Part shown: piece by piece, positions 1 to 64,000 of the stretch
How positions within the stretch are numbered: position 1 is the first letter of the stretch
Layout: every line of letters starts with the position of its first letter
NCBI GenBank assembly: GCA_965263065.1
Contig: CBDHGH010000003.1
Location: 1,156,537 to 1,220,536, forward strand
DNA: 64,000 nucleotides
From: Dehalococcoidia bacterium
Lineage (GTDB): Bacteria > Chloroflexota > Dehalococcoidia > Bin125
Direction of reading: 5' to 3'
Notes under the pieces: generated by a model
Told to the model about the DNA's origin: nothing
Database searches by the model: none
What the model saw: the letters and a program-made list of their open reading frames with translations, nothing else
Program-made: the position numbers and the translations under genes

Positions 1-1104
1 GAGTGCCTGCGCCAGCATCCGCAGGCGCGGGTGGCCTGCGAAACCTCGATCACGACGGGGCTGGTGATGGTCTACGGCGAGATCAGCACCGAGGCCTACG
101 TGGACGTCGACGCGATCGTGCGCGACGTGGTGCGCGAGATCGGCTACACGGACTCGCGCCTGGGCTTCGACGCCGACACGTGCGGCGTGGTCTCGTCGAT
201 CAAGGAGCAGTCCCCGGACATCTCGCTCGGGGTGGACCGATCCTGGGAGCAACGCGAGGAGGAGCGGGCCGACGATCGCTACGAGCGCCAGGGCGCCGGC
301 GACCAGGGCATGATGATCGGCTTCGCGTGCGGGGAGACCGAGGAACTGATGCCGCTGCCGATCGCGCTGGCGCACCAGCTTGCGCAGCGATTGTCGCGCG
401 TGCGGCGCGACGGCACGCTGCCCTGGCTGCGGCCCGACGGCAAGTCGCAGGTGACCGTCGAGTACGCACAGGGCGTGCCGAAGCGGGTCCACACCGTGGT
501 CATCGCCGCCCAGCACGACGACGCGGTCAGCAGCCAGGAGATCCGCAATCAGATCCAGCGCCACGTGATCGAGGCGGTCGTGCCGGCGGCGCTGATGGAC
601 GCCGGCACGCAGGTCTACATCAACCCCACCGGGCGCTTCGTGGTGGGCGGGCCCCGCGGCGACGCCGGGCTGACCGGCCGCAAGATCATCGTCGATACGT
701 ACGGCGGCGTGGCGCGGCACGGCGGCGGCGCGTTCTCGGGCAAGGACCCCTCGAAGGTCGACCGCTCGGCCGCCTACGCCGCGCGCTGGGTGGCGAAGAA
801 CCTGGTCGCCGCGGGGCTGGCCGACCGGCTCGAGATTCAGCTGTCGTACGCGATCGGCGTCGCGCGGCCCACCTCCGTGTCGATCGAGACGTTCGGCACG
901 GCGCGCGTCGCGGAGGAGACCCTCGCGACGCTCGTGGACGAGCACTTCGACCTGCGCCCGGGCGCGATCATCGAAGCGCTGGACCTGCTGCGGCCGATCT
1001 ATCGCCAGACGGCGGCCTTCGGGCACTTCGGGCGCACAGATGTCGAACTGCCCTGGGAGAGCACGGCGATGGCGCTGGGGCTGCGGGCGGCGGCGGGACT
1101 CTGA
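1..1104 (+). CDS. metK: S-adenosylmethionine synthetase, 5'-truncated at window edge
   Basis: Frame 1 reads from base 1 without a start ([30 protein letters not shown]..., cf. MetK 'VACETLVTTGL'). The central and C-terminal MetK domains are present. The stop is at 1104. Confidence 0.9.
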
Positions 1105-1154
1105 AGACTCGCGAATGGGGCCGGGCGAACCCGCGTCGGCGACGACGCCGGCGG

Positions 1155-2546
1155 TTAGGGCGCCAGCGCCAACTCCCGCTCCAAGGCCCCCTGCCAGCGC
1201 GCGTCCAGATCCGCGGCGCGGACCGTCTCCAGGACGTAGTCGCCGAACTCGCGCGATGTCGCGCCGCTGGAGCGGCCGGTCATCGTGATCCGCTTCTCGT
1301 ACTGACCGCAGAGGTCCATCGCCATGTCGAGCTTGCGCCCAAGGTCGGGGAAGCCGATGTGGCTGAGGAGCATCGCGGAGGCGCGAATCATGGAGGAGGG
1401 GTCGGCGTACTGGGCGCGGCCCTCGCGGACCATGCGCGGGGCGGAGCCGTGGATCGCCTCGAACATCGCGTACTGGGTGCCGATGTTGGCGCTGCCGGCG
1501 GTGCCGACGCCGCCCTGGAACTCGGCCGCCTCGTCGGTCAGGATGTCGCCGTAGAGGTTGGGCAGCACCATGACCTGGAAGCTCGATCGCCGCTTGGGGT
1601 CGATCAGCTTCGCGGTCATGATGTCGATGTACCAACCCTCCCAGCGGATGTCCGGGAAGTCCTGCGCGACGAGGCGCGCGGCGTCGAGGAAGGCGCCGTC
1701 GGTCGTCTTGACGACGTTGGCCTTCGTCACGACCGTCACCCACTCCTTGGCGTTGGCCCGCGCGAACTCGAAGGCCAGGCGGATGATGCGCTCGGCGCCG
1801 GGGTCCGAGATGATGCGGAAGTCCATATTGATATCGCCCAGGGACAACCCCTGGCTGCCCAGCGCGTAGATGCCCTCCGTGTTCTCGCGGAAGAAGATCC
1901 AGTCGATGCCCAGGCGCGGCACGCGGACGGGGCGGACGTTGGCGAACAGGTCCAGCTCCTTGCGCATGGCGACGTTGGCGCTCTCGATGTTCGGCCACTC
2001 GTCGCCCTGCTCGGGGGTGGTGGTGGGGCCTTTGAGCGTGACGTGGTAGTCGCGGATCTCGGCTAGCACGTCGTCCGGGATGGCCTTGAGTTGGGCGGCG
2101 CGATTCTCGATCGTGAGGCCGTCGATCGTGCCGAACTGCACCTTGCCGGCGGCCACCTGCCCGGCGAGCAGCTCCTCGAGCAGGCGTCGCGCCTCGGCGG
2201 CGATCGCCGGGCCGATGCCGTCGCCGCCGATGATGCCGATCTTGATCGATTGCAGCGCGCTGAAGTCGGTCGGGGGCGGGGCCAGCCGAATCTTCGCCAC
2301 CCGATCGGCTTGCTCCGCCAGGATCGCGCCGAAACGCTCCTGGGCCTCCGCAATGCTGTGGACATCCGCCACGCTGTCCCCCCTGGTGCTGTCCGCCCCG
2401 CCGGTCAGCGCCGCCCGCACCCGCGCGCGCCCTGCCCCGCTGGGAGCCAAACGGCCGGTGAATTCCCCCAACACCGCCGTCGCCCGGCCGATCGGAGTGT
2501 GCTGCAAGACGGGGCGCGGCGCAATCGCGCCGCGCTCAGACGCCAT
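1155..2546 (-). CDS. icd: isocitrate dehydrogenase (NADP, prokaryotic Icd type); N-terminus uncertain
   Basis: Icd motifs are present: IKIGIIGGDGIGP, YHVTLKGPTTTP, VAMRKELDLFANVRPVR, FFRENTEGIY, SANIGTQYAMFEAIHGSAP. The ATG at 2546 lies 2 nt after the M3-peptidase stop. This gives ~100 residues ahead of the GDGIG motif, longer than in E. coli Icd, so an internal start is possible. Confidence 0.75.
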   Translation of the reverse strand: MASERGAIAPRPVLQHTPIGRATAVLGEFTGRLAPSGAGRARVRAALTGGADSTRGDSVADVHSIAEAQERFGAILAEQADRVAKIRLAPPPTDFSALQSIKIGIIGGDGIGPAIAAEARRLLEELLAGQVAAGKVQFGTIDGLTIENRAAQLKAIPDDVLAEIRDYHVTLKGPTTTPEQGDEWPNIESANVAMRKELDLFANVRPVRVPRLGIDWIFFRENTEGIYALGSQGLSLGDINMDFRIISDPGAERIIRLAFEFARANAKEWVTVVTKANVVKTTDGAFLDAARLVAQDFPDIRWEGWYIDIMTAKLIDPKRRSSFQVMVLPNLYGDILTDEAAEFQGGVGTAGSANIGTQYAMFEAIHGSAPRMVREGRAQYADPSSMIRASAMLLSHIGFPDLGRKLDMAMDLCGQYEKRITMTGRSSGATSREFGDYVLETVRAADLDARWQGALERELALAP

Positions 2547-2548
2547 CC

Positions 2549-4576
2549 TCAGGAGGGGGCCTCCGGGTCGAGGCCGAGGTCGCGCAGGAACGCCACCGGC
2601 GACGGCTCCCGCCCCAGGAACTCGCGCACCAGGGCGTCGCCGTCGCGGGTCCCGCCGGCTTCCAGGATGCCCCGGCGGTAGGCCCGGCCGATGTCCGGCG
2701 CGGGCAGCCCGGCCTCCTCGAAGCGGGTGAACATGTCGTCGCCGGCGACCTTCGACCAGAGGTAGCCGTAGTAGCCGGCGTCGTAGCCGAAGAGGTGCCC
2801 GAAGCCGGCCTGGAAGTGCGTCCCCTCGGGGAACGGGAACCCGGTGATGGCGTGCAACTCCCGCGCGATGGCGTCCGTGTCCTTGCGGGCGCCGTCGCCG
2901 GGCGCGCCGTCGCCGGGCAAGGGCGGCCCGTGGTAGGCCATGTCGAGTCGCGAGAAGTAGATCTGGCGCAGCGTCGCGATGCCGCTGCTGGCATTCTTGG
3001 CGGCGATCATGCGCCGCACGAGGTCGTCGGGGATGGGGTCGCCGGTGCGGTGGTGGCGGGTGAAGCCGCGCAACACCTCGGGCTGCCAGCACCAGTGCTC
3101 CAGCATCTGCGACGGCGCCTCGACGAAGTCCCGCTCGACGCTGGTGCCCGAGAAGCGCAGGTAGCGCGCCCGCGTCAGCGTCTGGTGCAGGATGTGCCCG
3201 AACTCGTGGAACAGCGTCACGACCTCGGAGTGCTGCAGCAGCGAGGGCGTGGTCGGCGTCGGCTTGGTGAAATTCGCGACGATGGCGCTCACGGGGGCTT
3301 GGTATCCCGATCCGGCGGGCTGCGCCCGCCCGCCCTGCAACGAGAACGCGGCCGCGTGCCCGAACTTGCCGGGGCGGGGATGCAGGTCCATGTAGAAGTG
3401 CCCCACCACGCCGCCCCCGGCCTGACCATCGGTGTCCCGGTCCTCGATGTCGAAGAAGCGCACGTCGGGGTGCCAGGCGCCGGCGCCGTCGCGGGGCAGG
3501 AAGCGCACGCCGGTGAGCCCCTCGTAGACGCGGAAGAGGCCGTCGAGGACGGCGTCGAGGGGGAAGTACTCGGCGACCTCGAAGGCATCGACTTGGTACT
3601 CCTCGCGCAGCAGGCGCTGCGTCAGGTAGCGCCAGTCCCAGATCGCGAAGTCGGCCCCGGCCAGCGCGCGCAGGCGCGCCATGTCGGCCGCCGCCTTGGG
3701 GCGCACGCGGGCCTCGAGATCGCTCAGGAACTCCAGCACGATCTCGGGCGAGCGGGCCACGCGGATCTCGGTCTGGTAGTCGGCCCACGAGCGGTAGCCC
3801 AGGATCGACGCGATCTCGGCGCGCAGGCCGATCGCCTCCTCCAAGAGCGGCAGGTTGGCCTGGGCGGCCTTGTTGTGGTTCTTGCGGAACAGCTCCTCGC
3901 GCAGGCCGCCGTCGTGGGCGTTCTCCATGAAGGGGACCATGTCGGGGTAGTCGAGCGACACGCGATAGCGGGTCTCGCCGTCCCGCTGCTCCGTGGCGAG
4001 CCCGTCGATGTAGGCGTCCGGCAGGCCGTCGAGCTGGGCGCGCGACACGACGATCGCGTCCTCGTACTCGTCGATGTTGCGGCGGAAGGCGATGCCCAGC
4101 TGCACCAAGCGCTCCTTGAGGTCGCGCAGGCGGCGGCGGCGCGCCGCGTCCAGCGACATCCCGTTGCGACGGAAGTCGCGCAGGCCGAAGTCCAGGTAGC
4201 GCGACGCCTCGGGCTCCGTCGCGCGGTCCTGGGAGACGCCGTCGAGCGCGCGCAGGGCGGCGTCGAGCTCCTCGCGGAAGCCCAGCCCGGTCGCGAAGGT
4301 GTCCAGCTTCTCCTCGGCCGCGTGCGCGGTCTCGCGCAGGGCGGCGTCGGGCGAGACCTGGGAGAGGAAGCCGTAGCGGCCGCCGGCCTGCATCAGCAGG
4401 TCGCTGATCTCGTCCACGGGGTGCAGCGTGTTCGCCACGCTGCGCGCGGCGTCGGGCACGGCCGCGATCTCGCCCACGAGCGATTCCGCGCGCACGATCG
4501 CCGAGTCGATGCCCGCCTGCACGTCGGCGGGCGTGACCGACGCGTAGTCGAAGGGGACGGCGTGTGCGGGATCCAT
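2549..4576 (-). CDS. dcp: M3-family zinc metallopeptidase (peptidyl-dipeptidase Dcp / oligopeptidase A-like)
   Basis: 675 aa with the HEFGHILHQ zinc motif. The length is typical of Dcp. The ATG at 4576 is checked in sequence. Confidence 0.85.
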   Translation of the reverse strand: MDPAHAVPFDYASVTPADVQAGIDSAIVRAESLVGEIAAVPDAARSVANTLHPVDEISDLLMQAGGRYGFLSQVSPDAALRETAHAAEEKLDTFATGLGFREELDAALRALDGVSQDRATEPEASRYLDFGLRDFRRNGMSLDAARRRRLRDLKERLVQLGIAFRRNIDEYEDAIVVSRAQLDGLPDAYIDGLATEQRDGETRYRVSLDYPDMVPFMENAHDGGLREELFRKNHNKAAQANLPLLEEAIGLRAEIASILGYRSWADYQTEIRVARSPEIVLEFLSDLEARVRPKAAADMARLRALAGADFAIWDWRYLTQRLLREEYQVDAFEVAEYFPLDAVLDGLFRVYEGLTGVRFLPRDGAGAWHPDVRFFDIEDRDTDGQAGGGVVGHFYMDLHPRPGKFGHAAAFSLQGGRAQPAGSGYQAPVSAIVANFTKPTPTTPSLLQHSEVVTLFHEFGHILHQTLTRARYLRFSGTSVERDFVEAPSQMLEHWCWQPEVLRGFTRHHRTGDPIPDDLVRRMIAAKNASSGIATLRQIYFSRLDMAYHGPPLPGDGAPGDGARKDTDAIARELHAITGFPFPEGTHFQAGFGHLFGYDAGYYGYLWSKVAGDDMFTRFEEAGLPAPDIGRAYRRGILEAGGTRDGDALVREFLGREPSPVAFLRDLGLDPEAPS

Positions 4577-4741
4577 CGCGTGCCTCTCCGCGGCGCGGCC
4601 AGTGGCAACTTAGGTGGCGCCGTCGGCAAGCAGGCTACCAGCGGGCCCCGTCGGCGCTCGACGGCGAGGGCAGGGGCGCTAGTCTCATCCCGCGCGACCA
4701 CCACCTCGTCGTCGCATGCCCGTCCGGAAGGCGGACCCCCC

Positions 4742-6145
4742 ATGACCGACACCGACCTCAACTTCGCGTCGATACGGCAGTTGGCGGCGCTCGTGCGCGA
4801 GAAGCGGATCTCGCCACTGGAGCTGATGGAGCACACGCTGGCGCGCGTCGAGGCACTCAACCCGCGGCTCAACGCACTCGTGCAGTTGGATGCGGAGACC
4901 GCGCGCGCCGAAGCGGCGGCGCAGACGGCGCGGCTCGCCGCCGGCGAGGACCTGGGGCCGCTGGGCGGCGTGCCCGCCGGGGTCAAGGACCTGGAGAACG
5001 CGACGGGGTTCATCACGACACAGGGCTCGCCGCTGCACGCCCACGACGCGCCGGCCGACTTCGACGACGTACACATCGAGCGGCTCAAGGCGGCGGGGGC
5101 GATCGTCGTCGGGAAGACGAACACGCCCGAGTTCGGCCTGGTGCCCTACACCGACAACGAGGTCTTCGGGGTGACGCGCAACCCCTGGAACCTGGAGCGC
5201 ACGCCGGGCGGCTCCAGCGGCGGCTCCTCCGCCGCCCTGGCGTCGGGGATGCTGGCCCTGGCGACGGCCTCGGACGGGGGCGGCTCGATCCGGATTCCGG
5301 CCTGCTACACGGGGCTGTACGGGCTGAAGCCGTCGTTCGGGCGGGTGCCGATCGCGCCGCGGCGGCACGACGCCTGGATGGACACGAGCGTCTACGGGCC
5401 ACTGACGCGGACGGTGGCCGACGCCGCCCTGCTGATGGACGTCATGGCGGGCCCCGACGCGCGCGACCGCAACACGCTGCCGGCGGAGCCGCGGTCGTAC
5501 GGGGAGCGGCTGGCGGAGCCGCTGCCGCGGCTGCGGATCGCGTTCAACCGCACGCTGGGCGTCACGCGGCTGCAGACCGACGTCGAGCGGGAGGTCGAGG
5601 CGGCGGTATCGGTCTTCCGCGAGCTGGGCCACGAGGTGGAGGAGAACCAGGACGCGATCCCGGAGACGGGCCGCTTCTGGAACGACGTGACCGCCTGGAA
5701 CAACGTCGCGATGCACTGGCAGGACTACACGACGCGCCACAACGAGTACGGCGAGACGGTCGTGCAGATCCTCGACCACGGCCTGGGCCTCGACCCGGAG
5801 CGGATGGGGCGCTTCATGGAGCTGCGGCAGACGATCACGGCCTGGACGGCGGAGCTGTTCGGGGACTACGACCTGCTGCTGACCCCGACCCTGCCGACGG
5901 AGGCGTTCGCGGCCTCGGGGCCGGTCCCGCGCACGCTGTACGGCGAGAAGTTCCCCACCATTGCGCTGACCTACCCCTTCAACTTCAGCGGGCATCCGGC
6001 GGCCAGCGTGCCTGCGGGCCTGACCGACGCGGGCCTGCCCTGCGGCTTGCAGATCGTCGGGCCGCGCTTCCGCGACGACCTGGTGCTGCGGGCCTCGCTG
6101 GCCTACGAGGAGGCGCGGCCCTGGGATCGCTGGCCGCGGCTCTGA
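4742..6145 (+). CDS. amidase-signature family amidase (GatA-like)
   Basis: MTDTDLNFASIRQL... carries the amidase signature GGSSGGSSAALASG ... GGSIRIPA and the KDLENATG motif. The ATG at 4742 lies inside the longer spurious ORF 2795..6145. Confidence 0.85.
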   Translation: MTDTDLNFASIRQLAALVREKRISPLELMEHTLARVEALNPRLNALVQLDAETARAEAAAQTARLAAGEDLGPLGGVPAGVKDLENATGFITTQGSPLHAHDAPADFDDVHIERLKAAGAIVVGKTNTPEFGLVPYTDNEVFGVTRNPWNLERTPGGSSGGSSAALASGMLALATASDGGGSIRIPACYTGLYGLKPSFGRVPIAPRRHDAWMDTSVYGPLTRTVADAALLMDVMAGPDARDRNTLPAEPRSYGERLAEPLPRLRIAFNRTLGVTRLQTDVEREVEAAVSVFRELGHEVEENQDAIPETGRFWNDVTAWNNVAMHWQDYTTRHNEYGETVVQILDHGLGLDPERMGRFMELRQTITAWTAELFGDYDLLLTPTLPTEAFAASGPVPRTLYGEKFPTIALTYPFNFSGHPAASVPAGLTDAGLPCGLQIVGPRFRDDLVLRASLAYEEARPWDRWPRL

Positions 6146-6224
6146 CGACCGACCGTGGGCGAGAGCGTCGATATACTCGATGCTCGCCAAGGCACGGGCA
6201 GACGACCACCACATTGAGGGCGCG

Positions 6225-8867
6225 ATGATCACTCACGACGACGCTTCCGGTCCGAACGTTCTCACGCAGGTCGAGGCCGCCGATCGCGCGGCCCTGATCC
6301 ACGGGGTCGAGTACGACCTCGCGCTCTCGCTGCGCGCCGGTCGGCCCGACTACGAGGGCGACGTCACGATCCGCTTTGAGCACCGCGACCCGGCGGCCGG
6401 GGTTTTCCTCGACTGCACGGGCGAGGAGATCGTGCGGCTCGACGTCAACGACGCCGACGCGCTGGAGTCGGAGGGCGTGCGCTGGTCGCGCAACCGGCTG
6501 ACGTTGCCCGGGTCGCTGCTGCGAGCGGGGAACATCGTGCGGGTGGTGTATCGCAACGCCTACGACCACAGCGGCGTGGGGCTGCATCAGTTCCGCGACC
6601 CCGAGGACGGCGCCGAGTACCTCTACACGCAGTTCGAGCCGTACGAGGCGCATCGCATGCTGCCCTGCTTCGACCAGCCCGACATCAAGGCGCGCTACCG
6701 GCTGCGGGTGGCGGCGCCGGCCGACTGGTCGGTGGTGTCGAACGCGCCCGAGACGGGCGCCGCGCCCGCCCCCGGCGCCGACGGCGAGCCGTCGCGCAGG
6801 CTGCACGAGTTCGCCCGGACGCAGCTCTTCAGCCCCTACCTGCTGGCGCTGATCGCGGGGCCGTACCACGTGTTCACCGACCTCCATGTCAGCGATGGGC
6901 ATGTCAGCGATGGGCAGGGCGAGACGCCGCTGGGCATCTACTGCCGCAAGTCGCTGGCGGCGCACATGGACCCTGAGGAGTTCTTCGAGATCACGAAGCA
7001 GGGGCTGACCTTCTTCGCGGAGTTCTTCGACTGGCCCTACCCGTTCGAGAAGTACGACCAACTCTTCGTGCCCGAGTTCAACTTCGGGGCGATGGAGAAC
7101 GTCGGCGCGATCACGTTCAGCGAGCGCATGGTCTTCCGCGACCCGCCCACCGACCTGCAGCGCCTCAACCGGGCGGAGGTCGTGCTGCACGAGATGGCGC
7201 ACATGTGGTTCGGCGACCTGGTGACGATGCGCTGGTGGAACGACCTCTGGCTCAACGAGAGCTTCGCGACGTACATGTCGTACCTGGCGATGCAGGAGGC
7301 GACGCGCTTCCGCGGCGGGGCCTGGCCGGCCTTCCACGCGCGCATGAAGGCCTGGGCCTACGAGCAGGACCAGCTGGTCACGACGCACCCGATCTCGGGC
7401 GAGGTGCCCGACACCGACGCGACCTTCCTCAACTTCGACGGCATCACCTACGGCAAGGGCGCGTCGGTGCTGAAGCAACTCGTCGCCGCGATCGGGCGCG
7501 AGGGCTTCCGCGACGGCATGCGCCACTACTTCCGCACGCACGCCTGGGGCAACACGACGCTGGCCCAATTCCTGGCCGCGCTCTCGCACGGGGCGGGCCG
7601 CGACCTGGAGGAGTGGTCGCAGCTGTGGCTGGAGCAGGCGGGGCTGAACACGCTGAGCGCCGAGTGGGAGGCGCCGGATGGGCGCCTGTCGGCGTTCACG
7701 GTGGCGCAGGGCGCGCCGCCCGACCACCCGACGCTGCGCCCGCACCGCGTCGAGATCGCCCTCTTCGACGTCGGCGCCGACGGCGCGCCGGCGCTGCGCA
7801 CGGCCGTGCCGGCCGATGTCGCCGGCGCGCGCACAGTCATCGAGGAGTTGGTGGGGGCGGCGGCGCCGTCGGCCGCGTTCCCCAACCACGACGACCACGG
7901 CTACGCGAAGATCGCGCTGGACCCGGCGTCGCTGGACTTCGTCCGGGAGCGGCTGGAGCGCTTCGACGATCCGCTGCTGCGGCTGCAGCTCTGGCAGTCG
8001 CTGTGGGAGATGGTGCGGGACCAGCAGTTCCGCTCGACGGAGTGGCTGGCGATGGTGCACGCCAAGCTGCCGCACGAGCCGGCGCTGGAGCTGGTCGCGA
8101 CGACGCTGGCGCACGCGCAGCACGTGATCGGCGCCTACGTGCCGGAGTCGCGCCGCCTGACGGAGGCGCGGGCGCTGTTCGATCTGGCGGCCGAGCAGCT
8201 GCCGCGGGTCGCGAGTCAGGACCTGCGGATCACCTGGGCCCGCAACCTGGTGGGCGTGGCGGCGGAGCCGGCATCGGTGACGGCGGCCTGGCGGCTCGTC
8301 GATGAGGGCAGCGGGATCGAGGGCTTTGAGCTGGACCAGGACATGCGCTGGTCGCTCGCGATCCGGGCCGCGGCGCAGGCGGCGCCCGACGCGGGCGCCC
8401 GCCTGGCCGGCGAGCGCGCGCGGGACGGCAGCGACCGCGGGCAGCGGGCGCTCGAGACGGCCGCGGTGGCGCGCCCGGATGCGGACGTGAAGGCCGAAGC
8501 CTGGACCCGCTTCCGCGAGGACCGCGACTCGTCGCTGCACATCGTCCGATCGGCGATGGGCGGCTTCTGGGCCAACCGCGACTGGTGGCTGGAGAATCCG
8601 GCGCTGCTGAGCGAGTACGTCACGCGTTTCTTCGCCGAGATCCGCGGGATCTTCGAGGGCCGCGACAAGGACTTCGCGACCAGCTTCTTCCGCCAGCTCT
8701 ACCCGTCGCAGATCCCGACCGAGGACACGATCAGCCGCACGCGGGCGGTGCTCGACTCGCTGACGGAGGGCGAGGTGCTGCTGCGCCGCAGCCTGCGCGA
8801 GGCGCTGGACGAGGCGCAGCGGGCGCAGGCCTGCCGGGCCTTCGCGATCTCAAAAGCCAAGAGTTAA
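6225..8867 (+). CDS. pepN: aminopeptidase N (M1 family)
   Basis: The gluzincin motif HEMAHMWFGDLVTMRWWNDLWLNESFATY (HExxH...E) is present, and the size is ~880 aa. An alternative ATG exists at 6180. The one at 6225 follows a GAGGG Shine-Dalgarno. Confidence 0.85.
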   Translation: MITHDDASGPNVLTQVEAADRAALIHGVEYDLALSLRAGRPDYEGDVTIRFEHRDPAAGVFLDCTGEEIVRLDVNDADALESEGVRWSRNRLTLPGSLLRAGNIVRVVYRNAYDHSGVGLHQFRDPEDGAEYLYTQFEPYEAHRMLPCFDQPDIKARYRLRVAAPADWSVVSNAPETGAAPAPGADGEPSRRLHEFARTQLFSPYLLALIAGPYHVFTDLHVSDGHVSDGQGETPLGIYCRKSLAAHMDPEEFFEITKQGLTFFAEFFDWPYPFEKYDQLFVPEFNFGAMENVGAITFSERMVFRDPPTDLQRLNRAEVVLHEMAHMWFGDLVTMRWWNDLWLNESFATYMSYLAMQEATRFRGGAWPAFHARMKAWAYEQDQLVTTHPISGEVPDTDATFLNFDGITYGKGASVLKQLVAAIGREGFRDGMRHYFRTHAWGNTTLAQFLAALSHGAGRDLEEWSQLWLEQAGLNTLSAEWEAPDGRLSAFTVAQGAPPDHPTLRPHRVEIALFDVGADGAPALRTAVPADVAGARTVIEELVGAAAPSAAFPNHDDHGYAKIALDPASLDFVRERLERFDDPLLRLQLWQSLWEMVRDQQFRSTEWLAMVHAKLPHEPALELVATTLAHAQHVIGAYVPESRRLTEARALFDLAAEQLPRVASQDLRITWARNLVGVAAEPASVTAAWRLVDEGSGIEGFELDQDMRWSLAIRAAAQAAPDAGARLAGERARDGSDRGQRALETAAVARPDADVKAEAWTRFREDRDSSLHIVRSAMGGFWANRDWWLENPALLSEYVTRFFAEIRGIFEGRDKDFATSFFRQLYPSQIPTEDTISRTRAVLDSLTEGEVLLRRSLREALDEAQRAQACRAFAISKAKS

Positions 8868-8875
8868 GGACTGAC

Positions 8876-9733
8876 ATGGAACGCTTCGCTGCCATTGATG
8901 TCGAAACCGCGAATGAGCGGCTCGAGTCAATCTGCTCGGTCGGACTGGCTCTATTCGAGAACGGCGAAGTCACTGACGAGTTGTACACAGTCATTGATCC
9001 TCACGAAGAGTTCTCCGGGATGAACATCATGATCCACGGTATCCACCCGGAAGATGTGCAGGGAGCCCCAACCTTTGCGGAGGTACTGCCGAAGCTGATT
9101 GAGTTCGTTGGTGATGCACCGGTCATCCATCACACGCATTTCGATCGGACCGCAGTGCGACAGGCGGCCTCGCGATGGAACATCCAAGCACCCCAATGGG
9201 AATGGATCGATTCTGCGAGAGTGACGCGACGAGTGTGGCCAGATCGCCGCAAGCGCGGGTACGGGCTCATGCCGGTATGCGAGATGATCGGGTACGATTT
9301 TGAGCACCACCACGCCTTGGAAGACGCCAAAGCGGCGGGGCACATCATTCTTGCCGCTTTGGAGAAGGTCGGCACGGATATTCCGCTGACCGCGATGCTC
9401 GACATCAATCCGACTGCGAGGAGCCGCGAGCGATTCGCGGGCCAGGCCACCGGTGAAGGGCCCCTGGACGGCGAAGTCGTCGTGTTCACTGGGACACTGG
9501 TCATCCCACGACGGGAGGCCTCGGCCATAGCGCGCGGCTTGGGCTGCACAGTAGCGGACGCTGTGAATCGAAAAACGACCCTTGTGGTTGTAGGTGATCA
9601 GGATCTGAGTAAACTCGCGGGGGCAGAGAGGAGCAGCAAACATCGGCGTGCCGAAGCGTTGATCGCCGACGGATACGACATCCGTATCCTGTCAGAGGCT
9701 GATTTCATCGCCATGCTGCCTGAGAACGGGTAG
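8876..9733 (+). CDS. DnaQ-like DEDDh 3'-5' exonuclease fused to a C-terminal BRCT domain
   Basis: The N-terminal exonuclease motifs are FAAIDVETAN (Exo I), IHHTHFDR (Exo II) and HHALEDAKA (Exo III, DEDDh). The C-terminal ~90 aa (VVFTGTL...TLVVVGD...) has the BRCT pattern. The gene is ~52 % GC against ~72 % around it. Confidence 0.8.
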   Translation: MERFAAIDVETANERLESICSVGLALFENGEVTDELYTVIDPHEEFSGMNIMIHGIHPEDVQGAPTFAEVLPKLIEFVGDAPVIHHTHFDRTAVRQAASRWNIQAPQWEWIDSARVTRRVWPDRRKRGYGLMPVCEMIGYDFEHHHALEDAKAAGHIILAALEKVGTDIPLTAMLDINPTARSRERFAGQATGEGPLDGEVVVFTGTLVIPRREASAIARGLGCTVADAVNRKTTLVVVGDQDLSKLAGAERSSKHRRAEALIADGYDIRILSEADFIAMLPENG

Positions 9734-9922
9734 CTACCATGCAGATCACCACCTGTTGCAAGTGTCCGGTCAAAGGCATGACTACCAACTTGGCGCCCTC
9801 GTCGACGCTTCGCGGTGTTCAACGCGAGCCAGTCCGCTTGCGCAGCCTAATCCGAGTCACTTATTAGCGGTCTCGACATCGGCGGCGCATCAACCGTTGT
9901 CGAGGAGCTAGCAGGGCAAGGC

Positions 9923-10690
9923 ATGGATCGCTTTCCCGACCGCGCGTGGGATCCCGGCCGCGCCGACATCGCGCGGCTGCTGCGCGACGCCGTCGTGACG
10001 GACTCCGGCCTGATCCCCTCCGCGTCGAACTACGTCTTCGTGCTGAGCCTGGCCGCCCCCGGCGACGCGGACGGCGATCCGGGCCCCGGCGCGGCGGTCT
10101 ACAAGCCCGCGCGCGGGGAAGCGCCGCTGTGGGACTTCCCGCCCGACATCTACCGCCGCGAGGTCGCCAGCTACGTCGTCTGCGAGGCGATCGGCTGGCG
10201 GCTGGTGCCGCCCACGATCGTGCGCGACGACGGCCTGCCGCACGGCCCGGGCTCGCTGCAAGCCTTCATCCCCAGCGACTACACGCGCACCTACTTCGAG
10301 CTGCGCGACGTGCACGCCGACGCGATGCGCCGCATGGCGACGTTCGACTGGCTGACGAACAACGCCGACCGCAAGGGCGGCCACGTTTTGCTGGGCGAGG
10401 ACGGCACGATCTGGGGCATCGACAACGCGCTCTCGTTCCACGTCGAGGACAAGCTGCGCACCGTGATCTGGGACTACGCCGGCGAGCCGGTGCCCGAGCC
10501 CCTGCTGTCCGACGTGGAGGCGTTCCTGCCGCAGCTGCGCCCGGAGTCCGCCCTGTGGGCGTCGTTGTCGGAGTACCTGGACGCGGCCGAGTGCGCCGCG
10601 CTGCGCGGCCGGGCCGAGCAGATCCTGGAGTCGCGCGTCTTCCCGCAGCCGCCCGAGGGGCGCCGTCCCTACCCCTGGCCGCTGATCTAG
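9923..10690 (+). CDS. SCO1664-family protein (PI3/PI4-kinase-like / HipA_C-like fold)
   Basis: 255 aa with ASNYVFVLSL, DWLTNNADRKGGHVLL and GIDNALSFH (DNxDRH-like catalytic loop). The family name is from memory of TIGR03843. Confidence 0.6.
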   Translation: MDRFPDRAWDPGRADIARLLRDAVVTDSGLIPSASNYVFVLSLAAPGDADGDPGPGAAVYKPARGEAPLWDFPPDIYRREVASYVVCEAIGWRLVPPTIVRDDGLPHGPGSLQAFIPSDYTRTYFELRDVHADAMRRMATFDWLTNNADRKGGHVLLGEDGTIWGIDNALSFHVEDKLRTVIWDYAGEPVPEPLLSDVEAFLPQLRPESALWASLSEYLDAAECAALRGRAEQILESRVFPQPPEGRRPYPWPLI

Positions 10691-10776
10691 GTCGCCCTCT
10701 GCTTGGACGCCCACAAGGGGCGCCCCGACAGTGTCCCCGCCGTCCGTCGGGGCGACCCTTGTGGTCGCCCACGAAC

Positions 10777-11544
10777 TCAGACGTCGTGGGCGTTGCGGAC
10801 GAGGATGCGCCCGGGCCCGCCGTCGAGGGGGATCGTCTTGACAGCCAGGGCGACGCGGTTGCCCGCGTCGAGGGCGTCCCAGTAGGTCGCGAGCACGTGG
10901 CCGACGCCGCCCGCGAGCGGCAGCCAGAGCGGATCGCCGCGGAACGGCGGCAGCGGATCGCCGTCGCCGGCGTAGGTCGTGATGCCCAGGCCCAGGCCGG
11001 GCGGCGGCAGCGCCGGGCGCGTCGTGATGCGGTCCGACTGCGCGGCGTCGGCGTCGGCGGCGCGCAGGATGCTGATCGCCATCCGTGGGGACACGCCGTG
11101 CATGTGGCCGCGCAGGTCGAGCAGACCGCTGATGCGGGGCGTGTAGTTGGGGGCGTCGTCCTCGCGCTCGCGGGTGGCGAGGGCGTCCTCGAAGCTCCCG
11201 CCCGCGGCCAGCCCCTCGACGATCGTGCGCGACTGGTCGCCGTTGGAGACGACGTAGAGGTCGGGCAGTTCGAGCATCGCCTCGTAGATCACGTTGGTCG
11301 GATCGCTGAGCTTGCCGGGGTCGACGGCCTCGGTGCGCATCGACGAACCGTCCACGACGAAGCGGCGGTTCCGGCTGTTCTCGCTGCGCCCCATGATCCA
11401 GTAGACCTGCAGCCAGGCCGCCCCGTCGGCGCTGCGACCGATGACGAGGCCGCGGCCCGGATAGGGGTTCTCGCGCAGGTGGCGCTGCAGATTGCCCTCG
11501 GCCACGGCGGGCAGGCCCGCGTCGGGGATGGGCATGGCGGACAT
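10777..11544 (-). CDS. purO: PurO-like IMP cyclohydrolase (archaeal type), translationally coupled to purH
   Basis: 255 aa, N-terminus ...ENPYPGRGLVIGRSADGAAWLQVYWIMGRSENSRNRRF. Its ATG overlaps the upstream AICARFT-only purH stop (TGATG). The context (purH lacking its cyclohydrolase domain) supports the call; sequence memory of PurO is weak. Confidence 0.55.
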   Translation of the reverse strand: MSAMPIPDAGLPAVAEGNLQRHLRENPYPGRGLVIGRSADGAAWLQVYWIMGRSENSRNRRFVVDGSSMRTEAVDPGKLSDPTNVIYEAMLELPDLYVVSNGDQSRTIVEGLAAGGSFEDALATREREDDAPNYTPRISGLLDLRGHMHGVSPRMAISILRAADADAAQSDRITTRPALPPPGLGLGITTYAGDGDPLPPFRGDPLWLPLAGGVGHVLATYWDALDAGNRVALAVKTIPLDGGPGRILVRNAHDV

Positions 11545-12720
11545 CAGTGCCGGAACAATCGCAGGCCCGAGAGGGCCATGGTCATGCCGTACTCGTCGGC
11601 GGCGGCGGTGACGCCCGCGTCGGCGATGCTGCCGCCGGGCTGCAGGACGTAGCGCACGGCGCTGGCCTGCGCGCGGTCGATGTTGTCGCGGAAGGGCAGG
11701 AAGGCGTCGTGACTGAGGACGGTGCGGAAGCCCGTAATCCAGTCGCGGCGTTCGGCGTCGGAGAGGGGCTCGACGGGGGCGGTGAAGTGGTCGCGGAGGT
11801 GGGCGCGCTCGGGCTCGGACAGCTCCGCCCAGGCGATGAACTGCTCGCGGGCGGTGAAGCGCTCGGGCCGCTTGATGCCGGCGACGAAGGGCAGCGCCAG
11901 CACGCGCGGGTGCTGTTGCAGCATCCAGCGGTCGGCCTTGCCGCAGGCGATGCGCGAGCAGTGAATGCGCGACTGCTGCCCCGCGCCCAGCCCGATCACC
12001 TGACCGTCGGCGGCGAGGCAGACGGAGTTCGACTGCGTGTAGCGCAGCGCGATCGTCGCGACCATGAGGTCGCGGACGGCGTCGGGCGGGAAGTCGCGCT
12101 CACGGGTGACGACGTTGCCCAGCAGGTCCGGCGTGATGGGCGCGCTGTCGGCGGGCGCCTCCAGCGTCAGCCCGAAGGCCGAGCGGCGCTCGATGGCGGG
12201 CGTCTCGAAGTCGGGGTCGGCCTGGATGACCAGGTAGCGGCCGCCCTTCTTGGCGCGCAGGATCTCCAGGGCGTCGTCGTCGAAGGCGGGGGCGACGATG
12301 CCGTCCGACACCTCGCGCTTGAGCACCTGCGCAAGCGACACGTCGACGCGGTCGCTGACGGCCGCGACGTCGCCGTAGGAGGAGACGAGGTCGCCGCCGC
12401 GGGCGCGCACGTAGGCCGTCGCGACGGGGGAGAGTTCGCGGTCGCCGACCTGGTAGGCCGCGCGCAGGGCGTCGGAGAGGGGCAGCCCGATGGCGGCCCC
12501 GGCGGGGCTGACGTGCTTGAAGCTGGCCCCGGCGGGCTCGCCCAGCGCGGCGCGCAGCTCCCGCACGAGTTGCCAGGCGGAGATCGCGTCGAGCAGGTTG
12601 ATGTAGCCGGGGGCCCCGTTGAGGACGCGGAACGGACCGGGACCGTCCCCATCGACGACGGCGCGGGCCGGCGTCTGATGCGGGTTCAGGCCGTAGCGCA
12701 GCGCGATCTCGCGATCCATG
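11544..12720 (-). CDS. purH: phosphoribosylaminoimidazolecarboxamide formyltransferase (AICARFT domain only, no IMPCH/MGS domain)
   Basis: MDREIALRYGLNPHQ, FKHVSPAGAA and SHDAFLPFRDNID ... GGSIAD motifs are present. It is ~390 aa from the ATG at 12720 (GGAGGA 7 nt upstream). The ORF extends to 12806 but that start lacks a Shine-Dalgarno. Confidence 0.85.
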
Positions 12721-12802
12721 CCAGCCGTCCTCCGCGCCGTGGTTCGGGCCGCCGGTCCAGCCGGCGCCGCCGATCCCTGGGTACCGAGGCGCGGCCCGCC
12801 CG

Positions 12803-13678
12803 TCAACCGACGAGGTCGCGCAGCGCCCCGCCGATCTCCGCGTGCCGGAACGCGTAGCCCGACTCCCGCGCCCGATCGGCGCTCACGCGCTGGCTCGCGG
12901 TGAGCACGCCGGCGCGCTCACCGAGCAGCAGCCGCAGCGCGATCGGGGGTGTCGGCATCAGGGCGGGACGGCGCAGCGCCGCGCCCAGCGCCTTGCCGAA
13001 GGCGGCGTTGGTCACCGGCGCCGGCGCGACGCCGTTCAGCGGCCCGTCCAGGCTGGGGCTGTCGATGGCGTGCAGGATCAGCCCCACGATGTCGTCGCGG
13101 TGGATCCAGGGCATGTACTGCCGCCCGCGACCGATGGGCCCGCCGGCGCCCAGCTTGAACGGCGGCAGCAGCTTCGCCAGCGCGCCGCCCTCGCGCGCCA
13201 GCACGACGCCGGTGCGCAGGGTCACGGTGCGCACTCCGGCCCCCTGCGCGGCCGCCTCCCAATCGACGCAGAGCCGCGCCAGGAAGTCGTCGCCGGGCGC
13301 GCTCGCCTCGGTCAACAGTTCGTCGCCGCGCGATCCGTAGATGCCGACGGCGGAGCCGGCGACGAGCACGGCCGGCTTCCCGGCCGTGGCCTGGATGGCA
13401 GCGACGATCCGCCGGGCCGTGTCGATGCGGCTGTCGCGCAGCTCCCGCTTGCGCCCGGCCGACCAGCGCTTGTCGGCGACGCCGGCCCCGGCCAGATGCA
13501 CGACCGCGTCCGCCTCGGCGATCGCGGCCGGGAGATCGTCCCAGGATCGCCAGTCGATGTCGCCGCCGTGGGCCCTGGGCGCGCGGGTGATGCCGGCCAC
13601 GTCATCGCCGCGGTCGCGCAGCGCCCCCGCCAGCGCCCCGCCGATCGTCCCGCTCGCGCCCGTCACGACCACACGCAT
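12803..13678 (-). CDS. TIGR01777-family NAD-dependent epimerase/dehydratase (YfcH-like, DUF1731 C-terminus)
   Basis: MRVVVTGASGTIGGAL Rossmann motif is present. The start is the internal ATG at 13678; the upstream ORF extension is Arg/Pro low-complexity. Confidence 0.8.
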   Translation of the reverse strand: MRVVVTGASGTIGGALAGALRDRGDDVAGITRAPRAHGGDIDWRSWDDLPAAIAEADAVVHLAGAGVADKRWSAGRKRELRDSRIDTARRIVAAIQATAGKPAVLVAGSAVGIYGSRGDELLTEASAPGDDFLARLCVDWEAAAQGAGVRTVTLRTGVVLAREGGALAKLLPPFKLGAGGPIGRGRQYMPWIHRDDIVGLILHAIDSPSLDGPLNGVAPAPVTNAAFGKALGAALRRPALMPTPPIALRLLLGERAGVLTASQRVSADRARESGYAFRHAEIGGALRDLVG

Positions 13679-13724
13679 GCGCCCATCCTTTCGCGTTGAC
13701 TGCCCGGCGCCCCGGCGACGCCGC

Positions 13725-14213
13725 TCAGGCCGGCGCCTTCGGCTCCTCGTCCGGCCCATCGGAGACGTCGTCGGGCGCGTCGTCGGACGCGGGCGCGGGC
13801 GGGGGCGGCCAGTCCGGCAGGCCGCCGGGGGGAACGTCCAGCCCAAGCGCTTTCCCGAGTTGCTCGGCCGTGGCGTCGTCGAGGCCGCCCAGGTCCTGGA
13901 ACTGGCGCGCGAGATCCCGCAGCTGGTCCTGCGTCACGCCCATGCTCTGCATCGTCTCGCGCACGAGCCGGCGGACCTCGTCGGTGTCGCCGCGGATCAG
14001 CGCGTCGGCCAGCTCGAGCTGCGTCTCGACGGCGCGGAAGCCGGCCCGGCGCTCGGTCTCGTTCTCGGTCGCGAGGAGGGTCGAGGCGAGGCGGGTGAAC
14101 AGGGTGGTGGTGCGGGCGATGCGCATGCGGTCGTCGGGGTGGGGCGGGAACTGCCCCGTGACCGTGACTTCGACCCCGGTGCGCTTGTCGGATGCGACGT
14201 ACTGATCTGCCAT
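13725..14213 (-). CDS. hypothetical protein with acidic Pro-rich C-terminus
   Basis: 162-aa ORF with no recognisable motif, sitting between the epimerase gene and ABC operon 1. Coding-like composition. Confidence 0.45.
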   Translation of the reverse strand: MADQYVASDKRTGVEVTVTGQFPPHPDDRMRIARTTTLFTRLASTLLATENETERRAGFRAVETQLELADALIRGDTDEVRRLVRETMQSMGVTQDQLRDLARQFQDLGGLDDATAEQLGKALGLDVPPGGLPDWPPPPAPASDDAPDDVSDGPDEEPKAPA

Positions 14214-14270
14214 GCCCCCAGCATATCCCCGTGGGGCATCGTGGGGGCGCGGCGTCCCCGCCCCTTCCGG

Positions 14271-15167
14271 CTAGTCGGCGCCGCGCAGGCGCGGATCCAG
14301 GAGGTCGCGCAGGACGTCCCCCAGCAGATTGAAGGATAGCACCGTCAGCACGATGGCCATCCCCGGGAAGATCGCCGGCCAGGGGTGCGTGGCCAGGTAG
14401 AGCTGTCCCCCCTTGAGCATGGTCCCCCAGGAGGGGTCGGGGGGCTGCGTCCCCAGTCCCAGGAAGGAGAGGGCCGCCTCGATGATGATCGCGAAGCCGA
14501 TGCCCAGCGACATCTGCACCAGCACGGGCGCCAGCACGTTCGGCGCGATGTGCCGGAAGAGGATGCGCGGGGTGGCCGCCCCCATCGCCTCGGCCGCCAT
14601 GACGTAATCGTTCTCCTTGGCCGACAGGGTGCTGCCGCGCACGATGCGGGCGTACAGGGGAACGAACACGACGCCGATCGCGATCATCACGTTGACCGAG
14701 CTGGAGCCCAACACGGCGATCATGATCAGGGCCAGCAGCAAGGCCGGGTAGGCGTACAGCGCGTCCATCACGCGCATCAGCCCCTCGTCCTTGCGGCCGC
14801 CGACGTAGCCCGCGACCAGGCCGTAGGGCAGCCCGATGCCCACCCCGATGCCCACGGAGATCAGCCCCACGACCAGGGCGGTCCGCGAAGCGTGGACGAG
14901 GCGGGAGTAGGTATCGCGGCCCAGCTTGTCGGCGCCGAACCAATGCTCCCCCGTCGGCGGGCTGAGGCCCGCGTCGCCGTCGAGCGCGATGGGATCATGG
15001 GTGGCGACGACCCCCGGGATGATCGCCGCGACGAGGACCACCAGCACGATCGCCAGGCTCACGACCCCCGCGGGCCGCTGACGGAAGCGCCGCGCGAACT
15101 CCCGCTCGCGCGCCCCACGGCGCTCGCGGAGTTGCAGGGGCGGGGCGCCGGTCTGCCGGTCACTCAT
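14271..15167 (-). CDS. ABC transporter permease (DppC/OppC-like)
   Basis: Six predicted TM segments, the EAA-like loop (AAEAMGAATPRILFRHIAPN) and an N-terminal cytoplasmic extension. It overlaps the upstream permease by 8 nt. Confidence 0.85.
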   Translation of the reverse strand: MSDRQTGAPPLQLRERRGAREREFARRFRQRPAGVVSLAIVLVVLVAAIIPGVVATHDPIALDGDAGLSPPTGEHWFGADKLGRDTYSRLVHASRTALVVGLISVGIGVGIGLPYGLVAGYVGGRKDEGLMRVMDALYAYPALLLALIMIAVLGSSSVNVMIAIGVVFVPLYARIVRGSTLSAKENDYVMAAEAMGAATPRILFRHIAPNVLAPVLVQMSLGIGFAIIIEAALSFLGLGTQPPDPSWGTMLKGGQLYLATHPWPAIFPGMAIVLTVLSFNLLGDVLRDLLDPRLRGAD

Positions 15168-16104
15168 AGCGGATCCGCGGATCCAGGAACGCGTAGGACA
15201 CGTCGACGGCCAGATTCGTCAGGGCGACGGCGCCGGCCAGCATGACCCCGATCGCCTGCACCGTCTGGAGCTCACGGTTGAAGACGGAGTCGACCAAGAG
15301 CTTGCCGACGCCCGGCAAGTTGAACACGCTCTCGATGATGACGAAGCCGCCCACGATCGTGGAGACCTGGATCCCCATCACCGTGACGACGGGGATGAGC
15401 GCGTTGCGGAACGCGTGCCGCACGATCACGCTCCGCTCGCGCAGGCCCTTGGCGTAGGCGGTGCGCACGTAGTCCTGCCGCAGCACGTCCACCAGGGCGG
15501 CGCGGGTCTGCCGCGCCAGGATCGCCGCCTGGGTCACACCGACCGCGAAGGCCGGCAAGGCGACCGAGCGCAAGTTCTGGACCGGGTCGTCGAGGAAGCT
15601 GGTGAAGCCGACGGCCGGGAACCAGCGGAATTGCACCGAGAAGAGCAGAATCAGCATCAGCGCCAGCCAGAAGTTCGGGATGGCGGCCCCCAGCACGGCG
15701 AGCGCGGTGCCCCCGTAGTCGAGGATGGTGTTCGGCCGCGCCCCGGCGAGCAGCCCCAGCGGGATCCCGATCGCGGTCGCGATCAGCATCGCCAGGATGC
15801 CCAGTTCGATACTGACCTCCAGGCGCTTGGCGATCAGGTCGCTGACTTCCTTGCCCGCGCGCGCACTCCGGCCGAGGTCACCCTGCAGCGCGTCCCCCAC
15901 CCAGTCGAAGTAGCGCACGACGACCGGCCGGTTGAGTCCCAGTTGCTCCCGCAGCGCCTCCAGGTGCCGGGTATCCGCCTCCATGCCCAGCATGGCGATG
16001 GCCAAGTCGCCGGGCAGCAGCGCCACGGCGAAGAACGTGATCGCCGAGATCAGGATGAGGACCGGGATCGTGACCAGGAACCGCCGGGCGATGTAGGTGG
16101 TCAT
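15160..16104 (-). CDS. ABC transporter permease (DppB/OppB-like)
   Basis: MTTYIARRFLVTIPVLILIS..., the RTAYAKGLRERSVIVRHAFRNAL EAA motif, 314 aa. Confidence 0.85.
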   Translation of the reverse strand: MTTYIARRFLVTIPVLILISAITFFAVALLPGDLAIAMLGMEADTRHLEALREQLGLNRPVVVRYFDWVGDALQGDLGRSARAGKEVSDLIAKRLEVSIELGILAMLIATAIGIPLGLLAGARPNTILDYGGTALAVLGAAIPNFWLALMLILLFSVQFRWFPAVGFTSFLDDPVQNLRSVALPAFAVGVTQAAILARQTRAALVDVLRQDYVRTAYAKGLRERSVIVRHAFRNALIPVVTVMGIQVSTIVGGFVIIESVFNLPGVGKLLVDSVFNRELQTVQAIGVMLAGAVALTNLAVDVSYAFLDPRIRYE

Positions 16105-16109
16105 CGTGT

Positions 16110-16360
16110 GCCCTCATGGGGGGCCTCGCTCCCTGACCCCCTCTCCCTGAGGGAGGGGGGGGGGGTGAGGGGGCCTCGGCGGGCGCGGGCCCTCCCCCTA
16201 GCCCTCTCCCAGAGGGAGAGGGAACCGGAGCCCCCTCTCCCTCTGGACGATGGAGAGGGGGAACGTGAAGCGTGCGCCATCACCCCTCCTCCTCCGGTCC
16301 CCCCTCTCCATTGCTCCGCAATGGAGAGGGGGTTAGGGGGTGAGGTCGGGGGGGCCGGCG
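16110..16360. repeat. cluster of GC-rich palindromic (REP-like) hairpin repeats, stem core CCCCTCTCC/GGAGAGGGG
   Basis: Examples: CCCTCTCCC-AGA-GGGAGAGGG (perfect), CCCCCTCTCC-(11 nt)-GGAGAGGGGG, CCCCCTCTCCATTGC-TCC-GCAATGGAGAGGGGG (15-bp stem), and an 11-G run. The cluster sits between the substrate-binding-protein and DppB genes. Confidence 0.75.
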
Positions 16361-16362
16361 GG

Positions 16363-18706
16363 CTACGTCGCCCAGCGGACGTCGTCCTGCCCGAAGTGGA
16401 ACTTGACGTCGCCGAAGAGCTCGAACTGGAGACCGGGGTCATGAGCGACGACGGCTTTGTAGTGGACGGTCTTCACCTGGTAGGAGCGTGATTCGGCGAC
16501 GCGGTTGAGTTCGCGCATCGCCTCGATCCTCGCCTGCAGTTCGAACGTCTCCTCCACCTTGACGAGGGCAGCCTGCACCTCCGGATCTTTGTCGGGCGGC
16601 AGCATGTGGTCATGGGGCCCGCCCTCGCCGACGTTCCAGAAGACCTGCTGCCAGATGTCGCCTCGCATCGACATGCCACCCATGAAGCCCCCGACTTCCT
16701 CCGCATACCACTCCGACCAGAAGGCGGGGTGGGGCTTCGCATCGATGTTCATCGTGATGCCGACCTGGGCGAGCGCGGCCTGGACGAACAGCGACTGGTC
16801 GATGTAGAGCGGGTCGTCGGCTTTGACATTCATGTTGAACTCGAGGCCGTCCTCGAAGCCGCCGGCGGCAAGGTGCATTTGCACGACCTCCGGGTCGAAC
16901 TCCCAGAAGCGCTCGTTCGGGTCGTGATAGATGACCGACGGACCATACCAGCCCCACAGCGCCGGCGTGTGGTAGCCGCCGAAGACCGTGTCGTTCAGTT
17001 CGGTGCGATCGAAGCCGGCGTTGAACGCATGGCGGGCGTGCGGATTGTTCCAGGGCTCGATGTTCGTGTTCATATTATAGAAGCCGGTGGTGTTCGATGG
17101 CTGGATGATGAGCTCGTACCCCGCATCCCTGATGCGGTCATGGTCCTCTTCCGCCGGGAAGCGGATGGCGTCGTAATCGCCGGCGAGGAGAGCGTTGGTG
17201 GCCCCAAACGTGGCATCCTCGCCCGCGTTGAAGGTGACGCCCTCGATGTGGGGCGCGTTGGGCTTCCAGTAGTTGGGGTTGGCGTCCATGACGAAGGGGC
17301 CGTCGAGGGACTCCTCGACGAAGACGTGGGCCCCGGTGCCAACGGGCGTGTTGCGGTTATTCAGCTCCGTGAAGTCGTCGAAGGAGTTCGGCGAGAGGAT
17401 CAGGCCGGCGCGGTCCCCGAGGATCCAGAGCAGCGGCGAGAACGGCCGATCCATCCGGAACGCCGCCGTCATCGTGTCGGTCTCTTCGACGCTCCCCACG
17501 GCGGCGAGGTCGCCCTTGATGGTCGAGGCCTCCAGCGTCTTGCCGCGCTCGATCCAGAGCCGCACCGCCTCCGCGGTGAGCGGCAGGCCGTCGTGGAACT
17601 GCACGTTCTCGCGGATGCTGAAGATCACGTTGAGCGGGTCCGGGGTCTCCCAGCTCTGGGCCAGGCTGCGGTCCGGCTGGGGCGTCAGGGACGCGTCGTA
17701 GGACACGAGGGGGTCGTAGAGACACCAGAGCATCGCGTGATCGTTGCCGTTCGTCCCGGTCCCCGCCTCGGTCCCGCCGAAGTTCGGCGTTGGGATGCGG
17801 ACACGGGGGCCCCGGAGGGCGGCGGCCGCCGTGGCCTGCGCCGCGGAGGCGGACTCGGCGGCCGTGGCGGCGGTGTCGGCGGCCTCCTGGGCCGCGTCGG
17901 CGGCCTCTTCGGCGGCGGCGACGGCGGCGGCGGCGGTCTCGGCCGCGGCTTCGGCGGCCTCTTCGGCGGCGGCGACGGCCGCGGCGGCGGTCGCGGCGGC
18001 AGTGGATGCGGCGGCTTCCGCGGCTGCGGACGCCTCCCCGGCTGCGGCCGCGGCCGCCGCCGCCGCCTCGGCAGCGTTGTCGATGGCGGCCTGGGCGGCC
18101 GCCGCGGTGGCCGTGCCGGCTTCGACGGCCGCGGCGACGTCGCGGGCGGCCTGGGCAGCGGCCTCGGCGGCCTGCGCGGCGGCGTCCGCGACGGCCGCGG
18201 CCGCGGCGTCACCGGCCGCGGATGCGGCGTCGGCAGCCTGGGCGGCAGCCGCAGCCGCGGCTTCCGCGGCGGCGGCCGCGTTGGCGGCGTCCTCCGACTC
18301 AGCGGCCTCGGCGGCCAAGGCGGCGGCCGCATCGGCGGCGCTGGCCGCCTGCGAGGCGGCGGCGGAGGCCTCGCCGGCGGCGTCTGCCGCGTCGGCCGCG
18401 GCGGCGGAGGCCTCGCCTGCGGCGTCTGCCGCGTCGGCCGCGGCGTCTGCCGCGCCGGCCGCGGTGGCGGCCGCGGCCTCGGAGTCGGCGGCGCGCGCCT
18501 CCCCGGCGGCGACCGCCGCGGCGGCGGCCTCTTCCGCGGCCGCGGCGGCCCGTTCGGCCGCCACGGCGCCGGCGTCGGGCCCGTCGTCGTCGCCGCAGCC
18601 GACCAGGGCCAGCCCGGCGGCCCCAACGCCCGCTTTGGCGCTGGCTCCCAACATGGTGCGGCGTGAGATCTTCCGCTGTCGCAGGGCGGTCCAGTAGTTG
18701 CTCATG
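16363..18706 (-). CDS. ABC transporter substrate-binding lipoprotein (family 5, peptide/nickel/opine type) with Tat signal and ~290-aa poly-Ala/Glu/Asp linker
   Basis: MSNYWTALRQRKISRRTMLGASAKAGVGAAGLALVGCGDDD has the Tat RR motif and a lipobox. Roughly 290 residues of A/E/D-rich low complexity follow, then the family-5 SBP domain. The ATG at 18706 is confirmed in sequence. Confidence 0.85.
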
Positions 18707-18897
18707 GTCGATTCCTTTCTGTGGAACGCGGGTGCCGCCCACCTGGGGACGGGCTCGCGAAACCAGAGCGGGCGCATTGTGACGCAAGGGGAGGGGGCAG
18801 TCAAGGTTTTGGGAAAGTTCTTTTTTACACTGTGGATAATCGGGATGCAGGGAACCTGCCCCCCTCTGTATCTCTGCATCAGGGTGTGGAGAGGGGG

Positions 18898-20085
18898 TCA
18901 GGGGGTGAGGTCGAGCGCCGCCGACAGCGCCGCGTCGTCGGTGGGCAGCGCCTCCACGACCCCCACCGCGTCGATCAGCACGTACGTCACGCTGGCCCCC
19001 GCCCCGAACAGCGCCGCGGCGTCGCGCTCCCAGACCAGGCTCGTGTACGCCGCGACCGTCGCCAGCGGCGCCGAGGGTGTGCGGGCAATCGCCGCCTCGA
19101 TCCCGGCCGCCGCCGCCGACTCCACGGCCCGGCGCAGTTCGTCGTCGCACTGCGTGCAGTTCGGGCGGGCGAAGACCAGCAGCACGGCCCGCCCGCGCTG
19201 GTCCGAGAGGCGCCAGCGCCGCCCCGGGTCGTCCGCGCTCGCCAGCACGCTGTCGTCCGCGCTCGCCAGCACGAGGTCCGGCGCGAGCGACCCCACCCGC
19301 ACCCCAATGCGCACCGCGTCGCCGGCCGCCGCCAGCAGCGCCGCCGGCAGCGCCTTCGGGCCCGGCGCCAGCAGCGGCCCCACCGGCTCGGCCAGCGTCG
19401 CGACCAGATCGGCCATCGCCTCCTCGAAGCTCGCGTCGGGCGCCTGGCCGCGGAAGATCGTGCGGATCACGCCGTCGGGCCCCAGGAACATCGTGTGCGG
19501 CGGCCCCAGCGTCCCGCCGATGCCGTAGCGCCGCGTGACGGCGCCGTCGAAGTCCATGGGCAGCGCGAAGTTGATCCCGAACTCCGCCGCGAAGTCCCCC
19601 GCCGGCGACCGCGCCTCCTCGATGTTGACCCCCACGACGATCAGCCCGGCCTCGCGGTACTGCTCCTGCAGCCGGATCAAGACCGGCATCTCGCGGCGGC
19701 AGGGGGCGCACCACGACGCCCAGAAGTTCAGCACCACCGGGTGCCCCGCCCAGTCCGACAGGCGGAAGCGCCCGCCGTCGAGGGTCTCCAGTTCGAAGTC
19801 GGGCGCGAGCCGGCCGATGGCGTCGTCAGGCGGCAGGGCCGCGTCGGGCAGGTCCGGGGGCAGCAGGTACGCCGGACGCGCCGCCGGCCCCAGGTCGCCG
19901 CCGCGGTCGGGCCCGGCGCCGTCGCCCAGCGTCAGCCAGAGCGGGATCGCGACCGCCAGCAGCACCAGCAGCGCCACGACCAGCGTGCGCGCGCCGTGGT
20001 ACTCGCGCGGGCGGGTGGGATGCTCGTCGGGGAAGCCGGCGCCGGCGCCGTCCGCCGCTGCGCTGTCCGAGTCGTCGCTGCTCAT
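18898..20085 (-). CDS. membrane-anchored TlpA/ResA-like thiol-disulfide oxidoreductase with a second degenerate redoxin-like domain
   Basis: An N-terminal TM helix, then LNFWASWCAPCRREMP (CxxC thioredoxin fold), then a second half carrying FARPNCTQCDDE. The ATG at 20085 follows GGGAG. Confidence 0.75.
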   Translation of the reverse strand: MSSDDSDSAAADGAGAGFPDEHPTRPREYHGARTLVVALLVLLAVAIPLWLTLGDGAGPDRGGDLGPAARPAYLLPPDLPDAALPPDDAIGRLAPDFELETLDGGRFRLSDWAGHPVVLNFWASWCAPCRREMPVLIRLQEQYREAGLIVVGVNIEEARSPAGDFAAEFGINFALPMDFDGAVTRRYGIGGTLGPPHTMFLGPDGVIRTIFRGQAPDASFEEAMADLVATLAEPVGPLLAPGPKALPAALLAAAGDAVRIGVRVGSLAPDLVLASADDSVLASADDPGRRWRLSDQRGRAVLLVFARPNCTQCDDELRRAVESAAAAGIEAAIARTPSAPLATVAAYTSLVWERDAAALFGAGASVTYVLIDAVGVVEALPTDDAALSAALDLTP

Positions 20086-20214
20086 AGGGGCTGTGCTCCC
20101 GCACGATTCTACGGCCGGACGGCTGCCGCGGCCCTCCGCGCCGCCCGGTCGCCATTCGTCAGCAGCCCCAGGCCGCATCTCCGGCTATCCTCGCCGCGCT
20201 GGAGGGACCGCCCG

Positions 20215-20727
20215 ATGACGACGACCGCGCAGTCGATCCCCGCCGCGACGCTCCTGCAGGCCCTGCTCGACGCCGGCGTGCAGGACATCGTCGCCGTGCC
20301 CGACACGCACCAGCGCACGCTCATCGCGGCGATCGAGGCGCGCCCCGAGCTGCGCTTCATCCAGGCCACGACCGAGGACGAGGCGACCGCCATCTGCGCC
20401 GGCCTGATCGTCGGCGGGCGGCGGCCGCTGCTGCAGATCCAGCACGCGGGGCTCTACGCCTGCGTCAACAACCTGCGCGGGCTCGGCATCGACGGCGGCT
20501 TCCCCATCGTGCTGCTGGCCGGCCTGCTGGGCCGCGACCCGGCCAAGGCGCCCGGCGACGACTTCGGCTCGATGGTGCGGCTGGCGGCGCCGCTGCTCGA
20601 CGCGCTGGAGATCCCGCACCGCCTCATCGACGGTCCGGCCGACCTGCCCCATCTGGCCGCCGCCTACAACGAAGCCGAGGCGCGCGGCGGCCCCGTCGCG
20701 CTGCTGCTCGGCGCGGAGACCAGCTAA
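20215..20727 (+). CDS. comD: TPP-dependent decarboxylase, alpha (N-terminal Pyr-domain) subunit; sulfopyruvate/phosphonopyruvate decarboxylase ComD-like
   Basis: 170 aa with a TPP-enzyme N-terminal domain (LIAAIEARPELRFIQATTEDEATAICAGL). GGAGGG lies 8 nt upstream. The stop sits 2 nt before the partner gene. Confidence 0.7.
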   Translation: MTTTAQSIPAATLLQALLDAGVQDIVAVPDTHQRTLIAAIEARPELRFIQATTEDEATAICAGLIVGGRRPLLQIQHAGLYACVNNLRGLGIDGGFPIVLLAGLLGRDPAKAPGDDFGSMVRLAAPLLDALEIPHRLIDGPADLPHLAAAYNEAEARGGPVALLLGAETS

Positions 20728-20729
20728 CG

Positions 20730-21338
20730 ATGCCCGGCCCCGCCCCCGAACGCCGCATGCCCCGCGACGCCGCCCTCGACGTCCTCGCCCGCCGCCGCAC
20801 CGATCAGGTGGTCGTCTCCGCCATGACCGCGCTGGGCCCCTGGCGGCGGCGCTCCCCCAGCGACCGCAACCTGTTCAACCTCGGCTTCATGGGCGGCGCC
20901 TCGACCTACGCCCTGGGCGTCGCCCTGGCGCGGCCCGACGTGCCCGTCTGGGTCATCGACGGCGACGGGTCGCTGCTCATGCAACTCGGCTCGCTGGCCA
21001 CCATCGCGCACGCCGCCCCGGCCAACTTCCTGCACGTCGTGATGCACAACGGCGTCTACGAGACCAGCGGCGCGCAGCCGATCCCCGGCGAGGGGCGGCT
21101 GTCGTTCGCGGGCATGGCGCGCGAGGCCGGCTACGCGCAGACCGCCCGCTTCGACGACGTGGAGGCCTTCGACGCCGACCTGGACGACCTCCTGCGTCGC
21201 GACGGCCCCACGCTCGTCGAGCTGATCACCGCCCCCGCCGGCGCCTTCTATTCCCCGGCGCCGCCGCCCGCGACCCGTCCCACCCCCGCCGTCGCTCGCA
21301 ACTGGCCGACAGTGCGGGACGCGCTCAGCACTGACTAG
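20730..21338 (+). CDS. comE: TPP-dependent decarboxylase, beta (TPP-binding) subunit; ComE-like
   Basis: The TPP-binding motif VIDGDGSLLMQLGSLATIA...N (GDG...N) is present, and the gene pairs with the upstream alpha subunit. Confidence 0.7.
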   Translation: MPGPAPERRMPRDAALDVLARRRTDQVVVSAMTALGPWRRRSPSDRNLFNLGFMGGASTYALGVALARPDVPVWVIDGDGSLLMQLGSLATIAHAAPANFLHVVMHNGVYETSGAQPIPGEGRLSFAGMAREAGYAQTARFDDVEAFDADLDDLLRRDGPTLVELITAPAGAFYSPAPPPATRPTPAVARNWPTVRDALSTD

Positions 21339-21394
21339 CGCCTAGTGACAGTGCCCCGGCGTCGTGGCAGTGCGCCGATTCCCGGCCGCCCCAG

Positions 21395-22300
21395 CTAGCG
21401 CACGTTGCGCAGCCGCGGATCGAGCGCGTCGCGCAGCCAGTCGCCCATCAGGTTGCCGGTCAGCGCGATCGTCAGCAGGGCCAGCCCCGGCAGCCAGATC
21501 GGCCACCAGGCGACGTTCATGAATTCGCGGCCCTCCGAGATCATCACCCCCCACGACGGCGTGCCCGCCGGCGCGCCGACGCTGAGGAAACTCAGCGCGG
21601 CCTCGGCCAGGATCACCAGCGCGACCTCCAGCGTCATGATGATCACGACGGTGTTGACGACGTTCGGGAACAGGTGCTTGCGCATGATCCAGGCCGGCCC
21701 CGCGCCCACCGCCCGGGAGGCCGTCACGAAGTCGCGCTCCCGCAGCGAGAGCACGTCGGCCCGCACCAGCCGGGCGTACGCGGGCCAGGTCCAGATCAGC
21801 AGGATGATGATCACGTTGCGCAGGCTCGGCCCCACCAAGCTCGCCAGCAGCACCGCGAAGAGCATCGCCGGCAGCGCCAGCTGCACGTCCACCAGCCGCA
21901 TCAGCAGCTGGCCGGTGAGGCCGCCCACCCAGCCCGCGACCAGCCCGATCAGCGTCCCCACCAGCGCCGCGCCCGGCACGACGAGGAAGACCACGATCAG
22001 CGCGATGCGCGCGCCGTACAGCAGCCGGCTGAAGATGTCCCGCCCCACGTGGTCCGTGCCCAGGACATGGTCCCAACTGCCCCCGTCGAAGACGGGCGGC
22101 TGCAGGCGCCCGCCCAGGTTGAGGAACTCCGGGTCGTGCGTCGCCAGCCAGTCCGCCCCCACACCCGCCACGAGCAGCGCCAGCGCGATCAGGGCGGGGA
22201 CGGACAGCCCCAGCCGGCGCCGCCAGCGCCTGCCGCCCCGTCGCCGCTCGACGGCAACAACCGGAGCCTGCGCCGCGGTCTCCGCCGTCGGCCGGGCCAT
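21395..22300 (-). CDS. ABC transporter permease (DppC-like), copy A
   Basis: 301 aa and ~90 % nucleotide identity to 31045..31938. It has an N-terminal Arg-rich cytoplasmic tail and the EAA motif. Confidence 0.85.
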   Translation of the reverse strand: MARPTAETAAQAPVVAVERRRGGRRWRRRLGLSVPALIALALLVAGVGADWLATHDPEFLNLGGRLQPPVFDGGSWDHVLGTDHVGRDIFSRLLYGARIALIVVFLVVPGAALVGTLIGLVAGWVGGLTGQLLMRLVDVQLALPAMLFAVLLASLVGPSLRNVIIILLIWTWPAYARLVRADVLSLRERDFVTASRAVGAGPAWIMRKHLFPNVVNTVVIIMTLEVALVILAEAALSFLSVGAPAGTPSWGVMISEGREFMNVAWWPIWLPGLALLTIALTGNLMGDWLRDALDPRLRNVR

Positions 22301-23238
22301 CAGGCGGCCCCCGCCCGGATGCGCGGGTCGATCAGCCGGTACGACACGTCCACCAGCAGGTTGGTCACCGCGATCGACGCCGCCAGCACGATGATCGACG
22401 CCTGCACCATCGGGTAGTCACTCTGGACGATCGAGTCGACGATCAACCGGCCGATCCCCGGCCAGGCGAACACCAACTCGATGATCACCGAGCCGCCGAT
22501 GAGGCGGCCGAGCGAGAGGCCCAGCAGCGTCACGACCGGCAGCAGCGCGTGCCGCACGGCGTGCCGCCGGATCACCAGCCGCTCGCTCAGCCCCTTGGCC
22601 CGCGCCGTGCGAATGAAGTCGGTGTCCAGCACGTCGATCATCCCCGACCGGGTCAGCCGCATGATCGCGACCAGCTCCAGCAGCCCCAGCGACAGCGCCG
22701 GCAAGATCAAGGACCGGAAGCCGTCCTCCGCGCCGGCGGTCGGGAACCAGCCGAGCCGCACGGAGAAGAAGAAGATCAGCATCAGGCCCAGCCAGAAGCT
22801 CGGCGTGGCCTGCCCGATCACGGCCAGGAAGCGGGCCAGCCAGTCGACGGCCCGGCCCCGCCGCAACGCCGCCACGAGCCCCAACGGCGCCCCCAGCGCG
22901 ATCGCGAACACCATGCCGGCCGCCCCCAGCTTGAACGTGTTCAGCGCCCGGTCGCCGATCGCGCCGATCGCCGGTTTGCCCCCGCCCCGAAACGAGGTCC
23001 CCAAGTCCCCTTGCGCCAGGTCCCAGAGGAACTTGCCGTACTGGACGAACAGCGGGTCGTTCAGCCCCAGGGTCTCCTTCAGCTGCTCGACGTCGGCGGC
23101 CCGCCGCGACTCCATCGGCAACAGGGTCGCCACGGGATTCCCCACGAGGCGCGAGACGAAGAAGACGATCGTCACGACGAGGAAGACGACGAAGAAGGCC
23201 TGCGTGAGCCGGATCGCGAAATAGTGCCAGAACTGCAT
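22300..23238 (-). CDS. ABC transporter permease (DppB-like), copy A
   Basis: MQFWHYFAIRLTQAFF..., 312 aa, paralogue of 31938..32876. ATGA overlap with the downstream permease. Confidence 0.85.
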   Translation of the reverse strand: MQFWHYFAIRLTQAFFVVFLVVTIVFFVSRLVGNPVATLLPMESRRAADVEQLKETLGLNDPLFVQYGKFLWDLAQGDLGTSFRGGGKPAIGAIGDRALNTFKLGAAGMVFAIALGAPLGLVAALRRGRAVDWLARFLAVIGQATPSFWLGLMLIFFFSVRLGWFPTAGAEDGFRSLILPALSLGLLELVAIMRLTRSGMIDVLDTDFIRTARAKGLSERLVIRRHAVRHALLPVVTLLGLSLGRLIGGSVIIELVFAWPGIGRLIVDSIVQSDYPMVQASIIVLAASIAVTNLLVDVSYRLIDPRIRAGAA

Positions 23239-23365
23239 CAGGTCCCTTGCCGATCACGCGCCGGCGGTCCCGGGGGCGTGTGCCGCGGGCGTCGGCGCCC
23301 GCGGCGTCTCGCCGGCTCCGATCCCGGTGGGCGCATCCGACAGGGGCGCGTTCGGCGGGGGCCGC

Positions 23366-24280
23366 CTACGCGAACTGGTCGCGGCCGGCGACCTCGAGTG
23401 CCGCGGTGCGCCCCGGCTCTTCCTCGTACTTGAACGGGTAGAGGTGCTCGAGGCCCAAGAGGCGCGGCAACTCGGGGTGGCGGTCGAGGAGATTGGGGTC
23501 GCTCTCCCGCCAATCCTGGATCGGCTTCATGTACGCGCGCATCCACATCAGAGCCAGGGTGACGCGCAGGCCGGGCGTGGTGCGGGGCAGCGCGCCGTGC
23601 CAAGTCGCGCCGTGCCAGACGACCAGGGAGCCCTCGCGCGCGCTCAGCGGCACGACGCGGTAGGGGTTGTCCTCCCGCGTGAAGTCCTGCTCGTGGAGGA
23701 AGGGGGCGCGACCGAAGAGGTGGCTGCCCGGCACGTAGACCGTGGGGCCGTCCTCCTCATTGCTGTAGTCGCTCAGCACCCAGGAGGTGTTGCAGAAGTG
23801 GGCGTTCTGGGACATGGGCGGCGGCACGGCTAGGGCGTCGCAGTGGAGCAAGAGGGGCTTCGTCTGGTCGTCCGTGCTGATCCCGGGAGCCTTGTTGCTC
23901 CCCTTGAGCAGCCAGGTGGCGCCGGTCATGACCGCGCTCTGGCCGCACATCCAGCGGGCGATCGCCAGGGCCGCCGGGTTGAGGACAGCTTCGACGAAGG
24001 CCTCGTCCTCCTCGAGCAGCCACCAACTGTTCCGGAACCCCGCCTTGAGCTCGGCCGTGCGGTAGTCGTCGATCGGATCATCGTTGCGGGCGCCGTGCGT
24101 GCGCAGGATGGCGTCGCGCAGGCGCTCCACGAAGCCGGGCGCGGCCACCGTCTTCTCCGGCGGGATGACGGTGAAGCCGTAGGCGTCGAGCTCGACGACG
24201 TTGTGCTCCAAGCCGTAGCGGGTGATCTCGCTGACGGCGGCGTCGGCGGCGGGGGAGGCGTGCAGAGCGGTGATGTCCAT
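23366..24280 (-). CDS. phytanoyl-CoA dioxygenase (PhyH) family Fe(II)/2-oxoglutarate dioxygenase
   Basis: 304 aa from the ATG at 24280 (GGAAGG upstream). The PhyH-like HCD...H pattern (LLLHCDAL ... GSHLFG ... VVWHGATWHGALP) is present. The gene is embedded between the substrate-binding-protein and DppB genes of operon 2. Confidence 0.75.
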   Translation of the reverse strand: MDITALHASPAADAAVSEITRYGLEHNVVELDAYGFTVIPPEKTVAAPGFVERLRDAILRTHGARNDDPIDDYRTAELKAGFRNSWWLLEEDEAFVEAVLNPAALAIARWMCGQSAVMTGATWLLKGSNKAPGISTDDQTKPLLLHCDALAVPPPMSQNAHFCNTSWVLSDYSNEEDGPTVYVPGSHLFGRAPFLHEQDFTREDNPYRVVPLSAREGSLVVWHGATWHGALPRTTPGLRVTLALMWMRAYMKPIQDWRESDPNLLDRHPELPRLLGLEHLYPFKYEEEPGRTAALEVAGRDQFA

Positions 24281-24330
24281 GATCGGGTCTTCCCTTCCGA
24301 AAGTCGCGGGAGGTTCCGGGACGTCGCGCG

Positions 24331-26727
24331 TTAGATGTGCCGCTGCACGGCGTAGGTGCTGCCCCCAAACAGATATCCGGCGCGCCCGCCCTTGGGCCAG
24401 TTGACGTCGCCGCGGGTCAGCACGGCGTCCGGGGCCTCGACGATGAAAATCAACCACGCTTGGCGCGCGTGCTCCAGGAACAGCTCCGTGATCAGCTCCA
24501 GGCGCCGCGCCGGATCTTGCTCGGCCCTCTGCGCGAGGTACAGCTCCTGCAGGGCCGGATCGTGGACCCCCTCGCCGTTGAGCTCGAAGAAGTCGGATTC
24601 GCCCGAGGCGCAGCAATCCCACATCGATCCGACGTCGCGGTTGTTGTTGGCCCAGAACCAGTAGAGGCCCGGCGGGGAGTCGCGGCCGCCCCTCACGTAA
24701 GCGTCGGTCAAGTACTCGGCCAGGAGGGTCGACTCTTCGTGCGCGCGGATGCCGACCGCGGTCAGGTCCTGCACCACCGCCAGCACCATGTCCGCCTCGT
24801 ACGCGCCGCCCCAGTCGGTCGTCCAGTACAGAGGGATGTCGAAGCCGTCCGCGTAGCCCGCCTCTGCCAGCAGTTGCTTGGCCCGCTCGGGGTCGTAGTC
24901 GTACTGGACTTCCTGCTTCTGCTCCGGGCTGGGATAGCCGTTGACGCCGGTGAACGCGAAGAGTGGATACGTGCCCTGGCCGAGCAGGAGGTTGTCGATG
25001 ATGGATTGGCGGTTGATCGCGTGGTTCGCGGCTTGGCGGACGCGGAGGTCCAGGAACGGGTTCGGGCTGCCGTCCGGCATCGTCTCGGGGAACAGGTTGG
25101 GATAGAGGACCTGGATGGCCCACGGTCCGGCGGGCTGGAACTGCACGGCGAAGTCGGGGTCGTCCGCGTACGGCGCCACGTGATTGGGGCCCAGTTCCGC
25201 CACCATGTCGATCTCACCGGCCTCCAGGCCGGCGAGCCGCGACTGGATCTCGGGCCGTATCACGACCCTCAGGTGTTTGTTGTGGGCGTAGTGCGGCACC
25301 ACGAGGGGGTGGTCGACCGGGCGGAACTGGTCCTCGAAGCGCTCGAAGACGAAGTCCGTGTCGTCTTCGTGGCTGACGAAGCGGTAGGGGCCGGTGCCCA
25401 TCGCCTCCTGATCCACCGCGGCGTCGCCGCGCCGCTCCACGTCCGCTTGCGACATGATGCCGATCTCCAAGGTCGAGGCCAGGTCGATGATGAAGTAGGC
25501 CGGATTGAACGCCGGCAACTCGAACGACCACGTGCGGTCGTCCACGGCCTCGTTCCGGACCCAGTCCCGGGCGCTGGCCCGGTTGGGGTTCCAGGGGGCC
25601 CAGCCGCCGGGGTGATCGCTCGTCTCGCCGCCCTGGTGGTATTCGGCGAGACCGCCCTTGCGGTCGAAGTTGAACACCATGTCGTGGGCGGTGAGGATCG
25701 AGCCGTCGTGGAACGGCGCCGGCACAACCGACGCCACGATCGACGTGGCGTCGATCCACTCCGGCGCGGCGAGGTCTGGGATCGGCAAGCCATCGCGGGG
25801 ATCTATCGCCATGGGCGCGTTGAAGACGGCGCCGTGCGAGTAGTGGTTCGTGATGCTGGCGGAGCGGTGCTGATCCACCCCCCCCTGGTCGGAGGGGACC
25901 ACCCCGACGATCGAGGCGTCCAGATCGACCTGGTCGAGCGGCCAGGGGACGGTGAACTCGGCGGCCTCGGATATGGCCATGCCGGCCTCGACGGCCGCCG
26001 CAGCCGCGCTGGCGGCCTCCCCGGCCGCCTCGGCGGCCTCTTGGGCGGCGGCAACGGCCGCCGCGGCGGTCTCGGCGGCGGCTTCGGCGGTCTCCTGGGC
26101 CGTGGCGGCGGCCGCCCCGGCGGCGGCGGACGCCTCCCCGGCCGCGGCGGCAGCCGCAGCGGCCGCGTCGGCGGCCGCGTCGATGGCGGCCTGGGCGGCC
26201 GCCGCGGTGGCGGTGCCGGCCTCGACCGCGGCGGCCGCATCACGGGCGGCCTGGGCGGCGGCCTCGGCGGCCTGAGCGGCGGCGTCCGCGACGGCCGCGG
26301 CCGCGGCGTCACCGGCTGCGGATGCGGCGTCGGCGGCCTGGGCGGCCGCCGCAGCCGCGGCTTCCGCGGCGGCGGCCGCGTTGGCGGCGTCCTCCGATTC
26401 GGCCGCCTCGGCGGCCAGGGCGGCGGCGGCATCGGCGGCATCGGCGGCCTGCGAAGCCGCGGCGGCGGCCTCGGATGCGGCGGCCGACGCTTCGGACGCC
26501 GCGGCCGACGCCTCACCCGCGGCGCTGGCCGCAGCGCTCGCGTCACCCGCTGCGGCGTCAATCGCCGACGTATCGACCGCGGCCGGCGCGGCGTCATCGT
26601 CGTCGTCGCCGCAGCCGACCAAGGCCAGCCCGGCTGCTCCAACCCCAGCCTTCGCGCTGGCTCCCAACATGGTGCGGCGCGAGATCTTCCGCTGTCGAAG
26701 GGTCGTCCAATAGTTGCGGTCGCTCAT
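24331..26727 (-). CDS. ABC transporter substrate-binding lipoprotein (family 5) with Tat signal and ~330-aa poly-Ala/acidic linker, paralogue 2
   Basis: MSDRNYWTTLRQRKISRRTMLGASAKAGVGAAGLALVGCGDDDDD, then an Ala/Glu/Asp/Ser-rich low-complexity stretch of ~330 aa, then the SBP domain. The ATG at 26727 is confirmed. Confidence 0.85.
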   Translation of the reverse strand: MSDRNYWTTLRQRKISRRTMLGASAKAGVGAAGLALVGCGDDDDDAAPAAVDTSAIDAAAGDASAAASAAGEASAAASEASAAASEAAAAASQAADAADAAAALAAEAAESEDAANAAAAAEAAAAAAAQAADAASAAGDAAAAAVADAAAQAAEAAAQAARDAAAAVEAGTATAAAAQAAIDAAADAAAAAAAAAGEASAAAGAAAATAQETAEAAAETAAAAVAAAQEAAEAAGEAASAAAAAVEAGMAISEAAEFTVPWPLDQVDLDASIVGVVPSDQGGVDQHRSASITNHYSHGAVFNAPMAIDPRDGLPIPDLAAPEWIDATSIVASVVPAPFHDGSILTAHDMVFNFDRKGGLAEYHQGGETSDHPGGWAPWNPNRASARDWVRNEAVDDRTWSFELPAFNPAYFIIDLASTLEIGIMSQADVERRGDAAVDQEAMGTGPYRFVSHEDDTDFVFERFEDQFRPVDHPLVVPHYAHNKHLRVVIRPEIQSRLAGLEAGEIDMVAELGPNHVAPYADDPDFAVQFQPAGPWAIQVLYPNLFPETMPDGSPNPFLDLRVRQAANHAINRQSIIDNLLLGQGTYPLFAFTGVNGYPSPEQKQEVQYDYDPERAKQLLAEAGYADGFDIPLYWTTDWGGAYEADMVLAVVQDLTAVGIRAHEESTLLAEYLTDAYVRGGRDSPPGLYWFWANNNRDVGSMWDCCASGESDFFELNGEGVHDPALQELYLAQRAEQDPARRLELITELFLEHARQAWLIFIVEAPDAVLTRGDVNWPKGGRAGYLFGGSTYAVQRHI

Positions 26728-26880
26728 CACATGTTCCCTTCTGGTCCCCGGCTGTCCCGTTGTGGGACCGCTCGGTGCGTGAGCGCGCACAGTATGGCAG
26801 GTTAAGAGAGTACCCGCCACTCTCGTTATGTCACATCGAAAAGAACTATTGATGCTCCCATGGAATTTATCGGTGCCGGG
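26728..26880 (-). promoter_or_regulatory. conserved structured 5' leader / promoter region of SBP paralogue 2 (near-identical copy at 35447..35600)
   Basis: ~150 nt is >90 % identical between the two loci. It includes an AT-richer segment (AATAGTTCTTTTCGATGTGACATAACGAG), three predicted hairpins and a GAAGGGAA Shine-Dalgarno. Confidence 0.6.
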
Positions 26881-26917
26881 CGCCGCGACCGCCTCCGCGA
26901 TCCCCCGATCGACGCTG

Positions 26918-26937
26918 CCCCCCCCCCCCCCCCCCCC
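26918..26937. repeat. homopolymeric tract, 20 consecutive C (G20 on the transcribed strand)
   Basis: Read directly: gacgctgccc cccccccccc cccccccgcc. It sits immediately 3' of the DUF2064 gene stop and at the upstream edge of the SBP2 promoter/leader. Confidence 0.9.
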
Positions 26938-26942
26938 GCCAG

Positions 26943-27641
26943 TCAGCGCCGCGACGCCAGCGACCGCACGACCGGCGTCGTCCGCCGTCCGGCGACCCGG
27001 GTGCCCGGCGCCGCCCGGCCGATCCGCGCCCGCAGGTCCGCGAGGTCGTCCGCCGTGTCGATGTCGTGCAGCGTCTCGACGCGGGCGCTGCGCAGCCCCG
27101 CCGCCGCGGCCGCCGCCTGGGACCGCGCCAGCACGTCCGGCCCGCCCCACGGGATCGACGCCGCGAACAGCGTCGCTTCGCGGTCGTCGCGCAGGCGGCG
27201 CAGTGCGACCAGGTAGTAGCCCCCGTCGGCGGCCGGCCCGAAGACGACGTCGGCCGCCGGCGGGGCGCCGAGCGCCCGCTGCGCCCGCTCGACCTGCGAC
27301 GCGCGCAGCGCCGGGATGTCGGTCCCGACCAGGGTCACCGGCCCCGCCCCGGCCGCGAACAGCGCCGCCGCCGCCGCCCGCATGCGCGCGCCGATATCGC
27401 CCGGCGCTTGCGGCAGGACGTCGTCGTGGCCGGTGAGCGCGCGGACGGCGTCGACCGTCCCGGCCGGCTCGACGAACACGACCGTGCGCCAGGGCCCCGC
27501 CGCGATCGCCTCCACCGTGTCGCGCAGCATCGCCGTCGCCAGCGCCACGGCGGCGGCGTCGCCGATCGTGCGGGCGAGCCGGGTCTTCGTGCGGCCGGGC
27601 GCCGGGGCGCGCGTCAGGATGCCGACGGCGGGGCCCGGCAT
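26943..27641 (-). CDS. TIGR04282-family protein (DUF2064, MobA/CofC-like nucleotidyltransferase fold)
   Basis: 232 aa, MPGPAVGILTRAPAPGRTKTRL..., with a GTDIP motif. Its ATG overlaps the stop of the upstream GT2 gene (ATGA). The family assignment is from memory. Confidence 0.65.
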   Translation of the reverse strand: MPGPAVGILTRAPAPGRTKTRLARTIGDAAAVALATAMLRDTVEAIAAGPWRTVVFVEPAGTVDAVRALTGHDDVLPQAPGDIGARMRAAAAALFAAGAGPVTLVGTDIPALRASQVERAQRALGAPPAADVVFGPAADGGYYLVALRRLRDDREATLFAASIPWGGPDVLARSQAAAAAAGLRSARVETLHDIDTADDLADLRARIGRAAPGTRVAGRRTTPVVRSLASRR

Positions 27642-28321
27642 CAGCGGATGTGCCGGTACAGCCGCGCCAGCCGATGCGGCGAGACGCCGGCGCAGTAGCC
27701 GAGCTGAATCACGACCCACGACGCCCAGGTGCGCGCGAGGCCCCCCCGCTCCCAGCGCCGCGGCGAGGCGCGGACGGCGGCTCGCAGGTACGCCATCCGC
27801 CCCATCCGGTGCAGCCGCCGCACGAACGCCAGATCCTCCATCAGCGGGACGGGCGGGAAGCCCCCGCACGCCGCGAAGGCGCCGGCCCGGCAGAAGAGCG
27901 CCGAGTCGCCGTAGTACACCCGGCAGCGCCGCATCACGTGGTAGAGCGCGGCCAGGAAGCGACCGTGCGCGCTGGGCCCGAAGTCGACGCGGTGGTTGCC
28001 CCCCACGACGCGGGCGTCGCGCAGGGCGGCCCGCATCGCGCGGCCCGCGGCCGGATGCAGGCGGGCGTCGGCGTGCAGGAAGCAGTAGATCTGGCCGCGC
28101 GCCGCCTCGGCCCCCCGATTGAGCTGCGGCCCCCGCCCGCGTGCGCCCGTCACGACCCGCGCGCCCAGCGATTCCGCGATCGGCGCCGTCGCGTCGTGGG
28201 ATCCCGCGTCGCTGACGATGACCTCGTCGGCCCCGGCCGCGAGGGCGCTCGACACGGCGCCGGCGATCGCCTCCGCCTCGTTGAGGGTGGGAATGATCAC
28301 GCTCAGCATCGGCTGCGACAC
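27641..28321 (-). CDS. family 2 glycosyltransferase (TIGR04283-like), partner of the DUF2064 protein
   Basis: LSVIIPTLNEAEAI....VIVSDAGSHD is a GT-A fold with a DxD-like motif. The start is GTG at 28321 or ATG at ~28309. Confidence 0.75.
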   Translation of the reverse strand: MSQPMLSVIIPTLNEAEAIAGAVSSALAAGADEVIVSDAGSHDATAPIAESLGARVVTGARGRGPQLNRGAEAARGQIYCFLHADARLHPAAGRAMRAALRDARVVGGNHRVDFGPSAHGRFLAALYHVMRRCRVYYGDSALFCRAGAFAACGGFPPVPLMEDLAFVRRLHRMGRMAYLRAAVRASPRRWERGGLARTWASWVVIQLGYCAGVSPHRLARLYRHIR

Positions 28322-28382
28322 GATGTCCTCCCCCGCGCAGGCCGACCCGCGGAGGGCCGCCCGGCTCGGCTACGATAGATGC

Positions 28383-29228
28383 ATGGCTACCGCGCCGGCT
28401 GCCGCACCCCTGCTTCCCGTCGATCCGCCCCGCCGCGCGACCTTCGCCCACGCGACCGCCTTCGTCGCCGGCTTCTCGGTGGTCTTCGTGGTGCTGGGCG
28501 CGTCGCTGGGGGTCGTGGGCTTCGCGCTGCAGGAGCAGATGATTTGGTTCCAGCGCGTGGCCGGGGTGGCGCTGATCATCCTCGGCCTGCACCTGGCCGA
28601 GCTGATCACCATCCCCTTCCTCTGGCGCACCTACCAGTTCGGCGCCGATGGACCCCCGCCGGCGACGCCGGCCGCCCCCCGCGGTCGCCTGCGCAAGTAC
28701 GGCCACTCGCTGTTCGTCGGCTCCGCCTTCTCGCTCGGCTGGACGCCCTGCGTGGGGCCGATCCTGGCCGGCATCCTGACGCTCGCCGCCGACGGCGCCT
28801 CCGTCGCGCAGGGCACGCTGCTGCTGCTCTTCTACGCCGCCGGCCTGGGCATCCCCTTCCTCATCGTTGGCGCCGCCCTGGGGTCGGCGACGGCCCTGCT
28901 GCGCCGGCTGGGCCCGTACATGTCGCTCATCTCCATCGCCAGCGGCGTGCTGCTGGTCTTCATGGGCATGCTGATCGTCCTCGACAACGTGCGCGTCCTC
29001 AACGACAGCTTCACCTTCATCCCCAGCACCGAGGACACGGGCGCCGCGACGGTGACGGGCGCGTTCGGCTTCGGCATCGCCTTCCTGGGCGGGCTGCTGT
29101 CGTTCCTGTCCCCGTGCGTGCTGCCGCTGGTGCCCGTCTACCTGGGCCACCTGGCGGGCGTCGGCGCGCAGGAGGCGTCGCGGCAGGCGCAGCGCGACGC
29201 CGCCGCGCCGCCCCTCGGGGCGGGCTGA
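28383..29228 (+). CDS. ccdA: cytochrome c-type biogenesis protein CcdA (DsbD-family transmembrane thiol-disulfide electron carrier)
   Basis: Six TM helices and both conserved Cys (LGWTPCVGPILAG and LSFLSPCVLPLVPVY). The ATG at ~28383 follows GGAGGG. Confidence 0.8.
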   Translation: MATAPAAAPLLPVDPPRRATFAHATAFVAGFSVVFVVLGASLGVVGFALQEQMIWFQRVAGVALIILGLHLAELITIPFLWRTYQFGADGPPPATPAAPRGRLRKYGHSLFVGSAFSLGWTPCVGPILAGILTLAADGASVAQGTLLLLFYAAGLGIPFLIVGAALGSATALLRRLGPYMSLISIASGVLLVFMGMLIVLDNVRVLNDSFTFIPSTEDTGAATVTGAFGFGIAFLGGLLSFLSPCVLPLVPVYLGHLAGVGAQEASRQAQRDAAAPPLGAG

Positions 29229-29308
29229 GTCAGCCGCCGTTGAAGCGCGGCAGGCCCTTGCGCCGCCCGCGCCTCGACAACATTTGCCAAGCTGTCTAGC
29301 ATTGCCGT

Positions 29309-29548
29309 ATGAGGACGATGAACATCTCGCTCCCCGCGGCCCTCCGATCCTTCGTGGAGCGGCAGGTCAGCGCCCGCAGTTACAGCTCGTTAAGCGAGTA
29401 CGTCCGCGAGTTGATCCGCAAGGACCGGGATCGCCAGCGCCTGCACGATCTGCTCCTCAAAGGCGCGGCGTCGCCGCCGGCGGTCACCGCCGATGCCGAC
29501 TACATCGGCCGGCTTCGCGATCAGGTCCGCGAAGCCAACCAGCGGTGA
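29309..29548 (+). CDS. parD: type II antitoxin, ParD/CopG (ribbon-helix-helix) family
   Basis: 79 aa, MRTMNISLPAALRSFVERQVSARSYSSLSEYVRELIRKD. Its stop overlaps the start of the downstream toxin gene. Confidence 0.8.
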   Translation: MRTMNISLPAALRSFVERQVSARSYSSLSEYVRELIRKDRDRQRLHDLLLKGAASPPAVTADADYIGRLRDQVREANQR

Positions 29549-29904
29549 CCGAAAAACCGATCGTCCTTCGCGAGCGGGCCCTGCGCGATGTCGAGGCGGC
29601 CGTCGAGCACTATCTGGCCCTGGCGCCGCCGGCCCTGGCGCCGGCGGCCCTAGCGCCGGCGGCCGCCGCGCTCGCCTTCATCGACGCGCTGGACGCCGCC
29701 TTCCAGCGGATGCGCGAGCAGCCTGGAAGCGGTGAGCCCCGTTATGCGCGAGAACTGGATCTCTCCGGCCTGCGCACGACGCTCGTGACCGGGTTCCCGT
29801 ACCTCGTCTTCTACGTTGCGGGGGAGGCGGACATCGACGTCTGGAGGATCCTGCATGCAGCGCCGGACATCCCGGCGTGGCCGCAGGATCCACTCGAGGA
29901 CTGA
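29545..29904 (+). CDS. parE: type II toxin, ParE/RelE family, with an internal Ala/Pro tandem-repeat insertion
   Basis: GTG start overlapping the parD TGA. The C-terminus ...LVTGFPYLVFYVAGEADIDVWRILHAAPDIPAWP is ParE-like. The N-terminal third contains PPALAPAALAPAAAALA, encoded by ~15-nt tandem repeats. Confidence 0.6.
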   Translation: MTEKPIVLRERALRDVEAAVEHYLALAPPALAPAALAPAAAALAFIDALDAAFQRMREQPGSGEPRYARELDLSGLRTTLVTGFPYLVFYVAGEADIDVWRILHAAPDIPAWPQDPLED

Positions 29905-29976
29905 TCCTGGGCGCCGGCCGGTACGCTGCGGCCATCCGACCCACCCCATCGGACCCAGCGAGGAAAGGACCGTGCG

Positions 29977-30339
29977 ATGTTCGTCGCCATGAACCGATTC
30001 CGCGTCGTGCCCGCGCGCGAGCGCGATTGGGAGCGCATCTGGAAGGAGCGCGAGACCTACCTCGAGGCCGTCCCCGGCTTCGTGCAGTTCGCGCTGCTGC
30101 GCGGCGACGACGAGGGCGACTACGTCAGCCACAGCATCTGGCGCGACCGCGCCGCCTTCGAGGCCTGGACCCGCTCCGACGCCTTCCGCAAGGGCCACGC
30201 GCAGGGATCGCTGGAGGGCGTGCTGGCCGGCCCGCCGCAACTCGGCCTCTTCCAGGCCGTCATCCATGAGGCCCCCGGCGGCCTGCGCGAGGTCGACGAC
30301 AGCGACCCCGTGCCCGGCCGCCGCGGCCCCCGCCACTGA
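29977..30339 (+). CDS. antibiotic-biosynthesis-monooxygenase (ABM) family protein
   Basis: 120 aa, MFVAMNRFRVVPARERDWERIW...FVQFALLRG..HSIW, a typical ABM fold signature. Confidence 0.7.
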   Translation: MFVAMNRFRVVPARERDWERIWKERETYLEAVPGFVQFALLRGDDEGDYVSHSIWRDRAAFEAWTRSDAFRKGHAQGSLEGVLAGPPQLGLFQAVIHEAPGGLREVDDSDPVPGRRGPRH

Positions 30340-30350
30340 CGCGCACCCTG

Positions 30351-30920
30351 CTAGCCGAAGCGCGGCGTCTCGGGGTCGGCGAGCGCGGCCTCGCCGTCGC
30401 GCGGCAGAACGTCGAGGTGGTTCAGCGCCGCGTCGACGTCGCCCTGCCACTGCTCGGCCGGCAGCGAGTACAGCAACTCCACGCCGTGCCCGTCGGGGTC
30501 CTCGACGTAGACGCTGTGGCTGGTGCCGTGGTTGACCCGGCTGCCGAACTCGACCCCCGCCGCCTGCAGGCGTCGCAGCTGCGCCAGCCAGGCCGCCTGA
30601 TCGCCGTACTCGACCGCCAGATGGTTGAGCCCCGGCCCCCGCGACGCCGCCTCCGCCTCCGCCTCGGCGGCCCCGTCGGGCAGCTGCATCAGCGCCACGT
30701 CGTGATGGTTGCCGCCGCGGCCGGCGTAGAAGCGCATCCGCCGCGCCCGCGACGGGTCCGACTCCGCCACCTGACGGAAGCCCAGCACGTCGGTCCAGAA
30801 CCCGTGCGCGCGCTCGAGATCGCGCACGTTGAGCACGATGTGGTTGAGACCGACCGGCCCGGGCGGGGCTGATCCTGCGCCGGCCTCCGGGCCGGCGTCC
30901 AGCGTTGGGTTTCTGGGCAT
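30351..30920 (-). CDS. VOC (glyoxalase/bleomycin-resistance/extradiol dioxygenase) family protein
   Basis: LNHIVLNVRDLERAHGFWTDVLGF ... LNHLAVEY ... HSVYVEDPDGHGVEL, two beta-alpha-beta-beta-beta modules. Confidence 0.75.
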   Translation of the reverse strand: MPRNPTLDAGPEAGAGSAPPGPVGLNHIVLNVRDLERAHGFWTDVLGFRQVAESDPSRARRMRFYAGRGGNHHDVALMQLPDGAAEAEAEAASRGPGLNHLAVEYGDQAAWLAQLRRLQAAGVEFGSRVNHGTSHSVYVEDPDGHGVELLYSLPAEQWQGDVDAALNHLDVLPRDGEAALADPETPRFG

Positions 30921-31044
30921 GACGACTCCTCGCGGGCATCCGGTCGGCGCCTCGGGCGCGACCGTTTGCCGGCAGTTTAGCCCAGCGCCCGTGCGGCGGC
31001 GCGCCTGGGTTGCGGCCGCGTGCGGATGGTCGGGCGCCCCGACG

Positions 31045-31938
31045 CTAGCGCACGTGGCGCAGGCGCGGATCGAGGGCGTCGCGGAGCCAATCGCCCATCA
31101 GGTTGCCGGTCAGCGAGATCGTCAGCAGGGCCAGGCCCGGCAGCCAGATGGGCCACCAGGCGACGTTCATGAAGTCCCGGCCCTCCGAGATCATCACCCC
31201 CCACGACGGCGTGCCCGGCGGCGCGCCCACGGTCAGGAAGCTCAGCGCCGCCTCGGCCAGGATCACCAGCGCCACCTCCAGCGTCATGATGATCACGACG
31301 GTGTTGACGACGTTCGGGAACAGGTGCCGGCGCATGATCCAGACGGGGCCTGCCCCGGTCGCCCGCGATGCCGTGACGAAGTCGCGCTCCTTGAGCGTGA
31401 GCACGTCGGCGCGCACCAGCCGCGCGTACGCGGGCCAGGTCCAGATCAGCAGGATGATGATCACGTTGCGCAGGCTGGGCCCGACCAGGGCCGCCAGCAG
31501 CACCGCGAACAGGATGCCCGGCATGGCCAGCTGCACGTCGACCAGGCGCATCAGCAGTTGGCCGGTGAGGCCGCCCGCCCAGCCCGAGATCAGCCCCACC
31601 AGCGTCCCGAGCAGCGCCGCGCCCGGCACCACGGCCCCGACGACGATCAAGGAGATCCGCGCGCCGTACAGCAGCCGGCTGAAGATGTCCCGCCCCACTT
31701 GGTCGGTGCCCAGGAAGTAGTCCCAGCTGCCCCCGGCGAAGACGGGCGGCTCCAAGCGCCCGCCCAGGTTGATGAACTCCGGGTCGTGCGGCGCCAGCCA
31801 GTTCGCCCCCAGGCCCGCGACGAGCAGCGCCAGCGCGATCGCGCCGGGCACGGACAGCCCCAGCCAGCGCCGCCAGCGGATGCCGCGCCGCCGCTGCGCC
31901 AGGGGCGTCGCCGTCTGGCCCGCCGCTTGGCCCGCCAT
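31045..31938 (-). CDS. ABC transporter permease (DppC-like), copy B
   Basis: 297 aa, paralogue of 21395..22300 (~90 % nucleotide identity). Confidence 0.85.
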   Translation of the reverse strand: MAGQAAGQTATPLAQRRRGIRWRRWLGLSVPGAIALALLVAGLGANWLAPHDPEFINLGGRLEPPVFAGGSWDYFLGTDQVGRDIFSRLLYGARISLIVVGAVVPGAALLGTLVGLISGWAGGLTGQLLMRLVDVQLAMPGILFAVLLAALVGPSLRNVIIILLIWTWPAYARLVRADVLTLKERDFVTASRATGAGPVWIMRRHLFPNVVNTVVIIMTLEVALVILAEAALSFLTVGAPPGTPSWGVMISEGRDFMNVAWWPIWLPGLALLTISLTGNLMGDWLRDALDPRLRHVR

Positions 31939-32876
31939 CAGGCGGCCCCCGCCCGGATGCGCGGGTCGATCAGCCGGTACGACACGTCGACCAGCAGGTT
32001 CACGACCGCGATCGAGGCCGCCAGCACGATGATCGAGGCCTGCACCATCGGGAAGTCGTTCTTGAAGATCGAGTCGACGATCAGCCGGCCGACCCCGGGC
32101 CAGGCGAACACCATCTCGATGATCACCGAGCCGCCGATCAACCGGCCCAGCGAGAGGCCCAGCATCGTCACGACCGGCAGCAGCGCGTGCCGCACGGCGT
32201 GCCGCCCGATGACCACCCGCTCGCTCAGCCCCTTGGCCCGCGCCGTGCGAATGAAGTCGGTGTCCATGACCTCGATCATCCCCGAGCGGGTGAGCCGCAT
32301 GATCGCGACCAATTCAAACAGGCCGAGTGCGATCGCGGGCAGGATCAACGAGCGGAAGCCCGCGTCTTCACCGCCGGTCGGGAACCAGCCCAACTGGACG
32401 GCGAAGAAGAAGATCATCATCAGGCCCAGCCAGAAGCTCGGCGTGGCCTGCCCGATCACCGCCACGAAGCGCGCCAGCCAGTCGATGACCGTGCCCCGCT
32501 TCAACGCCGCGAGGATGCCCAGCGGGACCGCCAGCGCGAGCGCGAACACCACGCCCGCCACCCCCAGCTTGAGCGTGCTCACCGCCCGGTCGCCGATCGC
32601 GGCGAGCGCCGGCGTGCCCCCGCCCAGCCACGAACTCCCGAAGTCGCCTTGCGCCAACTTCCCCAGGAAGATGGCGTATTGGACGTGGAGCGGGTGGTGC
32701 AGCCCGAGATCCTCCCGCAGGCGCTCGACGGCTTCGGGCCGTCGCTGGTCGGGCGCCAGCAGGGTCGCCTCGGGATTGCCCACGAGGCGCGAAACGAAGA
32801 AGACGGTCGTCGCGACGATGAAGACGACGAAGAACGCCTGGACCAGCCGGATCGCGAAGTAGCTCCAGAACTGCAT
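31938..32876 (-). CDS. ABC transporter permease (DppB-like), copy B
   Basis: MQFWSYFAIRLVQAFF... The start is the internal ATG; the ORF extension to 32930 starts at TTG. ATGA overlap with the downstream permease. Confidence 0.85.
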   Translation of the reverse strand: MQFWSYFAIRLVQAFFVVFIVATTVFFVSRLVGNPEATLLAPDQRRPEAVERLREDLGLHHPLHVQYAIFLGKLAQGDFGSSWLGGGTPALAAIGDRAVSTLKLGVAGVVFALALAVPLGILAALKRGTVIDWLARFVAVIGQATPSFWLGLMMIFFFAVQLGWFPTGGEDAGFRSLILPAIALGLFELVAIMRLTRSGMIEVMDTDFIRTARAKGLSERVVIGRHAVRHALLPVVTMLGLSLGRLIGGSVIIEMVFAWPGVGRLIVDSIFKNDFPMVQASIIVLAASIAVVNLLVDVSYRLIDPRIRAGAA

Positions 32877-32934
32877 CAGTCCCCCTGCGGTGCGGGCGCT
32901 GGTGGTCCGGCGGCAGTGTAGCGGAGGCAACCAT

Positions 32935-33210
32935 GCCGGCGGGCCGCCGGAATCTGACCCCCGAACCGAACCCCCTCTCCGTTGCAGAGCATAGGAGAGG
33001 GAATCGGATCCCCTCTCCCCAGGGGAGAGGGTGAGGGTGAGGGGGACCCGGCGCCCGCGCCCCTGTCCCCCTCTCCATCCTTCTGGATGGAGAGGGAATC
33101 GGATCCCCTCTCCCCCTTGGGGGAGAGGGTTCGGGTGAGGGGGTCTCCGCGACCGCGGACCCTCACCCTAGCCCTCTCCCAGGGGGAGAGGGGACCGGAG
33201 GTTCCGGCGC
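32935..33210. repeat. second cluster of CCCCTCTCC/GGAGAGGGG palindromic hairpin repeats (REP-like)
   Basis: At least six hairpins, for example CCCCTCTCCCC-A-GGGGAGAGGG, CCCTCTCCATCC-TTCT-GGATGGAGAGGG, CCCCTCTCCCCC-TT-GGGGGAGAGGG and GGGTGAGGG...CCCTCACCC. The position (SBP to DppB intergenic) matches 16110..16360. Confidence 0.75.
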
Positions 33211-33211
33211 C

Positions 33212-35446
33212 TTAGGTGGCCTTGCGCCGCTGGATGGCGTAGGCCGAGCCGCCCCACGCGAAGCCGGTGCTCCCGCCCTTGGGCCAGTTGACGTCCGCCG
33301 GGGTTAGCACCGCGTCCGGCGCCTCGACGATGAAGATGAGCCACGCTTGGCGCGCGTGCTCCAGCATCAGTTCCGCGGTCATCGCGCTGCGCCGTGCGGG
33401 ATCGAGCTCGGCGCGCTGTGCGAGGTACAGCTCGTGCAGGGCCGGATCCATAACCCCCTCGCCGCCGAGCTTCGTGAAGTAGGATTCGGGCCCGACGCAG
33501 CAATCCCACATCGATCCGATGTCGCGGACGATGTTGGCCCACATCCAATAGAGGCCCACCGGGCGGTCGCGGCCGCCGACGAGGTAGGCGTCGGAGAAGT
33601 ACTCGGAGACGAGGGCCGCCTCCGGCTGCGTGCGGATGCCGATCGCGGCCAGGTCCTGGGCCACGGCCGGCACCATGTCCGCCATGGCCTGGCCGCCCCA
33701 GTCGGTCGTCCAGTACAGCGGAACCTCGAAGCCGTCCGCGTAGCCGGCCTCCGCCATCAACTGCCGCGCCAGTTCGGGGTCGTAGTGGTACTCGACTTCC
33801 GCCCGCTGCTCCGGGGTCGGGTAGCCGTACACGCCGGCGAACGTGAACAGAGGATAGTGGCCCTGGCCGAGCAGGAGGTTGTCGATGATGGCTTGGCGGT
33901 TGATCGCGTGGTTCGCGGCCCGGCGGACGCGGAAGTCGAGGAACGGGTTCGGGCTGCCGTCCGGCATCGTCTGGGGGTACAGGTTGGGATAGAGCACCTG
34001 GATGGCCGCCCCGTTGATGCCGGGTTGGTATTGCACCGTGAAGTCGGGGTCGTCCAGGTACGGCTGCACGTTGTTGGGGCCCAGGTCCGGCACCACGTCG
34101 ATCTCCCCGGCCTCGAGGCCGGCCAGCTGCGACTGGATCTCGGGCCGCACCACGACCCGCTGGTGCTTGTGGTGGGCGTAGCGCGACACGACGACGGGAT
34201 GGTCGACCGGGAGGAAGTGCTCCTCGAAGCGCTCGAAGACGAAGTCCGTGTCGTCTTCGTGGCTGACGAAGCGGAAGGGGCCAGTACCCATCGGTGAGGT
34301 GTCCATCGCGAGGTCGCCGCGCGCCTCCGTGTCCGCCTGCGACATGATGACGACCTCGCCGGTCCCGGCCAGGTTGACGACGAAGAAGCCCGCATCGGGC
34401 AACGGCAACTCGATCGACCAGGTGCGGTCGTCCACGGCCTCGTTGCGGACCCAGTTCGCGGAGCTCCGGCCGAAGTTCGAGGGGGTCCAGCCGCTGGGGT
34501 GATCGGTCGTCTCGCCGCCCTGGTGGTAGGCGGCCTTCCCGGCCATGCGGTCGTAGCTGAACACGATGTCGTGGGCGGTGAGGATCGAGCCGTCGTGGAA
34601 CGGCGCCGGCACCACCGACGCCACGATCGACGTTTGGTCGACCCACTCCGGCGCGGCGAGATGCGGGATCGCCACGGCGGCGGCGGGCTCCCATTCCATG
34701 GTCGGACTGAAGACGGCGCCGTGCGAGTACTGGTTCGTCTTGCTGCCGGTCCGCATCTGGTCCAGCCCCCCCGCGTCGGAGGGGACCACCGGGATGATCG
34801 TGGCGTCCAGGTCGACCTGGTCGAGCGGCCAGGGCACGGAGAAGTCCTCGGTGTCGCCCAGGACGGCGACGGCGGCGACGGCTTCGACGGCCTCGCGGGC
34901 TGCGTCGGCGGCCTCCTCGGCGGCCGTGGCGGCGACCGCCGCGGCCTCAGCGGCGGCCTGGGCCGCGGCGGCGGCGGCGGCCGTGTCCTCGGCGCCCACC
35001 TCCCGCGCGGCGGCGGCCGCGGCCCCGGCGGCATCGGCGGCCGCCTGCGCGACGGCCGCGGCGCCCGCGTCCCCCGCGGCCCGGGCCGCGTCGGCGGCGT
35101 CGGCCGCGGCGTCGGCGGCGGCCTGAGCGGCGGCGGCCGCGGCCGCGGCGTCATCGGAGCTGGCGGCTTCGGCCGCCATCGCGGAGGCGGCTTCGGCGGC
35201 TTCGGCGGCGCGGCCCGCGGCATCGGCGGCGTCGCTCGCGGCCTCCGCCGCAGCCGCGGCGTCGCCCGCGGCGGCGTCGATCGCCGACGTATCGACCGCG
35301 GCCGGCGCGGCGTCATCGTCGTCGTCGCCGCAGCCGACCAAGGCGAGGCCGGCGGCCCCAACCCCAGCCTTCGCGCTGGCTCCCAACATGGTGCGGCGTG
35401 AGATCTTCCGCTGTCGCAGGGTCGTCCAATAGTTGCGGTCGCTCAT
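33212..35446 (-). CDS. ABC transporter substrate-binding lipoprotein (family 5) with Tat signal and ~250-aa poly-Ala/acidic linker, paralogue 3
   Basis: The signal peptide is identical to paralogue 2 (MSDRNYWTTLRQRKISRRTML...LVGCGDDDDD). An Ala/Asp/Glu-rich linker of ~250 aa follows, then an SBP domain closely related to paralogue 2. The ATG at 35446 is confirmed. Confidence 0.85.
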   Translation of the reverse strand: MSDRNYWTTLRQRKISRRTMLGASAKAGVGAAGLALVGCGDDDDDAAPAAVDTSAIDAAAGDAAAAAEAASDAADAAGRAAEAAEAASAMAAEAASSDDAAAAAAAAQAAADAAADAADAARAAGDAGAAAVAQAAADAAGAAAAAAREVGAEDTAAAAAAAQAAAEAAAVAATAAEEAADAAREAVEAVAAVAVLGDTEDFSVPWPLDQVDLDATIIPVVPSDAGGLDQMRTGSKTNQYSHGAVFSPTMEWEPAAAVAIPHLAAPEWVDQTSIVASVVPAPFHDGSILTAHDIVFSYDRMAGKAAYHQGGETTDHPSGWTPSNFGRSSANWVRNEAVDDRTWSIELPLPDAGFFVVNLAGTGEVVIMSQADTEARGDLAMDTSPMGTGPFRFVSHEDDTDFVFERFEEHFLPVDHPVVVSRYAHHKHQRVVVRPEIQSQLAGLEAGEIDVVPDLGPNNVQPYLDDPDFTVQYQPGINGAAIQVLYPNLYPQTMPDGSPNPFLDFRVRRAANHAINRQAIIDNLLLGQGHYPLFTFAGVYGYPTPEQRAEVEYHYDPELARQLMAEAGYADGFEVPLYWTTDWGGQAMADMVPAVAQDLAAIGIRTQPEAALVSEYFSDAYLVGGRDRPVGLYWMWANIVRDIGSMWDCCVGPESYFTKLGGEGVMDPALHELYLAQRAELDPARRSAMTAELMLEHARQAWLIFIVEAPDAVLTPADVNWPKGGSTGFAWGGSAYAIQRRKAT

Positions 35447-35600
35447 CACATGTTCCCTTCTGGTCCCCGGCTGTCCCGTTGTGGGATCACTCGGTGCGTG
35501 AGCACGCACAGTATGGCAGGTTAAGCGAGTACCCGTCACTCTCGTTATGTCACATAGAAAAGAACTATTGATGCTTCCATGGAATTTATCGGTGCCGGGC
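35447..35600 (-). promoter_or_regulatory. conserved structured 5' leader / promoter of SBP paralogue 3 (copy of 26728..26880)
   Basis: Near-identical to the SBP2 leader with a few substitutions. It carries the same AT-richer box and the GAAGGGAA Shine-Dalgarno. Confidence 0.6.
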
Positions 35601-35870
35601 GCCGGAACCTCACCCCCTAACCTCCTCTCCATTGCCGAGCAACGGAGCGGCGGGATCGGAGGGGAGAGGGGGCTAGGCGGTGGCGCCGACCCCGGACTCT
35701 CGCCCCCATTGCCCTTCCGGTCCCCCCTCTCCAGCGCTTCAGCTGGAGAGGGGGCTAGGGGGTGAGGTTCCCCCGCCGGTCCCCCCTCTCCATCGCTTCC
35801 GATGGAGAGCCCCAGGCGCGCGACCGCACCCCGTCGTATCGGAAGTCAGGGGGTGAGGTCGGGCCGTGCG
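35590..35870. repeat. third cluster of CCCCTCTCC/GGAGAGGGG palindromic hairpin repeats
   Basis: Examples: CCCCCCTCTCCAGCGCTTCAGCTGGAGAGGGGG (13-bp stem) and CCCCCCTCTCCATCG-CTTCC-GATGGAGAG. It lies between the SBP3 promoter and the 3' end of cysN. Confidence 0.7.
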
Positions 35871-35874
35871 GCGG

Positions 35875-37185
35875 TTACGAGGGTTCGGCCAGCACCATGC
35901 CCGCCGCGACGGTGTTCGACGTCGCCTCGTCGATCAGGATGAAGCTGCCTGTCGTGCGGTTGCGCGCGTAGGCGTCGGGGAACAGCGCCGTCGTGCAGCG
36001 CAGGCGCACGCGCCCGATGTCGTTCAGCGACAGCGCCTCCACGCCGGGCTCCGGCCGGAGCGAGTTGACGTCCAGCCGGTACGTGATCGCGTCCGCGACC
36101 ACGCGCGCCGTCCGCGTCGTGTGCTTGATGCCCAGGCGCCGCCCCGGCGCGAGCGTGCCCGCCTCCGACATCCAGCAGACCATCGCGTCGAAGGTCTGCC
36201 GCGCGGCCGGCCGCGTGGCGCTGTGGCAGATCAGGTCGCCGCGCGAGACGTCCAGGGCGTCGCGCAGGGTCACCGTCACCGACAGCGGCGGTCGCGCCGA
36301 CTCGACCGCCACGCCGCCCACCGCGATCTCGCCAATCGTGGTTTCCCGCCCCGAGGGCAGCACCGTCACCGGGTCGCCGGGGCGCAGGATCCCGCCGGCC
36401 ACGACGCCCGCGTAGCCGCGGTAGTCGGACCCCACGGGCCGGATGACGTATTGCACCGGCAGGCGGCCGTCGTCGAGGTTGTGATCCCAGGCCACCTCCA
36501 CCGACTCCAGGTAGTCGAGCAGGGCGGGGCCGTCGTACCAGGGCATCGCCGCGGACCGATCGACGACGTTGTCACCGCGCAGCGCCGAGATCGGGATCGC
36601 CCCCACGTCGATCGTGCGCCCGTGCGTCGCGCGCAGCTTGACGGCGAACGCCGCGAAGTCGGCCCGGATGCGGTCGAAGACGGCCTGCTCGTAGCCGGCC
36701 AGGTCCATCTTGTTCACGCACAGCACCAGGTGCGGGATGCCCAGCAGCGTCGCCAGCGAGGCGTGGCGCCGGGTTTGCTCGAGCAGCCCGTGGCGCGCGT
36801 CGACCAGGATCAGCGCCAGGTCCGCCGTCGATGCGCCGGTCACCATGTTGCGCGTGTACTGCACGTGGCCGGGCGTGTCGGCGAGGATGAACTTGCGGCG
36901 CGGCGTCTGGAAGTAGCGGTACGCCACGTCGATCGTGATGCCCTGTTCGCGCTCGGCGCGCAGCCCGTCCGTGAGCAGCGCCAGATCGACGTAGGCGTCG
37001 CCGCGCGCCTTGCTGGTCCGCTCGATCGCCTGCAGCTGGTCGTCGAACGTCTGCTTGGCGTCGTACAGCAGCCGCCCGATCAGCGTGCTCTTGCCGTCGT
37101 CGACCGACCCGGCCGTCGAGAAGCGCAGCAGGTCCGACGCGCCGTAGCGGCCGGCCGCGCCGTCCGTCGCCGCCTCGCTCGTCAT
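35875..37185 (-). CDS. cysN: sulfate adenylyltransferase subunit 1 (GTPase), no fused APS-kinase domain
   Basis: The GTPase motifs GSVDDGKST, DTPGH and NKMD are present, followed by EF-Tu-like domains II/III. 436 aa. Confidence 0.85.
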   Translation of the reverse strand: MTSEAATDGAAGRYGASDLLRFSTAGSVDDGKSTLIGRLLYDAKQTFDDQLQAIERTSKARGDAYVDLALLTDGLRAEREQGITIDVAYRYFQTPRRKFILADTPGHVQYTRNMVTGASTADLALILVDARHGLLEQTRRHASLATLLGIPHLVLCVNKMDLAGYEQAVFDRIRADFAAFAVKLRATHGRTIDVGAIPISALRGDNVVDRSAAMPWYDGPALLDYLESVEVAWDHNLDDGRLPVQYVIRPVGSDYRGYAGVVAGGILRPGDPVTVLPSGRETTIGEIAVGGVAVESARPPLSVTVTLRDALDVSRGDLICHSATRPAARQTFDAMVCWMSEAGTLAPGRRLGIKHTTRTARVVADAITYRLDVNSLRPEPGVEALSLNDIGRVRLRCTTALFPDAYARNRTTGSFILIDEATSNTVAAGMVLAEPS

Positions 37186-37206
37186 CCCGCGCCCAGGGTC
37201 GGGCGG

Positions 37207-38142
37207 CTAGAAGTAGCCCTCACGCTTGCGGTCCTCCATGCCCGTCTCCGAGATGCGATCGTCGGCGCGCGTCTCGCCGCGCTCCGTGATGCGCGTGGCC
37301 GCGATCTCGCCCACGACCGCCGTCAGCGTCGTGGCGTCCGACTGCACCGCCGCCGTGCAGGTCATGTCGCCCACCGTGCGGTAGCGCACCCGCGCCCGGA
37401 ACGGCGCCTCGTTCGGCAACAGCGTGACGTGCGGCCCCAGCGCGTACAGCATCCCGTCGCGACGGAAGACCTCGCGCTCGTGCGCGAAGTAGAGCGGCGG
37501 CAACTCGAGCCCCTCCGCGTCGATGTACTCCCAGATGTCGAGCTCGGTCCAGTTGGACAGCGGGAAGACGCGCATGTGCTCGCCCAGGCGGTGCCGGGCG
37601 TTGTACAGCGTCCAGACCTCGGGCCGCTGATTCTTGGGGTCCCACTGGCCGAAGTCGTCGCGCAGCGAGAAGACCCGCTCCTTCGCCCGCGCCTTCTCCT
37701 CGTCGCGGCGCGCGCCGCCGAACACCGCGTCGAAGCGATGCTCCTGGATCGCGTCCAGCAGGGTCACGGTCTGCAGGCGGTTGCGCGACGCCCGCGGCCC
37801 CGTCTCCTCGATCACGCGCCCCGCGTCGATGCTCTCCTGCACCGACGCCACCACCAGCTCCACGCCCAGCTCCGCCACCTGCCGGTCGCGGAAGCGCAGC
37901 ACCTCGGGGAAGTTGTGGCCCGTGTCGATGTGCATCGCCGGGAAGGGGATGCGTCCCGGCGCGAAGGCCTTGGCCGCGACCGCCAGCATCACGATGGAAT
38001 CCTTGCCGCCGGAGAACAGCAGCACCGGCCGCTCGAACTCGGCCGCGACCTCGCGCATGATGTGGATCGCCTCGGCCTCCAGCTGGCGCAGGTGGGGGAT
38101 GCGATTGGCGGCGGGAAGCCGGGCCGGCGCGGCGGCTGCCAT
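37207..38142 (-). CDS. cysD: sulfate adenylyltransferase subunit 2
   Basis: The PAPS-reductase-like ATP-PPase fold is present (LLFSGGKDSIVMLAVA). It is ~310 aa from the ATG at 38142 and lies 21 nt upstream of cysN. Confidence 0.85.
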   Translation of the reverse strand: MAAAAPARLPAANRIPHLRQLEAEAIHIMREVAAEFERPVLLFSGGKDSIVMLAVAAKAFAPGRIPFPAMHIDTGHNFPEVLRFRDRQVAELGVELVVASVQESIDAGRVIEETGPRASRNRLQTVTLLDAIQEHRFDAVFGGARRDEEKARAKERVFSLRDDFGQWDPKNQRPEVWTLYNARHRLGEHMRVFPLSNWTELDIWEYIDAEGLELPPLYFAHEREVFRRDGMLYALGPHVTLLPNEAPFRARVRYRTVGDMTCTAAVQSDATTLTAVVGEIAATRITERGETRADDRISETGMEDRKREGYF

Positions 38143-38343
38143 GTCGTGACACTTTCGGGCGGCTCGACGATCGCGGGGCGCGGCGCCCTGTGCGTCGTCG
38201 TGGCCGCGCATCAAACAACACTAAGATAACCGGAATTATCAAGATTGCCGAGCGCGCGGTGTAACACTGGGCGATCGCCCAGGGAGAGTCAGGCGTCGCC
38301 CTTGGCCCTGAGCCGTCGCGACCTCGCCCCCTAGACTCGCCAC

Positions 38344-41028
38344 ATGCCGCAGGACGAATTCGACCTCGCTGCCCTGGAAGAGGGCCAGGTGTTGGGGCCG
38401 CCGCCGCCCCGGCCGGGTCAATCGCCCGCTCCCGTTCCCCCGGCCGCGGCGACCCCGCCGCCGCCTGCGGCGCCCCCGCCGCCCCCTACGGCGCCCCCGC
38501 TGACCCCCACGGCGCGCCCGCCCTCGTTCGACGCCCCGGTCCCGGCGCACGCCCAGCGGGGTCTGAGCGCGGCGGAGGTCGCCGACCGCCTGCAACGCGG
38601 CCTCGTCAATCGCGACGACAGCAAGCAGCGCCGCGACCGCGACGTCGTCCGCGAGAACGCGCTCACCTACTTCAATCTCGTGCTCTTCTCCCTGATCCTG
38701 ATCCTGTTCATCCTGGCCATCGTCGATCGGGACACGGGCCACGCGCAGGACGCCTTCTTCGTCGGCATCGTCGTCGCGGCGAACATCACCATCGGCACCT
38801 GGCAGGAGATCCGCGCCACGCGCACGCTGCGCGCCCTGCAGGCGCTCGCCGCCCCCCGCGCGACGGTCGTGCGGGACGGCGCCGAGTCGCAGATCCTGGC
38901 CACCGAGGTCGTCCAGGGTGACCTCCTGCTGATCGGTCCGGGCGACCAGGTGGTGGCCGACGGTCGCGTCGTCGTCGACGTGGCCGAAATCGACGAATCG
39001 CTGCTGACCGGCGAATCGGCGTCCGTGCGCCGGGTCCCCGGCGAGACCGTGCTCTCGGGCAGCTTCTGCACCGCCGGCCGCCTCGGCTACGTCGCGGAGC
39101 GCGTGGGCGCCGAGTCCTATGCGCTCCAGCTCACCGCCGACGCCCGCCAACTCGTCCGCCGCGCCACGCCGTTGCAGATCCGCTTCCGGCGCATCGTGCG
39201 CATCCTGCTCATCGCGACGGCGGCGCTGGGGGCGCTGCTGCTCGTCTCGGCCGCCGTCGCGCACGACGACCTGGCCGACGCGATCAAGAACACGACCGCC
39301 ACGATCTCGTCCGTCGTGCCCGAGGGCCTGCTGCTGGGCATGACCGTCGCCTTCGCCGTCGGCGCCGTGCGCCTCTCGCGCCGGGGCGCGATCGTCCAGG
39401 ACATCAACGCCGTGGAGGCGATGAACTACCTCGACGTGGTCTGCCTCGATAAGACGGGCACCATCACGGCCAACGAACTCAGCCTGCAGGAGACGCTCTG
39501 GCTCGGCCACGACGATGAGCCGGATGCGGGAACCAGGGCCGCCCAGATCGCGACCGGCCGCGGCTGGCTGGGCGCGTTCGCCGCCGCCGGGGCGAACGAG
39601 AGCGGGACCGGCGCCGCCCTCGCCACCGGGCTGGGGGCGGAGTCCAACGGCGCCCAGCCCGTCGCACGCGTGCCCTTCAACTCGGAGCGACGCTGGAGCG
39701 CGCTGACGCTGGAACGGCGCGGCGTGCGGCGGCACTTCGTGCTGGGCGCGCCCGAGACCGTCCTGCCCTACGCGGACGACGACGGCCGTCTGGGCGATCG
39801 CTACGCGGAGGCGGCGCGGATCGGCCTGCGCGGGCTCATCTTCGCGGAGGCCGCGGCGCTGCCCGACCCCGAGACCGGCCTGCGCGACGTGCGGGCCCTG
39901 GCCCTCGTCACCGTCGCCGACGTGCTGCGCGACGAGGTCGCCGACGCCTTCCAGTTGATGGACGAGATCGGCATCGAGCCGAAGATCATCAGCGGCGACA
40001 ACCCCGCGACCGTCGACGCGCTCGTGCGGCAGCTCGGCATCGAGCTGCCGGGTGGCCACATCTCCGGCGCCGAGCTGGCCGCCCTGGACGAGGCCGACTT
40101 CCACGACGCCGTGGAACGCCACAGCGTGTTCGGCCGCATCGCGCCCGAACAGAAGGCGCGCATCGTCACGGCGCTGCGCGACAACAAGCACTTCGTCGCG
40201 ATGATCGGCGACGGCGCCAACGACGTGCGCGCGCTGCGCGCCGCCGACGTCGCCGTCGCGATGGAGTCCGGCACCCAGACGGCGCGCGCCGTGGCCGGCA
40301 TCGTCCTGCTCAACGACTCCTTCGCGGCCTTCGTCAGCGGCACGGCCGAGGCGCAGTCGGTGCTGGGCAACAGCGCCCAACTCAGCAAACTCTTCATCAC
40401 CAAGAGCTTCTACGCGTTCCTCATCATCATCGCCTCCGACATGCTCCAGCTCGACTTCCCCTTCCTGCCCCGCCACGGCTCGCTGACGTCGCTCTTCACG
40501 CTCGGCCTGCCCACGCTGTTCATCGCGCTGACCAAGCCGCCGCCCCGCGCCGGCGCCGACTGGACGAACACGGTCCTGCGCTTCGCGCTGCCCGCCGCCT
40601 TCGCGCTCGCCGCCGCCAGCGTCGCCGTGCACCTGCTCACCGAGGGCTTCCTCAACCGCCCCATCGAGGACTCGCGCACGCTGGTCTCGCTGACGATCGC
40701 CATCGTCGGCATCTACTTCATGGTGCTGGTCATCGGCTTCGACGGGATCACGCGCGACATGCGCGGCCGCGAGCTCGTGCGGCCCGTGATGACGTCCTTC
40801 TTCGGGGTCGCGCTCGTCGGCCTCTTCGTCCTGACCCTCTACACCCCGCCCATCCGCGACTTCTTCGACTTCGTCCCGGTGGGCGCCACCGAATGGGGCA
40901 TCGTCATCCCGGCCGTGATCATGGGCATCATCGGCCAGTACGTGCTGAGCCGGAACTGGCGCCAGATCCTGGCCTGGATCATCAAGCAGCCGGAGGCCGA
41001 GGAGCTGGAGCGCGGCCGCGCCGTCTGA
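38344..41028 (+). CDS. P-type cation-transporting ATPase (P2-like) with ~75-aa Pro-rich N-terminal extension
   Basis: CLDKTGTITANEL (phosphorylation site), the TGES actuator motif, MIGDGANDVRALRAADVAVAM and ~10 TM segments. Confidence 0.85.
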   Translation: MPQDEFDLAALEEGQVLGPPPPRPGQSPAPVPPAAATPPPPAAPPPPPTAPPLTPTARPPSFDAPVPAHAQRGLSAAEVADRLQRGLVNRDDSKQRRDRDVVRENALTYFNLVLFSLILILFILAIVDRDTGHAQDAFFVGIVVAANITIGTWQEIRATRTLRALQALAAPRATVVRDGAESQILATEVVQGDLLLIGPGDQVVADGRVVVDVAEIDESLLTGESASVRRVPGETVLSGSFCTAGRLGYVAERVGAESYALQLTADARQLVRRATPLQIRFRRIVRILLIATAALGALLLVSAAVAHDDLADAIKNTTATISSVVPEGLLLGMTVAFAVGAVRLSRRGAIVQDINAVEAMNYLDVVCLDKTGTITANELSLQETLWLGHDDEPDAGTRAAQIATGRGWLGAFAAAGANESGTGAALATGLGAESNGAQPVARVPFNSERRWSALTLERRGVRRHFVLGAPETVLPYADDDGRLGDRYAEAARIGLRGLIFAEAAALPDPETGLRDVRALALVTVADVLRDEVADAFQLMDEIGIEPKIISGDNPATVDALVRQLGIELPGGHISGAELAALDEADFHDAVERHSVFGRIAPEQKARIVTALRDNKHFVAMIGDGANDVRALRAADVAVAMESGTQTARAVAGIVLLNDSFAAFVSGTAEAQSVLGNSAQLSKLFITKSFYAFLIIIASDMLQLDFPFLPRHGSLTSLFTLGLPTLFIALTKPPPRAGADWTNTVLRFALPAAFALAAASVAVHLLTEGFLNRPIEDSRTLVSLTIAIVGIYFMVLVIGFDGITRDMRGRELVRPVMTSFFGVALVGLFVLTLYTPPIRDFFDFVPVGATEWGIVIPAVIMGIIGQYVLSRNWRQILAWIIKQPEAEELERGRAV

Positions 41029-41049
41029 CGGCCGCCGCCGATCGGGGCG

Positions 41050-42102
41050 CTACTCCGCGTACAGCGCCGCGACCTCGGGGTCTTTGCGCGCGATCAGTTC
41101 CGCCGTCTCGAGCAGCACGCGCGCCTGCTTGTAGGTCGCGTCGTCCTGCATCTTGCCGTCCACGACGGCCACCCCCGACCCCCCCGCGCCGATCGCCGCG
41201 ACCACGCGCCGCGCGAAGTCGACCGCCTCCGGGTCGGGCCGGAAGACGCGCCGCGCGATCGCGATCTGGCGCGGGTGCAGCGTCCACGCCCCCACGCAGC
41301 CCAGGATGAAGGCGTCGCGGAACTGGTCCTCGCAGGCCGCGTCGTCGGAGAAGTCGCCGAAGGGGCCGTAGAACGGGAAGATGCCGCTGCCCGCACAGGC
41401 GTCGACCATGCGCGCCAGGGTGTAGTGCCACGGGTCCTGCATGTAGGTCGCGCGGGGCGCGTTGGGCCGCGCGGGGTCGGCGTCGTCGCGAACGATGTAG
41501 CCGGGGTGCGGGCCGCCCACCCGCGTCGTTTTCATCCGCCGCGACGCGGCCAGGTCCGACGGCCCCAGGCTCATGCCCTGCATGCGCGGGCTGGCCGTCG
41601 CGATCGCCTCCACGTTGGCCACCCCGGCCGCCGTCTCCAGGATCGCGTGCAGCATGATCGGCCGCGAGAGCTCCCGCCGCGCCTCCAACTGCGCCAGCAG
41701 CTGATCGACGTACTGCACGTCCCAAGGGCCGTTCACCTTGGGCAGCATGATCACGTCCAGGCGGTCGCCGATGGCGTCGACGAGGTCCAGCATGTCGTCC
41801 AGGAACCAGGGGCTGTCGAGGCTGTTGACGCGCGTCCAGAGCTGCGTGTCGCCGAAGTCGTGGGCCCGCGCCACCGCGATCAGGCCCTCGCGGGCCGCCT
41901 CCTTGCGCTCGACCGGGATCGCGTCCTCGAGGTTGCCCAGCAGGATGTCGACCTCGCCCAGCATCCGCGGGACGCGGCCCCGCATCTTCTCGCTGCTGGG
42001 GTCGAAGAAGTGCACCATCCGCGAGGCGCGTGTGGGGATCTCCGCGAGCGGCGTCGGCGCGCCGACGGCGAGCGGCTGCAGGAAGTCGCGGGGGTTGCGC
42101 AT
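41050..42102 (-). CDS. HpcH/HpaI aldolase - citrate-lyase beta (CitE)-like CoA-ester lyase
   Basis: 350 aa with a CitE/malyl-CoA-lyase-like TIM-barrel pattern (VMLPKV ... [14 protein letters not shown]). Confidence 0.65.
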
Positions 42103-42165
42103 GGGGACTCCTTCGCCGGGCGGCGCGCGTCGATCCGTTCGCGCCCGACGATACCCCAGCCGCCG

Positions 42166-43287
42166 CTAGTTCGCTCCCAGCAGGTCGTCGAGCGGCGTGT
42201 GATCGCGGCCCAGCGACGCCGCCACGGCCGGATGCGTGATCTGTCCGCGGTAGGTGTTGACGGCCCGCCACAACTGGCGATCGCCCCGCACCGCCGCCTC
42301 GAATCCCGCGCCCGCCACCTTGAGGATGTAGGGCAGCGTGAGCCCCGTCAGCGCCCGCGACGACGTGCGCGGCACCGACCCCGGCATGTTCGGCACCGCG
42401 TAGTGCACCACCCCCTCCTCGACGTAGATCGGGTTGCGGTGGTCGGTGGGGCGCGTGGTCTCGACGCAGCCGCCCTGGTCGACCGCGACATCGACGATCA
42501 CGGCGCCCGGGTGCATGGAGCGCACCATCGGCCGCGTCACCACGACCGGGGCGCGGCGCCCCGGCGCCAGCACCGCGCCGATCACGACGTCGGCCTCGGC
42601 CACCGCCTGGCCCACGCTCTGCCCGCTGGCCAGCACCGTTTCGATCCGGCCCGTGTACAACTCCTCCAGGCTGCGCAGTTGGTCCTCGTTGATCGAGAGC
42701 ACCGTCACCCGCGCCCCCGCCCCCACCGCCGCCCGGCAGGCGTTCTTGCCCACCGTGCCGGAGCCCACCACGACGACGTGCGCGGGCGGTACGCCGGGTA
42801 ATCCGCCCAGCAGCTGGCCGCTGCCGGGGCCGGGCTTCTTGAGGAACTGCGCCGCCATCTCGACGGCCATCCGCCCCGCCACCTCCGACATCGGCGCCAG
42901 CAGCGGCAGGAAGCCGTCGTCGCGTTCCACCGTCTCGTAGCCGATCGCCGTGCAGCCGGACGCCAGCAGGGCGTCGGTGACCGCTTCCGCCGCCGCCAGG
43001 TGCAGGTAGGTGAACAGCATCTGGCCGTCGCGCAGCAGCGCGTACTCGGAGGGCTGCGGCTCCTTCACCTCGCAGAGCAGCTCGGCGCACTCGAAGACGG
43101 CCTCGGCGTCCGGCGCCAGCCGCGCCCCGGCGGCGACGTACTCCGCGTCCGAGAAGTTCGATCCCGCCCCCGCCCCCGCCTCGACCAGCACCGTATGCCC
43201 CGCGCTCACGATGTCGGCCACGCCCTGCGGCGTCAGCGCGACGCGGTACTCCTCCGTCTTCGTCTCGGTCACCGTGCCGACGATCAC
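42166..43287 (-). CDS. ald: alanine dehydrogenase
   Basis: VIVGTVTETKTEEYRVALTPQ... matches Ald (MIIGVPKEIK.E.RVA.TP). The NAD motif VVVVGSGTVG is present. GTG start at 43287 with a GGGGAGGAG Shine-Dalgarno. Confidence 0.85.
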   Translation of the reverse strand: MIVGTVTETKTEEYRVALTPQGVADIVSAGHTVLVEAGAGAGSNFSDAEYVAAGARLAPDAEAVFECAELLCEVKEPQPSEYALLRDGQMLFTYLHLAAAEAVTDALLASGCTAIGYETVERDDGFLPLLAPMSEVAGRMAVEMAAQFLKKPGPGSGQLLGGLPGVPPAHVVVVGSGTVGKNACRAAVGAGARVTVLSINEDQLRSLEELYTGRIETVLASGQSVGQAVAEADVVIGAVLAPGRRAPVVVTRPMVRSMHPGAVIVDVAVDQGGCVETTRPTDHRNPIYVEEGVVHYAVPNMPGSVPRTSSRALTGLTLPYILKVAGAGFEAAVRGDRQLWRAVNTYRGQITHPAVAASLGRDHTPLDDLLGAN

Positions 43288-43345
43288 GTCCGGCTCCTCC
43301 CCATTCAGTCCGCCCTTCAGTCCGCCCGCTCCGTCCCCGCTGGCG

Positions 43346-43795
43346 TCAGGGCCGCGCCACCGGGCTCGCGTGGTGGTGCAGCAACTTCCAACCGTCCCTC
43401 TGACGAAGAAACGTGTTGCTGACCGCGATCGGATGCCCCCCCACCAGCTCCCGCCCCACCACCAGTGCCACCTCGCCGACAATCTGGGCCGTCTCCGCGG
43501 CCCCCACGATCTTGGCCTGCTCGGCGTTGCCCAGAATCGATCGCCAGCTCTCCAGCACCGCCTCGCGACCGCGCAGGATGTTCCAGCCCGGATGCACGCA
43601 GGTGACCTCGGCGGCGGTCGCCCAGAGCGCCGCCATCGCGTCGCTGTCGCGCGCGTTGAAGGCCGCGTAGAAAGCGGCGTTGGCGGCGAGCACGGCCGCC
43701 TCGTCGTGCTGCGGCATGGGGCTCTGGGGCATGGGGCTCTGGGGCATGCGCTCGCCCCCGTCGGAGGCGGAGCCCGGCGGATGCGGGGTCGTCAC
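43346..43795 (-). CDS. SnoaL-like / NTF2-fold (DUF4440-like) protein with N-terminal MPQSP tandem repeat
   Basis: ...AVLAANAAFYAAFNARDSDAMAALWA..., a typical SnoaL_2 pattern. The true start is probably an internal Met. Confidence 0.6.
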   Translation of the reverse strand: MTTPHPPGSASDGGERMPQSPMPQSPMPQHDEAAVLAANAAFYAAFNARDSDAMAALWATAAEVTCVHPGWNILRGREAVLESWRSILGNAEQAKIVGAAETAQIVGEVALVVGRELVGGHPIAVSNTFLRQRDGWKLLHHHASPVARP

Positions 43796-43804
43796 GGCGG
43801 GCCG

Positions 43805-44137
43805 TCAGCCCGGCGTGTCCGAGCGCCGACGGCGCGGTCGCCGCTGCCGGGGCGCCGACGGCCGCAGCCAATCCTGTAGCTCGCCCGAATACGCCCCCAC
43901 GATCAGCACCACGATCGACGCCGCCCGCGTCCCTCCCGGTGCGCCGACGTCATCCAGGAACGTCTTGTAGGGATCGGTCGCGACCATGCCCACGTCGAAG
44001 TGCAGGATCGCCAGGACCGTCAGCAGGACCAGGCTCAGGCCCGCGATCGGGTGCGCGCGGTAGTGCGCCCGCTGCGCCCACAGCACCACGATGAAGACCA
44101 GCGGCACACCGAACGCGATGTACTCCAGCACCGACAC
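43805..44137 (-). CDS. small membrane protein (2-3 TM), hypothetical
   Basis: 110 aa with hydrophobic helices (YIAFGVPLVFIVVLWA, LSLVLLTVLAILHF, IVVLIVGAY) and an Arg-rich tail. Confidence 0.5.
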   Translation of the reverse strand: MSVLEYIAFGVPLVFIVVLWAQRAHYRAHPIAGLSLVLLTVLAILHFDVGMVATDPYKTFLDDVGAPGGTRAASIVVLIVGAYSGELQDWLRPSAPRQRRPRRRRSDTPG

Positions 44138-44210
44138 GCCCCACCTCCAACCGCGTGCGCCGCTCGCGGAGTCGCGGCGTTCACCAGCCTAGCGATCGCA
44201 GGGGGAGGCC

Positions 44211-45833
44211 GTGAAGCCGCCGCGGTGCGACAATACCCCGATGCAGTGGAGCAAGGCGCTGTCGAGCAAGGCGATCGCGTGGCGACGACGGCACGCCGCG
44301 CCCATCGGGGTGGCGGCGGTGACGACCGTCGCGCTGCTGGCGTTCGCCTGCGGCTCCGACGGCGCCGACCCGGGCGCGCAGGCCGTCCGCGAGGTCGCCC
44401 CCGCGCAGGCCGCCGCCGAGGAGGCGCCCGCCGAGCAGGCCGCTGCCGAGCAGGCCGCTGCCGAGCAGGCCGCCGCCGAAGCTACCGAAGAGGCCCCCGC
44501 GGAGGCCACACCAGAGGACGAGCCCGAGGCCCCCGCGGAGGCCGCCGCCGAGGAGGCGCCCGCCGAGCAGGCCGCCGCCGAGAGCCAGCCCCAGCCCGAG
44601 GATCGCGCCGAGACCCAGGCCGAGGCCGAGACCGAGACCGAAGCCACCGCAGAGGCCCCCGCGGAATCCACCGCAGAGGACGAGCCGGCGTCCGACCCCC
44701 CGCCCCCCGACTCAGGCACGTTCCTGCCGCTCGACGCCGACCTCACGCCCGCCGGCGAGCCGATCCTGCGCGACCTCGGCGCGCCGTCGCACTTCGGGCG
44801 CACCTGGAACACCAACTTCGACATCAGCCTGGTGGACTACTCGGAGATCCTCTCCGGCGGCGTCCCCCGCGACGGCATCCCCACCATCCGCGACCCCCGC
44901 TTCATCTCCATCGCCGAGGCCGACGCGCTGTATGCCGGCAGCAGCCCGGTCATGGAGGTCAGCCTCAACGGCGACGCCCGCGCCTATCCGCTCGAGATCC
45001 TGATCTGGCACGAGATCGTCATCGACGTCGTGGGCGGCGTGCCGGTCGCCGTGACCTACTGCCCGCTCTGCAACACCGCCATCACCTTCGACCGCACGAT
45101 CGGCGGCACGACCTACGACTTCGGGGTCAGCGGGCTGCTGCGCAACAGCGATCTGATCATGTACGACAGCCAGACCGAATCGCTCTGGCAGCAGATCGGC
45201 GGCGTGGCGATCGTCGGTGACATGGTGGGCGCCCGGCTGACGGTCCTGCCATCCACCATCGTGGCCTGGGGCGACTTCAAGGCGCAGTACCCGGAGGGCA
45301 TCGTGCTCTCGCGCGAGACGGGCTACGCCCGGCGCTACGGCGCGAACCCCTACGCCGGCTACGACCGCATCGGGAACACCCCCTTCCTCTTCCGCGGCGA
45401 GATCGACGAGCGGCTCAGCGCCATGGAGCGCGTCGTCACGCTGGACCTGCCCGGCGACGCCGTGGCCTACCCCTTCACCCTGCTCGCCGAGCAGCGGGTC
45501 GTCGCGGACGTCCGCGACGGCCGGGAGATCGTGGTGTTCTGGACCCCCGGCGTGACCTCGGCGCTCGACGGGGCCGACATCGCGCGGTCCCGCGACGTCG
45601 GCACCACGGGCGTCTTCGAGCGCAGCGTCGACGGACGCCTGCTGGACTTCCAGCCCAACCCCGACGACCCGGCCACGTTCCTCGACGCCCAGACGCAGTC
45701 GGTCTGGAACATCTTCGGCTCGGCGCGCTCCGGGCCCCTGGCCGGCACGCAACTGACGCCCGTCGTGCACGCCAACCACTTCTGGTTCGCCTGGGCGGCC
45801 TTCCAGCCCGACACCGTTGTCTTTGGCGGCTGA
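44211..45833 (+). CDS. DUF3179-domain lipoprotein with ~150-aa Ala/Glu/Pro-rich linker
   Basis: A signal/lipobox (LLAFACGSDG), then an (AEQAAA)n/(EAPAEA)n acidic linker. The C-terminal domain has the YCPLCNTAITFDR motif characteristic of DUF3179. Confidence 0.75.
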   Translation: MKPPRCDNTPMQWSKALSSKAIAWRRRHAAPIGVAAVTTVALLAFACGSDGADPGAQAVREVAPAQAAAEEAPAEQAAAEQAAAEQAAAEATEEAPAEATPEDEPEAPAEAAAEEAPAEQAAAESQPQPEDRAETQAEAETETEATAEAPAESTAEDEPASDPPPPDSGTFLPLDADLTPAGEPILRDLGAPSHFGRTWNTNFDISLVDYSEILSGGVPRDGIPTIRDPRFISIAEADALYAGSSPVMEVSLNGDARAYPLEILIWHEIVIDVVGGVPVAVTYCPLCNTAITFDRTIGGTTYDFGVSGLLRNSDLIMYDSQTESLWQQIGGVAIVGDMVGARLTVLPSTIVAWGDFKAQYPEGIVLSRETGYARRYGANPYAGYDRIGNTPFLFRGEIDERLSAMERVVTLDLPGDAVAYPFTLLAEQRVVADVRDGREIVVFWTPGVTSALDGADIARSRDVGTTGVFERSVDGRLLDFQPNPDDPATFLDAQTQSVWNIFGSARSGPLAGTQLTPVVHANHFWFAWAAFQPDTVVFGG

Positions 45834-45874
45834 CGGAGTTCGGACTCGGCCAGCGACGACGTCACCGCCCGTCG

Positions 45875-46729
45875 TCAGCCCTGCGACATGAACACCTGCG
45901 GCCGGCCGTTGTCCGGGTGCGGCAGGATGCGCGCCTCGATGTCGTAGCAGCGCCGCAGGTTGTCCGGCGTCAGCACCGATCCCGGCGCGCCCTCGGCGAT
46001 GATGCGGCCCTCCGCCAGCATCAGCAGGCGATCGCACCAGCGCGCCGCCAGATTCACGTCGTGAATCACGATCAGCACGCCCAGCCCCCGCGCGTGCGTC
46101 ATTCGCTCCAGCGCCTGGAAGAACAGCGACTGCTGCGCCAGGTCCAGGTTGTGCGTCGGCTCGTCCAGCAGCAGCACCGCCGGCTCTTGGGCCAGCGCCA
46201 TCGCCAGCGCGACGCGCTGCTGCTCCCCGCCCGACAACTGCCGGTAGGGCCGCGACGCCAGCCCTTCGATGCCGACGGCCCGCATCGCCCCCCGGGCCGC
46301 GTCGGTGTCGGCCCGCGTGTGACCGCGCAGCCAGCCGACGTGCGGCCCCCGCCCCAGCAGCACCAGCTCCTCGGCGGTGAAGTCGAAGGCCACCTGTAGC
46401 TCCTGCGGCACGAGCGCCAGCCGTCGCGCCAGCTCGCGCCGCCCCCAGGCCGACCGGTCGCGCCCCCCCACCCGCACGGCGCCCGCCTGCGGCCGTCGCG
46501 TGCCCGTGATCAGACGCAGCGCCGTCGTCTTGCCGCAGCCGTTGCGTCCCAGCAGCCCCACCATCTCCCCCGCCGCGACCTCCATGCTCACCCCGTCGAG
46601 CAGCGGCGCGTCGCCGTAGCGGAAGTGGATGTCGTGCAGCGCCAGCGCCGGTGCGATGCCGAAGGGGCGCCCCGTGGCCGGGACCGCGCGAGCGTCCATG
46701 CTGCGAACGGAGGGGGCGCTAGAAGACAT
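45875..46729 (-). CDS. btuD: ABC transporter ATP-binding protein, FepC/BtuD type
   Basis: Walker A GRNGCGKTT, signature LSGGEQQRVALAMAL and Walker B LLLDEPT. It overlaps the upstream permease by 11 nt. Confidence 0.85.
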   Translation of the reverse strand: MSSSAPSVRSMDARAVPATGRPFGIAPALALHDIHFRYGDAPLLDGVSMEVAAGEMVGLLGRNGCGKTTALRLITGTRRPQAGAVRVGGRDRSAWGRRELARRLALVPQELQVAFDFTAEELVLLGRGPHVGWLRGHTRADTDAARGAMRAVGIEGLASRPYRQLSGGEQQRVALAMALAQEPAVLLLDEPTHNLDLAQQSLFFQALERMTHARGLGVLIVIHDVNLAARWCDRLLMLAEGRIIAEGAPGSVLTPDNLRRCYDIEARILPHPDNGRPQVFMSQG

Positions 46730-47867
46730 AGTGCCCCCGCGCCCGGCGCAGCAGCAGCAGGAAGAACGGCCCCCCCACGATGCCCGTGATCACGCCCAGC
46801 GGCACCTCCGTGGGCGAGATCAGCGTCCGCGCCACGAGGTCGGCCAGCACGACGAACAGCGCCCCGTACAGCGCCGACGCCCACAGCAAGCGCCGTTGGT
46901 CGGGGCCGATGAGCAGTCGCAGCACGTGCGGCGTCACCAGCCCCACGAACGCCACCAGCCCGGCCGCCGCGACGGCCGCCGCCGTCATCAGCGAGGAGGC
47001 GGCGATCAGGATCAGCTTCGTCTGCTCGACCCGCACGCCCAGCGCGTGCGCGTGCTCCTCGCCCAGCGCCAGCGCGTTCAGCGGCTGCGCCAGCGCCCGC
47101 GCCACGAGCAGCCCCGTCGCGACGAACGGCCCCAGCAGCAGGAATTGGTCCCAGCCCACCGTGCCCACGCCGCCCAGCAGCCAGGAGAAGATCGCGCCCA
47201 GCCGGAACTGCGAGTCGCTCTGCGTCAGCATCAAGAACGACATCGCCGCCGTCAGGAAGGCCCCCACCGCGACCCCCGCCAGCAGCAGCGTCGTGACCGC
47301 CACCCGGCCATCGGAGCGGGCCAGGAAGTAGACCAGCAGCACCGTCGCCAGGCTGCCGGCGAAGGCCAGCGCGGGCACCCACGAGAAGCCGTAGACGATG
47401 AACCCCGCCTGCGGCGCGATCAGGAAGCCGATCACCGCGGCGAAGGCCGCCCCGCTGCTGGCCCCAATGATGAACGGGTCGACCAGCGGGTTGCGGAAGA
47501 CGCCCTGGAAGACCACGCCGGACGCGCTCAGCGCCGCCCCCACGACCGCCGCCGAGATCACGCGCGGCAGCCGGATCTCGCGCAGGATGGTCGCTTCCGC
47601 GTCGGTCCAGCGCTGGTCCAGATGCACGAGCGGCAACGAGTCGGCCAGGATGCGCAGCGTGTCCCCCAGCCCGATCGACGCCGACCCCACGGCCGTCGCC
47701 CCCGCCACCGCGCAGAGCAGCAGCAGCGTCCCCAGGCCGTAGAGCAGGGCCGCCCCGGGCACGCCCGGGCGGACGAGACGGCGCCCGCTCGCGAGGCGCG
47801 GCAGTGGCCGTTGCAGCGGCAGGCGCTGGGTGGTCATGGATCGCTCCGGGCCGTCATGCGGCGTCAT
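46719..47867 (-). CDS. btuC: FecCD-family ABC permease (BtuC-like)
   Basis: ~10 TM helices in a FecCD pattern. The start may be 47837 or 47867, both ATG. Confidence 0.8.
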   Translation of the reverse strand: MTPHDGPERSMTTQRLPLQRPLPRLASGRRLVRPGVPGAALLYGLGTLLLLCAVAGATAVGSASIGLGDTLRILADSLPLVHLDQRWTDAEATILREIRLPRVISAAVVGAALSASGVVFQGVFRNPLVDPFIIGASSGAAFAAVIGFLIAPQAGFIVYGFSWVPALAFAGSLATVLLVYFLARSDGRVAVTTLLLAGVAVGAFLTAAMSFLMLTQSDSQFRLGAIFSWLLGGVGTVGWDQFLLLGPFVATGLLVARALAQPLNALALGEEHAHALGVRVEQTKLILIAASSLMTAAAVAAAGLVAFVGLVTPHVLRLLIGPDQRRLLWASALYGALFVVLADLVARTLISPTEVPLGVITGIVGGPFFLLLLRRARGHYVF

Positions 47868-48915
47868 CCTCCAGCGCCTGGGCCTGCGCGAGGATCTCCG
47901 CGACCCGCTCCAGCGCGTCGAGCAAGCCCACCCCGACGTTGAACAGGGTGCTGGGCAGCGGCACGACCATCCCGTCCCGCACGGCCGCGATCTCCCCCCA
48001 GCCCGTGCGCTCGCCAACCTCCGGCACGGAGATGGGGTTGAACGACATCTCGTCCGCGAACTCTTTCGAGTTGAGCAGCAGGATCACCTGCGGGTCCGCG
48101 GCGATGATGCTCTCCCAGTTGACCTGTGGGAACGCGCCCTCCGCCCCCGCGAAGATGTTGGCGCCCCCCGCCAGCTCGATGATCTCCTGATGCAGCGACC
48201 CCGGCCCCACGCTGAACGGCTGCGCCGGCGTCGACTGATCGACCTCGAGGTAGACGCGCGCCGGCGATCCCGCTCCGGCGGCCACGGCCCGACTCACCGC
48301 CGCCAGCCGCTCGCCCAGATCCTCGGCCAGCGTCTCCCCCGCCGCCTGATCGCCCAGCAGCCGGCCGATGCTGCGCAGCTGCTCCAGCATCGTCGTCAGC
48401 CGGTCCGGGTAGGCCATCGCGTAGACCGGGAAGCCCAGCGCCCGCGATTGCTGCACCAACTCTTCCGTCCCCCCCACCGCGACCAGGATCAGGTCGGGCT
48501 GCAACTCCGCGATCACTTCGATGTTGAAGGTGAAGTTGTTCCCGCCCACGCTGACCGCGTTCGGCGCCTTGGCGAGCGAGAAGTCATCCACGCCCACCAG
48601 CCGATCGACCAGGCCCAGATCGGCGATCAGGTCCACGACTGACGGCAGCACCGCGACGACCCGCTCGGGGCGCGCCTCCAGGGTCAACTCGACGCCGGTG
48701 TCATCGGTCACGGTCAGCGGGAACGCGTTCAGGGCCGGCGCGACGCTCCGCTCCACGTCGGCCGCCGTCACCGGACCCGGCGGCGGCGGATCGTCCTCGC
48801 CGCCGCAGGCCGACAGCGCCGGCATCAGCAGCGCCAGCAGCCCGAGCAGCGCGAGCAGCGCGACCCCCCTCGACGCCCAACTCCGCTCCGCCGGCTGGTT
48901 CGTGTATCCGCGCAC
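47854..48915 (-). CDS. btuF: periplasmic-binding-protein (BtuF/FecB cluster-A) lipoprotein for cobalamin/siderophore ABC importer
   Basis: GTG at 48915 gives the signal peptide ...ALLALLGLLALLMPALSACGG with a lipobox. The PBP type-2 fold pattern is present. It sits downstream of a cobalamin riboswitch. Confidence 0.75.
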   Translation of the reverse strand: MRGYTNQPAERSWASRGVALLALLGLLALLMPALSACGGEDDPPPPGPVTAADVERSVAPALNAFPLTVTDDTGVELTLEARPERVVAVLPSVVDLIADLGLVDRLVGVDDFSLAKAPNAVSVGGNNFTFNIEVIAELQPDLILVAVGGTEELVQQSRALGFPVYAMAYPDRLTTMLEQLRSIGRLLGDQAAGETLAEDLGERLAAVSRAVAAGAGSPARVYLEVDQSTPAQPFSVGPGSLHQEIIELAGGANIFAGAEGAFPQVNWESIIAADPQVILLLNSKEFADEMSFNPISVPEVGERTGWGEIAAVRDGMVVPLPSTLFNVGVGLLDALERVAEILAQAQALEDDAA

Positions 48916-48974
48916 GCCATGCCCCTTTCCAGCCCTGGGGGGTCCGGACGTTGGGCGGTTCGCGGTGTCGGCGG

Positions 48975-49012
48975 GGCGAAAAAAACGACCCGGCCGGCGC
49001 GGCGGGGTCGCA
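48975..49012 (-). terminator. intrinsic terminator (expression platform of the cobalamin riboswitch)
   Basis: On the transcribed strand: GACCCCGCCGCGCCGGCCGGGUC hairpin (8 bp with one C/C mismatch), then UUUUUUU. On the + strand this reads cggggcgAAAAAAAcgacccggccggcgcggcggggtc. Confidence 0.65.
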
Positions 49013-49054
49013 CAGCGCCAAGCCCTTCCTCGAAGGCTTTTGCAGCGGTCGGGA

Positions 49055-49195
49055 CGACGCAGGTGTTCGGGCTTCCCCACCGGCCGCGGCGCGGCGGCGG
49101 GGCTACCGTTGCGGGACAGCGCCGGATTTCGACCGGCTTCCCCCGCGGCGTCCCAGTGATTGCGCGGTCAGTCTGGCAGCCGCTCCCCGGCCTGG
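49055..49195 (-). promoter_or_regulatory. cobalamin (AdoCbl) riboswitch aptamer
   Basis: The minus strand reads ...GCCAGACUGACCGCGCAAUCACUGGGACGCCGCGGGGGAAGCCGGUCGAAAUCCGGCGCUGUCCCGCAACGGUAGCC.... This matches the conserved cobalamin-riboswitch core (GGGAA-N-GGUGxGAAAUCCxxxGCUGxCCCGCAACGGUA) and a CACUGGGA element. Confidence 0.75.
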
Positions 49196-49650
49196 TCAAG
49201 CGCGCGGCCCGTCCCGGCCGGGCCGCCGTCGGCGCGCCAGACCGACACCCGCTCGACCCGCAGCCGGATGACGGGCCGATCGTCCAGCGCCATCGCGGCG
49301 TACTGCGCGTAGCGCGCCCGCAGCGCCGCGACGGCCGCCGCCTGCTCCGGGCCCGGCGCCAGCACCGACGCCGCGCCCCGCAGCATCGCCCAGCGCAGCC
49401 GCGACCAATCCTCGTCGTACACGTCGACCAGCAGCGCCGCCCGCGGGTTCTCCGCGATGTTGCGCAGCCGCCGCAGCCGCAGCGTCGTCTTCGGCTTCTC
49501 GTCGATGACCACGTACGCGTCGTCGTCCACCAGCGCGAAGACGACCGGCACGACGTGCGGCGCGCCGTCGGCGCCCGATGTCGCCAGCCGCCCCACGCGC
49601 TGCTCGTCGATGAAGCGCCGCGTCTCCGCGTCGATGGTCGGCCGGCTCAT
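49168..49650 (-). CDS. pyridoxamine-5'-phosphate-oxidase-like (PPOX-class, probably F420/FMN-binding) protein
   Basis: 160 aa, ...[33 protein letters not shown]..., a split-barrel FMN/F420 binding pattern. Confidence 0.7.
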
Positions 49651-49757
49651 GCTGGCTGCCTCATGCTGGCTACCTCACGCGGGCAGTATCGCGGCTATCA
49701 TCGACCTGCGCCGCTCGCCGCCCGCGCACGCACGGCTGCACACGATATGGAGTCGCC

Positions 49758-50051
49758 ATGGCCCGCCCCGAAAAACTCGATGACGCCACCGTCGCCCAAC
49801 GCGCCTCCGAACTGGCCGGCTGGTCCGTGGCCGACGGCAAGCTGCGCCGCGCCTTCCAGTTCGACGACTTCGTCGGCGCGTTCGCGTTCATGACCGCCGC
49901 GGCCCTGCAGGCCGAGAAGCTCGACCACCATCCGGAGTGGTTCAACGTTTACAACCGCGTTGTGGTCGATCTCTCGACCCACGACGCCGGCGGCGTCACC
50001 GACCTCGACTTCCAGCTCGCCGCGGCGATGAACGCCATCGCCGGCGAGTAG
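49758..50051 (+). CDS. phhB: 4a-hydroxytetrahydrobiopterin (pterin-4a-carbinolamine) dehydratase
   Basis: 97 aa with the PCD signature, including [14 protein letters not shown]...L.THD. Confidence 0.8.
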
Positions 50052-50071
50052 CCGCCGCCGGCCCGGCCCGA

Positions 50072-51046
50072 TCAGAGCATCGCCCGCAGTTGGTCGCGCG
50101 TCACGTTCGCGCCCGAGACGACCAGCACCACTCGCTTGCCCCGCAGGCGACCGCCGTCGCCTGAGTTCGCCTCGTGCAGCGCTGCTGCGGTGCTCGCCGC
50201 GCCGGAGGGCTCGGCCAGCACGTGCGCCAGGTCGAGCAGCGTCCGCACCCCCTCCTCGATCTCCGAGTCCTCGACCAGCAGGAAGTCGTCCAGCGACGCC
50301 AGGAGGCCCAGCGGATAGGCGAACGCGCCCGCCGTCGCCAGCCCCTCGGCGATCGTCGTGTTGGGCCGCTCCAGTGGCGTCCCCGCCCGCCACGAGTCGT
50401 GCAGCGCCGGCGCCTGCGCCGACTGCACTGCCCAGATCTGGGCCGGGTGCCCCAGCCCGTCGCGCACCGTCACCCAGCCGCACCCGCCCGACCCGCCCCC
50501 CGCCGGCACGATCACGACCTCCGTCTCCGGCCCCTGGTCCTCCAGCACCTCCAGCGCCGCCGTCCCCACCCCCGCCACCAGCAGCGGCTCGTCCGACGAG
50601 TGCACGTAGCGCAGCCCCCGCTCGGCCGCGAACTCGGCCGCCGCCCGCCGCGCGTCGTCGTAGCGCGCCCCGCGCAGCGTCACCGCCGCCCCCAGCCGCC
50701 GCATCGACGCCACCTTGTCGGCGTTCGCCCCCTCCGGCGCGAACACGTGCGCCCGCACCCCGAACAGCTGGGCGGCGTACGCGATCGACTGGCCGTGGTT
50801 CCCCGTCGATGCGACCACCACGCCCGTCTCGCGCTCGGCCGCCGGCAGCCGCGAGATCAGGTTGATGCCGCCGCGCAGCTTGAAGACGCTGATCGGGTTG
50901 GCCGTCTCGAGCTTCAGCGAGACGTGCGCCTCCAGCCGCTCCGACAGCCCCGGGCTGTAGACCAGCGGCGTCGGCAGCGGCACGTGCGCCGCGATCGTGT
51001 CGGCAGCGCGCCGCACGTCGTCGAGGGTGGGAGGTGGCGTCGTCAT
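50072..51046 (-). CDS. PLP-dependent threonine/serine dehydratase (fold-type II, catabolic-type, no ACT domain)
   Basis: The Lys motif region (ETANPISVFKLRGG), the glycine loop (SGANVTRDQ is Gly-rich) and the VASTGNHGQ motif are present. Its ATG overlaps the stop of the LRR gene (ATGA). Confidence 0.75.
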   Translation of the reverse strand: MTTPPPTLDDVRRAADTIAAHVPLPTPLVYSPGLSERLEAHVSLKLETANPISVFKLRGGINLISRLPAAERETGVVVASTGNHGQSIAYAAQLFGVRAHVFAPEGANADKVASMRRLGAAVTLRGARYDDARRAAAEFAAERGLRYVHSSDEPLLVAGVGTAALEVLEDQGPETEVVIVPAGGGSGGCGWVTVRDGLGHPAQIWAVQSAQAPALHDSWRAGTPLERPNTTIAEGLATAGAFAYPLGLLASLDDFLLVEDSEIEEGVRTLLDLAHVLAEPSGAASTAAALHEANSGDGGRLRGKRVVLVVSGANVTRDQLRAML

Positions 51047-54000
51047 CGGTACAGGCTACGCGCGATCGCGATTGCTATTTCCAGATCGTTGACGCTCGGG
51101 TGGATCGCGGTCACGGCGTATTCGATGCTCGTCTCCTCGTGGAAGATCTGCACCTTGGTCCGCGAGTCCGGCGAACCCCCCGGGTCGTATGACAGGAGCG
51201 CAGCGTGGCCGTCGATGATGCGCAACTCGGTAACCTGCCCAGCGACCGGGCGCGACGGGCCGCGCCTGCCCGCCGGGCGATAGTCGACCAGCCGGACTTC
51301 GGTCCAGAGCGCTTCGGCGCCGCCCGGTTCGTCGTATCGGGCCACTACCTGCACGGGGAGAGGTCCGTGTTCATCCCCCCCACCGTTTTGGGCCTGCGAG
51401 TGTGCCAAGGACCACCCCAGAGGCAGGTCCGGGTCGCGCCACAACGGGTGCTGCCGGTGCTGCGCGGGATCAAGCGATGGCCAACGGAGCGTTCCGTCGG
51501 GGGAGCGAGCGCCAGCGGGAGCAGCGATCGGAACCCAGCGCTCGAAGTGTCCGTCCCACCGCCGGGGATACAAGATGTATGGCCCGTGGCGGACTGGTGA
51601 CGTTATATCGGGAGAAGTGATGGTCGGGGGGCCCCACCGGATGCCGGCCGAGATATCGGCAGGGACGGAGCCCGTGCAGCCCGTGCCTGCGTAGGTGATC
51701 CAGTCGATCGCGAAGTGCTTGCGTGGCTCGGTGCCCGGCCGGTCCGGCATCAGGGCCGTGACTTCGTAGCGGATCCAGCAGTCGTCCGCCTCCCACCACT
51801 CGAAGACATCGCCCACCGTGGCCTCTTCGTAAGTGCTGGCGCGCGACATCCCCTCCGCATCAACCGGATGGATGCGCAACCCCGCGGCCTCCCCCCGCAA
51901 CCCCTCATACGTGGTGATCACGTCCCCGGCACTGTCCAGGAACGCGAAGCTGCCTGCGGTCGCCACCTCCCCCGACGCGTCGAGCCGGTTGTAAGGCGCG
52001 GTGCGGCGCGAGACCCTCGTCGCCGGGATCGGCCCCGTGAGTCGGTTGCCGTCCAGCCGCAGTTCCCGCAGCTTGGCTAGCCTGGCGAGTGATGCCGGCA
52101 CCGGGCCGCTGAAATGGTTGCCATCGAGGCGCAGTTCCCGGAGGTCGTGCAGGGATCCCAGAGCCTCGGGGACCACTCCGCCCAGTTGGTTGTCGCTCAA
52201 GTCCAGGAACCTCAGATTCGACAGGTCTCCCAACGCTCTCGGGATTGGGCCCGTAAGCTTGTTCCCGTCCAGACGCATGGACCACAGATTCGACAGGGCC
52301 CCAAGCCTCAGCGGGATCGATCCCGCGAGTTGGTTGTCGTGGAGCCTTAGGGACCACAGGTTGGACAGTTCTCCCAGTGCCGACGGGATCGGGCCCGTGA
52401 GTTGGTTACCGTCCAGCCACAAGTACTCCAGGGCGGACAGTTCTCCCAGTGTCGCCGGGATCGCGCCGCTCAACTGGTTCCCACTCAACCCCAGGACTTC
52501 GAGGTGGCGCAGATCTCCGAGTGCTCCCGGGATCGGGTTCCCGAGATCGTTGTCCTGCAACCGCAGTTCCCGCAGCCCACCCAGCGCACCGAGTTCCGCA
52601 GGGATCGTGCCCGCCAACTTGTTCCCACTCAGGTCCAAGTGCTCCAGTTCGCTCAAGGCCCCCAGTGCTGCCGGGATGGTCCCACTGAGTTGGTTATCGT
52701 TCAGCCGCAGTTCCCGCAGATTGGCTAGGGTTCCCAATTCCTCCGGGATTGTGCCTGTCAACCGGTTGCCGTCCAGCCGCAGATCCCACAGTCGGTCCAG
52801 CGCCCCCAGCTCCGCCGGGATTGCGCCCGCGAGTTCGTTGTCGCTCAGGTGAAGGGTTCCCAGCGTGCGCACGGCCCCGAGCTCGGCGGGAATCGGGCCA
52901 CTCAACTCGTTGTCGTTCAAGTCCAGACGCCACAGGTACGGAATGGCGGCCAACTCCGATGGGATCGGGCCGGTGAGCCGGTTGCCGTCCAGCCGCAGCC
53001 ACTCCAGGTTCGGCAGGGACCCCAACTCCGCCGGGATCGGGCCGCTCAGGCGGTTGTTGTGCAGCCACAGCGTTTGGGCGGGTAGCGCCCCTAGCTCTGC
53101 AGGGATTGGCCCACTCAGGTCGTTGTGGTCCAGCCAAAGATGCCGTGCGGACAGGCGCCCCAGCGATGCCGGGATCGGGCCGCCCAGCTGGTTGTGACCC
53201 AGATTCACCCAAGACAAGCGCGGCATGCCCCCCAGTTCCGCGGGGATTGGTCCGCTGAGTTGGTTGTCGTTGAGCCATAGCCACCACAGGCGTCGCAGAG
53301 ACCCCAACTCGGCGGGGATCGCTCCTGTCAGCAGATTGTCGCCCAGCCACAGGTCTCCCAGTTCGGCGAGTCCGCCTAGTCCCGGCGGGATCTGGCCTGT
53401 GAGTCCGCGCGACGTGAGATCCAGCCCGTGCACGCGCAGAGGCACTCCGCCGAGCGTGATGCCTTCCCACTCGATGATCGGGGTGTCGACGTCCCAGTTG
53501 AGCGTGGCCTTGCCGGCGAGCACATCCTGCACGGCGAGCAGGGTGGCACAGTCACTGACGAGGCCGGGGTGGACTCGGGGCTCGGCCACGACCGTGCCGT
53601 TCGCACACGGCTGCGCGGACACGCTCGGCGGGAGCGGCGGCGTCGGGCAGTCCTCGAGACCGACTTCGGCGAGGTCGTGACCGCGCACGTCCCGCAACTC
53701 CGGCGGGACGCAGCCCGTCAGCCCGGCGTTTCCCGCCAGATGCAGCCGCTCCAACCTGTTCAGGGACACCAACTCCGCCGGAATCGCGCCCGTCAACTGA
53801 TTGTCGTTCAGATGCAATTGCTGGAGTCTCCGCAGACGGCCCAGTTGCGGCGGGATTCGGCCCTTCAGACCTCTCGACGCCAGAGCCAGCCGCCACACGG
53901 GACCCCGCGACTCTCTGACATCGACCCCCTCCCACTCCCCCATCGGCCTCCCCGCATCCCAGTTCAACGACGCTTCGCCCGACAGCGCGTCCCGGATCGA

Positions 54001-54435
54001 CAGCAGGATCGCGCAGTCACCGACCAACTCGGGATTCTCCTCCGGCCTCGGAACCGCGATCCCGTTCTCGCACGACGCCCGTGCTTCCTCCTCTGTAGGC
54101 GGCTCCGGCTTCACTTCGGACGCTTCGACATCCCCCGAGGGCTCCTCCTCCACCGCCGACGCCGTCTCGACCTCTGTCTCCCCCTCCCCCTCTGCGACCT
54201 CAGCCGACTCGCTGGTCTCCTCTTCCGGCTCCTCCAGCTTCTCAATCTCTGCCTCGACCTCCGGCGCCTCAGCCTCCGCCTCCTGCGCCACGGCTTCGAC
54301 GACCTCGGCGGGCGCCTCCGCGACCTCCCGCTCCCCCGTCTCCTCCCCACTCCCCCGCAGCACCACCGCCGACACCGCGCCGGTTACCACCACCACCACC
54401 ACCAACAGCCCCAACACGACGGCGCGCACACGCAC
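51043..54435 (-). CDS. membrane-anchored giant leucine-rich-repeat protein, plant-specific (24-residue) LRR type with two LRRNT-like caps and unknown C-terminal domain
   Basis: An N-terminal TM (LGLLVVVVVVTGAVSAVVL), then a ~110-aa E/A/P acidic stalk. Two Cys-containing cap modules follow (CENGIAVP...DCAILLSIRDALSG...LNWD...WEGV and CANGTVVA...DCATLLAVQDVLAG...LNWD...WEGI). About 22 tandem repeats of LxxLxxLxLxxNxLSGPIPAELGx come next, then ~340 aa with no known motif. Confidence 0.8.
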   Translation of the reverse strand: MRVRAVVLGLLVVVVVVTGAVSAVVLRGSGEETGEREVAEAPAEVVEAVAQEAEAEAPEVEAEIEKLEEPEEETSESAEVAEGEGETEVETASAVEEEPSGDVEASEVKPEPPTEEEARASCENGIAVPRPEENPELVGDCAILLSIRDALSGEASLNWDAGRPMGEWEGVDVRESRGPVWRLALASRGLKGRIPPQLGRLRRLQQLHLNDNQLTGAIPAELVSLNRLERLHLAGNAGLTGCVPPELRDVRGHDLAEVGLEDCPTPPLPPSVSAQPCANGTVVAEPRVHPGLVSDCATLLAVQDVLAGKATLNWDVDTPIIEWEGITLGGVPLRVHGLDLTSRGLTGQIPPGLGGLAELGDLWLGDNLLTGAIPAELGSLRRLWWLWLNDNQLSGPIPAELGGMPRLSWVNLGHNQLGGPIPASLGRLSARHLWLDHNDLSGPIPAELGALPAQTLWLHNNRLSGPIPAELGSLPNLEWLRLDGNRLTGPIPSELAAIPYLWRLDLNDNELSGPIPAELGAVRTLGTLHLSDNELAGAIPAELGALDRLWDLRLDGNRLTGTIPEELGTLANLRELRLNDNQLSGTIPAALGALSELEHLDLSGNKLAGTIPAELGALGGLRELRLQDNDLGNPIPGALGDLRHLEVLGLSGNQLSGAIPATLGELSALEYLWLDGNQLTGPIPSALGELSNLWSLRLHDNQLAGSIPLRLGALSNLWSMRLDGNKLTGPIPRALGDLSNLRFLDLSDNQLGGVVPEALGSLHDLRELRLDGNHFSGPVPASLARLAKLRELRLDGNRLTGPIPATRVSRRTAPYNRLDASGEVATAGSFAFLDSAGDVITTYEGLRGEAAGLRIHPVDAEGMSRASTYEEATVGDVFEWWEADDCWIRYEVTALMPDRPGTEPRKHFAIDWITYAGTGCTGSVPADISAGIRWGPPTITSPDITSPVRHGPYILYPRRWDGHFERWVPIAAPAGARSPDGTLRWPSLDPAQHRQHPLWRDPDLPLGWSLAHSQAQNGGGDEHGPLPVQVVARYDEPGGAEALWTEVRLVDYRPAGRRGPSRPVAGQVTELRIIDGHAALLSYDPGGSPDSRTKVQIFHEETSIEYAVTAIHPSVNDLEIAIAIARSLYR
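51950..53450. repeat. tandem 72-nt coding repeats (24-aa plant-type LRR units)
   Basis: A periodic ...ctgttcccactcaggtccaag.../...ccgggatcgggcc... pattern every 72 nt within the LRR gene. Confidence 0.7.
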
Positions 54436-54499
54436 GGATCACTCCCGGTCCGTACACGCCTCCCCAACCCGCTCCCATCCTACGCCATCCGCGACGCCT

Positions 54500-55021
54500 T
54501 CACCGGTACTTCGACCGCTGCTCCTCCTGCAGGCCCGCGATCGTCTCCGCGGCGCGACCGTAGATGTCGGGCGGGTCCCAGCCGTTGATGCCGGCGTAGG
54601 TGTCGATCTGGCTGCGATGGTGGATGTCGTGCTCCGTCATCAGCAGCAGCACGCGCCAGCCCGACATCGCGCCGCCGCTGTCGATCATCTCCACCTTGCG
54701 ATGCAGCCACGCGTCCGGCGTCTCCGTGAGCAGCGACCACAGTTGCGCCGCGCTCTCCTCGAGCACCGGCAGCCAGCGCTGCCGCGTCGACACGTCGGCC
54801 TGCTCCGGGCTGACCCAGCCCTCGCCGCGGTAGGCGCTGGCGAAGTACAGCCGCGCCGTCGCCATGTGCCCCACGATGCCGTTGATCGTCCAGGCCTTCT
54901 CGCCCTCCCCCTGCGACGGCCGCCAGCCGTCGGCCTGCGGCGGCAGCGCCGCGACGTCGCGCAGCGCCCGCCGGTGCACGCCGCCGAAGTAGCGCAGGAA
55001 CTCGTCGATCGAAGTCAGCAT
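54500..55021 (-). CDS. DinB/YfiT-like (DinB_2) four-helix-bundle metalloprotein
   Basis: 173 aa with an H...H...H pattern (IVGHMATARLYF ... HDIHHRSQID), typical of the DinB_2 family. Confidence 0.65.
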   Translation of the reverse strand: MLTSIDEFLRYFGGVHRRALRDVAALPPQADGWRPSQGEGEKAWTINGIVGHMATARLYFASAYRGEGWVSPEQADVSTRQRWLPVLEESAAQLWSLLTETPDAWLHRKVEMIDSGGAMSGWRVLLLMTEHDIHHRSQIDTYAGINGWDPPDIYGRAAETIAGLQEEQRSKYR

Positions 55022-55064
55022 CGTGGCTCCCCTTCCGTCGCCCGCGCTTCGCGCCGGCGCCTGA

Positions 55065-55799
55065 TCACGAAAACAGTGCTCCCTGCCGCGTGCCCAGCGG
55101 CGTCTGCGTGGCCAGTTCCGCCTCGGGGTCGAGGGCCAGGCAATCGGGGTCGTCGTTGCGCACCGAGTTCACCCGGCGCGAGACCGCCTGCCCCACGAGC
55201 AGCGACTCCGGGGCCGGCCGCAGCAGCCCCAGCACGACCTCCGGCTCGTTGCCGGGGTACACCCACTCCGCCGCGTCGTCCGGGCTCAGGACGACCGGCA
55301 TGCGGTCGTGGATCGGCGCGACCGTGGCGTTGGCGGCGGTCGTCAGGATCGTGAACGTGCGCCGCCAGTCGTCGTCGCCCGCCCGCCACGACTCGTACAG
55401 CCCGGCCAGCAGGACCAGCCCCCCCTCGGGACGGTGGAACCAGACCGGGCGCCGCGCCGACTTGGGCCCCGTCCACTCGAAGAAGCCGTCCGCCGGCACC
55501 AGGCAGCGACGCCGCTTCTCCCACGCGGCCCGATAGGCCCGCCGCCGCGGCACGTCCTCGGCGCGCGCGTTGATCTGCGCCCCGGCCCGCTTGGCGTCGG
55601 TCGCCCAGGTGTTGACCAGCCCCCATCGGGCGGGCAGCGCCTGCCGCTCCTCCTGCCGCTCCCGCACGATGAAGTGCGGCTGCGTGGGCGCGATGTTGTA
55701 GCGCGGCCGGTACGCGATCGTCGCCAGCGCCGCCGGGTCGACGCCCAGCGCCTCCGCGACCGCTCGCACCCCGGCCGTCAGCGTGAATCGAGCGCACAT
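55065..55799 (-). CDS. yedK: SOS-response-associated peptidase (SRAP / YedK / HMCES family, abasic-site DNA-protein crosslink)
   Basis: Starts MCARF (the catalytic Cys2 signature). RYNIAPTQ, WGLV, ARAE and FFEW motifs are present. Confidence 0.85.
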   Translation of the reverse strand: MCARFTLTAGVRAVAEALGVDPAALATIAYRPRYNIAPTQPHFIVRERQEERQALPARWGLVNTWATDAKRAGAQINARAEDVPRRRAYRAAWEKRRRCLVPADGFFEWTGPKSARRPVWFHRPEGGLVLLAGLYESWRAGDDDWRRTFTILTTAANATVAPIHDRMPVVLSPDDAAEWVYPGNEPEVVLGLLRPAPESLLVGQAVSRRVNSVRNDDPDCLALDPEAELATQTPLGTRQGALFS

Positions 55800-55912
55800 A
55801 CCGGCAGTCTAGCGAGGCGTCGCGGCTTGCCACCGCCTGCGGCAGCCGCGACCATTGCCGGGCGCGCGGCCCCCGCCGGGGATCGCGGCCGCCGCCGCCC
55901 TGGAGACTGCAC

Positions 55913-56746
55913 TTGGAGGATGGGATGAACGATACCGTGCTCGTCGATCGCCGTGGCGACGGCGTCGCGCTGGTGACGCTGAATCGCCCCGAGTCGCTCA
56001 ACGCGATGAACACCGATCTGAGCGACGCCCTGCGGGCGGCCCTCGCCGATCTGGCCGCCGACCCCGCCGTGCGCTGCGTCGCGCTCACCGGCCAGGGCCG
56101 CGCCTTCTGCGCCGGCGGCGACGTCAAGTCGATGCGCGACCGCTCCATGCAGGAGGGCCTCGGCCCCGACGGCGAATACCACACGGACGTCGCGATCCGC
56201 GCCATGCAGGACCGCCAGCTCGAGACCAGCGGCCTCCTGCACACGATGCCCAAGCCCACCGTCGCGCTGGTCAACGGCTACGCCATGGGCGCCGGCTTCA
56301 GCTTCGCCCTCGCCTGCGACCTGCGCCTCTGCTCCGAGAAGGCGAAGTTCGGCATGGCCTTCCGCAACGTCGGCCTGCCCGGCGACTTCGGCGGCGCCTA
56401 CTTCCTGCCCCGCGTCGTCGGCCAGGGCCTCGCCCGCGAGATCTACTTCACCGGCGAGGTGATCGACGCCCAGCGCGCCCAGGCGATCGGCCTGGTCAAC
56501 CGCGTTTACCCCGCCGACGACTTCCTCGCCGAGGCCCTCGACTACGCCGGCCGCCTCGCGCAGGGGCCCACCAAGGCGCTCGGACGCATGAAGGCGAATC
56601 TCAACCGCTCCGGCGAGGGCGCCAGCATGGAGGAGGTGCTGATGTCCGAGGCGATCAACACGCGCATGTCGCGCCAGGACCACGATCACACCGGCGCCTT
56701 GGAAGCCTTCATCCGCGGCGACAAGCCCGTCTTCAGCGGGCGCTGA
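55913..56746 (+). CDS. enoyl-CoA hydratase/isomerase (crotonase) family protein 1
   Basis: VALVTLNRPESLNAMN...ALTGQGRAFCAGGDVK...VALVNGYAMGAGFSFALACDLRL. An alternative start (MNDTV) is at 55925. Confidence 0.85.
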   Translation: MEDGMNDTVLVDRRGDGVALVTLNRPESLNAMNTDLSDALRAALADLAADPAVRCVALTGQGRAFCAGGDVKSMRDRSMQEGLGPDGEYHTDVAIRAMQDRQLETSGLLHTMPKPTVALVNGYAMGAGFSFALACDLRLCSEKAKFGMAFRNVGLPGDFGGAYFLPRVVGQGLAREIYFTGEVIDAQRAQAIGLVNRVYPADDFLAEALDYAGRLAQGPTKALGRMKANLNRSGEGASMEEVLMSEAINTRMSRQDHDHTGALEAFIRGDKPVFSGR

Positions 56747-56788
56747 CCCCCGCCGCGCGCAGCGACCCGCGACACACCTGGAGGACCG

Positions 56789-57601
56789 ATGTCCGACTCC
56801 CCCATCCTTGTTGACACGCGTGACGACGGCGTCGCGCTGATCACGCTCAACCGCCCCGACCGGCTCAACGCCATGTCGGCCGACCTGCTGGCGCAACTCG
56901 CCGACGCGCTGCGCGCCGCCGCCGCCGACCCCGCCGTGCGCTGCGTGGCGATCACCGGCGCCGGCCGGGCCTTCTCGGCCGGCGGCGACGTCAAGGCCAT
57001 GGCCGCCGACCGCCGCGCCGTCACCTTCGGCGGCGAGACCGACGAGGAGGCGTCGGGCCTGCTGGCGCGGGCCGCCCAGAGCACCACCGGCGCGATCTAC
57101 GCCCTGCCCAAGCCCGTCGTCGCACTGGTCAACGGCGTCGTCGTGGGTGGGGCGCTGGGCCTGGTGCTGGCCTGCGACGTCCGGCTCGCCACGCGGCGGG
57201 CGCGGCTGGGGACGGCCTTCCGCAACGTCGGGCTGAGCGGCGACTTCGGCACGACCTACCTGCTGCCGCGCCTGGTCGGCTGGGGACGCGCGCGGGAGCT
57301 CTTCCTCAGCGGCGACCTGCTCGGCGCCGACGCCGCGCAGCAACTGGGCCTCGTGACCGCCGTCTACGACGACGACACGTTCCTCAGCGACGGCCTCGCC
57401 TACTGCGCCCGGCTGGCGCAGGGCCCAACCCTCGCCTTCGGCCGCATGAAGGCCAACCTCAACTTCGGCGAGGGGCACTCGCTCACCCAGGCCCTGGCGC
57501 ACGAGGCGCTGAACCAGCGCTTCAGCGCTCTCGACAGCGACCACCACGACGCCGCGGTCGCCTTCGCCAACAAGCAGGAGCCCGCCTTCCGGGGGCGATA
57601 A
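56789..57601 (+). CDS. enoyl-CoA hydratase/isomerase family protein 2
   Basis: VALITLNRPDRLNAMS...AITGAGRAFSAGGDVK...VALVNGVVVGGALGLVLACDVRL. Confidence 0.85.
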   Translation: MSDSPILVDTRDDGVALITLNRPDRLNAMSADLLAQLADALRAAAADPAVRCVAITGAGRAFSAGGDVKAMAADRRAVTFGGETDEEASGLLARAAQSTTGAIYALPKPVVALVNGVVVGGALGLVLACDVRLATRRARLGTAFRNVGLSGDFGTTYLLPRLVGWGRARELFLSGDLLGADAAQQLGLVTAVYDDDTFLSDGLAYCARLAQGPTLAFGRMKANLNFGEGHSLTQALAHEALNQRFSALDSDHHDAAVAFANKQEPAFRGR

Positions 57602-57647
57602 TCCAGTCGGGGCCGCTGAGTGACCCCGCGCAGCAAAGGAGATCGAC

Positions 57648-58535
57648 ATGGAATTCGGCAACTTCCGCGGCTTCGAGGTCAGCCTGCGCGACCCCGGCAT
57701 CGCCTGGGTGCGGTTCAACCAGCCCGAGCGGCTGAACGGCATGACCCACCACCTCAAGCGCGACCTGCGCGAGGCGCTGCTCCAGGCCCAGTTCGACGAC
57801 GCCGTGCGCGTCGTCGTCATCACGGGCTCGGGCCGCGCCTTCTCAGCCGGCGATGACATCACCGGCCGCCCGATCACCTTCGCCGACGACGCCCGGCCGC
57901 TCGTCGGCCCCATCGACAGCGGCCATCACAACCCCATGGCGACCTACTACGGCCTGCGCATGATCTCGCAGCCGCTCAACAAGGCCGTGCGGGAGTTGGA
58001 CAAGATCACCATCGCCGCGATCAACGGCGTCGCCGTGCAGACCGGGCTCTCGCTGGCCCTCGCCTGCGACTTCCGCATCGCCGCCCAGAGCGCCCGCCTG
58101 ACCAGCGGCACGCTGCGCTTCGGCCTGCTGCCCGACGAGGGCGGCCACAAGCTGATGGTGCAGCACATGGGCGTCACCAAGGCGATGGAGTTCTGCCTGC
58201 GCATGCGCTTCGCCGGCGCCCAGGAGGCGCTCGAACTCGGCATGCTGAACGAGGTCGTCCCCGACGACGAGCTCGAAGAGCGCACTATGGCGCTCGCCAC
58301 CGAGATCGCCAACGGTCCCCAGGTCGCCATGCGCCTGCTCAAGCGCACGATGTACAACGCCGACGAGATGACCTGGGACCAGGCCTGCGACGACATCGCG
58401 ACCAAAACCGCCATCGCCGACTGGGATCCCGACGCCAAGGAGGGCGGCCGCTCGTTCAAGGAGAAGCGCGCGCCCGTCTTCAACCAGCAGCTGGGCGCGG
58501 CGCGCGGCGCGCAGCCGTGGGCGTCGCCGTCGTAG
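57648..58535 (+). CDS. enoyl-CoA hydratase/isomerase family protein 3
   Basis: AWVRFNQPERLNGMT...VITGSGRAFSAGDDI...IAAINGVAVQTGLSLALACDFRI. Confidence 0.85.
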   Translation: MEFGNFRGFEVSLRDPGIAWVRFNQPERLNGMTHHLKRDLREALLQAQFDDAVRVVVITGSGRAFSAGDDITGRPITFADDARPLVGPIDSGHHNPMATYYGLRMISQPLNKAVRELDKITIAAINGVAVQTGLSLALACDFRIAAQSARLTSGTLRFGLLPDEGGHKLMVQHMGVTKAMEFCLRMRFAGAQEALELGMLNEVVPDDELEERTMALATEIANGPQVAMRLLKRTMYNADEMTWDQACDDIATKTAIADWDPDAKEGGRSFKEKRAPVFNQQLGAARGAQPWASPS

Positions 58536-59550
58536 CCTCCGCCGTCGCGATGCCCGCCGCCTCCGCCAGCAACTCGTACGAGCGGCGGCGGGCGGCCGGG
58601 TCGTGCGTGATCGTCAGCACGACGAACTCGTCCACGTCGTACGTGGCGCTCAACTCCTCCAGCCGCGCGACGCACTGCGCCGGCGAGCCATGGATCGATA
58701 GCCCCTGCATGTGCTCGATGTAGGCCAGCTCGCGCTCGGTGTAGGAGAACGTGCGGGCCGTCTGCACCGACGGGATGCCCCCGCCCATGCCGCGGTTGCT
58801 CATGATGCGCCAGCACCAGCGGCTCCAGGAGAGCGCCAGCGCCTCCTCCTCGGTCTCCGCGCAGGTCACCGAGACGCCCATGTTGGCGCGCGGCTGCGCC
58901 AGCCCCGGCGAGGGACGGAAGCGCTCGCGGTAGTTGCGGATCACCGCCTCGCCGCCCTCCGGGCTGATGAAGTGCGCGAACGAGAAGGCCCAGCCCAGCT
59001 CGGCCGCGTACGTCGCGCTCACCGTCGACGACCCAAGCAGCCACAGCTCCGGCATCCCGCTCACCTCCGGGGTGGCGCGCACGCCGCGGAACGGATGCTC
59101 GGCCGGCAGGTCGCCTGCCAAGTAGCCGTACAGGTCCATCAGCTGCTCCGGGTAGTGCTCGATGCCCAGCGCGCCCGGCCCGTGCGCCAGCGCGCGCGCG
59201 GTGCGACCGTCGCTGCCCGGCGCGCGCCCCACTCCCAGGTCGATGCGGCCGGGGTGCATCGCCTCGATCACGTGGAACGACTCCGCCACCTTGAGCGGGC
59301 TGTAGTGGCTCAGCATCACCCCGCCCGAGCCGACCCGGATGCGCTGCGTGCGCGCCGCGACCTGCGGGATCATCACCTCCGGCGCCGGGCAGGCCAGCGC
59401 CGTCGTGTTGTGGTGCTCGGCCAGCCAGTAGCGCTCGTAGCCCAGCTGGTCCGCCAACTCCGCCAGGGCGAGCGTCTCCCGGATCGCCTGCGCACCGTCG
59501 CCGCCCGCCGTGATCGGAATCTGGTCCAGGACGCTCAGTCGCATGCGCAC
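58480..59550 (-). CDS. LLM-class (luciferase-like) flavin-dependent oxidoreductase
   Basis: MRLSVLDQIP...ELADQLGYERYWLAEHH... is a TIM-barrel LLM pattern. The C-terminal 20 aa are low-complexity and overlap the convergent crotonase gene by 56 nt, so the true stop may be earlier. Confidence 0.7.
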   Translation of the reverse strand: MRMRLSVLDQIPITAGGDGAQAIRETLALAELADQLGYERYWLAEHHNTTALACPAPEVMIPQVAARTQRIRVGSGGVMLSHYSPLKVAESFHVIEAMHPGRIDLGVGRAPGSDGRTARALAHGPGALGIEHYPEQLMDLYGYLAGDLPAEHPFRGVRATPEVSGMPELWLLGSSTVSATYAAELGWAFSFAHFISPEGGEAVIRNYRERFRPSPGLAQPRANMGVSVTCAETEEEALALSWSRWCWRIMSNRGMGGGIPSVQTARTFSYTERELAYIEHMQGLSIHGSPAQCVARLEELSATYDVDEFVVLTITHDPAARRRSYELLAEAAGIATAEATTATPTAARRAPRPAAG

Positions 59551-59627
59551 AGCCTAGAGACTGCCCGCCGCCCGGTCCCGGCGCTGGCGCCCGCCCCCGC
59601 ACTCCGTACACTGCCCGGGGAGGCGCG

Positions 59628-60926
59628 ATGACCACCGAGACGCCCGACCTGGAGGCCGAACTGCACGCCGTCGCCGCCCGCAGCGGCGCGCGCTGGGGCG
59701 ACCGCGACCCCGCCGACTTCCAGAGCGCGCGCCTGCGCGGCCTGTCCGGCGGCACCATGACCGACTGGGGCCTGGCCGGCGGCGGCGTCAAGTCGAAGCG
59801 GCCGCCGATCTCCATGGCCGGCGGCATCCCCGACGCCGCCTCGCAGCCCAAGCAGGGCCTCCTGCGCGCCATGGAGCGCGCTCTCGCCGTCCCCGACGAC
59901 AGCCCACTCGTCTACGGCGGCCCCGTGGGCTACGAGCCCCTGCGGGCCGAGATCGGCAAGTACTTCGCCCGCGACCACGCCGAGATCCCCGGCGCGGACC
60001 ACTTCATCCTCACCAACGGGGCCGCCGGCGCGATCGACATGGCCGCGACGCTCCTGCTCGACCCCGGCGACGTCGTGATCTCCGAGATGCCCACCTTCGC
60101 CGGCTCGCTGCGCACCTTCCGCGGGCACGGCGTCGAGGTCGTGGGCGTGCACCTGGACGACGAGGGCATGCGGCTCGACCAGCTGGAGGCCCAGATCGCC
60201 CGCCTGCGGGCCGACGGCCGCGCGCCCAAGCTGATCTACACGATCCCCACCTACCACAACCCCACCGGCGTCACGATGTCGCTGCAGCGCCGCGTCGACC
60301 TGGTCGACCTGGCCGCCCGCGAGGGCATCCACATCCTCGAGGACACCGCCTACAACGAACTCTTCTTCACGCCCGAGCGCCCGCCCACGCTCTCGGCCGT
60401 GGCCGGCGGTCGCGGCGTGCTGCTGGCGGGCACGTTCTCGAAGGTGATCGCGACCGGACTCCGCGTCGGCTGGCTGCAGGCCGAGCCGACCCTCATCAAC
60501 CTGCTGCTGCCCGGCCGCTTCGACATGGGCAACAGCCCCCTGCTGCACCGGATGCTGCACGAGTACATGGTGAGCGGCGAGTTCGCGCCGCACGTCGCGC
60601 GCATGCGCGGCATCTACGCGGCCAAGCTCGACGCCCTCGCCAGCACCCTGCGCGACGCCGGCGAGCCCTACTTCGACTTCACGACCCCGGAGGGCGGCTT
60701 CTTCCTCTGGCTGCGCCTGCGCGACGGCCTGCGCGGTCGCGACGTGCAGCGGGCCGGCTTCGAGGAGGGCGCCATCTTCCCGCCCGGCGCCGGCTTCTAC
60801 CCCGGCGGCGACCTCGACGGCGATCCCGAGGCCGTGCGCCTAGCCTACTCCTGGACCAGCGCCGCCGACATCGCCGCCGGAGGGGAGCGCATCCTCGCCG
60901 CCTGTGCCCGCGTCGCCGGCGCCTGA
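59628..60926 (+). CDS. PLP-dependent aminotransferase, class I/II (AAT-like fold type I)
   Basis: 432 aa. TYHNPTG and the SKVIATGLRVGW region (Lys for PLP) resemble 2-aminoadipate/aromatic aminotransferase-like enzymes. Confidence 0.75.
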   Translation: MTTETPDLEAELHAVAARSGARWGDRDPADFQSARLRGLSGGTMTDWGLAGGGVKSKRPPISMAGGIPDAASQPKQGLLRAMERALAVPDDSPLVYGGPVGYEPLRAEIGKYFARDHAEIPGADHFILTNGAAGAIDMAATLLLDPGDVVISEMPTFAGSLRTFRGHGVEVVGVHLDDEGMRLDQLEAQIARLRADGRAPKLIYTIPTYHNPTGVTMSLQRRVDLVDLAAREGIHILEDTAYNELFFTPERPPTLSAVAGGRGVLLAGTFSKVIATGLRVGWLQAEPTLINLLLPGRFDMGNSPLLHRMLHEYMVSGEFAPHVARMRGIYAAKLDALASTLRDAGEPYFDFTTPEGGFFLWLRLRDGLRGRDVQRAGFEEGAIFPPGAGFYPGGDLDGDPEAVRLAYSWTSAADIAAGGERILAACARVAGA

Positions 60927-60954
60927 CTCGCCCCGTCCTCCGACCTGCCAGTCG

Positions 60955-61896
60955 TCAGGCCCGCTCCGGCCAGCGCGCCGGCGCCTGCGCGCGCAGGAAC
61001 TCCCCGATCTTCGCCATCACTTCCTGCGACTCCGGCAGCGCCGGGAAGGCCGGGAAGACGTGCGGCATCTCGGGGTAGATCTCCGCCTGCACCGTGACGC
61101 CCATCATCCGCGCCAGCGCCGCGATCCGCGTCGTGTCGTCGCGCAGCACCTCGTGGTCGCCGGCGATCAGGTACAGCGGCGGCAGGTCCTCCAGATCGGC
61201 GAACACCGTCGAGACGAGCGGGAAGCTCGGCCGCAGCGGCCCGGGCAGGATCCAGTCGATCATCCGCTCCGTCGTGGCCCGCTGCACGAGCAGATCCTCC
61301 GCGACCCGCGTCCGCCACGACTCGCCGCTGAGCGTCAGGTCGGCCCAGGGCGAGAGGAGCACGGCGGCGTCGGCCTGCCGGTCGTCCAGATCGCGGATCT
61401 TCACGAGCGTGCCCAGCGCCAGCCCGCCCCCCGCCGAATCCCCCGCGATGAAGGCGGCCTCCGCGTTCGCGGCCCCCGACGGCCCGTGCTGCGTCATCCA
61501 GGCGAAGGCCGGGACCGAGTCGCGCACCGCGGCCGGGCAGGGATGCTCGGGTGCCAGCCGGTAGTCGAGCGACAGCACCGCCATGCCCGTCGCGGCCGAC
61601 AGCCGGCTGGTCAGGTTGCGATGCGTCGCCGGGCTGCCCAGGCAGTAGCCGCCGCCGTGCAGGTAGAGGATGCGCCGCGCCGCGTCGGCACCCGGCGCGA
61701 GCACCCACTCCGCCGGCGTCTCGTCGGGCCCGCCGCCCGACGCGCCCGGCCCGGCTGCCATCACCGGCGCGATCGTCGTGCCCGCGATCGCCGGCGAGGG
61801 CGCCACCCAGGCCCGCATCTCCTCGATGCTCGCATCGGCCGGCAGTTGGTTCTCGCGCAGCCAGGTCCGCGCCCGCTCCAGCGCTTCCGACGTCAT
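60955..61896 (-). CDS. alpha/beta-hydrolase (esterase/lipase, HSL-like family)
   Basis: The HGGGY oxyanion-hole motif, GDSAGG nucleophile elbow and ...DH...HVF catalytic-triad region are present. Confidence 0.8.
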   Translation of the reverse strand: MTSEALERARTWLRENQLPADASIEEMRAWVAPSPAIAGTTIAPVMAAGPGASGGGPDETPAEWVLAPGADAARRILYLHGGGYCLGSPATHRNLTSRLSAATGMAVLSLDYRLAPEHPCPAAVRDSVPAFAWMTQHGPSGAANAEAAFIAGDSAGGGLALGTLVKIRDLDDRQADAAVLLSPWADLTLSGESWRTRVAEDLLVQRATTERMIDWILPGPLRPSFPLVSTVFADLEDLPPLYLIAGDHEVLRDDTTRIAALARMMGVTVQAEIYPEMPHVFPAFPALPESQEVMAKIGEFLRAQAPARWPERA

Positions 61897-61927
61897 CGCG
61901 CTGCCCCGCTGGCCGACGGCGGCCGGA

Positions 61928-63244
61928 TCACGTGCACATCCGTCGCACGATCTCGTACGTCAGCTCGACGCCCATGTTGAGGTTGTCGACCGTCAGGAAC
62001 TCGTCGTTGCCGTGGAAGCCGGCCGCCTCCTCGGGGCTCAGCAGGCAGGGGATGAAGCCGTAGGCCGGGATGCCCTTCGCCCGCAGGAAGCGATTGTCGG
62101 TGCCGCCGGTGCACAGGTTGGGCGCGACCACCGCGTCCTCCGACGCCTCCTTCATCACCGACTCGATCGTGCGGTAGAGCTCCGTGTCCCAGGGGATCGG
62201 CTCGGGCACATCCTGGCCCCAGTCCGTGTAGAAGCCCACCTCCACGCGCGGATCGTCGACCACTGCCGCCACCTCCTGCCGCCACGCCTCGCGATCCTGG
62301 CCGGGCAGCAGCCGGCAGTCGATCACGGCCGTGCTCTCCGCCGGGATCACGTTGGCCTTGATGCCGCTGCGGATCATCGTGATGTTGAGCGTGTTCTGGA
62401 ACGCCGCCTGCTGCCCCGGGCTGCTGCGGATCAGCGCCTCCAACTCCGCCTCCGATGCCGCAGCGGGCATCAGCCCCTCCTCCTGCAGCCGCTCGATCGT
62501 GTAGCGCGTCTCGGGGATGAATTCGAGCGGGCGTTCCCAGTCGGCCAGGCGCTGCAGCGCGCGCGTCAGATGCACCGCCGAGTTGTCGGCGTGCGGCCGG
62601 CTGCCGTGCCCCGGCGCGCCGACCGCCCGCAACTCCAGCCAGCACATCGTCTTCTCGTTCGTCGCGACGTTGAACAGTTGCACGTCCTGCTCCAGGAAGC
62701 GCGACGTGCCGGAGCCCCCCTCGCTCAGCTCGAACTCCACGTCCACCAGCTCCGGATGCCGCTCCGACAGCCACTGCATCCCCCAGACGCTGCCCGCCTC
62801 CTCGTCGGGCACGGCGCAGAACACGAGGTCGCGGCGCAGGGGCGCGCCCTGCCGCTTCAGCAGCAGCATCGTCAGCAGCTGCATCACCGCCGCGCCCTTC
62901 ATGTCCACCGCCCCCCGGCCGTAGATGCGGCCGTCCTCCACCAGCCCCTCAAAGGCCGGCTTCGTCCAGTACGACGCCTCCACCGGTACGACGTCCGTGT
63001 GATTGCACAGCATCATCGGCCGCTTGCCGCCGTCGCCGGGCAGCGTCGCCAGCAGGATGTCGCGCCCCGGCTGCGGCTCGAGGTACGTGCAGTCGAAGCC
63101 CTCCGCCGCCAGCAGGTCGCCCAGGAAGTGCGCCGCCGGCGCCTCCCGCCCCGGCGGATTCGACGTGTCGATGCGCAGGTACCGCGTCAGCACGTCGAGC
63201 GCCTCCGCGTGCACCGCCGCCCAGTCGATGGGGGAGTGGGTCAT
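61928..63244 (-). CDS. M20-family metallopeptidase (ArgE/DapE/carboxypeptidase G2-like)
   Basis: 438 aa from the ATG at 63244 (GGAGGA Shine-Dalgarno). HTDVVP, GRGAVDMKG and AVPDEE metal-binding motifs are present. Confidence 0.8.
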   Translation of the reverse strand: MTHSPIDWAAVHAEALDVLTRYLRIDTSNPPGREAPAAHFLGDLLAAEGFDCTYLEPQPGRDILLATLPGDGGKRPMMLCNHTDVVPVEASYWTKPAFEGLVEDGRIYGRGAVDMKGAAVMQLLTMLLLKRQGAPLRRDLVFCAVPDEEAGSVWGMQWLSERHPELVDVEFELSEGGSGTSRFLEQDVQLFNVATNEKTMCWLELRAVGAPGHGSRPHADNSAVHLTRALQRLADWERPLEFIPETRYTIERLQEEGLMPAAASEAELEALIRSSPGQQAAFQNTLNITMIRSGIKANVIPAESTAVIDCRLLPGQDREAWRQEVAAVVDDPRVEVGFYTDWGQDVPEPIPWDTELYRTIESVMKEASEDAVVAPNLCTGGTDNRFLRAKGIPAYGFIPCLLSPEEAAGFHGNDEFLTVDNLNMGVELTYEIVRRMCT

Positions 63245-63401
63245 GCGTCGTCCTCCACTGGCCGCTGCGGTCGGGCCGCTGCTCGCGACGCTACCACCCG
63301 CCGTGGCTGCGCGAGAGGCGGCTGCTCGGCCGGCCGCTTGTGTTTGACCGGAATTCCCGTCGACGGCTCGGGCCGTCAGGGCGCCGGCGACGTCACACGC
63401 G

Positions 63402-64000
63402 TCACGCTCTCGCCCCCACGGCCGGCAACTCATCCCACGTGCGACCATCGAGCACCCGGCCCGACGCCTTCTTCCCGCGGCGGACGCCCGCCTCGTCGTG
63501 GGCGCCCCACTGCTTGAAGAAGAACGGCACGCCCGCGGCCTCGCACTGATCCCGCACCGACGTCGCCCACGACAGCTGCATCGGTCGCGCGCCGTGGCCG
63601 CTCTCGCCGCCCACGATCACCCAAGCGATGCCCCGCAGATCGAGCTGCAGCGGGCCCAGCAGGGGCTCGCACGAGAGGAATCGCACCGCCGCCGGAACCG
63701 CGCGCAGCTCCTCGATCCGCGACGTCCAGCGCTGGTTCTCGACCGACACCCCCATCCACACGTTGTCGGGCCAGGGCAGCCGATCGGCCAGCGCCCGCAC
63801 TCGCTCCGGCCGCTTCGTCAGCACCTGGAAGACGTGCCAGTGCGCCCGCCGCATGACGTCGAATACGTCCGCGATGTACTCATCCGGCACGCCCTCGTGG
63901 AACAGGTCGCTCATGCTGTTGACGAAGATCACCCGCGGCCTCTTCCAGGCCAGCGGCTGCTGCAACCGCTCCGGGCGCAGCGTCAGGTCGAAGCCGGGCT
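63402..64000 (-). CDS. phage Gp37/Gp68-family (DUF5131) protein, 5' end beyond window
   Basis: ...RPRVIFVNSMSDLFHEGVPDEYI... matches the central conserved block of the family. The in-frame reading continues to the window edge, and the ORF-track start is only a TTG. Confidence 0.65.
   Translation of the reverse strand, partial: PGFDLTLRPERLQQPLAWKRPRVIFVNSMSDLFHEGVPDEYIADVFDVMRRAHWHVFQVLTKRPERVRALADRLPWPDNVWMGVSVENQRWTSRIEELRAVPAAVRFLSCEPLLGPLQLDLRGIAWVIVGGESGHGARPMQLSWATSVRDQCEAAGVPFFFKQWGAHDEAGVRRGKKASGRVLDGRTWDELPAVGARA

Follow-up and report, generated by a model that had tools for sequence, protein, structure and literature searches.

The tauABCD operon of Escherichia coli, to which the ssu/ats systems are related, encodes an ABC importer together with an Fe(II)/2-oxoglutarate (2OG) dioxygenase that acts on the imported compound. 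Importers of the Dpp/Opp/Nik/opine type (PepT family, TC 3.A.1.5) combine an SBP_bac_5 binding protein (SBP) with DppB/DppC-like permeases, and PhyH-like tailoring oxygenases such as SptF, PrhA, SnoN/SnoK, KanJ and HygX are found in biosynthetic clusters. In enterobacteria, intergenic REP/BIME elements, multi-copy and extragenic clusters of GC-rich palindromes, are described exactly between the genes for the binding protein and the first permease in malE-malF and hisJ-hisQ (Higgins et al. 1982; Newbury et al. 1987 Cell 48:297, both listed in PMC7509114). These are the known systems closest to the operons of the 64-kb stretch of DNA analysed here (the window), the first of which is operon A:

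21395-26885, minus strand: operon A, SBP-DppB-DppC plus PhyH1
21395..22300, minus strand: DppC-type permease, 301 aa (Pfam BPD_transp_1, E = 4e-30)
22300..23238, minus strand: DppB-type permease, 312 aa (BPD_transp_1, E = 2.4e-47, plus BPD_transp_1_N)
23239..23365, minus strand: spacer between PhyH1 and DppB, containing a single 10-bp GC hairpin (about 23282-23305)
23366..24280, minus strand: PhyH1, 304 aa, PhyH-family Fe(II)/2OG oxygenase in the SBP/DppB slot (Pfam PF05721, E = 1.8e-20)
24331..26727, minus strand: SBP_A, 798 aa, family-5 solute-binding domain (SBP_bac_5, E = 5.9e-45), with a Tat-lipoprotein signal (26611-26727, SRRTML...LVGC motif) and an Ala-rich linker (about 25960-26610)
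26728..26885, minus strand: leader/promoter region with an AT-rich block, a TGnCATACT extended -10-like motif and a 5'-UTR hairpin

Operon A resembles tauABCD in that a binding protein, a permease and a non-haem Fe/2OG oxygenase would share one transcription unit, and the oxygenase, cytoplasmic in tauABCD, is predicted to be so here, where its action on the cargo is presumed. It differs in that the oxygenase is a PhyH-family (PF05721) and not a TauD/TfdA protein, that its gene lies between those of the SBP and the permeases, that the transporter, of the PepT/Dpp type, combines a family-5 SBP with two permeases, and that the operon contains no ATPase gene. With the Dpp/Opp/Nik/opine importers it has SBP_bac_5 and DppB/DppC-like permeases in common, but it has no adjacent DppD/DppF genes, its Tat-lipoprotein SBP bears an Ala-rich tether of 150-240 aa, and all NCBIfam scores fall short of the equivalog cut-offs, the best similarities being to nickel/oligopeptide permeases and DppA. 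Among solved SBPs, DppA, AgaA and AccA are the nearest.

A second operon, B, lies nearby, and a third of the same family, C (14271-18705), is absent from the initial annotation:

31031-35604, minus strand: operon B, SBP-DppB-DppC without a PhyH gene
31045..31938, minus strand: DppC-type permease of B, 297 aa (translation, blastn; L006 orthologue 94% aa)
31938..32876, minus strand: DppB-type permease of B, 312 aa (translation; L006 orthologue 96.8% aa)
32877..33211, minus strand: SBP/DppB spacer of B, geneless, five REP-like hairpins (32973-33192)
33212..35446, minus strand: SBP_B, 744 aa (SBP_bac_5, E = 1.3e-45), signal peptide as in SBP_A, Ala-rich linker different
35447..35604, minus strand: leader of B
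35605..35810, minus strand: REP-like elements at the upstream border of B, two hairpins between GAACCTCACCCC / GGGGTGAGGTTC outer arms (repeat family D12)
14271..16104, minus strand: permeases of C, DppC_C (14271-15167) and DppB_C (15160-16104), 41-45% aa identity to A
16105..16362, minus strand: SBP/DppB spacer of C, three REP-like hairpins (16202-16330), fold z = -4.75
16363..18705, minus strand: SBP_C, 780 aa (SBP_bac_5, E = 3.2e-52), signal-peptide family shared, binding domain distinct

All six genes previously noted in the window were recovered at the same coordinates on the minus strand, and the Pfam matches (SBP_bac_5, BPD_transp_1 twice, PhyH) range from E = 1.8e-20 to 2.4e-47. Family searches yielded 201 matches at E < 1e-20 and point to A, B and C as members of a large family. 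A genome would contain at least 6-9 of its paralogues, a size taken from relatives with 6-9 paralogues of >50% identity on single chromosomes of 2.6-2.9 Mb, the source genome being known here from 64 kb. The members most likely represent PepT-type (peptide/opine/nickel class) ABC-importer modules, each comprising a leader, an SBP lipoprotein whose Tat/lipobox signal is standard and whose Ala-rich tether is long and conserved, a spacer and two permease genes. No DppD/F-type ATPase genes were found across the 64-kb window and, because such genes are lacking in cis, the ATPases are presumably supplied in trans and shared between modules, as relatives also suggest. The system is ordinary in kind; what is instructive is its modular architecture.

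Alignments identify A and B as paralogous over the whole SBP-DppB-DppC operon, as had been proposed: blastn pairs 21383-23281 with 31031-32919 and 24336-26885 with 33223-35604, collinear over the entire length, the SBP, DppB and DppC of one operon are each close relatives of their counterparts in the other, and the similarity far exceeds chance. Amino acid identity amounts to 73-85% at a dS of 0.24-0.31, values that are compressed by ~95% GC3 and give no absolute ages. Between SBP_A and SBP_B, identity is 78% at the nucleotide and 73% at the amino acid level; DppB_A is 78.5% identical to its copy in B (aa; dN 0.13, dS 0.26) and DppC_A 84.5% (aa; 87% nt), while DppC_A reaches 91-95% aa identity with its L001/L002 orthologues. 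The permeases had been described as ~90% identical at the nucleotide level; we measured 85.4% over 1905 nt, and 90-94% is attained in some 100-nt windows only. Likewise, the near-identity reported for the 3' UTR holds for the ~12-14 nt that follow the DppC stop codon, beyond which identity falls to 57%.

The indel between A and B spans exactly the SBP/DppB spacer and contains the PhyH gene, which is present in A and missing from B as initially annotated. A single gain or loss following duplication would nevertheless be too simple an explanation, because comparisons with relatives indicate that the spacer is a slot in which different oxygenase genes turn over repeatedly: it holds PhyH1 in A and REP-PhyH2-REP in relative L007, whereas B, its orthologues and C have nothing but REP arrays there. 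The L007 locus is syntenic with A (87-95% nt), its insert sits between the same two anchors, and PhyH1 and PhyH2 have no detectable similarity to each other. The left junction of PhyH1 lies directly after GGAACCTC, the opening bases of the REP outer arm; at the other end, homology restarts at 23281 against B and at 23266 against L007, the final ~28-43 nt of the PhyH1-DppB spacer being shared with these two. The single hairpin is the only stable structure of this spacer (fold z = -1.4).

The palindromic repeats reported for B at the position of PhyH in A are indeed present as five CCCTCTCC-loop-GGAGAGGG hairpins, and the RNA fold of the B spacer reaches -229 kcal/mol (z = -8.6). This pattern occurs nine times in the window (0 expected), every time within or beside these transporter operons, and REP hairpins occupy the same SBP/DppB spacer in the B orthologues of L006 and L014; REP elements are thus associated with the operons of this family. 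As in malE-malF and hisJ-hisQ, GC-rich palindromes are clustered exactly between the binding-protein and first permease genes, and are multi-copy and extragenic. By analogy with these two systems, the arrays in the spacers of B, C and the B orthologues probably protect the SBP message upstream of them and increase the SBP:permease ratio. However, the elements belong to another sequence family (CCCTCTCC-loop-GGAGAGGG inside GAACCTCACCCC/GGGGTGAGGTTC arms) in another phylum, they are additionally found at operon borders and on either side of an inserted gene, and their effect on mRNA is putative.

PhyH1 itself has an intact catalytic motif (H146-x-D148...H228 and R239, invariant in 110 homologues) and no signal peptide; the predicted enzyme is a cytoplasmic Fe(II)/2OG oxygenase that is catalytically competent. 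Its AF2 model (pLDDT 91) is closest in fold to SptF/SnoN/KanJ: PhyH1 shares with the tailoring oxygenases the predicted double-stranded beta-helix (TM 0.5-0.6), the HxD...H triad and the 2OG-binding Arg, but the PDB relatives are only 17-21% identical to it, and PhyH1 belongs to an uptake operon instead of a biosynthetic cluster. Following the logic of tauABCD, PhyH1 would be co-transcribed with the transporter and most likely oxidises the imported compound in the cytoplasm. Oxidation of the cargo after import is plausible, and gains support because two unrelated PhyH subfamilies are recurrently linked with this transporter family, inside or beside its operons: in the SBP-DppB gap, after the SBP and after DppC. 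Alternatively, the PhyH genes could be passengers that inserted at a permissive intergenic hot spot rich in REPs, with substrates unrelated to the cargo. The turnover of the slot and the direct REP copies flanking PhyH2 fit this explanation, as do the truncation of many PhyH2 copies, the occurrence of distant PhyH1 homologues (50-55% identity) away from transporters, and the dS of PhyH1 (0.03-0.09, against 0.09-0.56 in flanking genes), which suggests recent lateral spread among operons. Against it stand the repeated occurrence of two unrelated subfamilies in or directly beside operons of this one family, in three different positions, and the intact motif, operon orientation, short spacers and Shine-Dalgarno sequence of PhyH1, and we consider this explanation unlikely.

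The near-identity of leaders and signal peptides noted earlier is borne out: the leaders agree at 151 of 158 positions (26728-26885 vs 35447-35604), and the first 63 codons of SBP_A and SBP_B encode identical peptides. Divergence of the leaders is significantly below that of 4-fold sites (p = 9e-5). That of operon A, for which searches returned neither an Rfam match nor a strict sigma-70 match, contains a conserved 5'-UTR hairpin (GGTCCC-ACAAC-GGGAC) and shares conserved blocks with its counterparts in L014, L007, L009 and L001. On comparison across the family, the identical signal peptides are a conserved Tat-lipoprotein module and no sign of recency, since the same peptide heads nearly every member, even those with 50% identical binding domains, and dS is the same in the first 63 codons (0.24) as in the mature domain (0.238). 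Recent gene conversion could also have produced the similarity of the 5' regions, without any need for selection: leaders and linkers are mosaic among the relatives' paralogues, and the 126 nt encoding the signal peptide are 95% identical between A and B, against 79-90% to their own orthologues. Yet this equality of dS, with a 4-fold divergence of 23% in the first 63 codons and 18% in the mature domain (Fisher p = 0.5), argues against a converted tract, which moreover would have to end precisely at the start codon to account for a low divergence of the leader only; we regard conversion as improbable.

The initial annotation had interpreted the pair as a recent segmental duplication in place, after which one copy gained or lost the oxygenase in a single event. 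The collinearity of the operons is genuine, the leader and first 63 codons are 95-96% identical, and only ~4 kb separate A from B in the source genome. Nevertheless, the copies differ at 15-22% of nucleotides (dS 0.24-0.31), and each has closer orthologues in other species (dS 0.09-0.28, 87-99% aa; 0.09-0.19 for A), which places the A-B split, as far as these distances tell, before the divergence from other species-level Dehalococcoidia/Chloroflexota genomes. Both arrangements were found in related genomes: A-type operons with PhyH1 in three others (90-96% aa), PhyH1 being kept at the SBP/DppB junction in L001, L002, L003 and L010, and B-type operons without PhyH (87-99% aa; SBP_B 96-99% in P0001-P0003, 83-92% in others). 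The A-type and B-type operons of two other complete genomes are ~1.05-1.1 Mb apart, in unrelated contexts, and B is missing from the syntenic locus of L007, the placement of whose operon conflicts between DppB and DppC trees with weakly supported key nodes. A recent duplication in place is contradicted by these data and by the signal peptide, which is conserved family-wide and does not differ in dS from the remainder of the gene, and is very improbable. An artefact in which repeat collapse or expansion during assembly mimics a second copy deserves mention since the sequence probably stems from a metagenome assembly and a 20-G homopolymer (26918-26937) hints at local quality problems, but it is practically negligible because of the 15-22% divergence, with hundreds of differing sites, intact reading frames in both copies and independent orthologues of each in other assemblies.

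A and B are old paralogues within a large family that is probably specific to this high-GC Dehalococcoidia/Chloroflexota lineage. Its modules probably move, get lost and recombine as discrete units bordered by REP-like hairpin elements, and the proximity of A and B is therefore most likely a secondary arrangement and no fresh tandem duplication. The Ala-rich linkers, unmentioned in the initial annotation, are present in each SBP (A, B and C) with a length of ~150-240 aa, about 60% of it alanine. The linker region of SBP_C (17850-18432) is 81% identical in nucleotides to 25983-26532 in SBP_A, and the stretch 26098-26427 of the SBP_A linker, common to SBP_C, shows a dN of 0.028 and a dS of 0.376, a dN/dS of ~0.075 between A and C.

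The minus strand of the window carries three operons of one kind, not two, each with a solute-binding protein gene (SBP) and genes for a DppB- and a DppC-type permease. Genes in this stretch, which has a GC content of 71.9%, were called by GC3 and then confirmed by Pfam, where SBP_bac_5, BPD_transp_1 (twice) and PhyH all scored well over their gathering thresholds.

Operon A, minus strand: SBP 24331-26727, PhyH 23366-24280, DppB 22300-23238, DppC 21395-22300
Operon B, minus strand: SBP 33212-35446, DppB 31938-32876, DppC 31045-31938; SBP|DppB spacer of 335 nt, gene-free
Operon C, minus strand: SBP 16363-18705, DppB 15160-16104, DppC 14271-15167; SBP|DppB spacer of 258 nt

The three binding proteins (SBP_A, SBP_B and SBP_C) contain the family-5 solute-binding domain PF00496 (E = 1e-45 to 3e-52), and each operon has the pair of BPD_transp_1 permeases, one DppB-type and one DppC-type, expected of the PepT class. 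The permeases resemble Opp2B/NikB and Opp2C/NikC in NCBIfam at scores under the equivalog cut-offs, and NCBIfam held no equivalog for the SBPs. Sequence searches of the PDB returned generic relatives only, with DppA, AgaA and AccA as the closest solved SBPs (E ~1e-14). Operon C (14271-18705) bears the signal peptide of the other family members, and its binding and permease domains are 41-46% identical in amino acids to those of A and B. In contrast to the Dpp/Opp/Nik class, in which the operon includes two cognate ATPase genes, operons A, B and C have none: DppD/DppF-type ATPase genes were found neither in the window nor beside A, B, C and the loci L001, L002, L006, L007 and L014 of related genomes, and the sole ABC_tran gene of the window (45875-46789) is part of a FecCD/Peripla_BP_2 system. 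Taken by its components, the system combines a PepT-type ABC importer, an Fe/2OG oxygenase encoded in its operon and intercistronic spacers containing REP-like GC-rich hairpins (REPs), all of known kinds; our search of the literature on PhyH, on Chloroflexi/SAR202 and ABC transporters, and on Ala-rich SBP linkers found nothing specific.

The initial annotation had read A and B as paralogues that differ by one inserted dioxygenase gene, and both the paralogy and the indel are real. Collinear blastn alignments join 21383-23281 to 31031-32919 (85.4% nucleotide identity over 1905 nt) and 24336-26885 to 33223-35604 (78.1% over 2560 nt), and the indel is exactly the spacer between SBP and DppB, which measures 1054 nt including PhyH in A and about 300 nt in B.

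Divergence between operons A and B (NG86)
SBP: 73% amino acid identity, dN 0.19, dS 0.31
DppB: 78.5% amino acid identity, dN 0.13, dS 0.26
DppC: 84.5% amino acid identity, dN 0.10, dS 0.28

In 100-nt windows the identity of the two operons is 64-94% in the permeases, 76-91% in the binding domain and 94-98% in the leader and signal-peptide stretch, while the Ala-rich linkers scarcely align. A near-identical 3' UTR, also proposed initially, is absent, as the homology stops about 12 nt past the DppC stop. An assembly artefact can be dismissed, because hundreds of differences separate the two copies and their reading frames are intact.

The age of the pair is a different matter. A recent segmental duplication of about 5 kb, as first suggested, is refuted by nucleotide identities of 78-85%, by a dS of 0.24-0.31 and by orthologues in other genomes that are closer. 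A genome scan with the SBP_A domain revealed three Dehalococcoidia/Chloroflexota MAGs that also carry the SBP-PhyH-DppB-DppC operon, with amino acid identities of 90-92% for SBP, 92-96% for PhyH and 90-95% for the permeases; the genes flanking it there are unrelated. A protein search with the SBP_B domain yielded 201 matches at E < 1e-20, graded from 99% to 50% identity, and a single chromosome of 2.6-2.9 Mb holds six to nine different SBP cluster representatives. In the NJ tree the B clade (matches P0001-P0030) is sister to an A-like clade with several sub-lineages, and orthologues in other genomes are closer (87-99% amino acid identity) than A is to B. Because a GC3 of ~95% compresses dS, the order of its values is meaningful and their absolute size is not: 0.09-0.19 for A against its orthologues, 0.16-0.28 for B against its L006 orthologue and 0.24-0.31 for A against B. 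The A/B split is therefore older than the divergence of these species, and the family has many paralogues besides A and B.

Nor did the pair arise in tandem in its present place. In two complete genomes the A-type and B-type operons lie about 1.05-1.1 Mb apart, at positions 1.22 Mb (B) and 2.35 Mb (A-type) in the CAXXCV01 genome (L006), and 1.59 Mb (B) and 2.65 Mb (A-type) in the 2.85-Mb genome of L014. Both B orthologues have the order SBP, REP spacer, DppB, DppC, without PhyH, in surroundings unrelated to one another and to the window. L007, from the 2.85-Mb genome, is syntenic with the window (91-95% nucleotide identity across the glyoxalase, DsbD-like, GT2, DUF2064, TPP-decarboxylase, AhpC and SBP_C genes); operon B is missing there, and in its place another SBP gene immediately precedes the glyoxalase gene. 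Of the arrangement sought in related genomes, the SBP-PhyH-DppB-DppC order recurs (in the three MAGs) and the A-B adjacency was not found in the two complete genomes or at L007; a scan of metagenome contigs with the SBP alignment gave a single locus, distant and uninformative. The 4-kb proximity of A and B here arose secondarily.

The strong resemblance at the 5' ends of A and B, which had been noted correctly, has another explanation. The sequence MSxRNYWTxLRQRKISRRTMLGASAKAGVGAAGLALVGCGDDD heads almost every family member, even where the binding domains are just 50% identical, and SRRTMLGASAKAGVGAAGLALVGC, with its twin-arginine, hydrophobic region and lipobox Cys, is found in A, B and C as well as in nearly every other member of the family, by which the SBPs would be Tat-exported lipoproteins. 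The first 63 codons of A and B show no non-synonymous and 10 synonymous differences. Their dS (0.24) matches that of the mature domain (0.238), and 4-fold sites differ at 23% against 18% in the mature domain (p = 0.5); the identity of the signal peptides is therefore a product of purifying selection and not of a recent event. Recent gene conversion had to be dropped for the coding part on the same grounds, its dS being that of the whole gene. The 158-nt leader differs between A and B at 7 positions and is constrained non-coding DNA, because it is significantly less diverged than 4-fold sites (p = 9e-5). Alignment with L014, L007, L009 and L001 shows conservation of an AT-rich block, of a TGnCATACT motif that resembles an extended -10 element, and, directly ahead of the Shine-Dalgarno sequence, of a 5'-UTR hairpin (GGTCCC-ACAAC-GGGAC). 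A strict sigma-70 scan detected no promoter, a terminator scan gave chance-level matches only, and Rfam at gathering thresholds had no match in leaders or spacers. A plausible call of 'recent duplication' from sequence alone can thus mislead: here, recency is imitated by family-wide conservation of the signal peptide and by constraint on the leader.

Between the lipobox Cys and the binding domain, each SBP has 150-240 residues that are ~60% alanine plus acidic residues and that no Pfam family covers.

~25960-26610, minus strand: Ala-rich stretch of SBP_A
~34700-35330, minus strand: Ala-rich stretch of SBP_B
~17700-18590, minus strand: Ala-rich stretch of SBP_C

SBP_A and SBP_C, with binding domains about 44% identical, share a 110-aa stretch of this linker at a dN of 0.028 and a dS of 0.376. 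A recent conversion tract is ruled out by these values (dS 0.38, dN 0.03), which indicate purifying selection. The apparently 'low-complexity' region is a conserved functional module, given its dN/dS of ~0.075, and may form a helical stalk or tether. In L001 the linker of the A orthologue begins as C-type, and the A orthologue of L002 combines a B-type linker with a C-type leader. Together with the stretch common to SBP_A and SBP_C, this shows that paralogues do exchange the 5' module (leader, signal peptide and linker) over longer time scales.

The second variable part of these operons is the spacer between SBP and DppB, hereafter the slot. The alignment of L007 with operon A runs to 21 nt past the SBP stop and resumes 28 nt ahead of the DppB start. 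The interval is occupied in the window by its oxygenase gene, PhyH1, and in L007 by a 297-aa PF05721 gene, PhyH2 (E = 7.6e-12, 46.4 bits); comparison of the two detected no similarity. PhyH2 is bracketed in L007 by nearly identical REP copies. The left junction of PhyH1, identical in the window, L001, L002, L003 and L010, follows directly on GGAACCTC, with which the REP outer arm GGAACCTCACCCCC begins. Only REP hairpins, in two to five copies, occupy the slot of B, C, L006 and L014. Both PhyH types also accompany this transporter family at other positions: the order is DppB-DppC-SBP-PhyH1 followed by a permease remnant in L010, DppB-DppC-PhyH1-PhyH1-DppB-DppC in L011, and SBP-DppB-DppC-PhyH2 in L015/L016 (2441-7894), where the module interrupts a leucine-biosynthesis cluster midway, between leuB and leuA, and illustrates the insertion of these operons as discrete units. 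The L010 remnant (7046-7217) joins ~43 nt from the start of DppB to ~130 nt from the end of DppC and leaves a 51-aa ORF; it is a decayed family member with a clean deletion of the permease pair.

PhyH1 differs from its counterparts in L001, L002 and L010 by a dS of 0.03-0.09, against 0.09-0.56 in the adjacent permeases. This lower divergence than in its neighbours suggests that the operons diverged first and that PhyH1 spread among them later. The DppB and DppC trees (NJ) are weakly supported and mutually incongruent, as expected under recombination, and do not settle gain versus loss of PhyH1. Whether B lost or A gained the gene, repeated turnover of the slot is the robust statement.

The spacer of B contains five CCCTCTCC-loop-GGAGAGGG hairpins and that of C three (16202-16330). 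The 64-kb window has nine such hairpins against none expected. All are intergenic, and each lies either in the SBP|DppB spacer of B or C or immediately ahead of the operon B leader. The same element is present in L001, L002, L006, L007 and L014, and operons of relatives are also bounded by it. These are short, GC-rich, imperfect palindromes, multi-copy and intergenic, as are REP/BIME elements. The predicted fold of the B spacer has -229 kcal/mol (z = -8.6), and that of the C spacer a z of -4.75. Their position is identical to that of the REP elements in malE-malF and hisJ-hisQ, a type that reportedly protects upstream mRNA and raises binding-protein output. By position and predicted stability, the arrays in B and C would likewise protect the upstream SBP mRNA and increase SBP output. 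A 20-nt homopolymer (G on the minus strand) closely precedes the operon A leader, at 26918-26937, and L007 has at this point a REP hairpin flanked by G-runs; the homopolymer may be the scar of a REP excision or may have been produced by sequencing error in a homopolymer.

PhyH1 matches PF05721 at 74.6 bits (cut-off 22) and is without a signal peptide. It has both the HxD...H iron triad and the basic residue for the C5 carboxylate of 2OG: H146-x-D148...H228 and R239 are invariant across 110 homologues, and the distal His and the Arg align with those of PrhA. The AF2 model (pLDDT 91, pTM 0.90) is a double-stranded beta-helix, to which Foldseek matched SptF, SnoN, KanJ and HygX at probability 1.00; the tailoring oxygenases SptF, SnoN/SnoK, KanJ and HygX are the nearest solved folds, at a TM of 0.5-0.6 and 17-21% identity. 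NCBIfam has no equivalog for PhyH1 or PhyH2. The spacers, with Shine-Dalgarno-like sequences, are short (50 nt between SBP and PhyH1, 127 nt between PhyH1 and DppB) and fit co-transcription. The tauABCD operon encodes an importer together with an oxygenase that acts on the imported compound, and by analogy import followed by oxidation appears the most economical model. The lipoprotein SBP would capture a compound, DppBC would import it, powered by ATPases encoded elsewhere, and PhyH1 would oxidise it in the cytoplasm.

Three features go beyond the routine at the family level: the standardised 5' module with its Ala-rich tether, the relocation of operons as units and the REP-marked PhyH slot. 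One could go further and combine relocatable cassettes, a standard 5' module, module exchange, ATPases in trans and the REP-marked slot into a 'plug-and-play' mode of uptake in this Chloroflexota lineage, a reading we consider rather unlikely. Under it, dozens of relocatable SBP-permease cassettes may be delimited by REP/MITE-like elements; each may carry a standardised and selectively maintained 5' module, exchanged among paralogues, consisting of the constrained ~158-nt leader, a Tat-lipoprotein signal and a conserved poly-Ala/acidic stalk of 150-240 aa; and alternative, unrelated PhyH oxygenases may be swapped into the slot to match the cargo. If it were true, REP elements would serve as landmarks for the recombination that replaces genes inside operons, and the Ala-rich stalk would be a new tether domain that spans the envelope. 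Our data document an expanded and mobile family of uptake operons in uncultured marine and host-associated Chloroflexota. The recurrent wiring of unrelated Fe/2OG oxygenases into these operons points to oxidative catabolism of an imported compound class, and the conserved Ala-rich tether and the REP-bounded slot most deserve specialist attention.

Some neighbouring genes merit mention. A two-gene TPP enzyme is convergent with operon A (20218-21338, plus strand):

20218-20727, plus strand: TPP_enzyme_N (weak)
20730-21338, plus strand: TPP_enzyme_C

It is most like phosphonopyruvate/sulfopyruvate decarboxylase, at scores under the NCBIfam cut-offs; in L007, but in neither L001 nor L002, it is conserved beside the A-type operon. 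DUF3179 genes adjoin the DppBC/SBP/PhyH arrays of L010 (157-1572 and 9447-10877) and L011 (2453-3886), and the window has one about 9 kb from operon B (44193-45833, plus strand), so that the association may be recurrent. A cobalamin riboswitch (RF00174, 32.6 bits; 49061-49143, minus strand), the sole Rfam match of the window, lies upstream of the Peripla_BP_2/FecCD/ABC_tran operon (about 45875-49167), which presumably is a B12 or corrinoid importer. Finally, three ECH_1 (enoyl-CoA hydratase/isomerase) genes in a row, followed by luciferase-like monooxygenase, aminotransferase and hydrolase genes (55787-58535, plus strand), look like a catabolic cluster with a paralogue expansion of its own.
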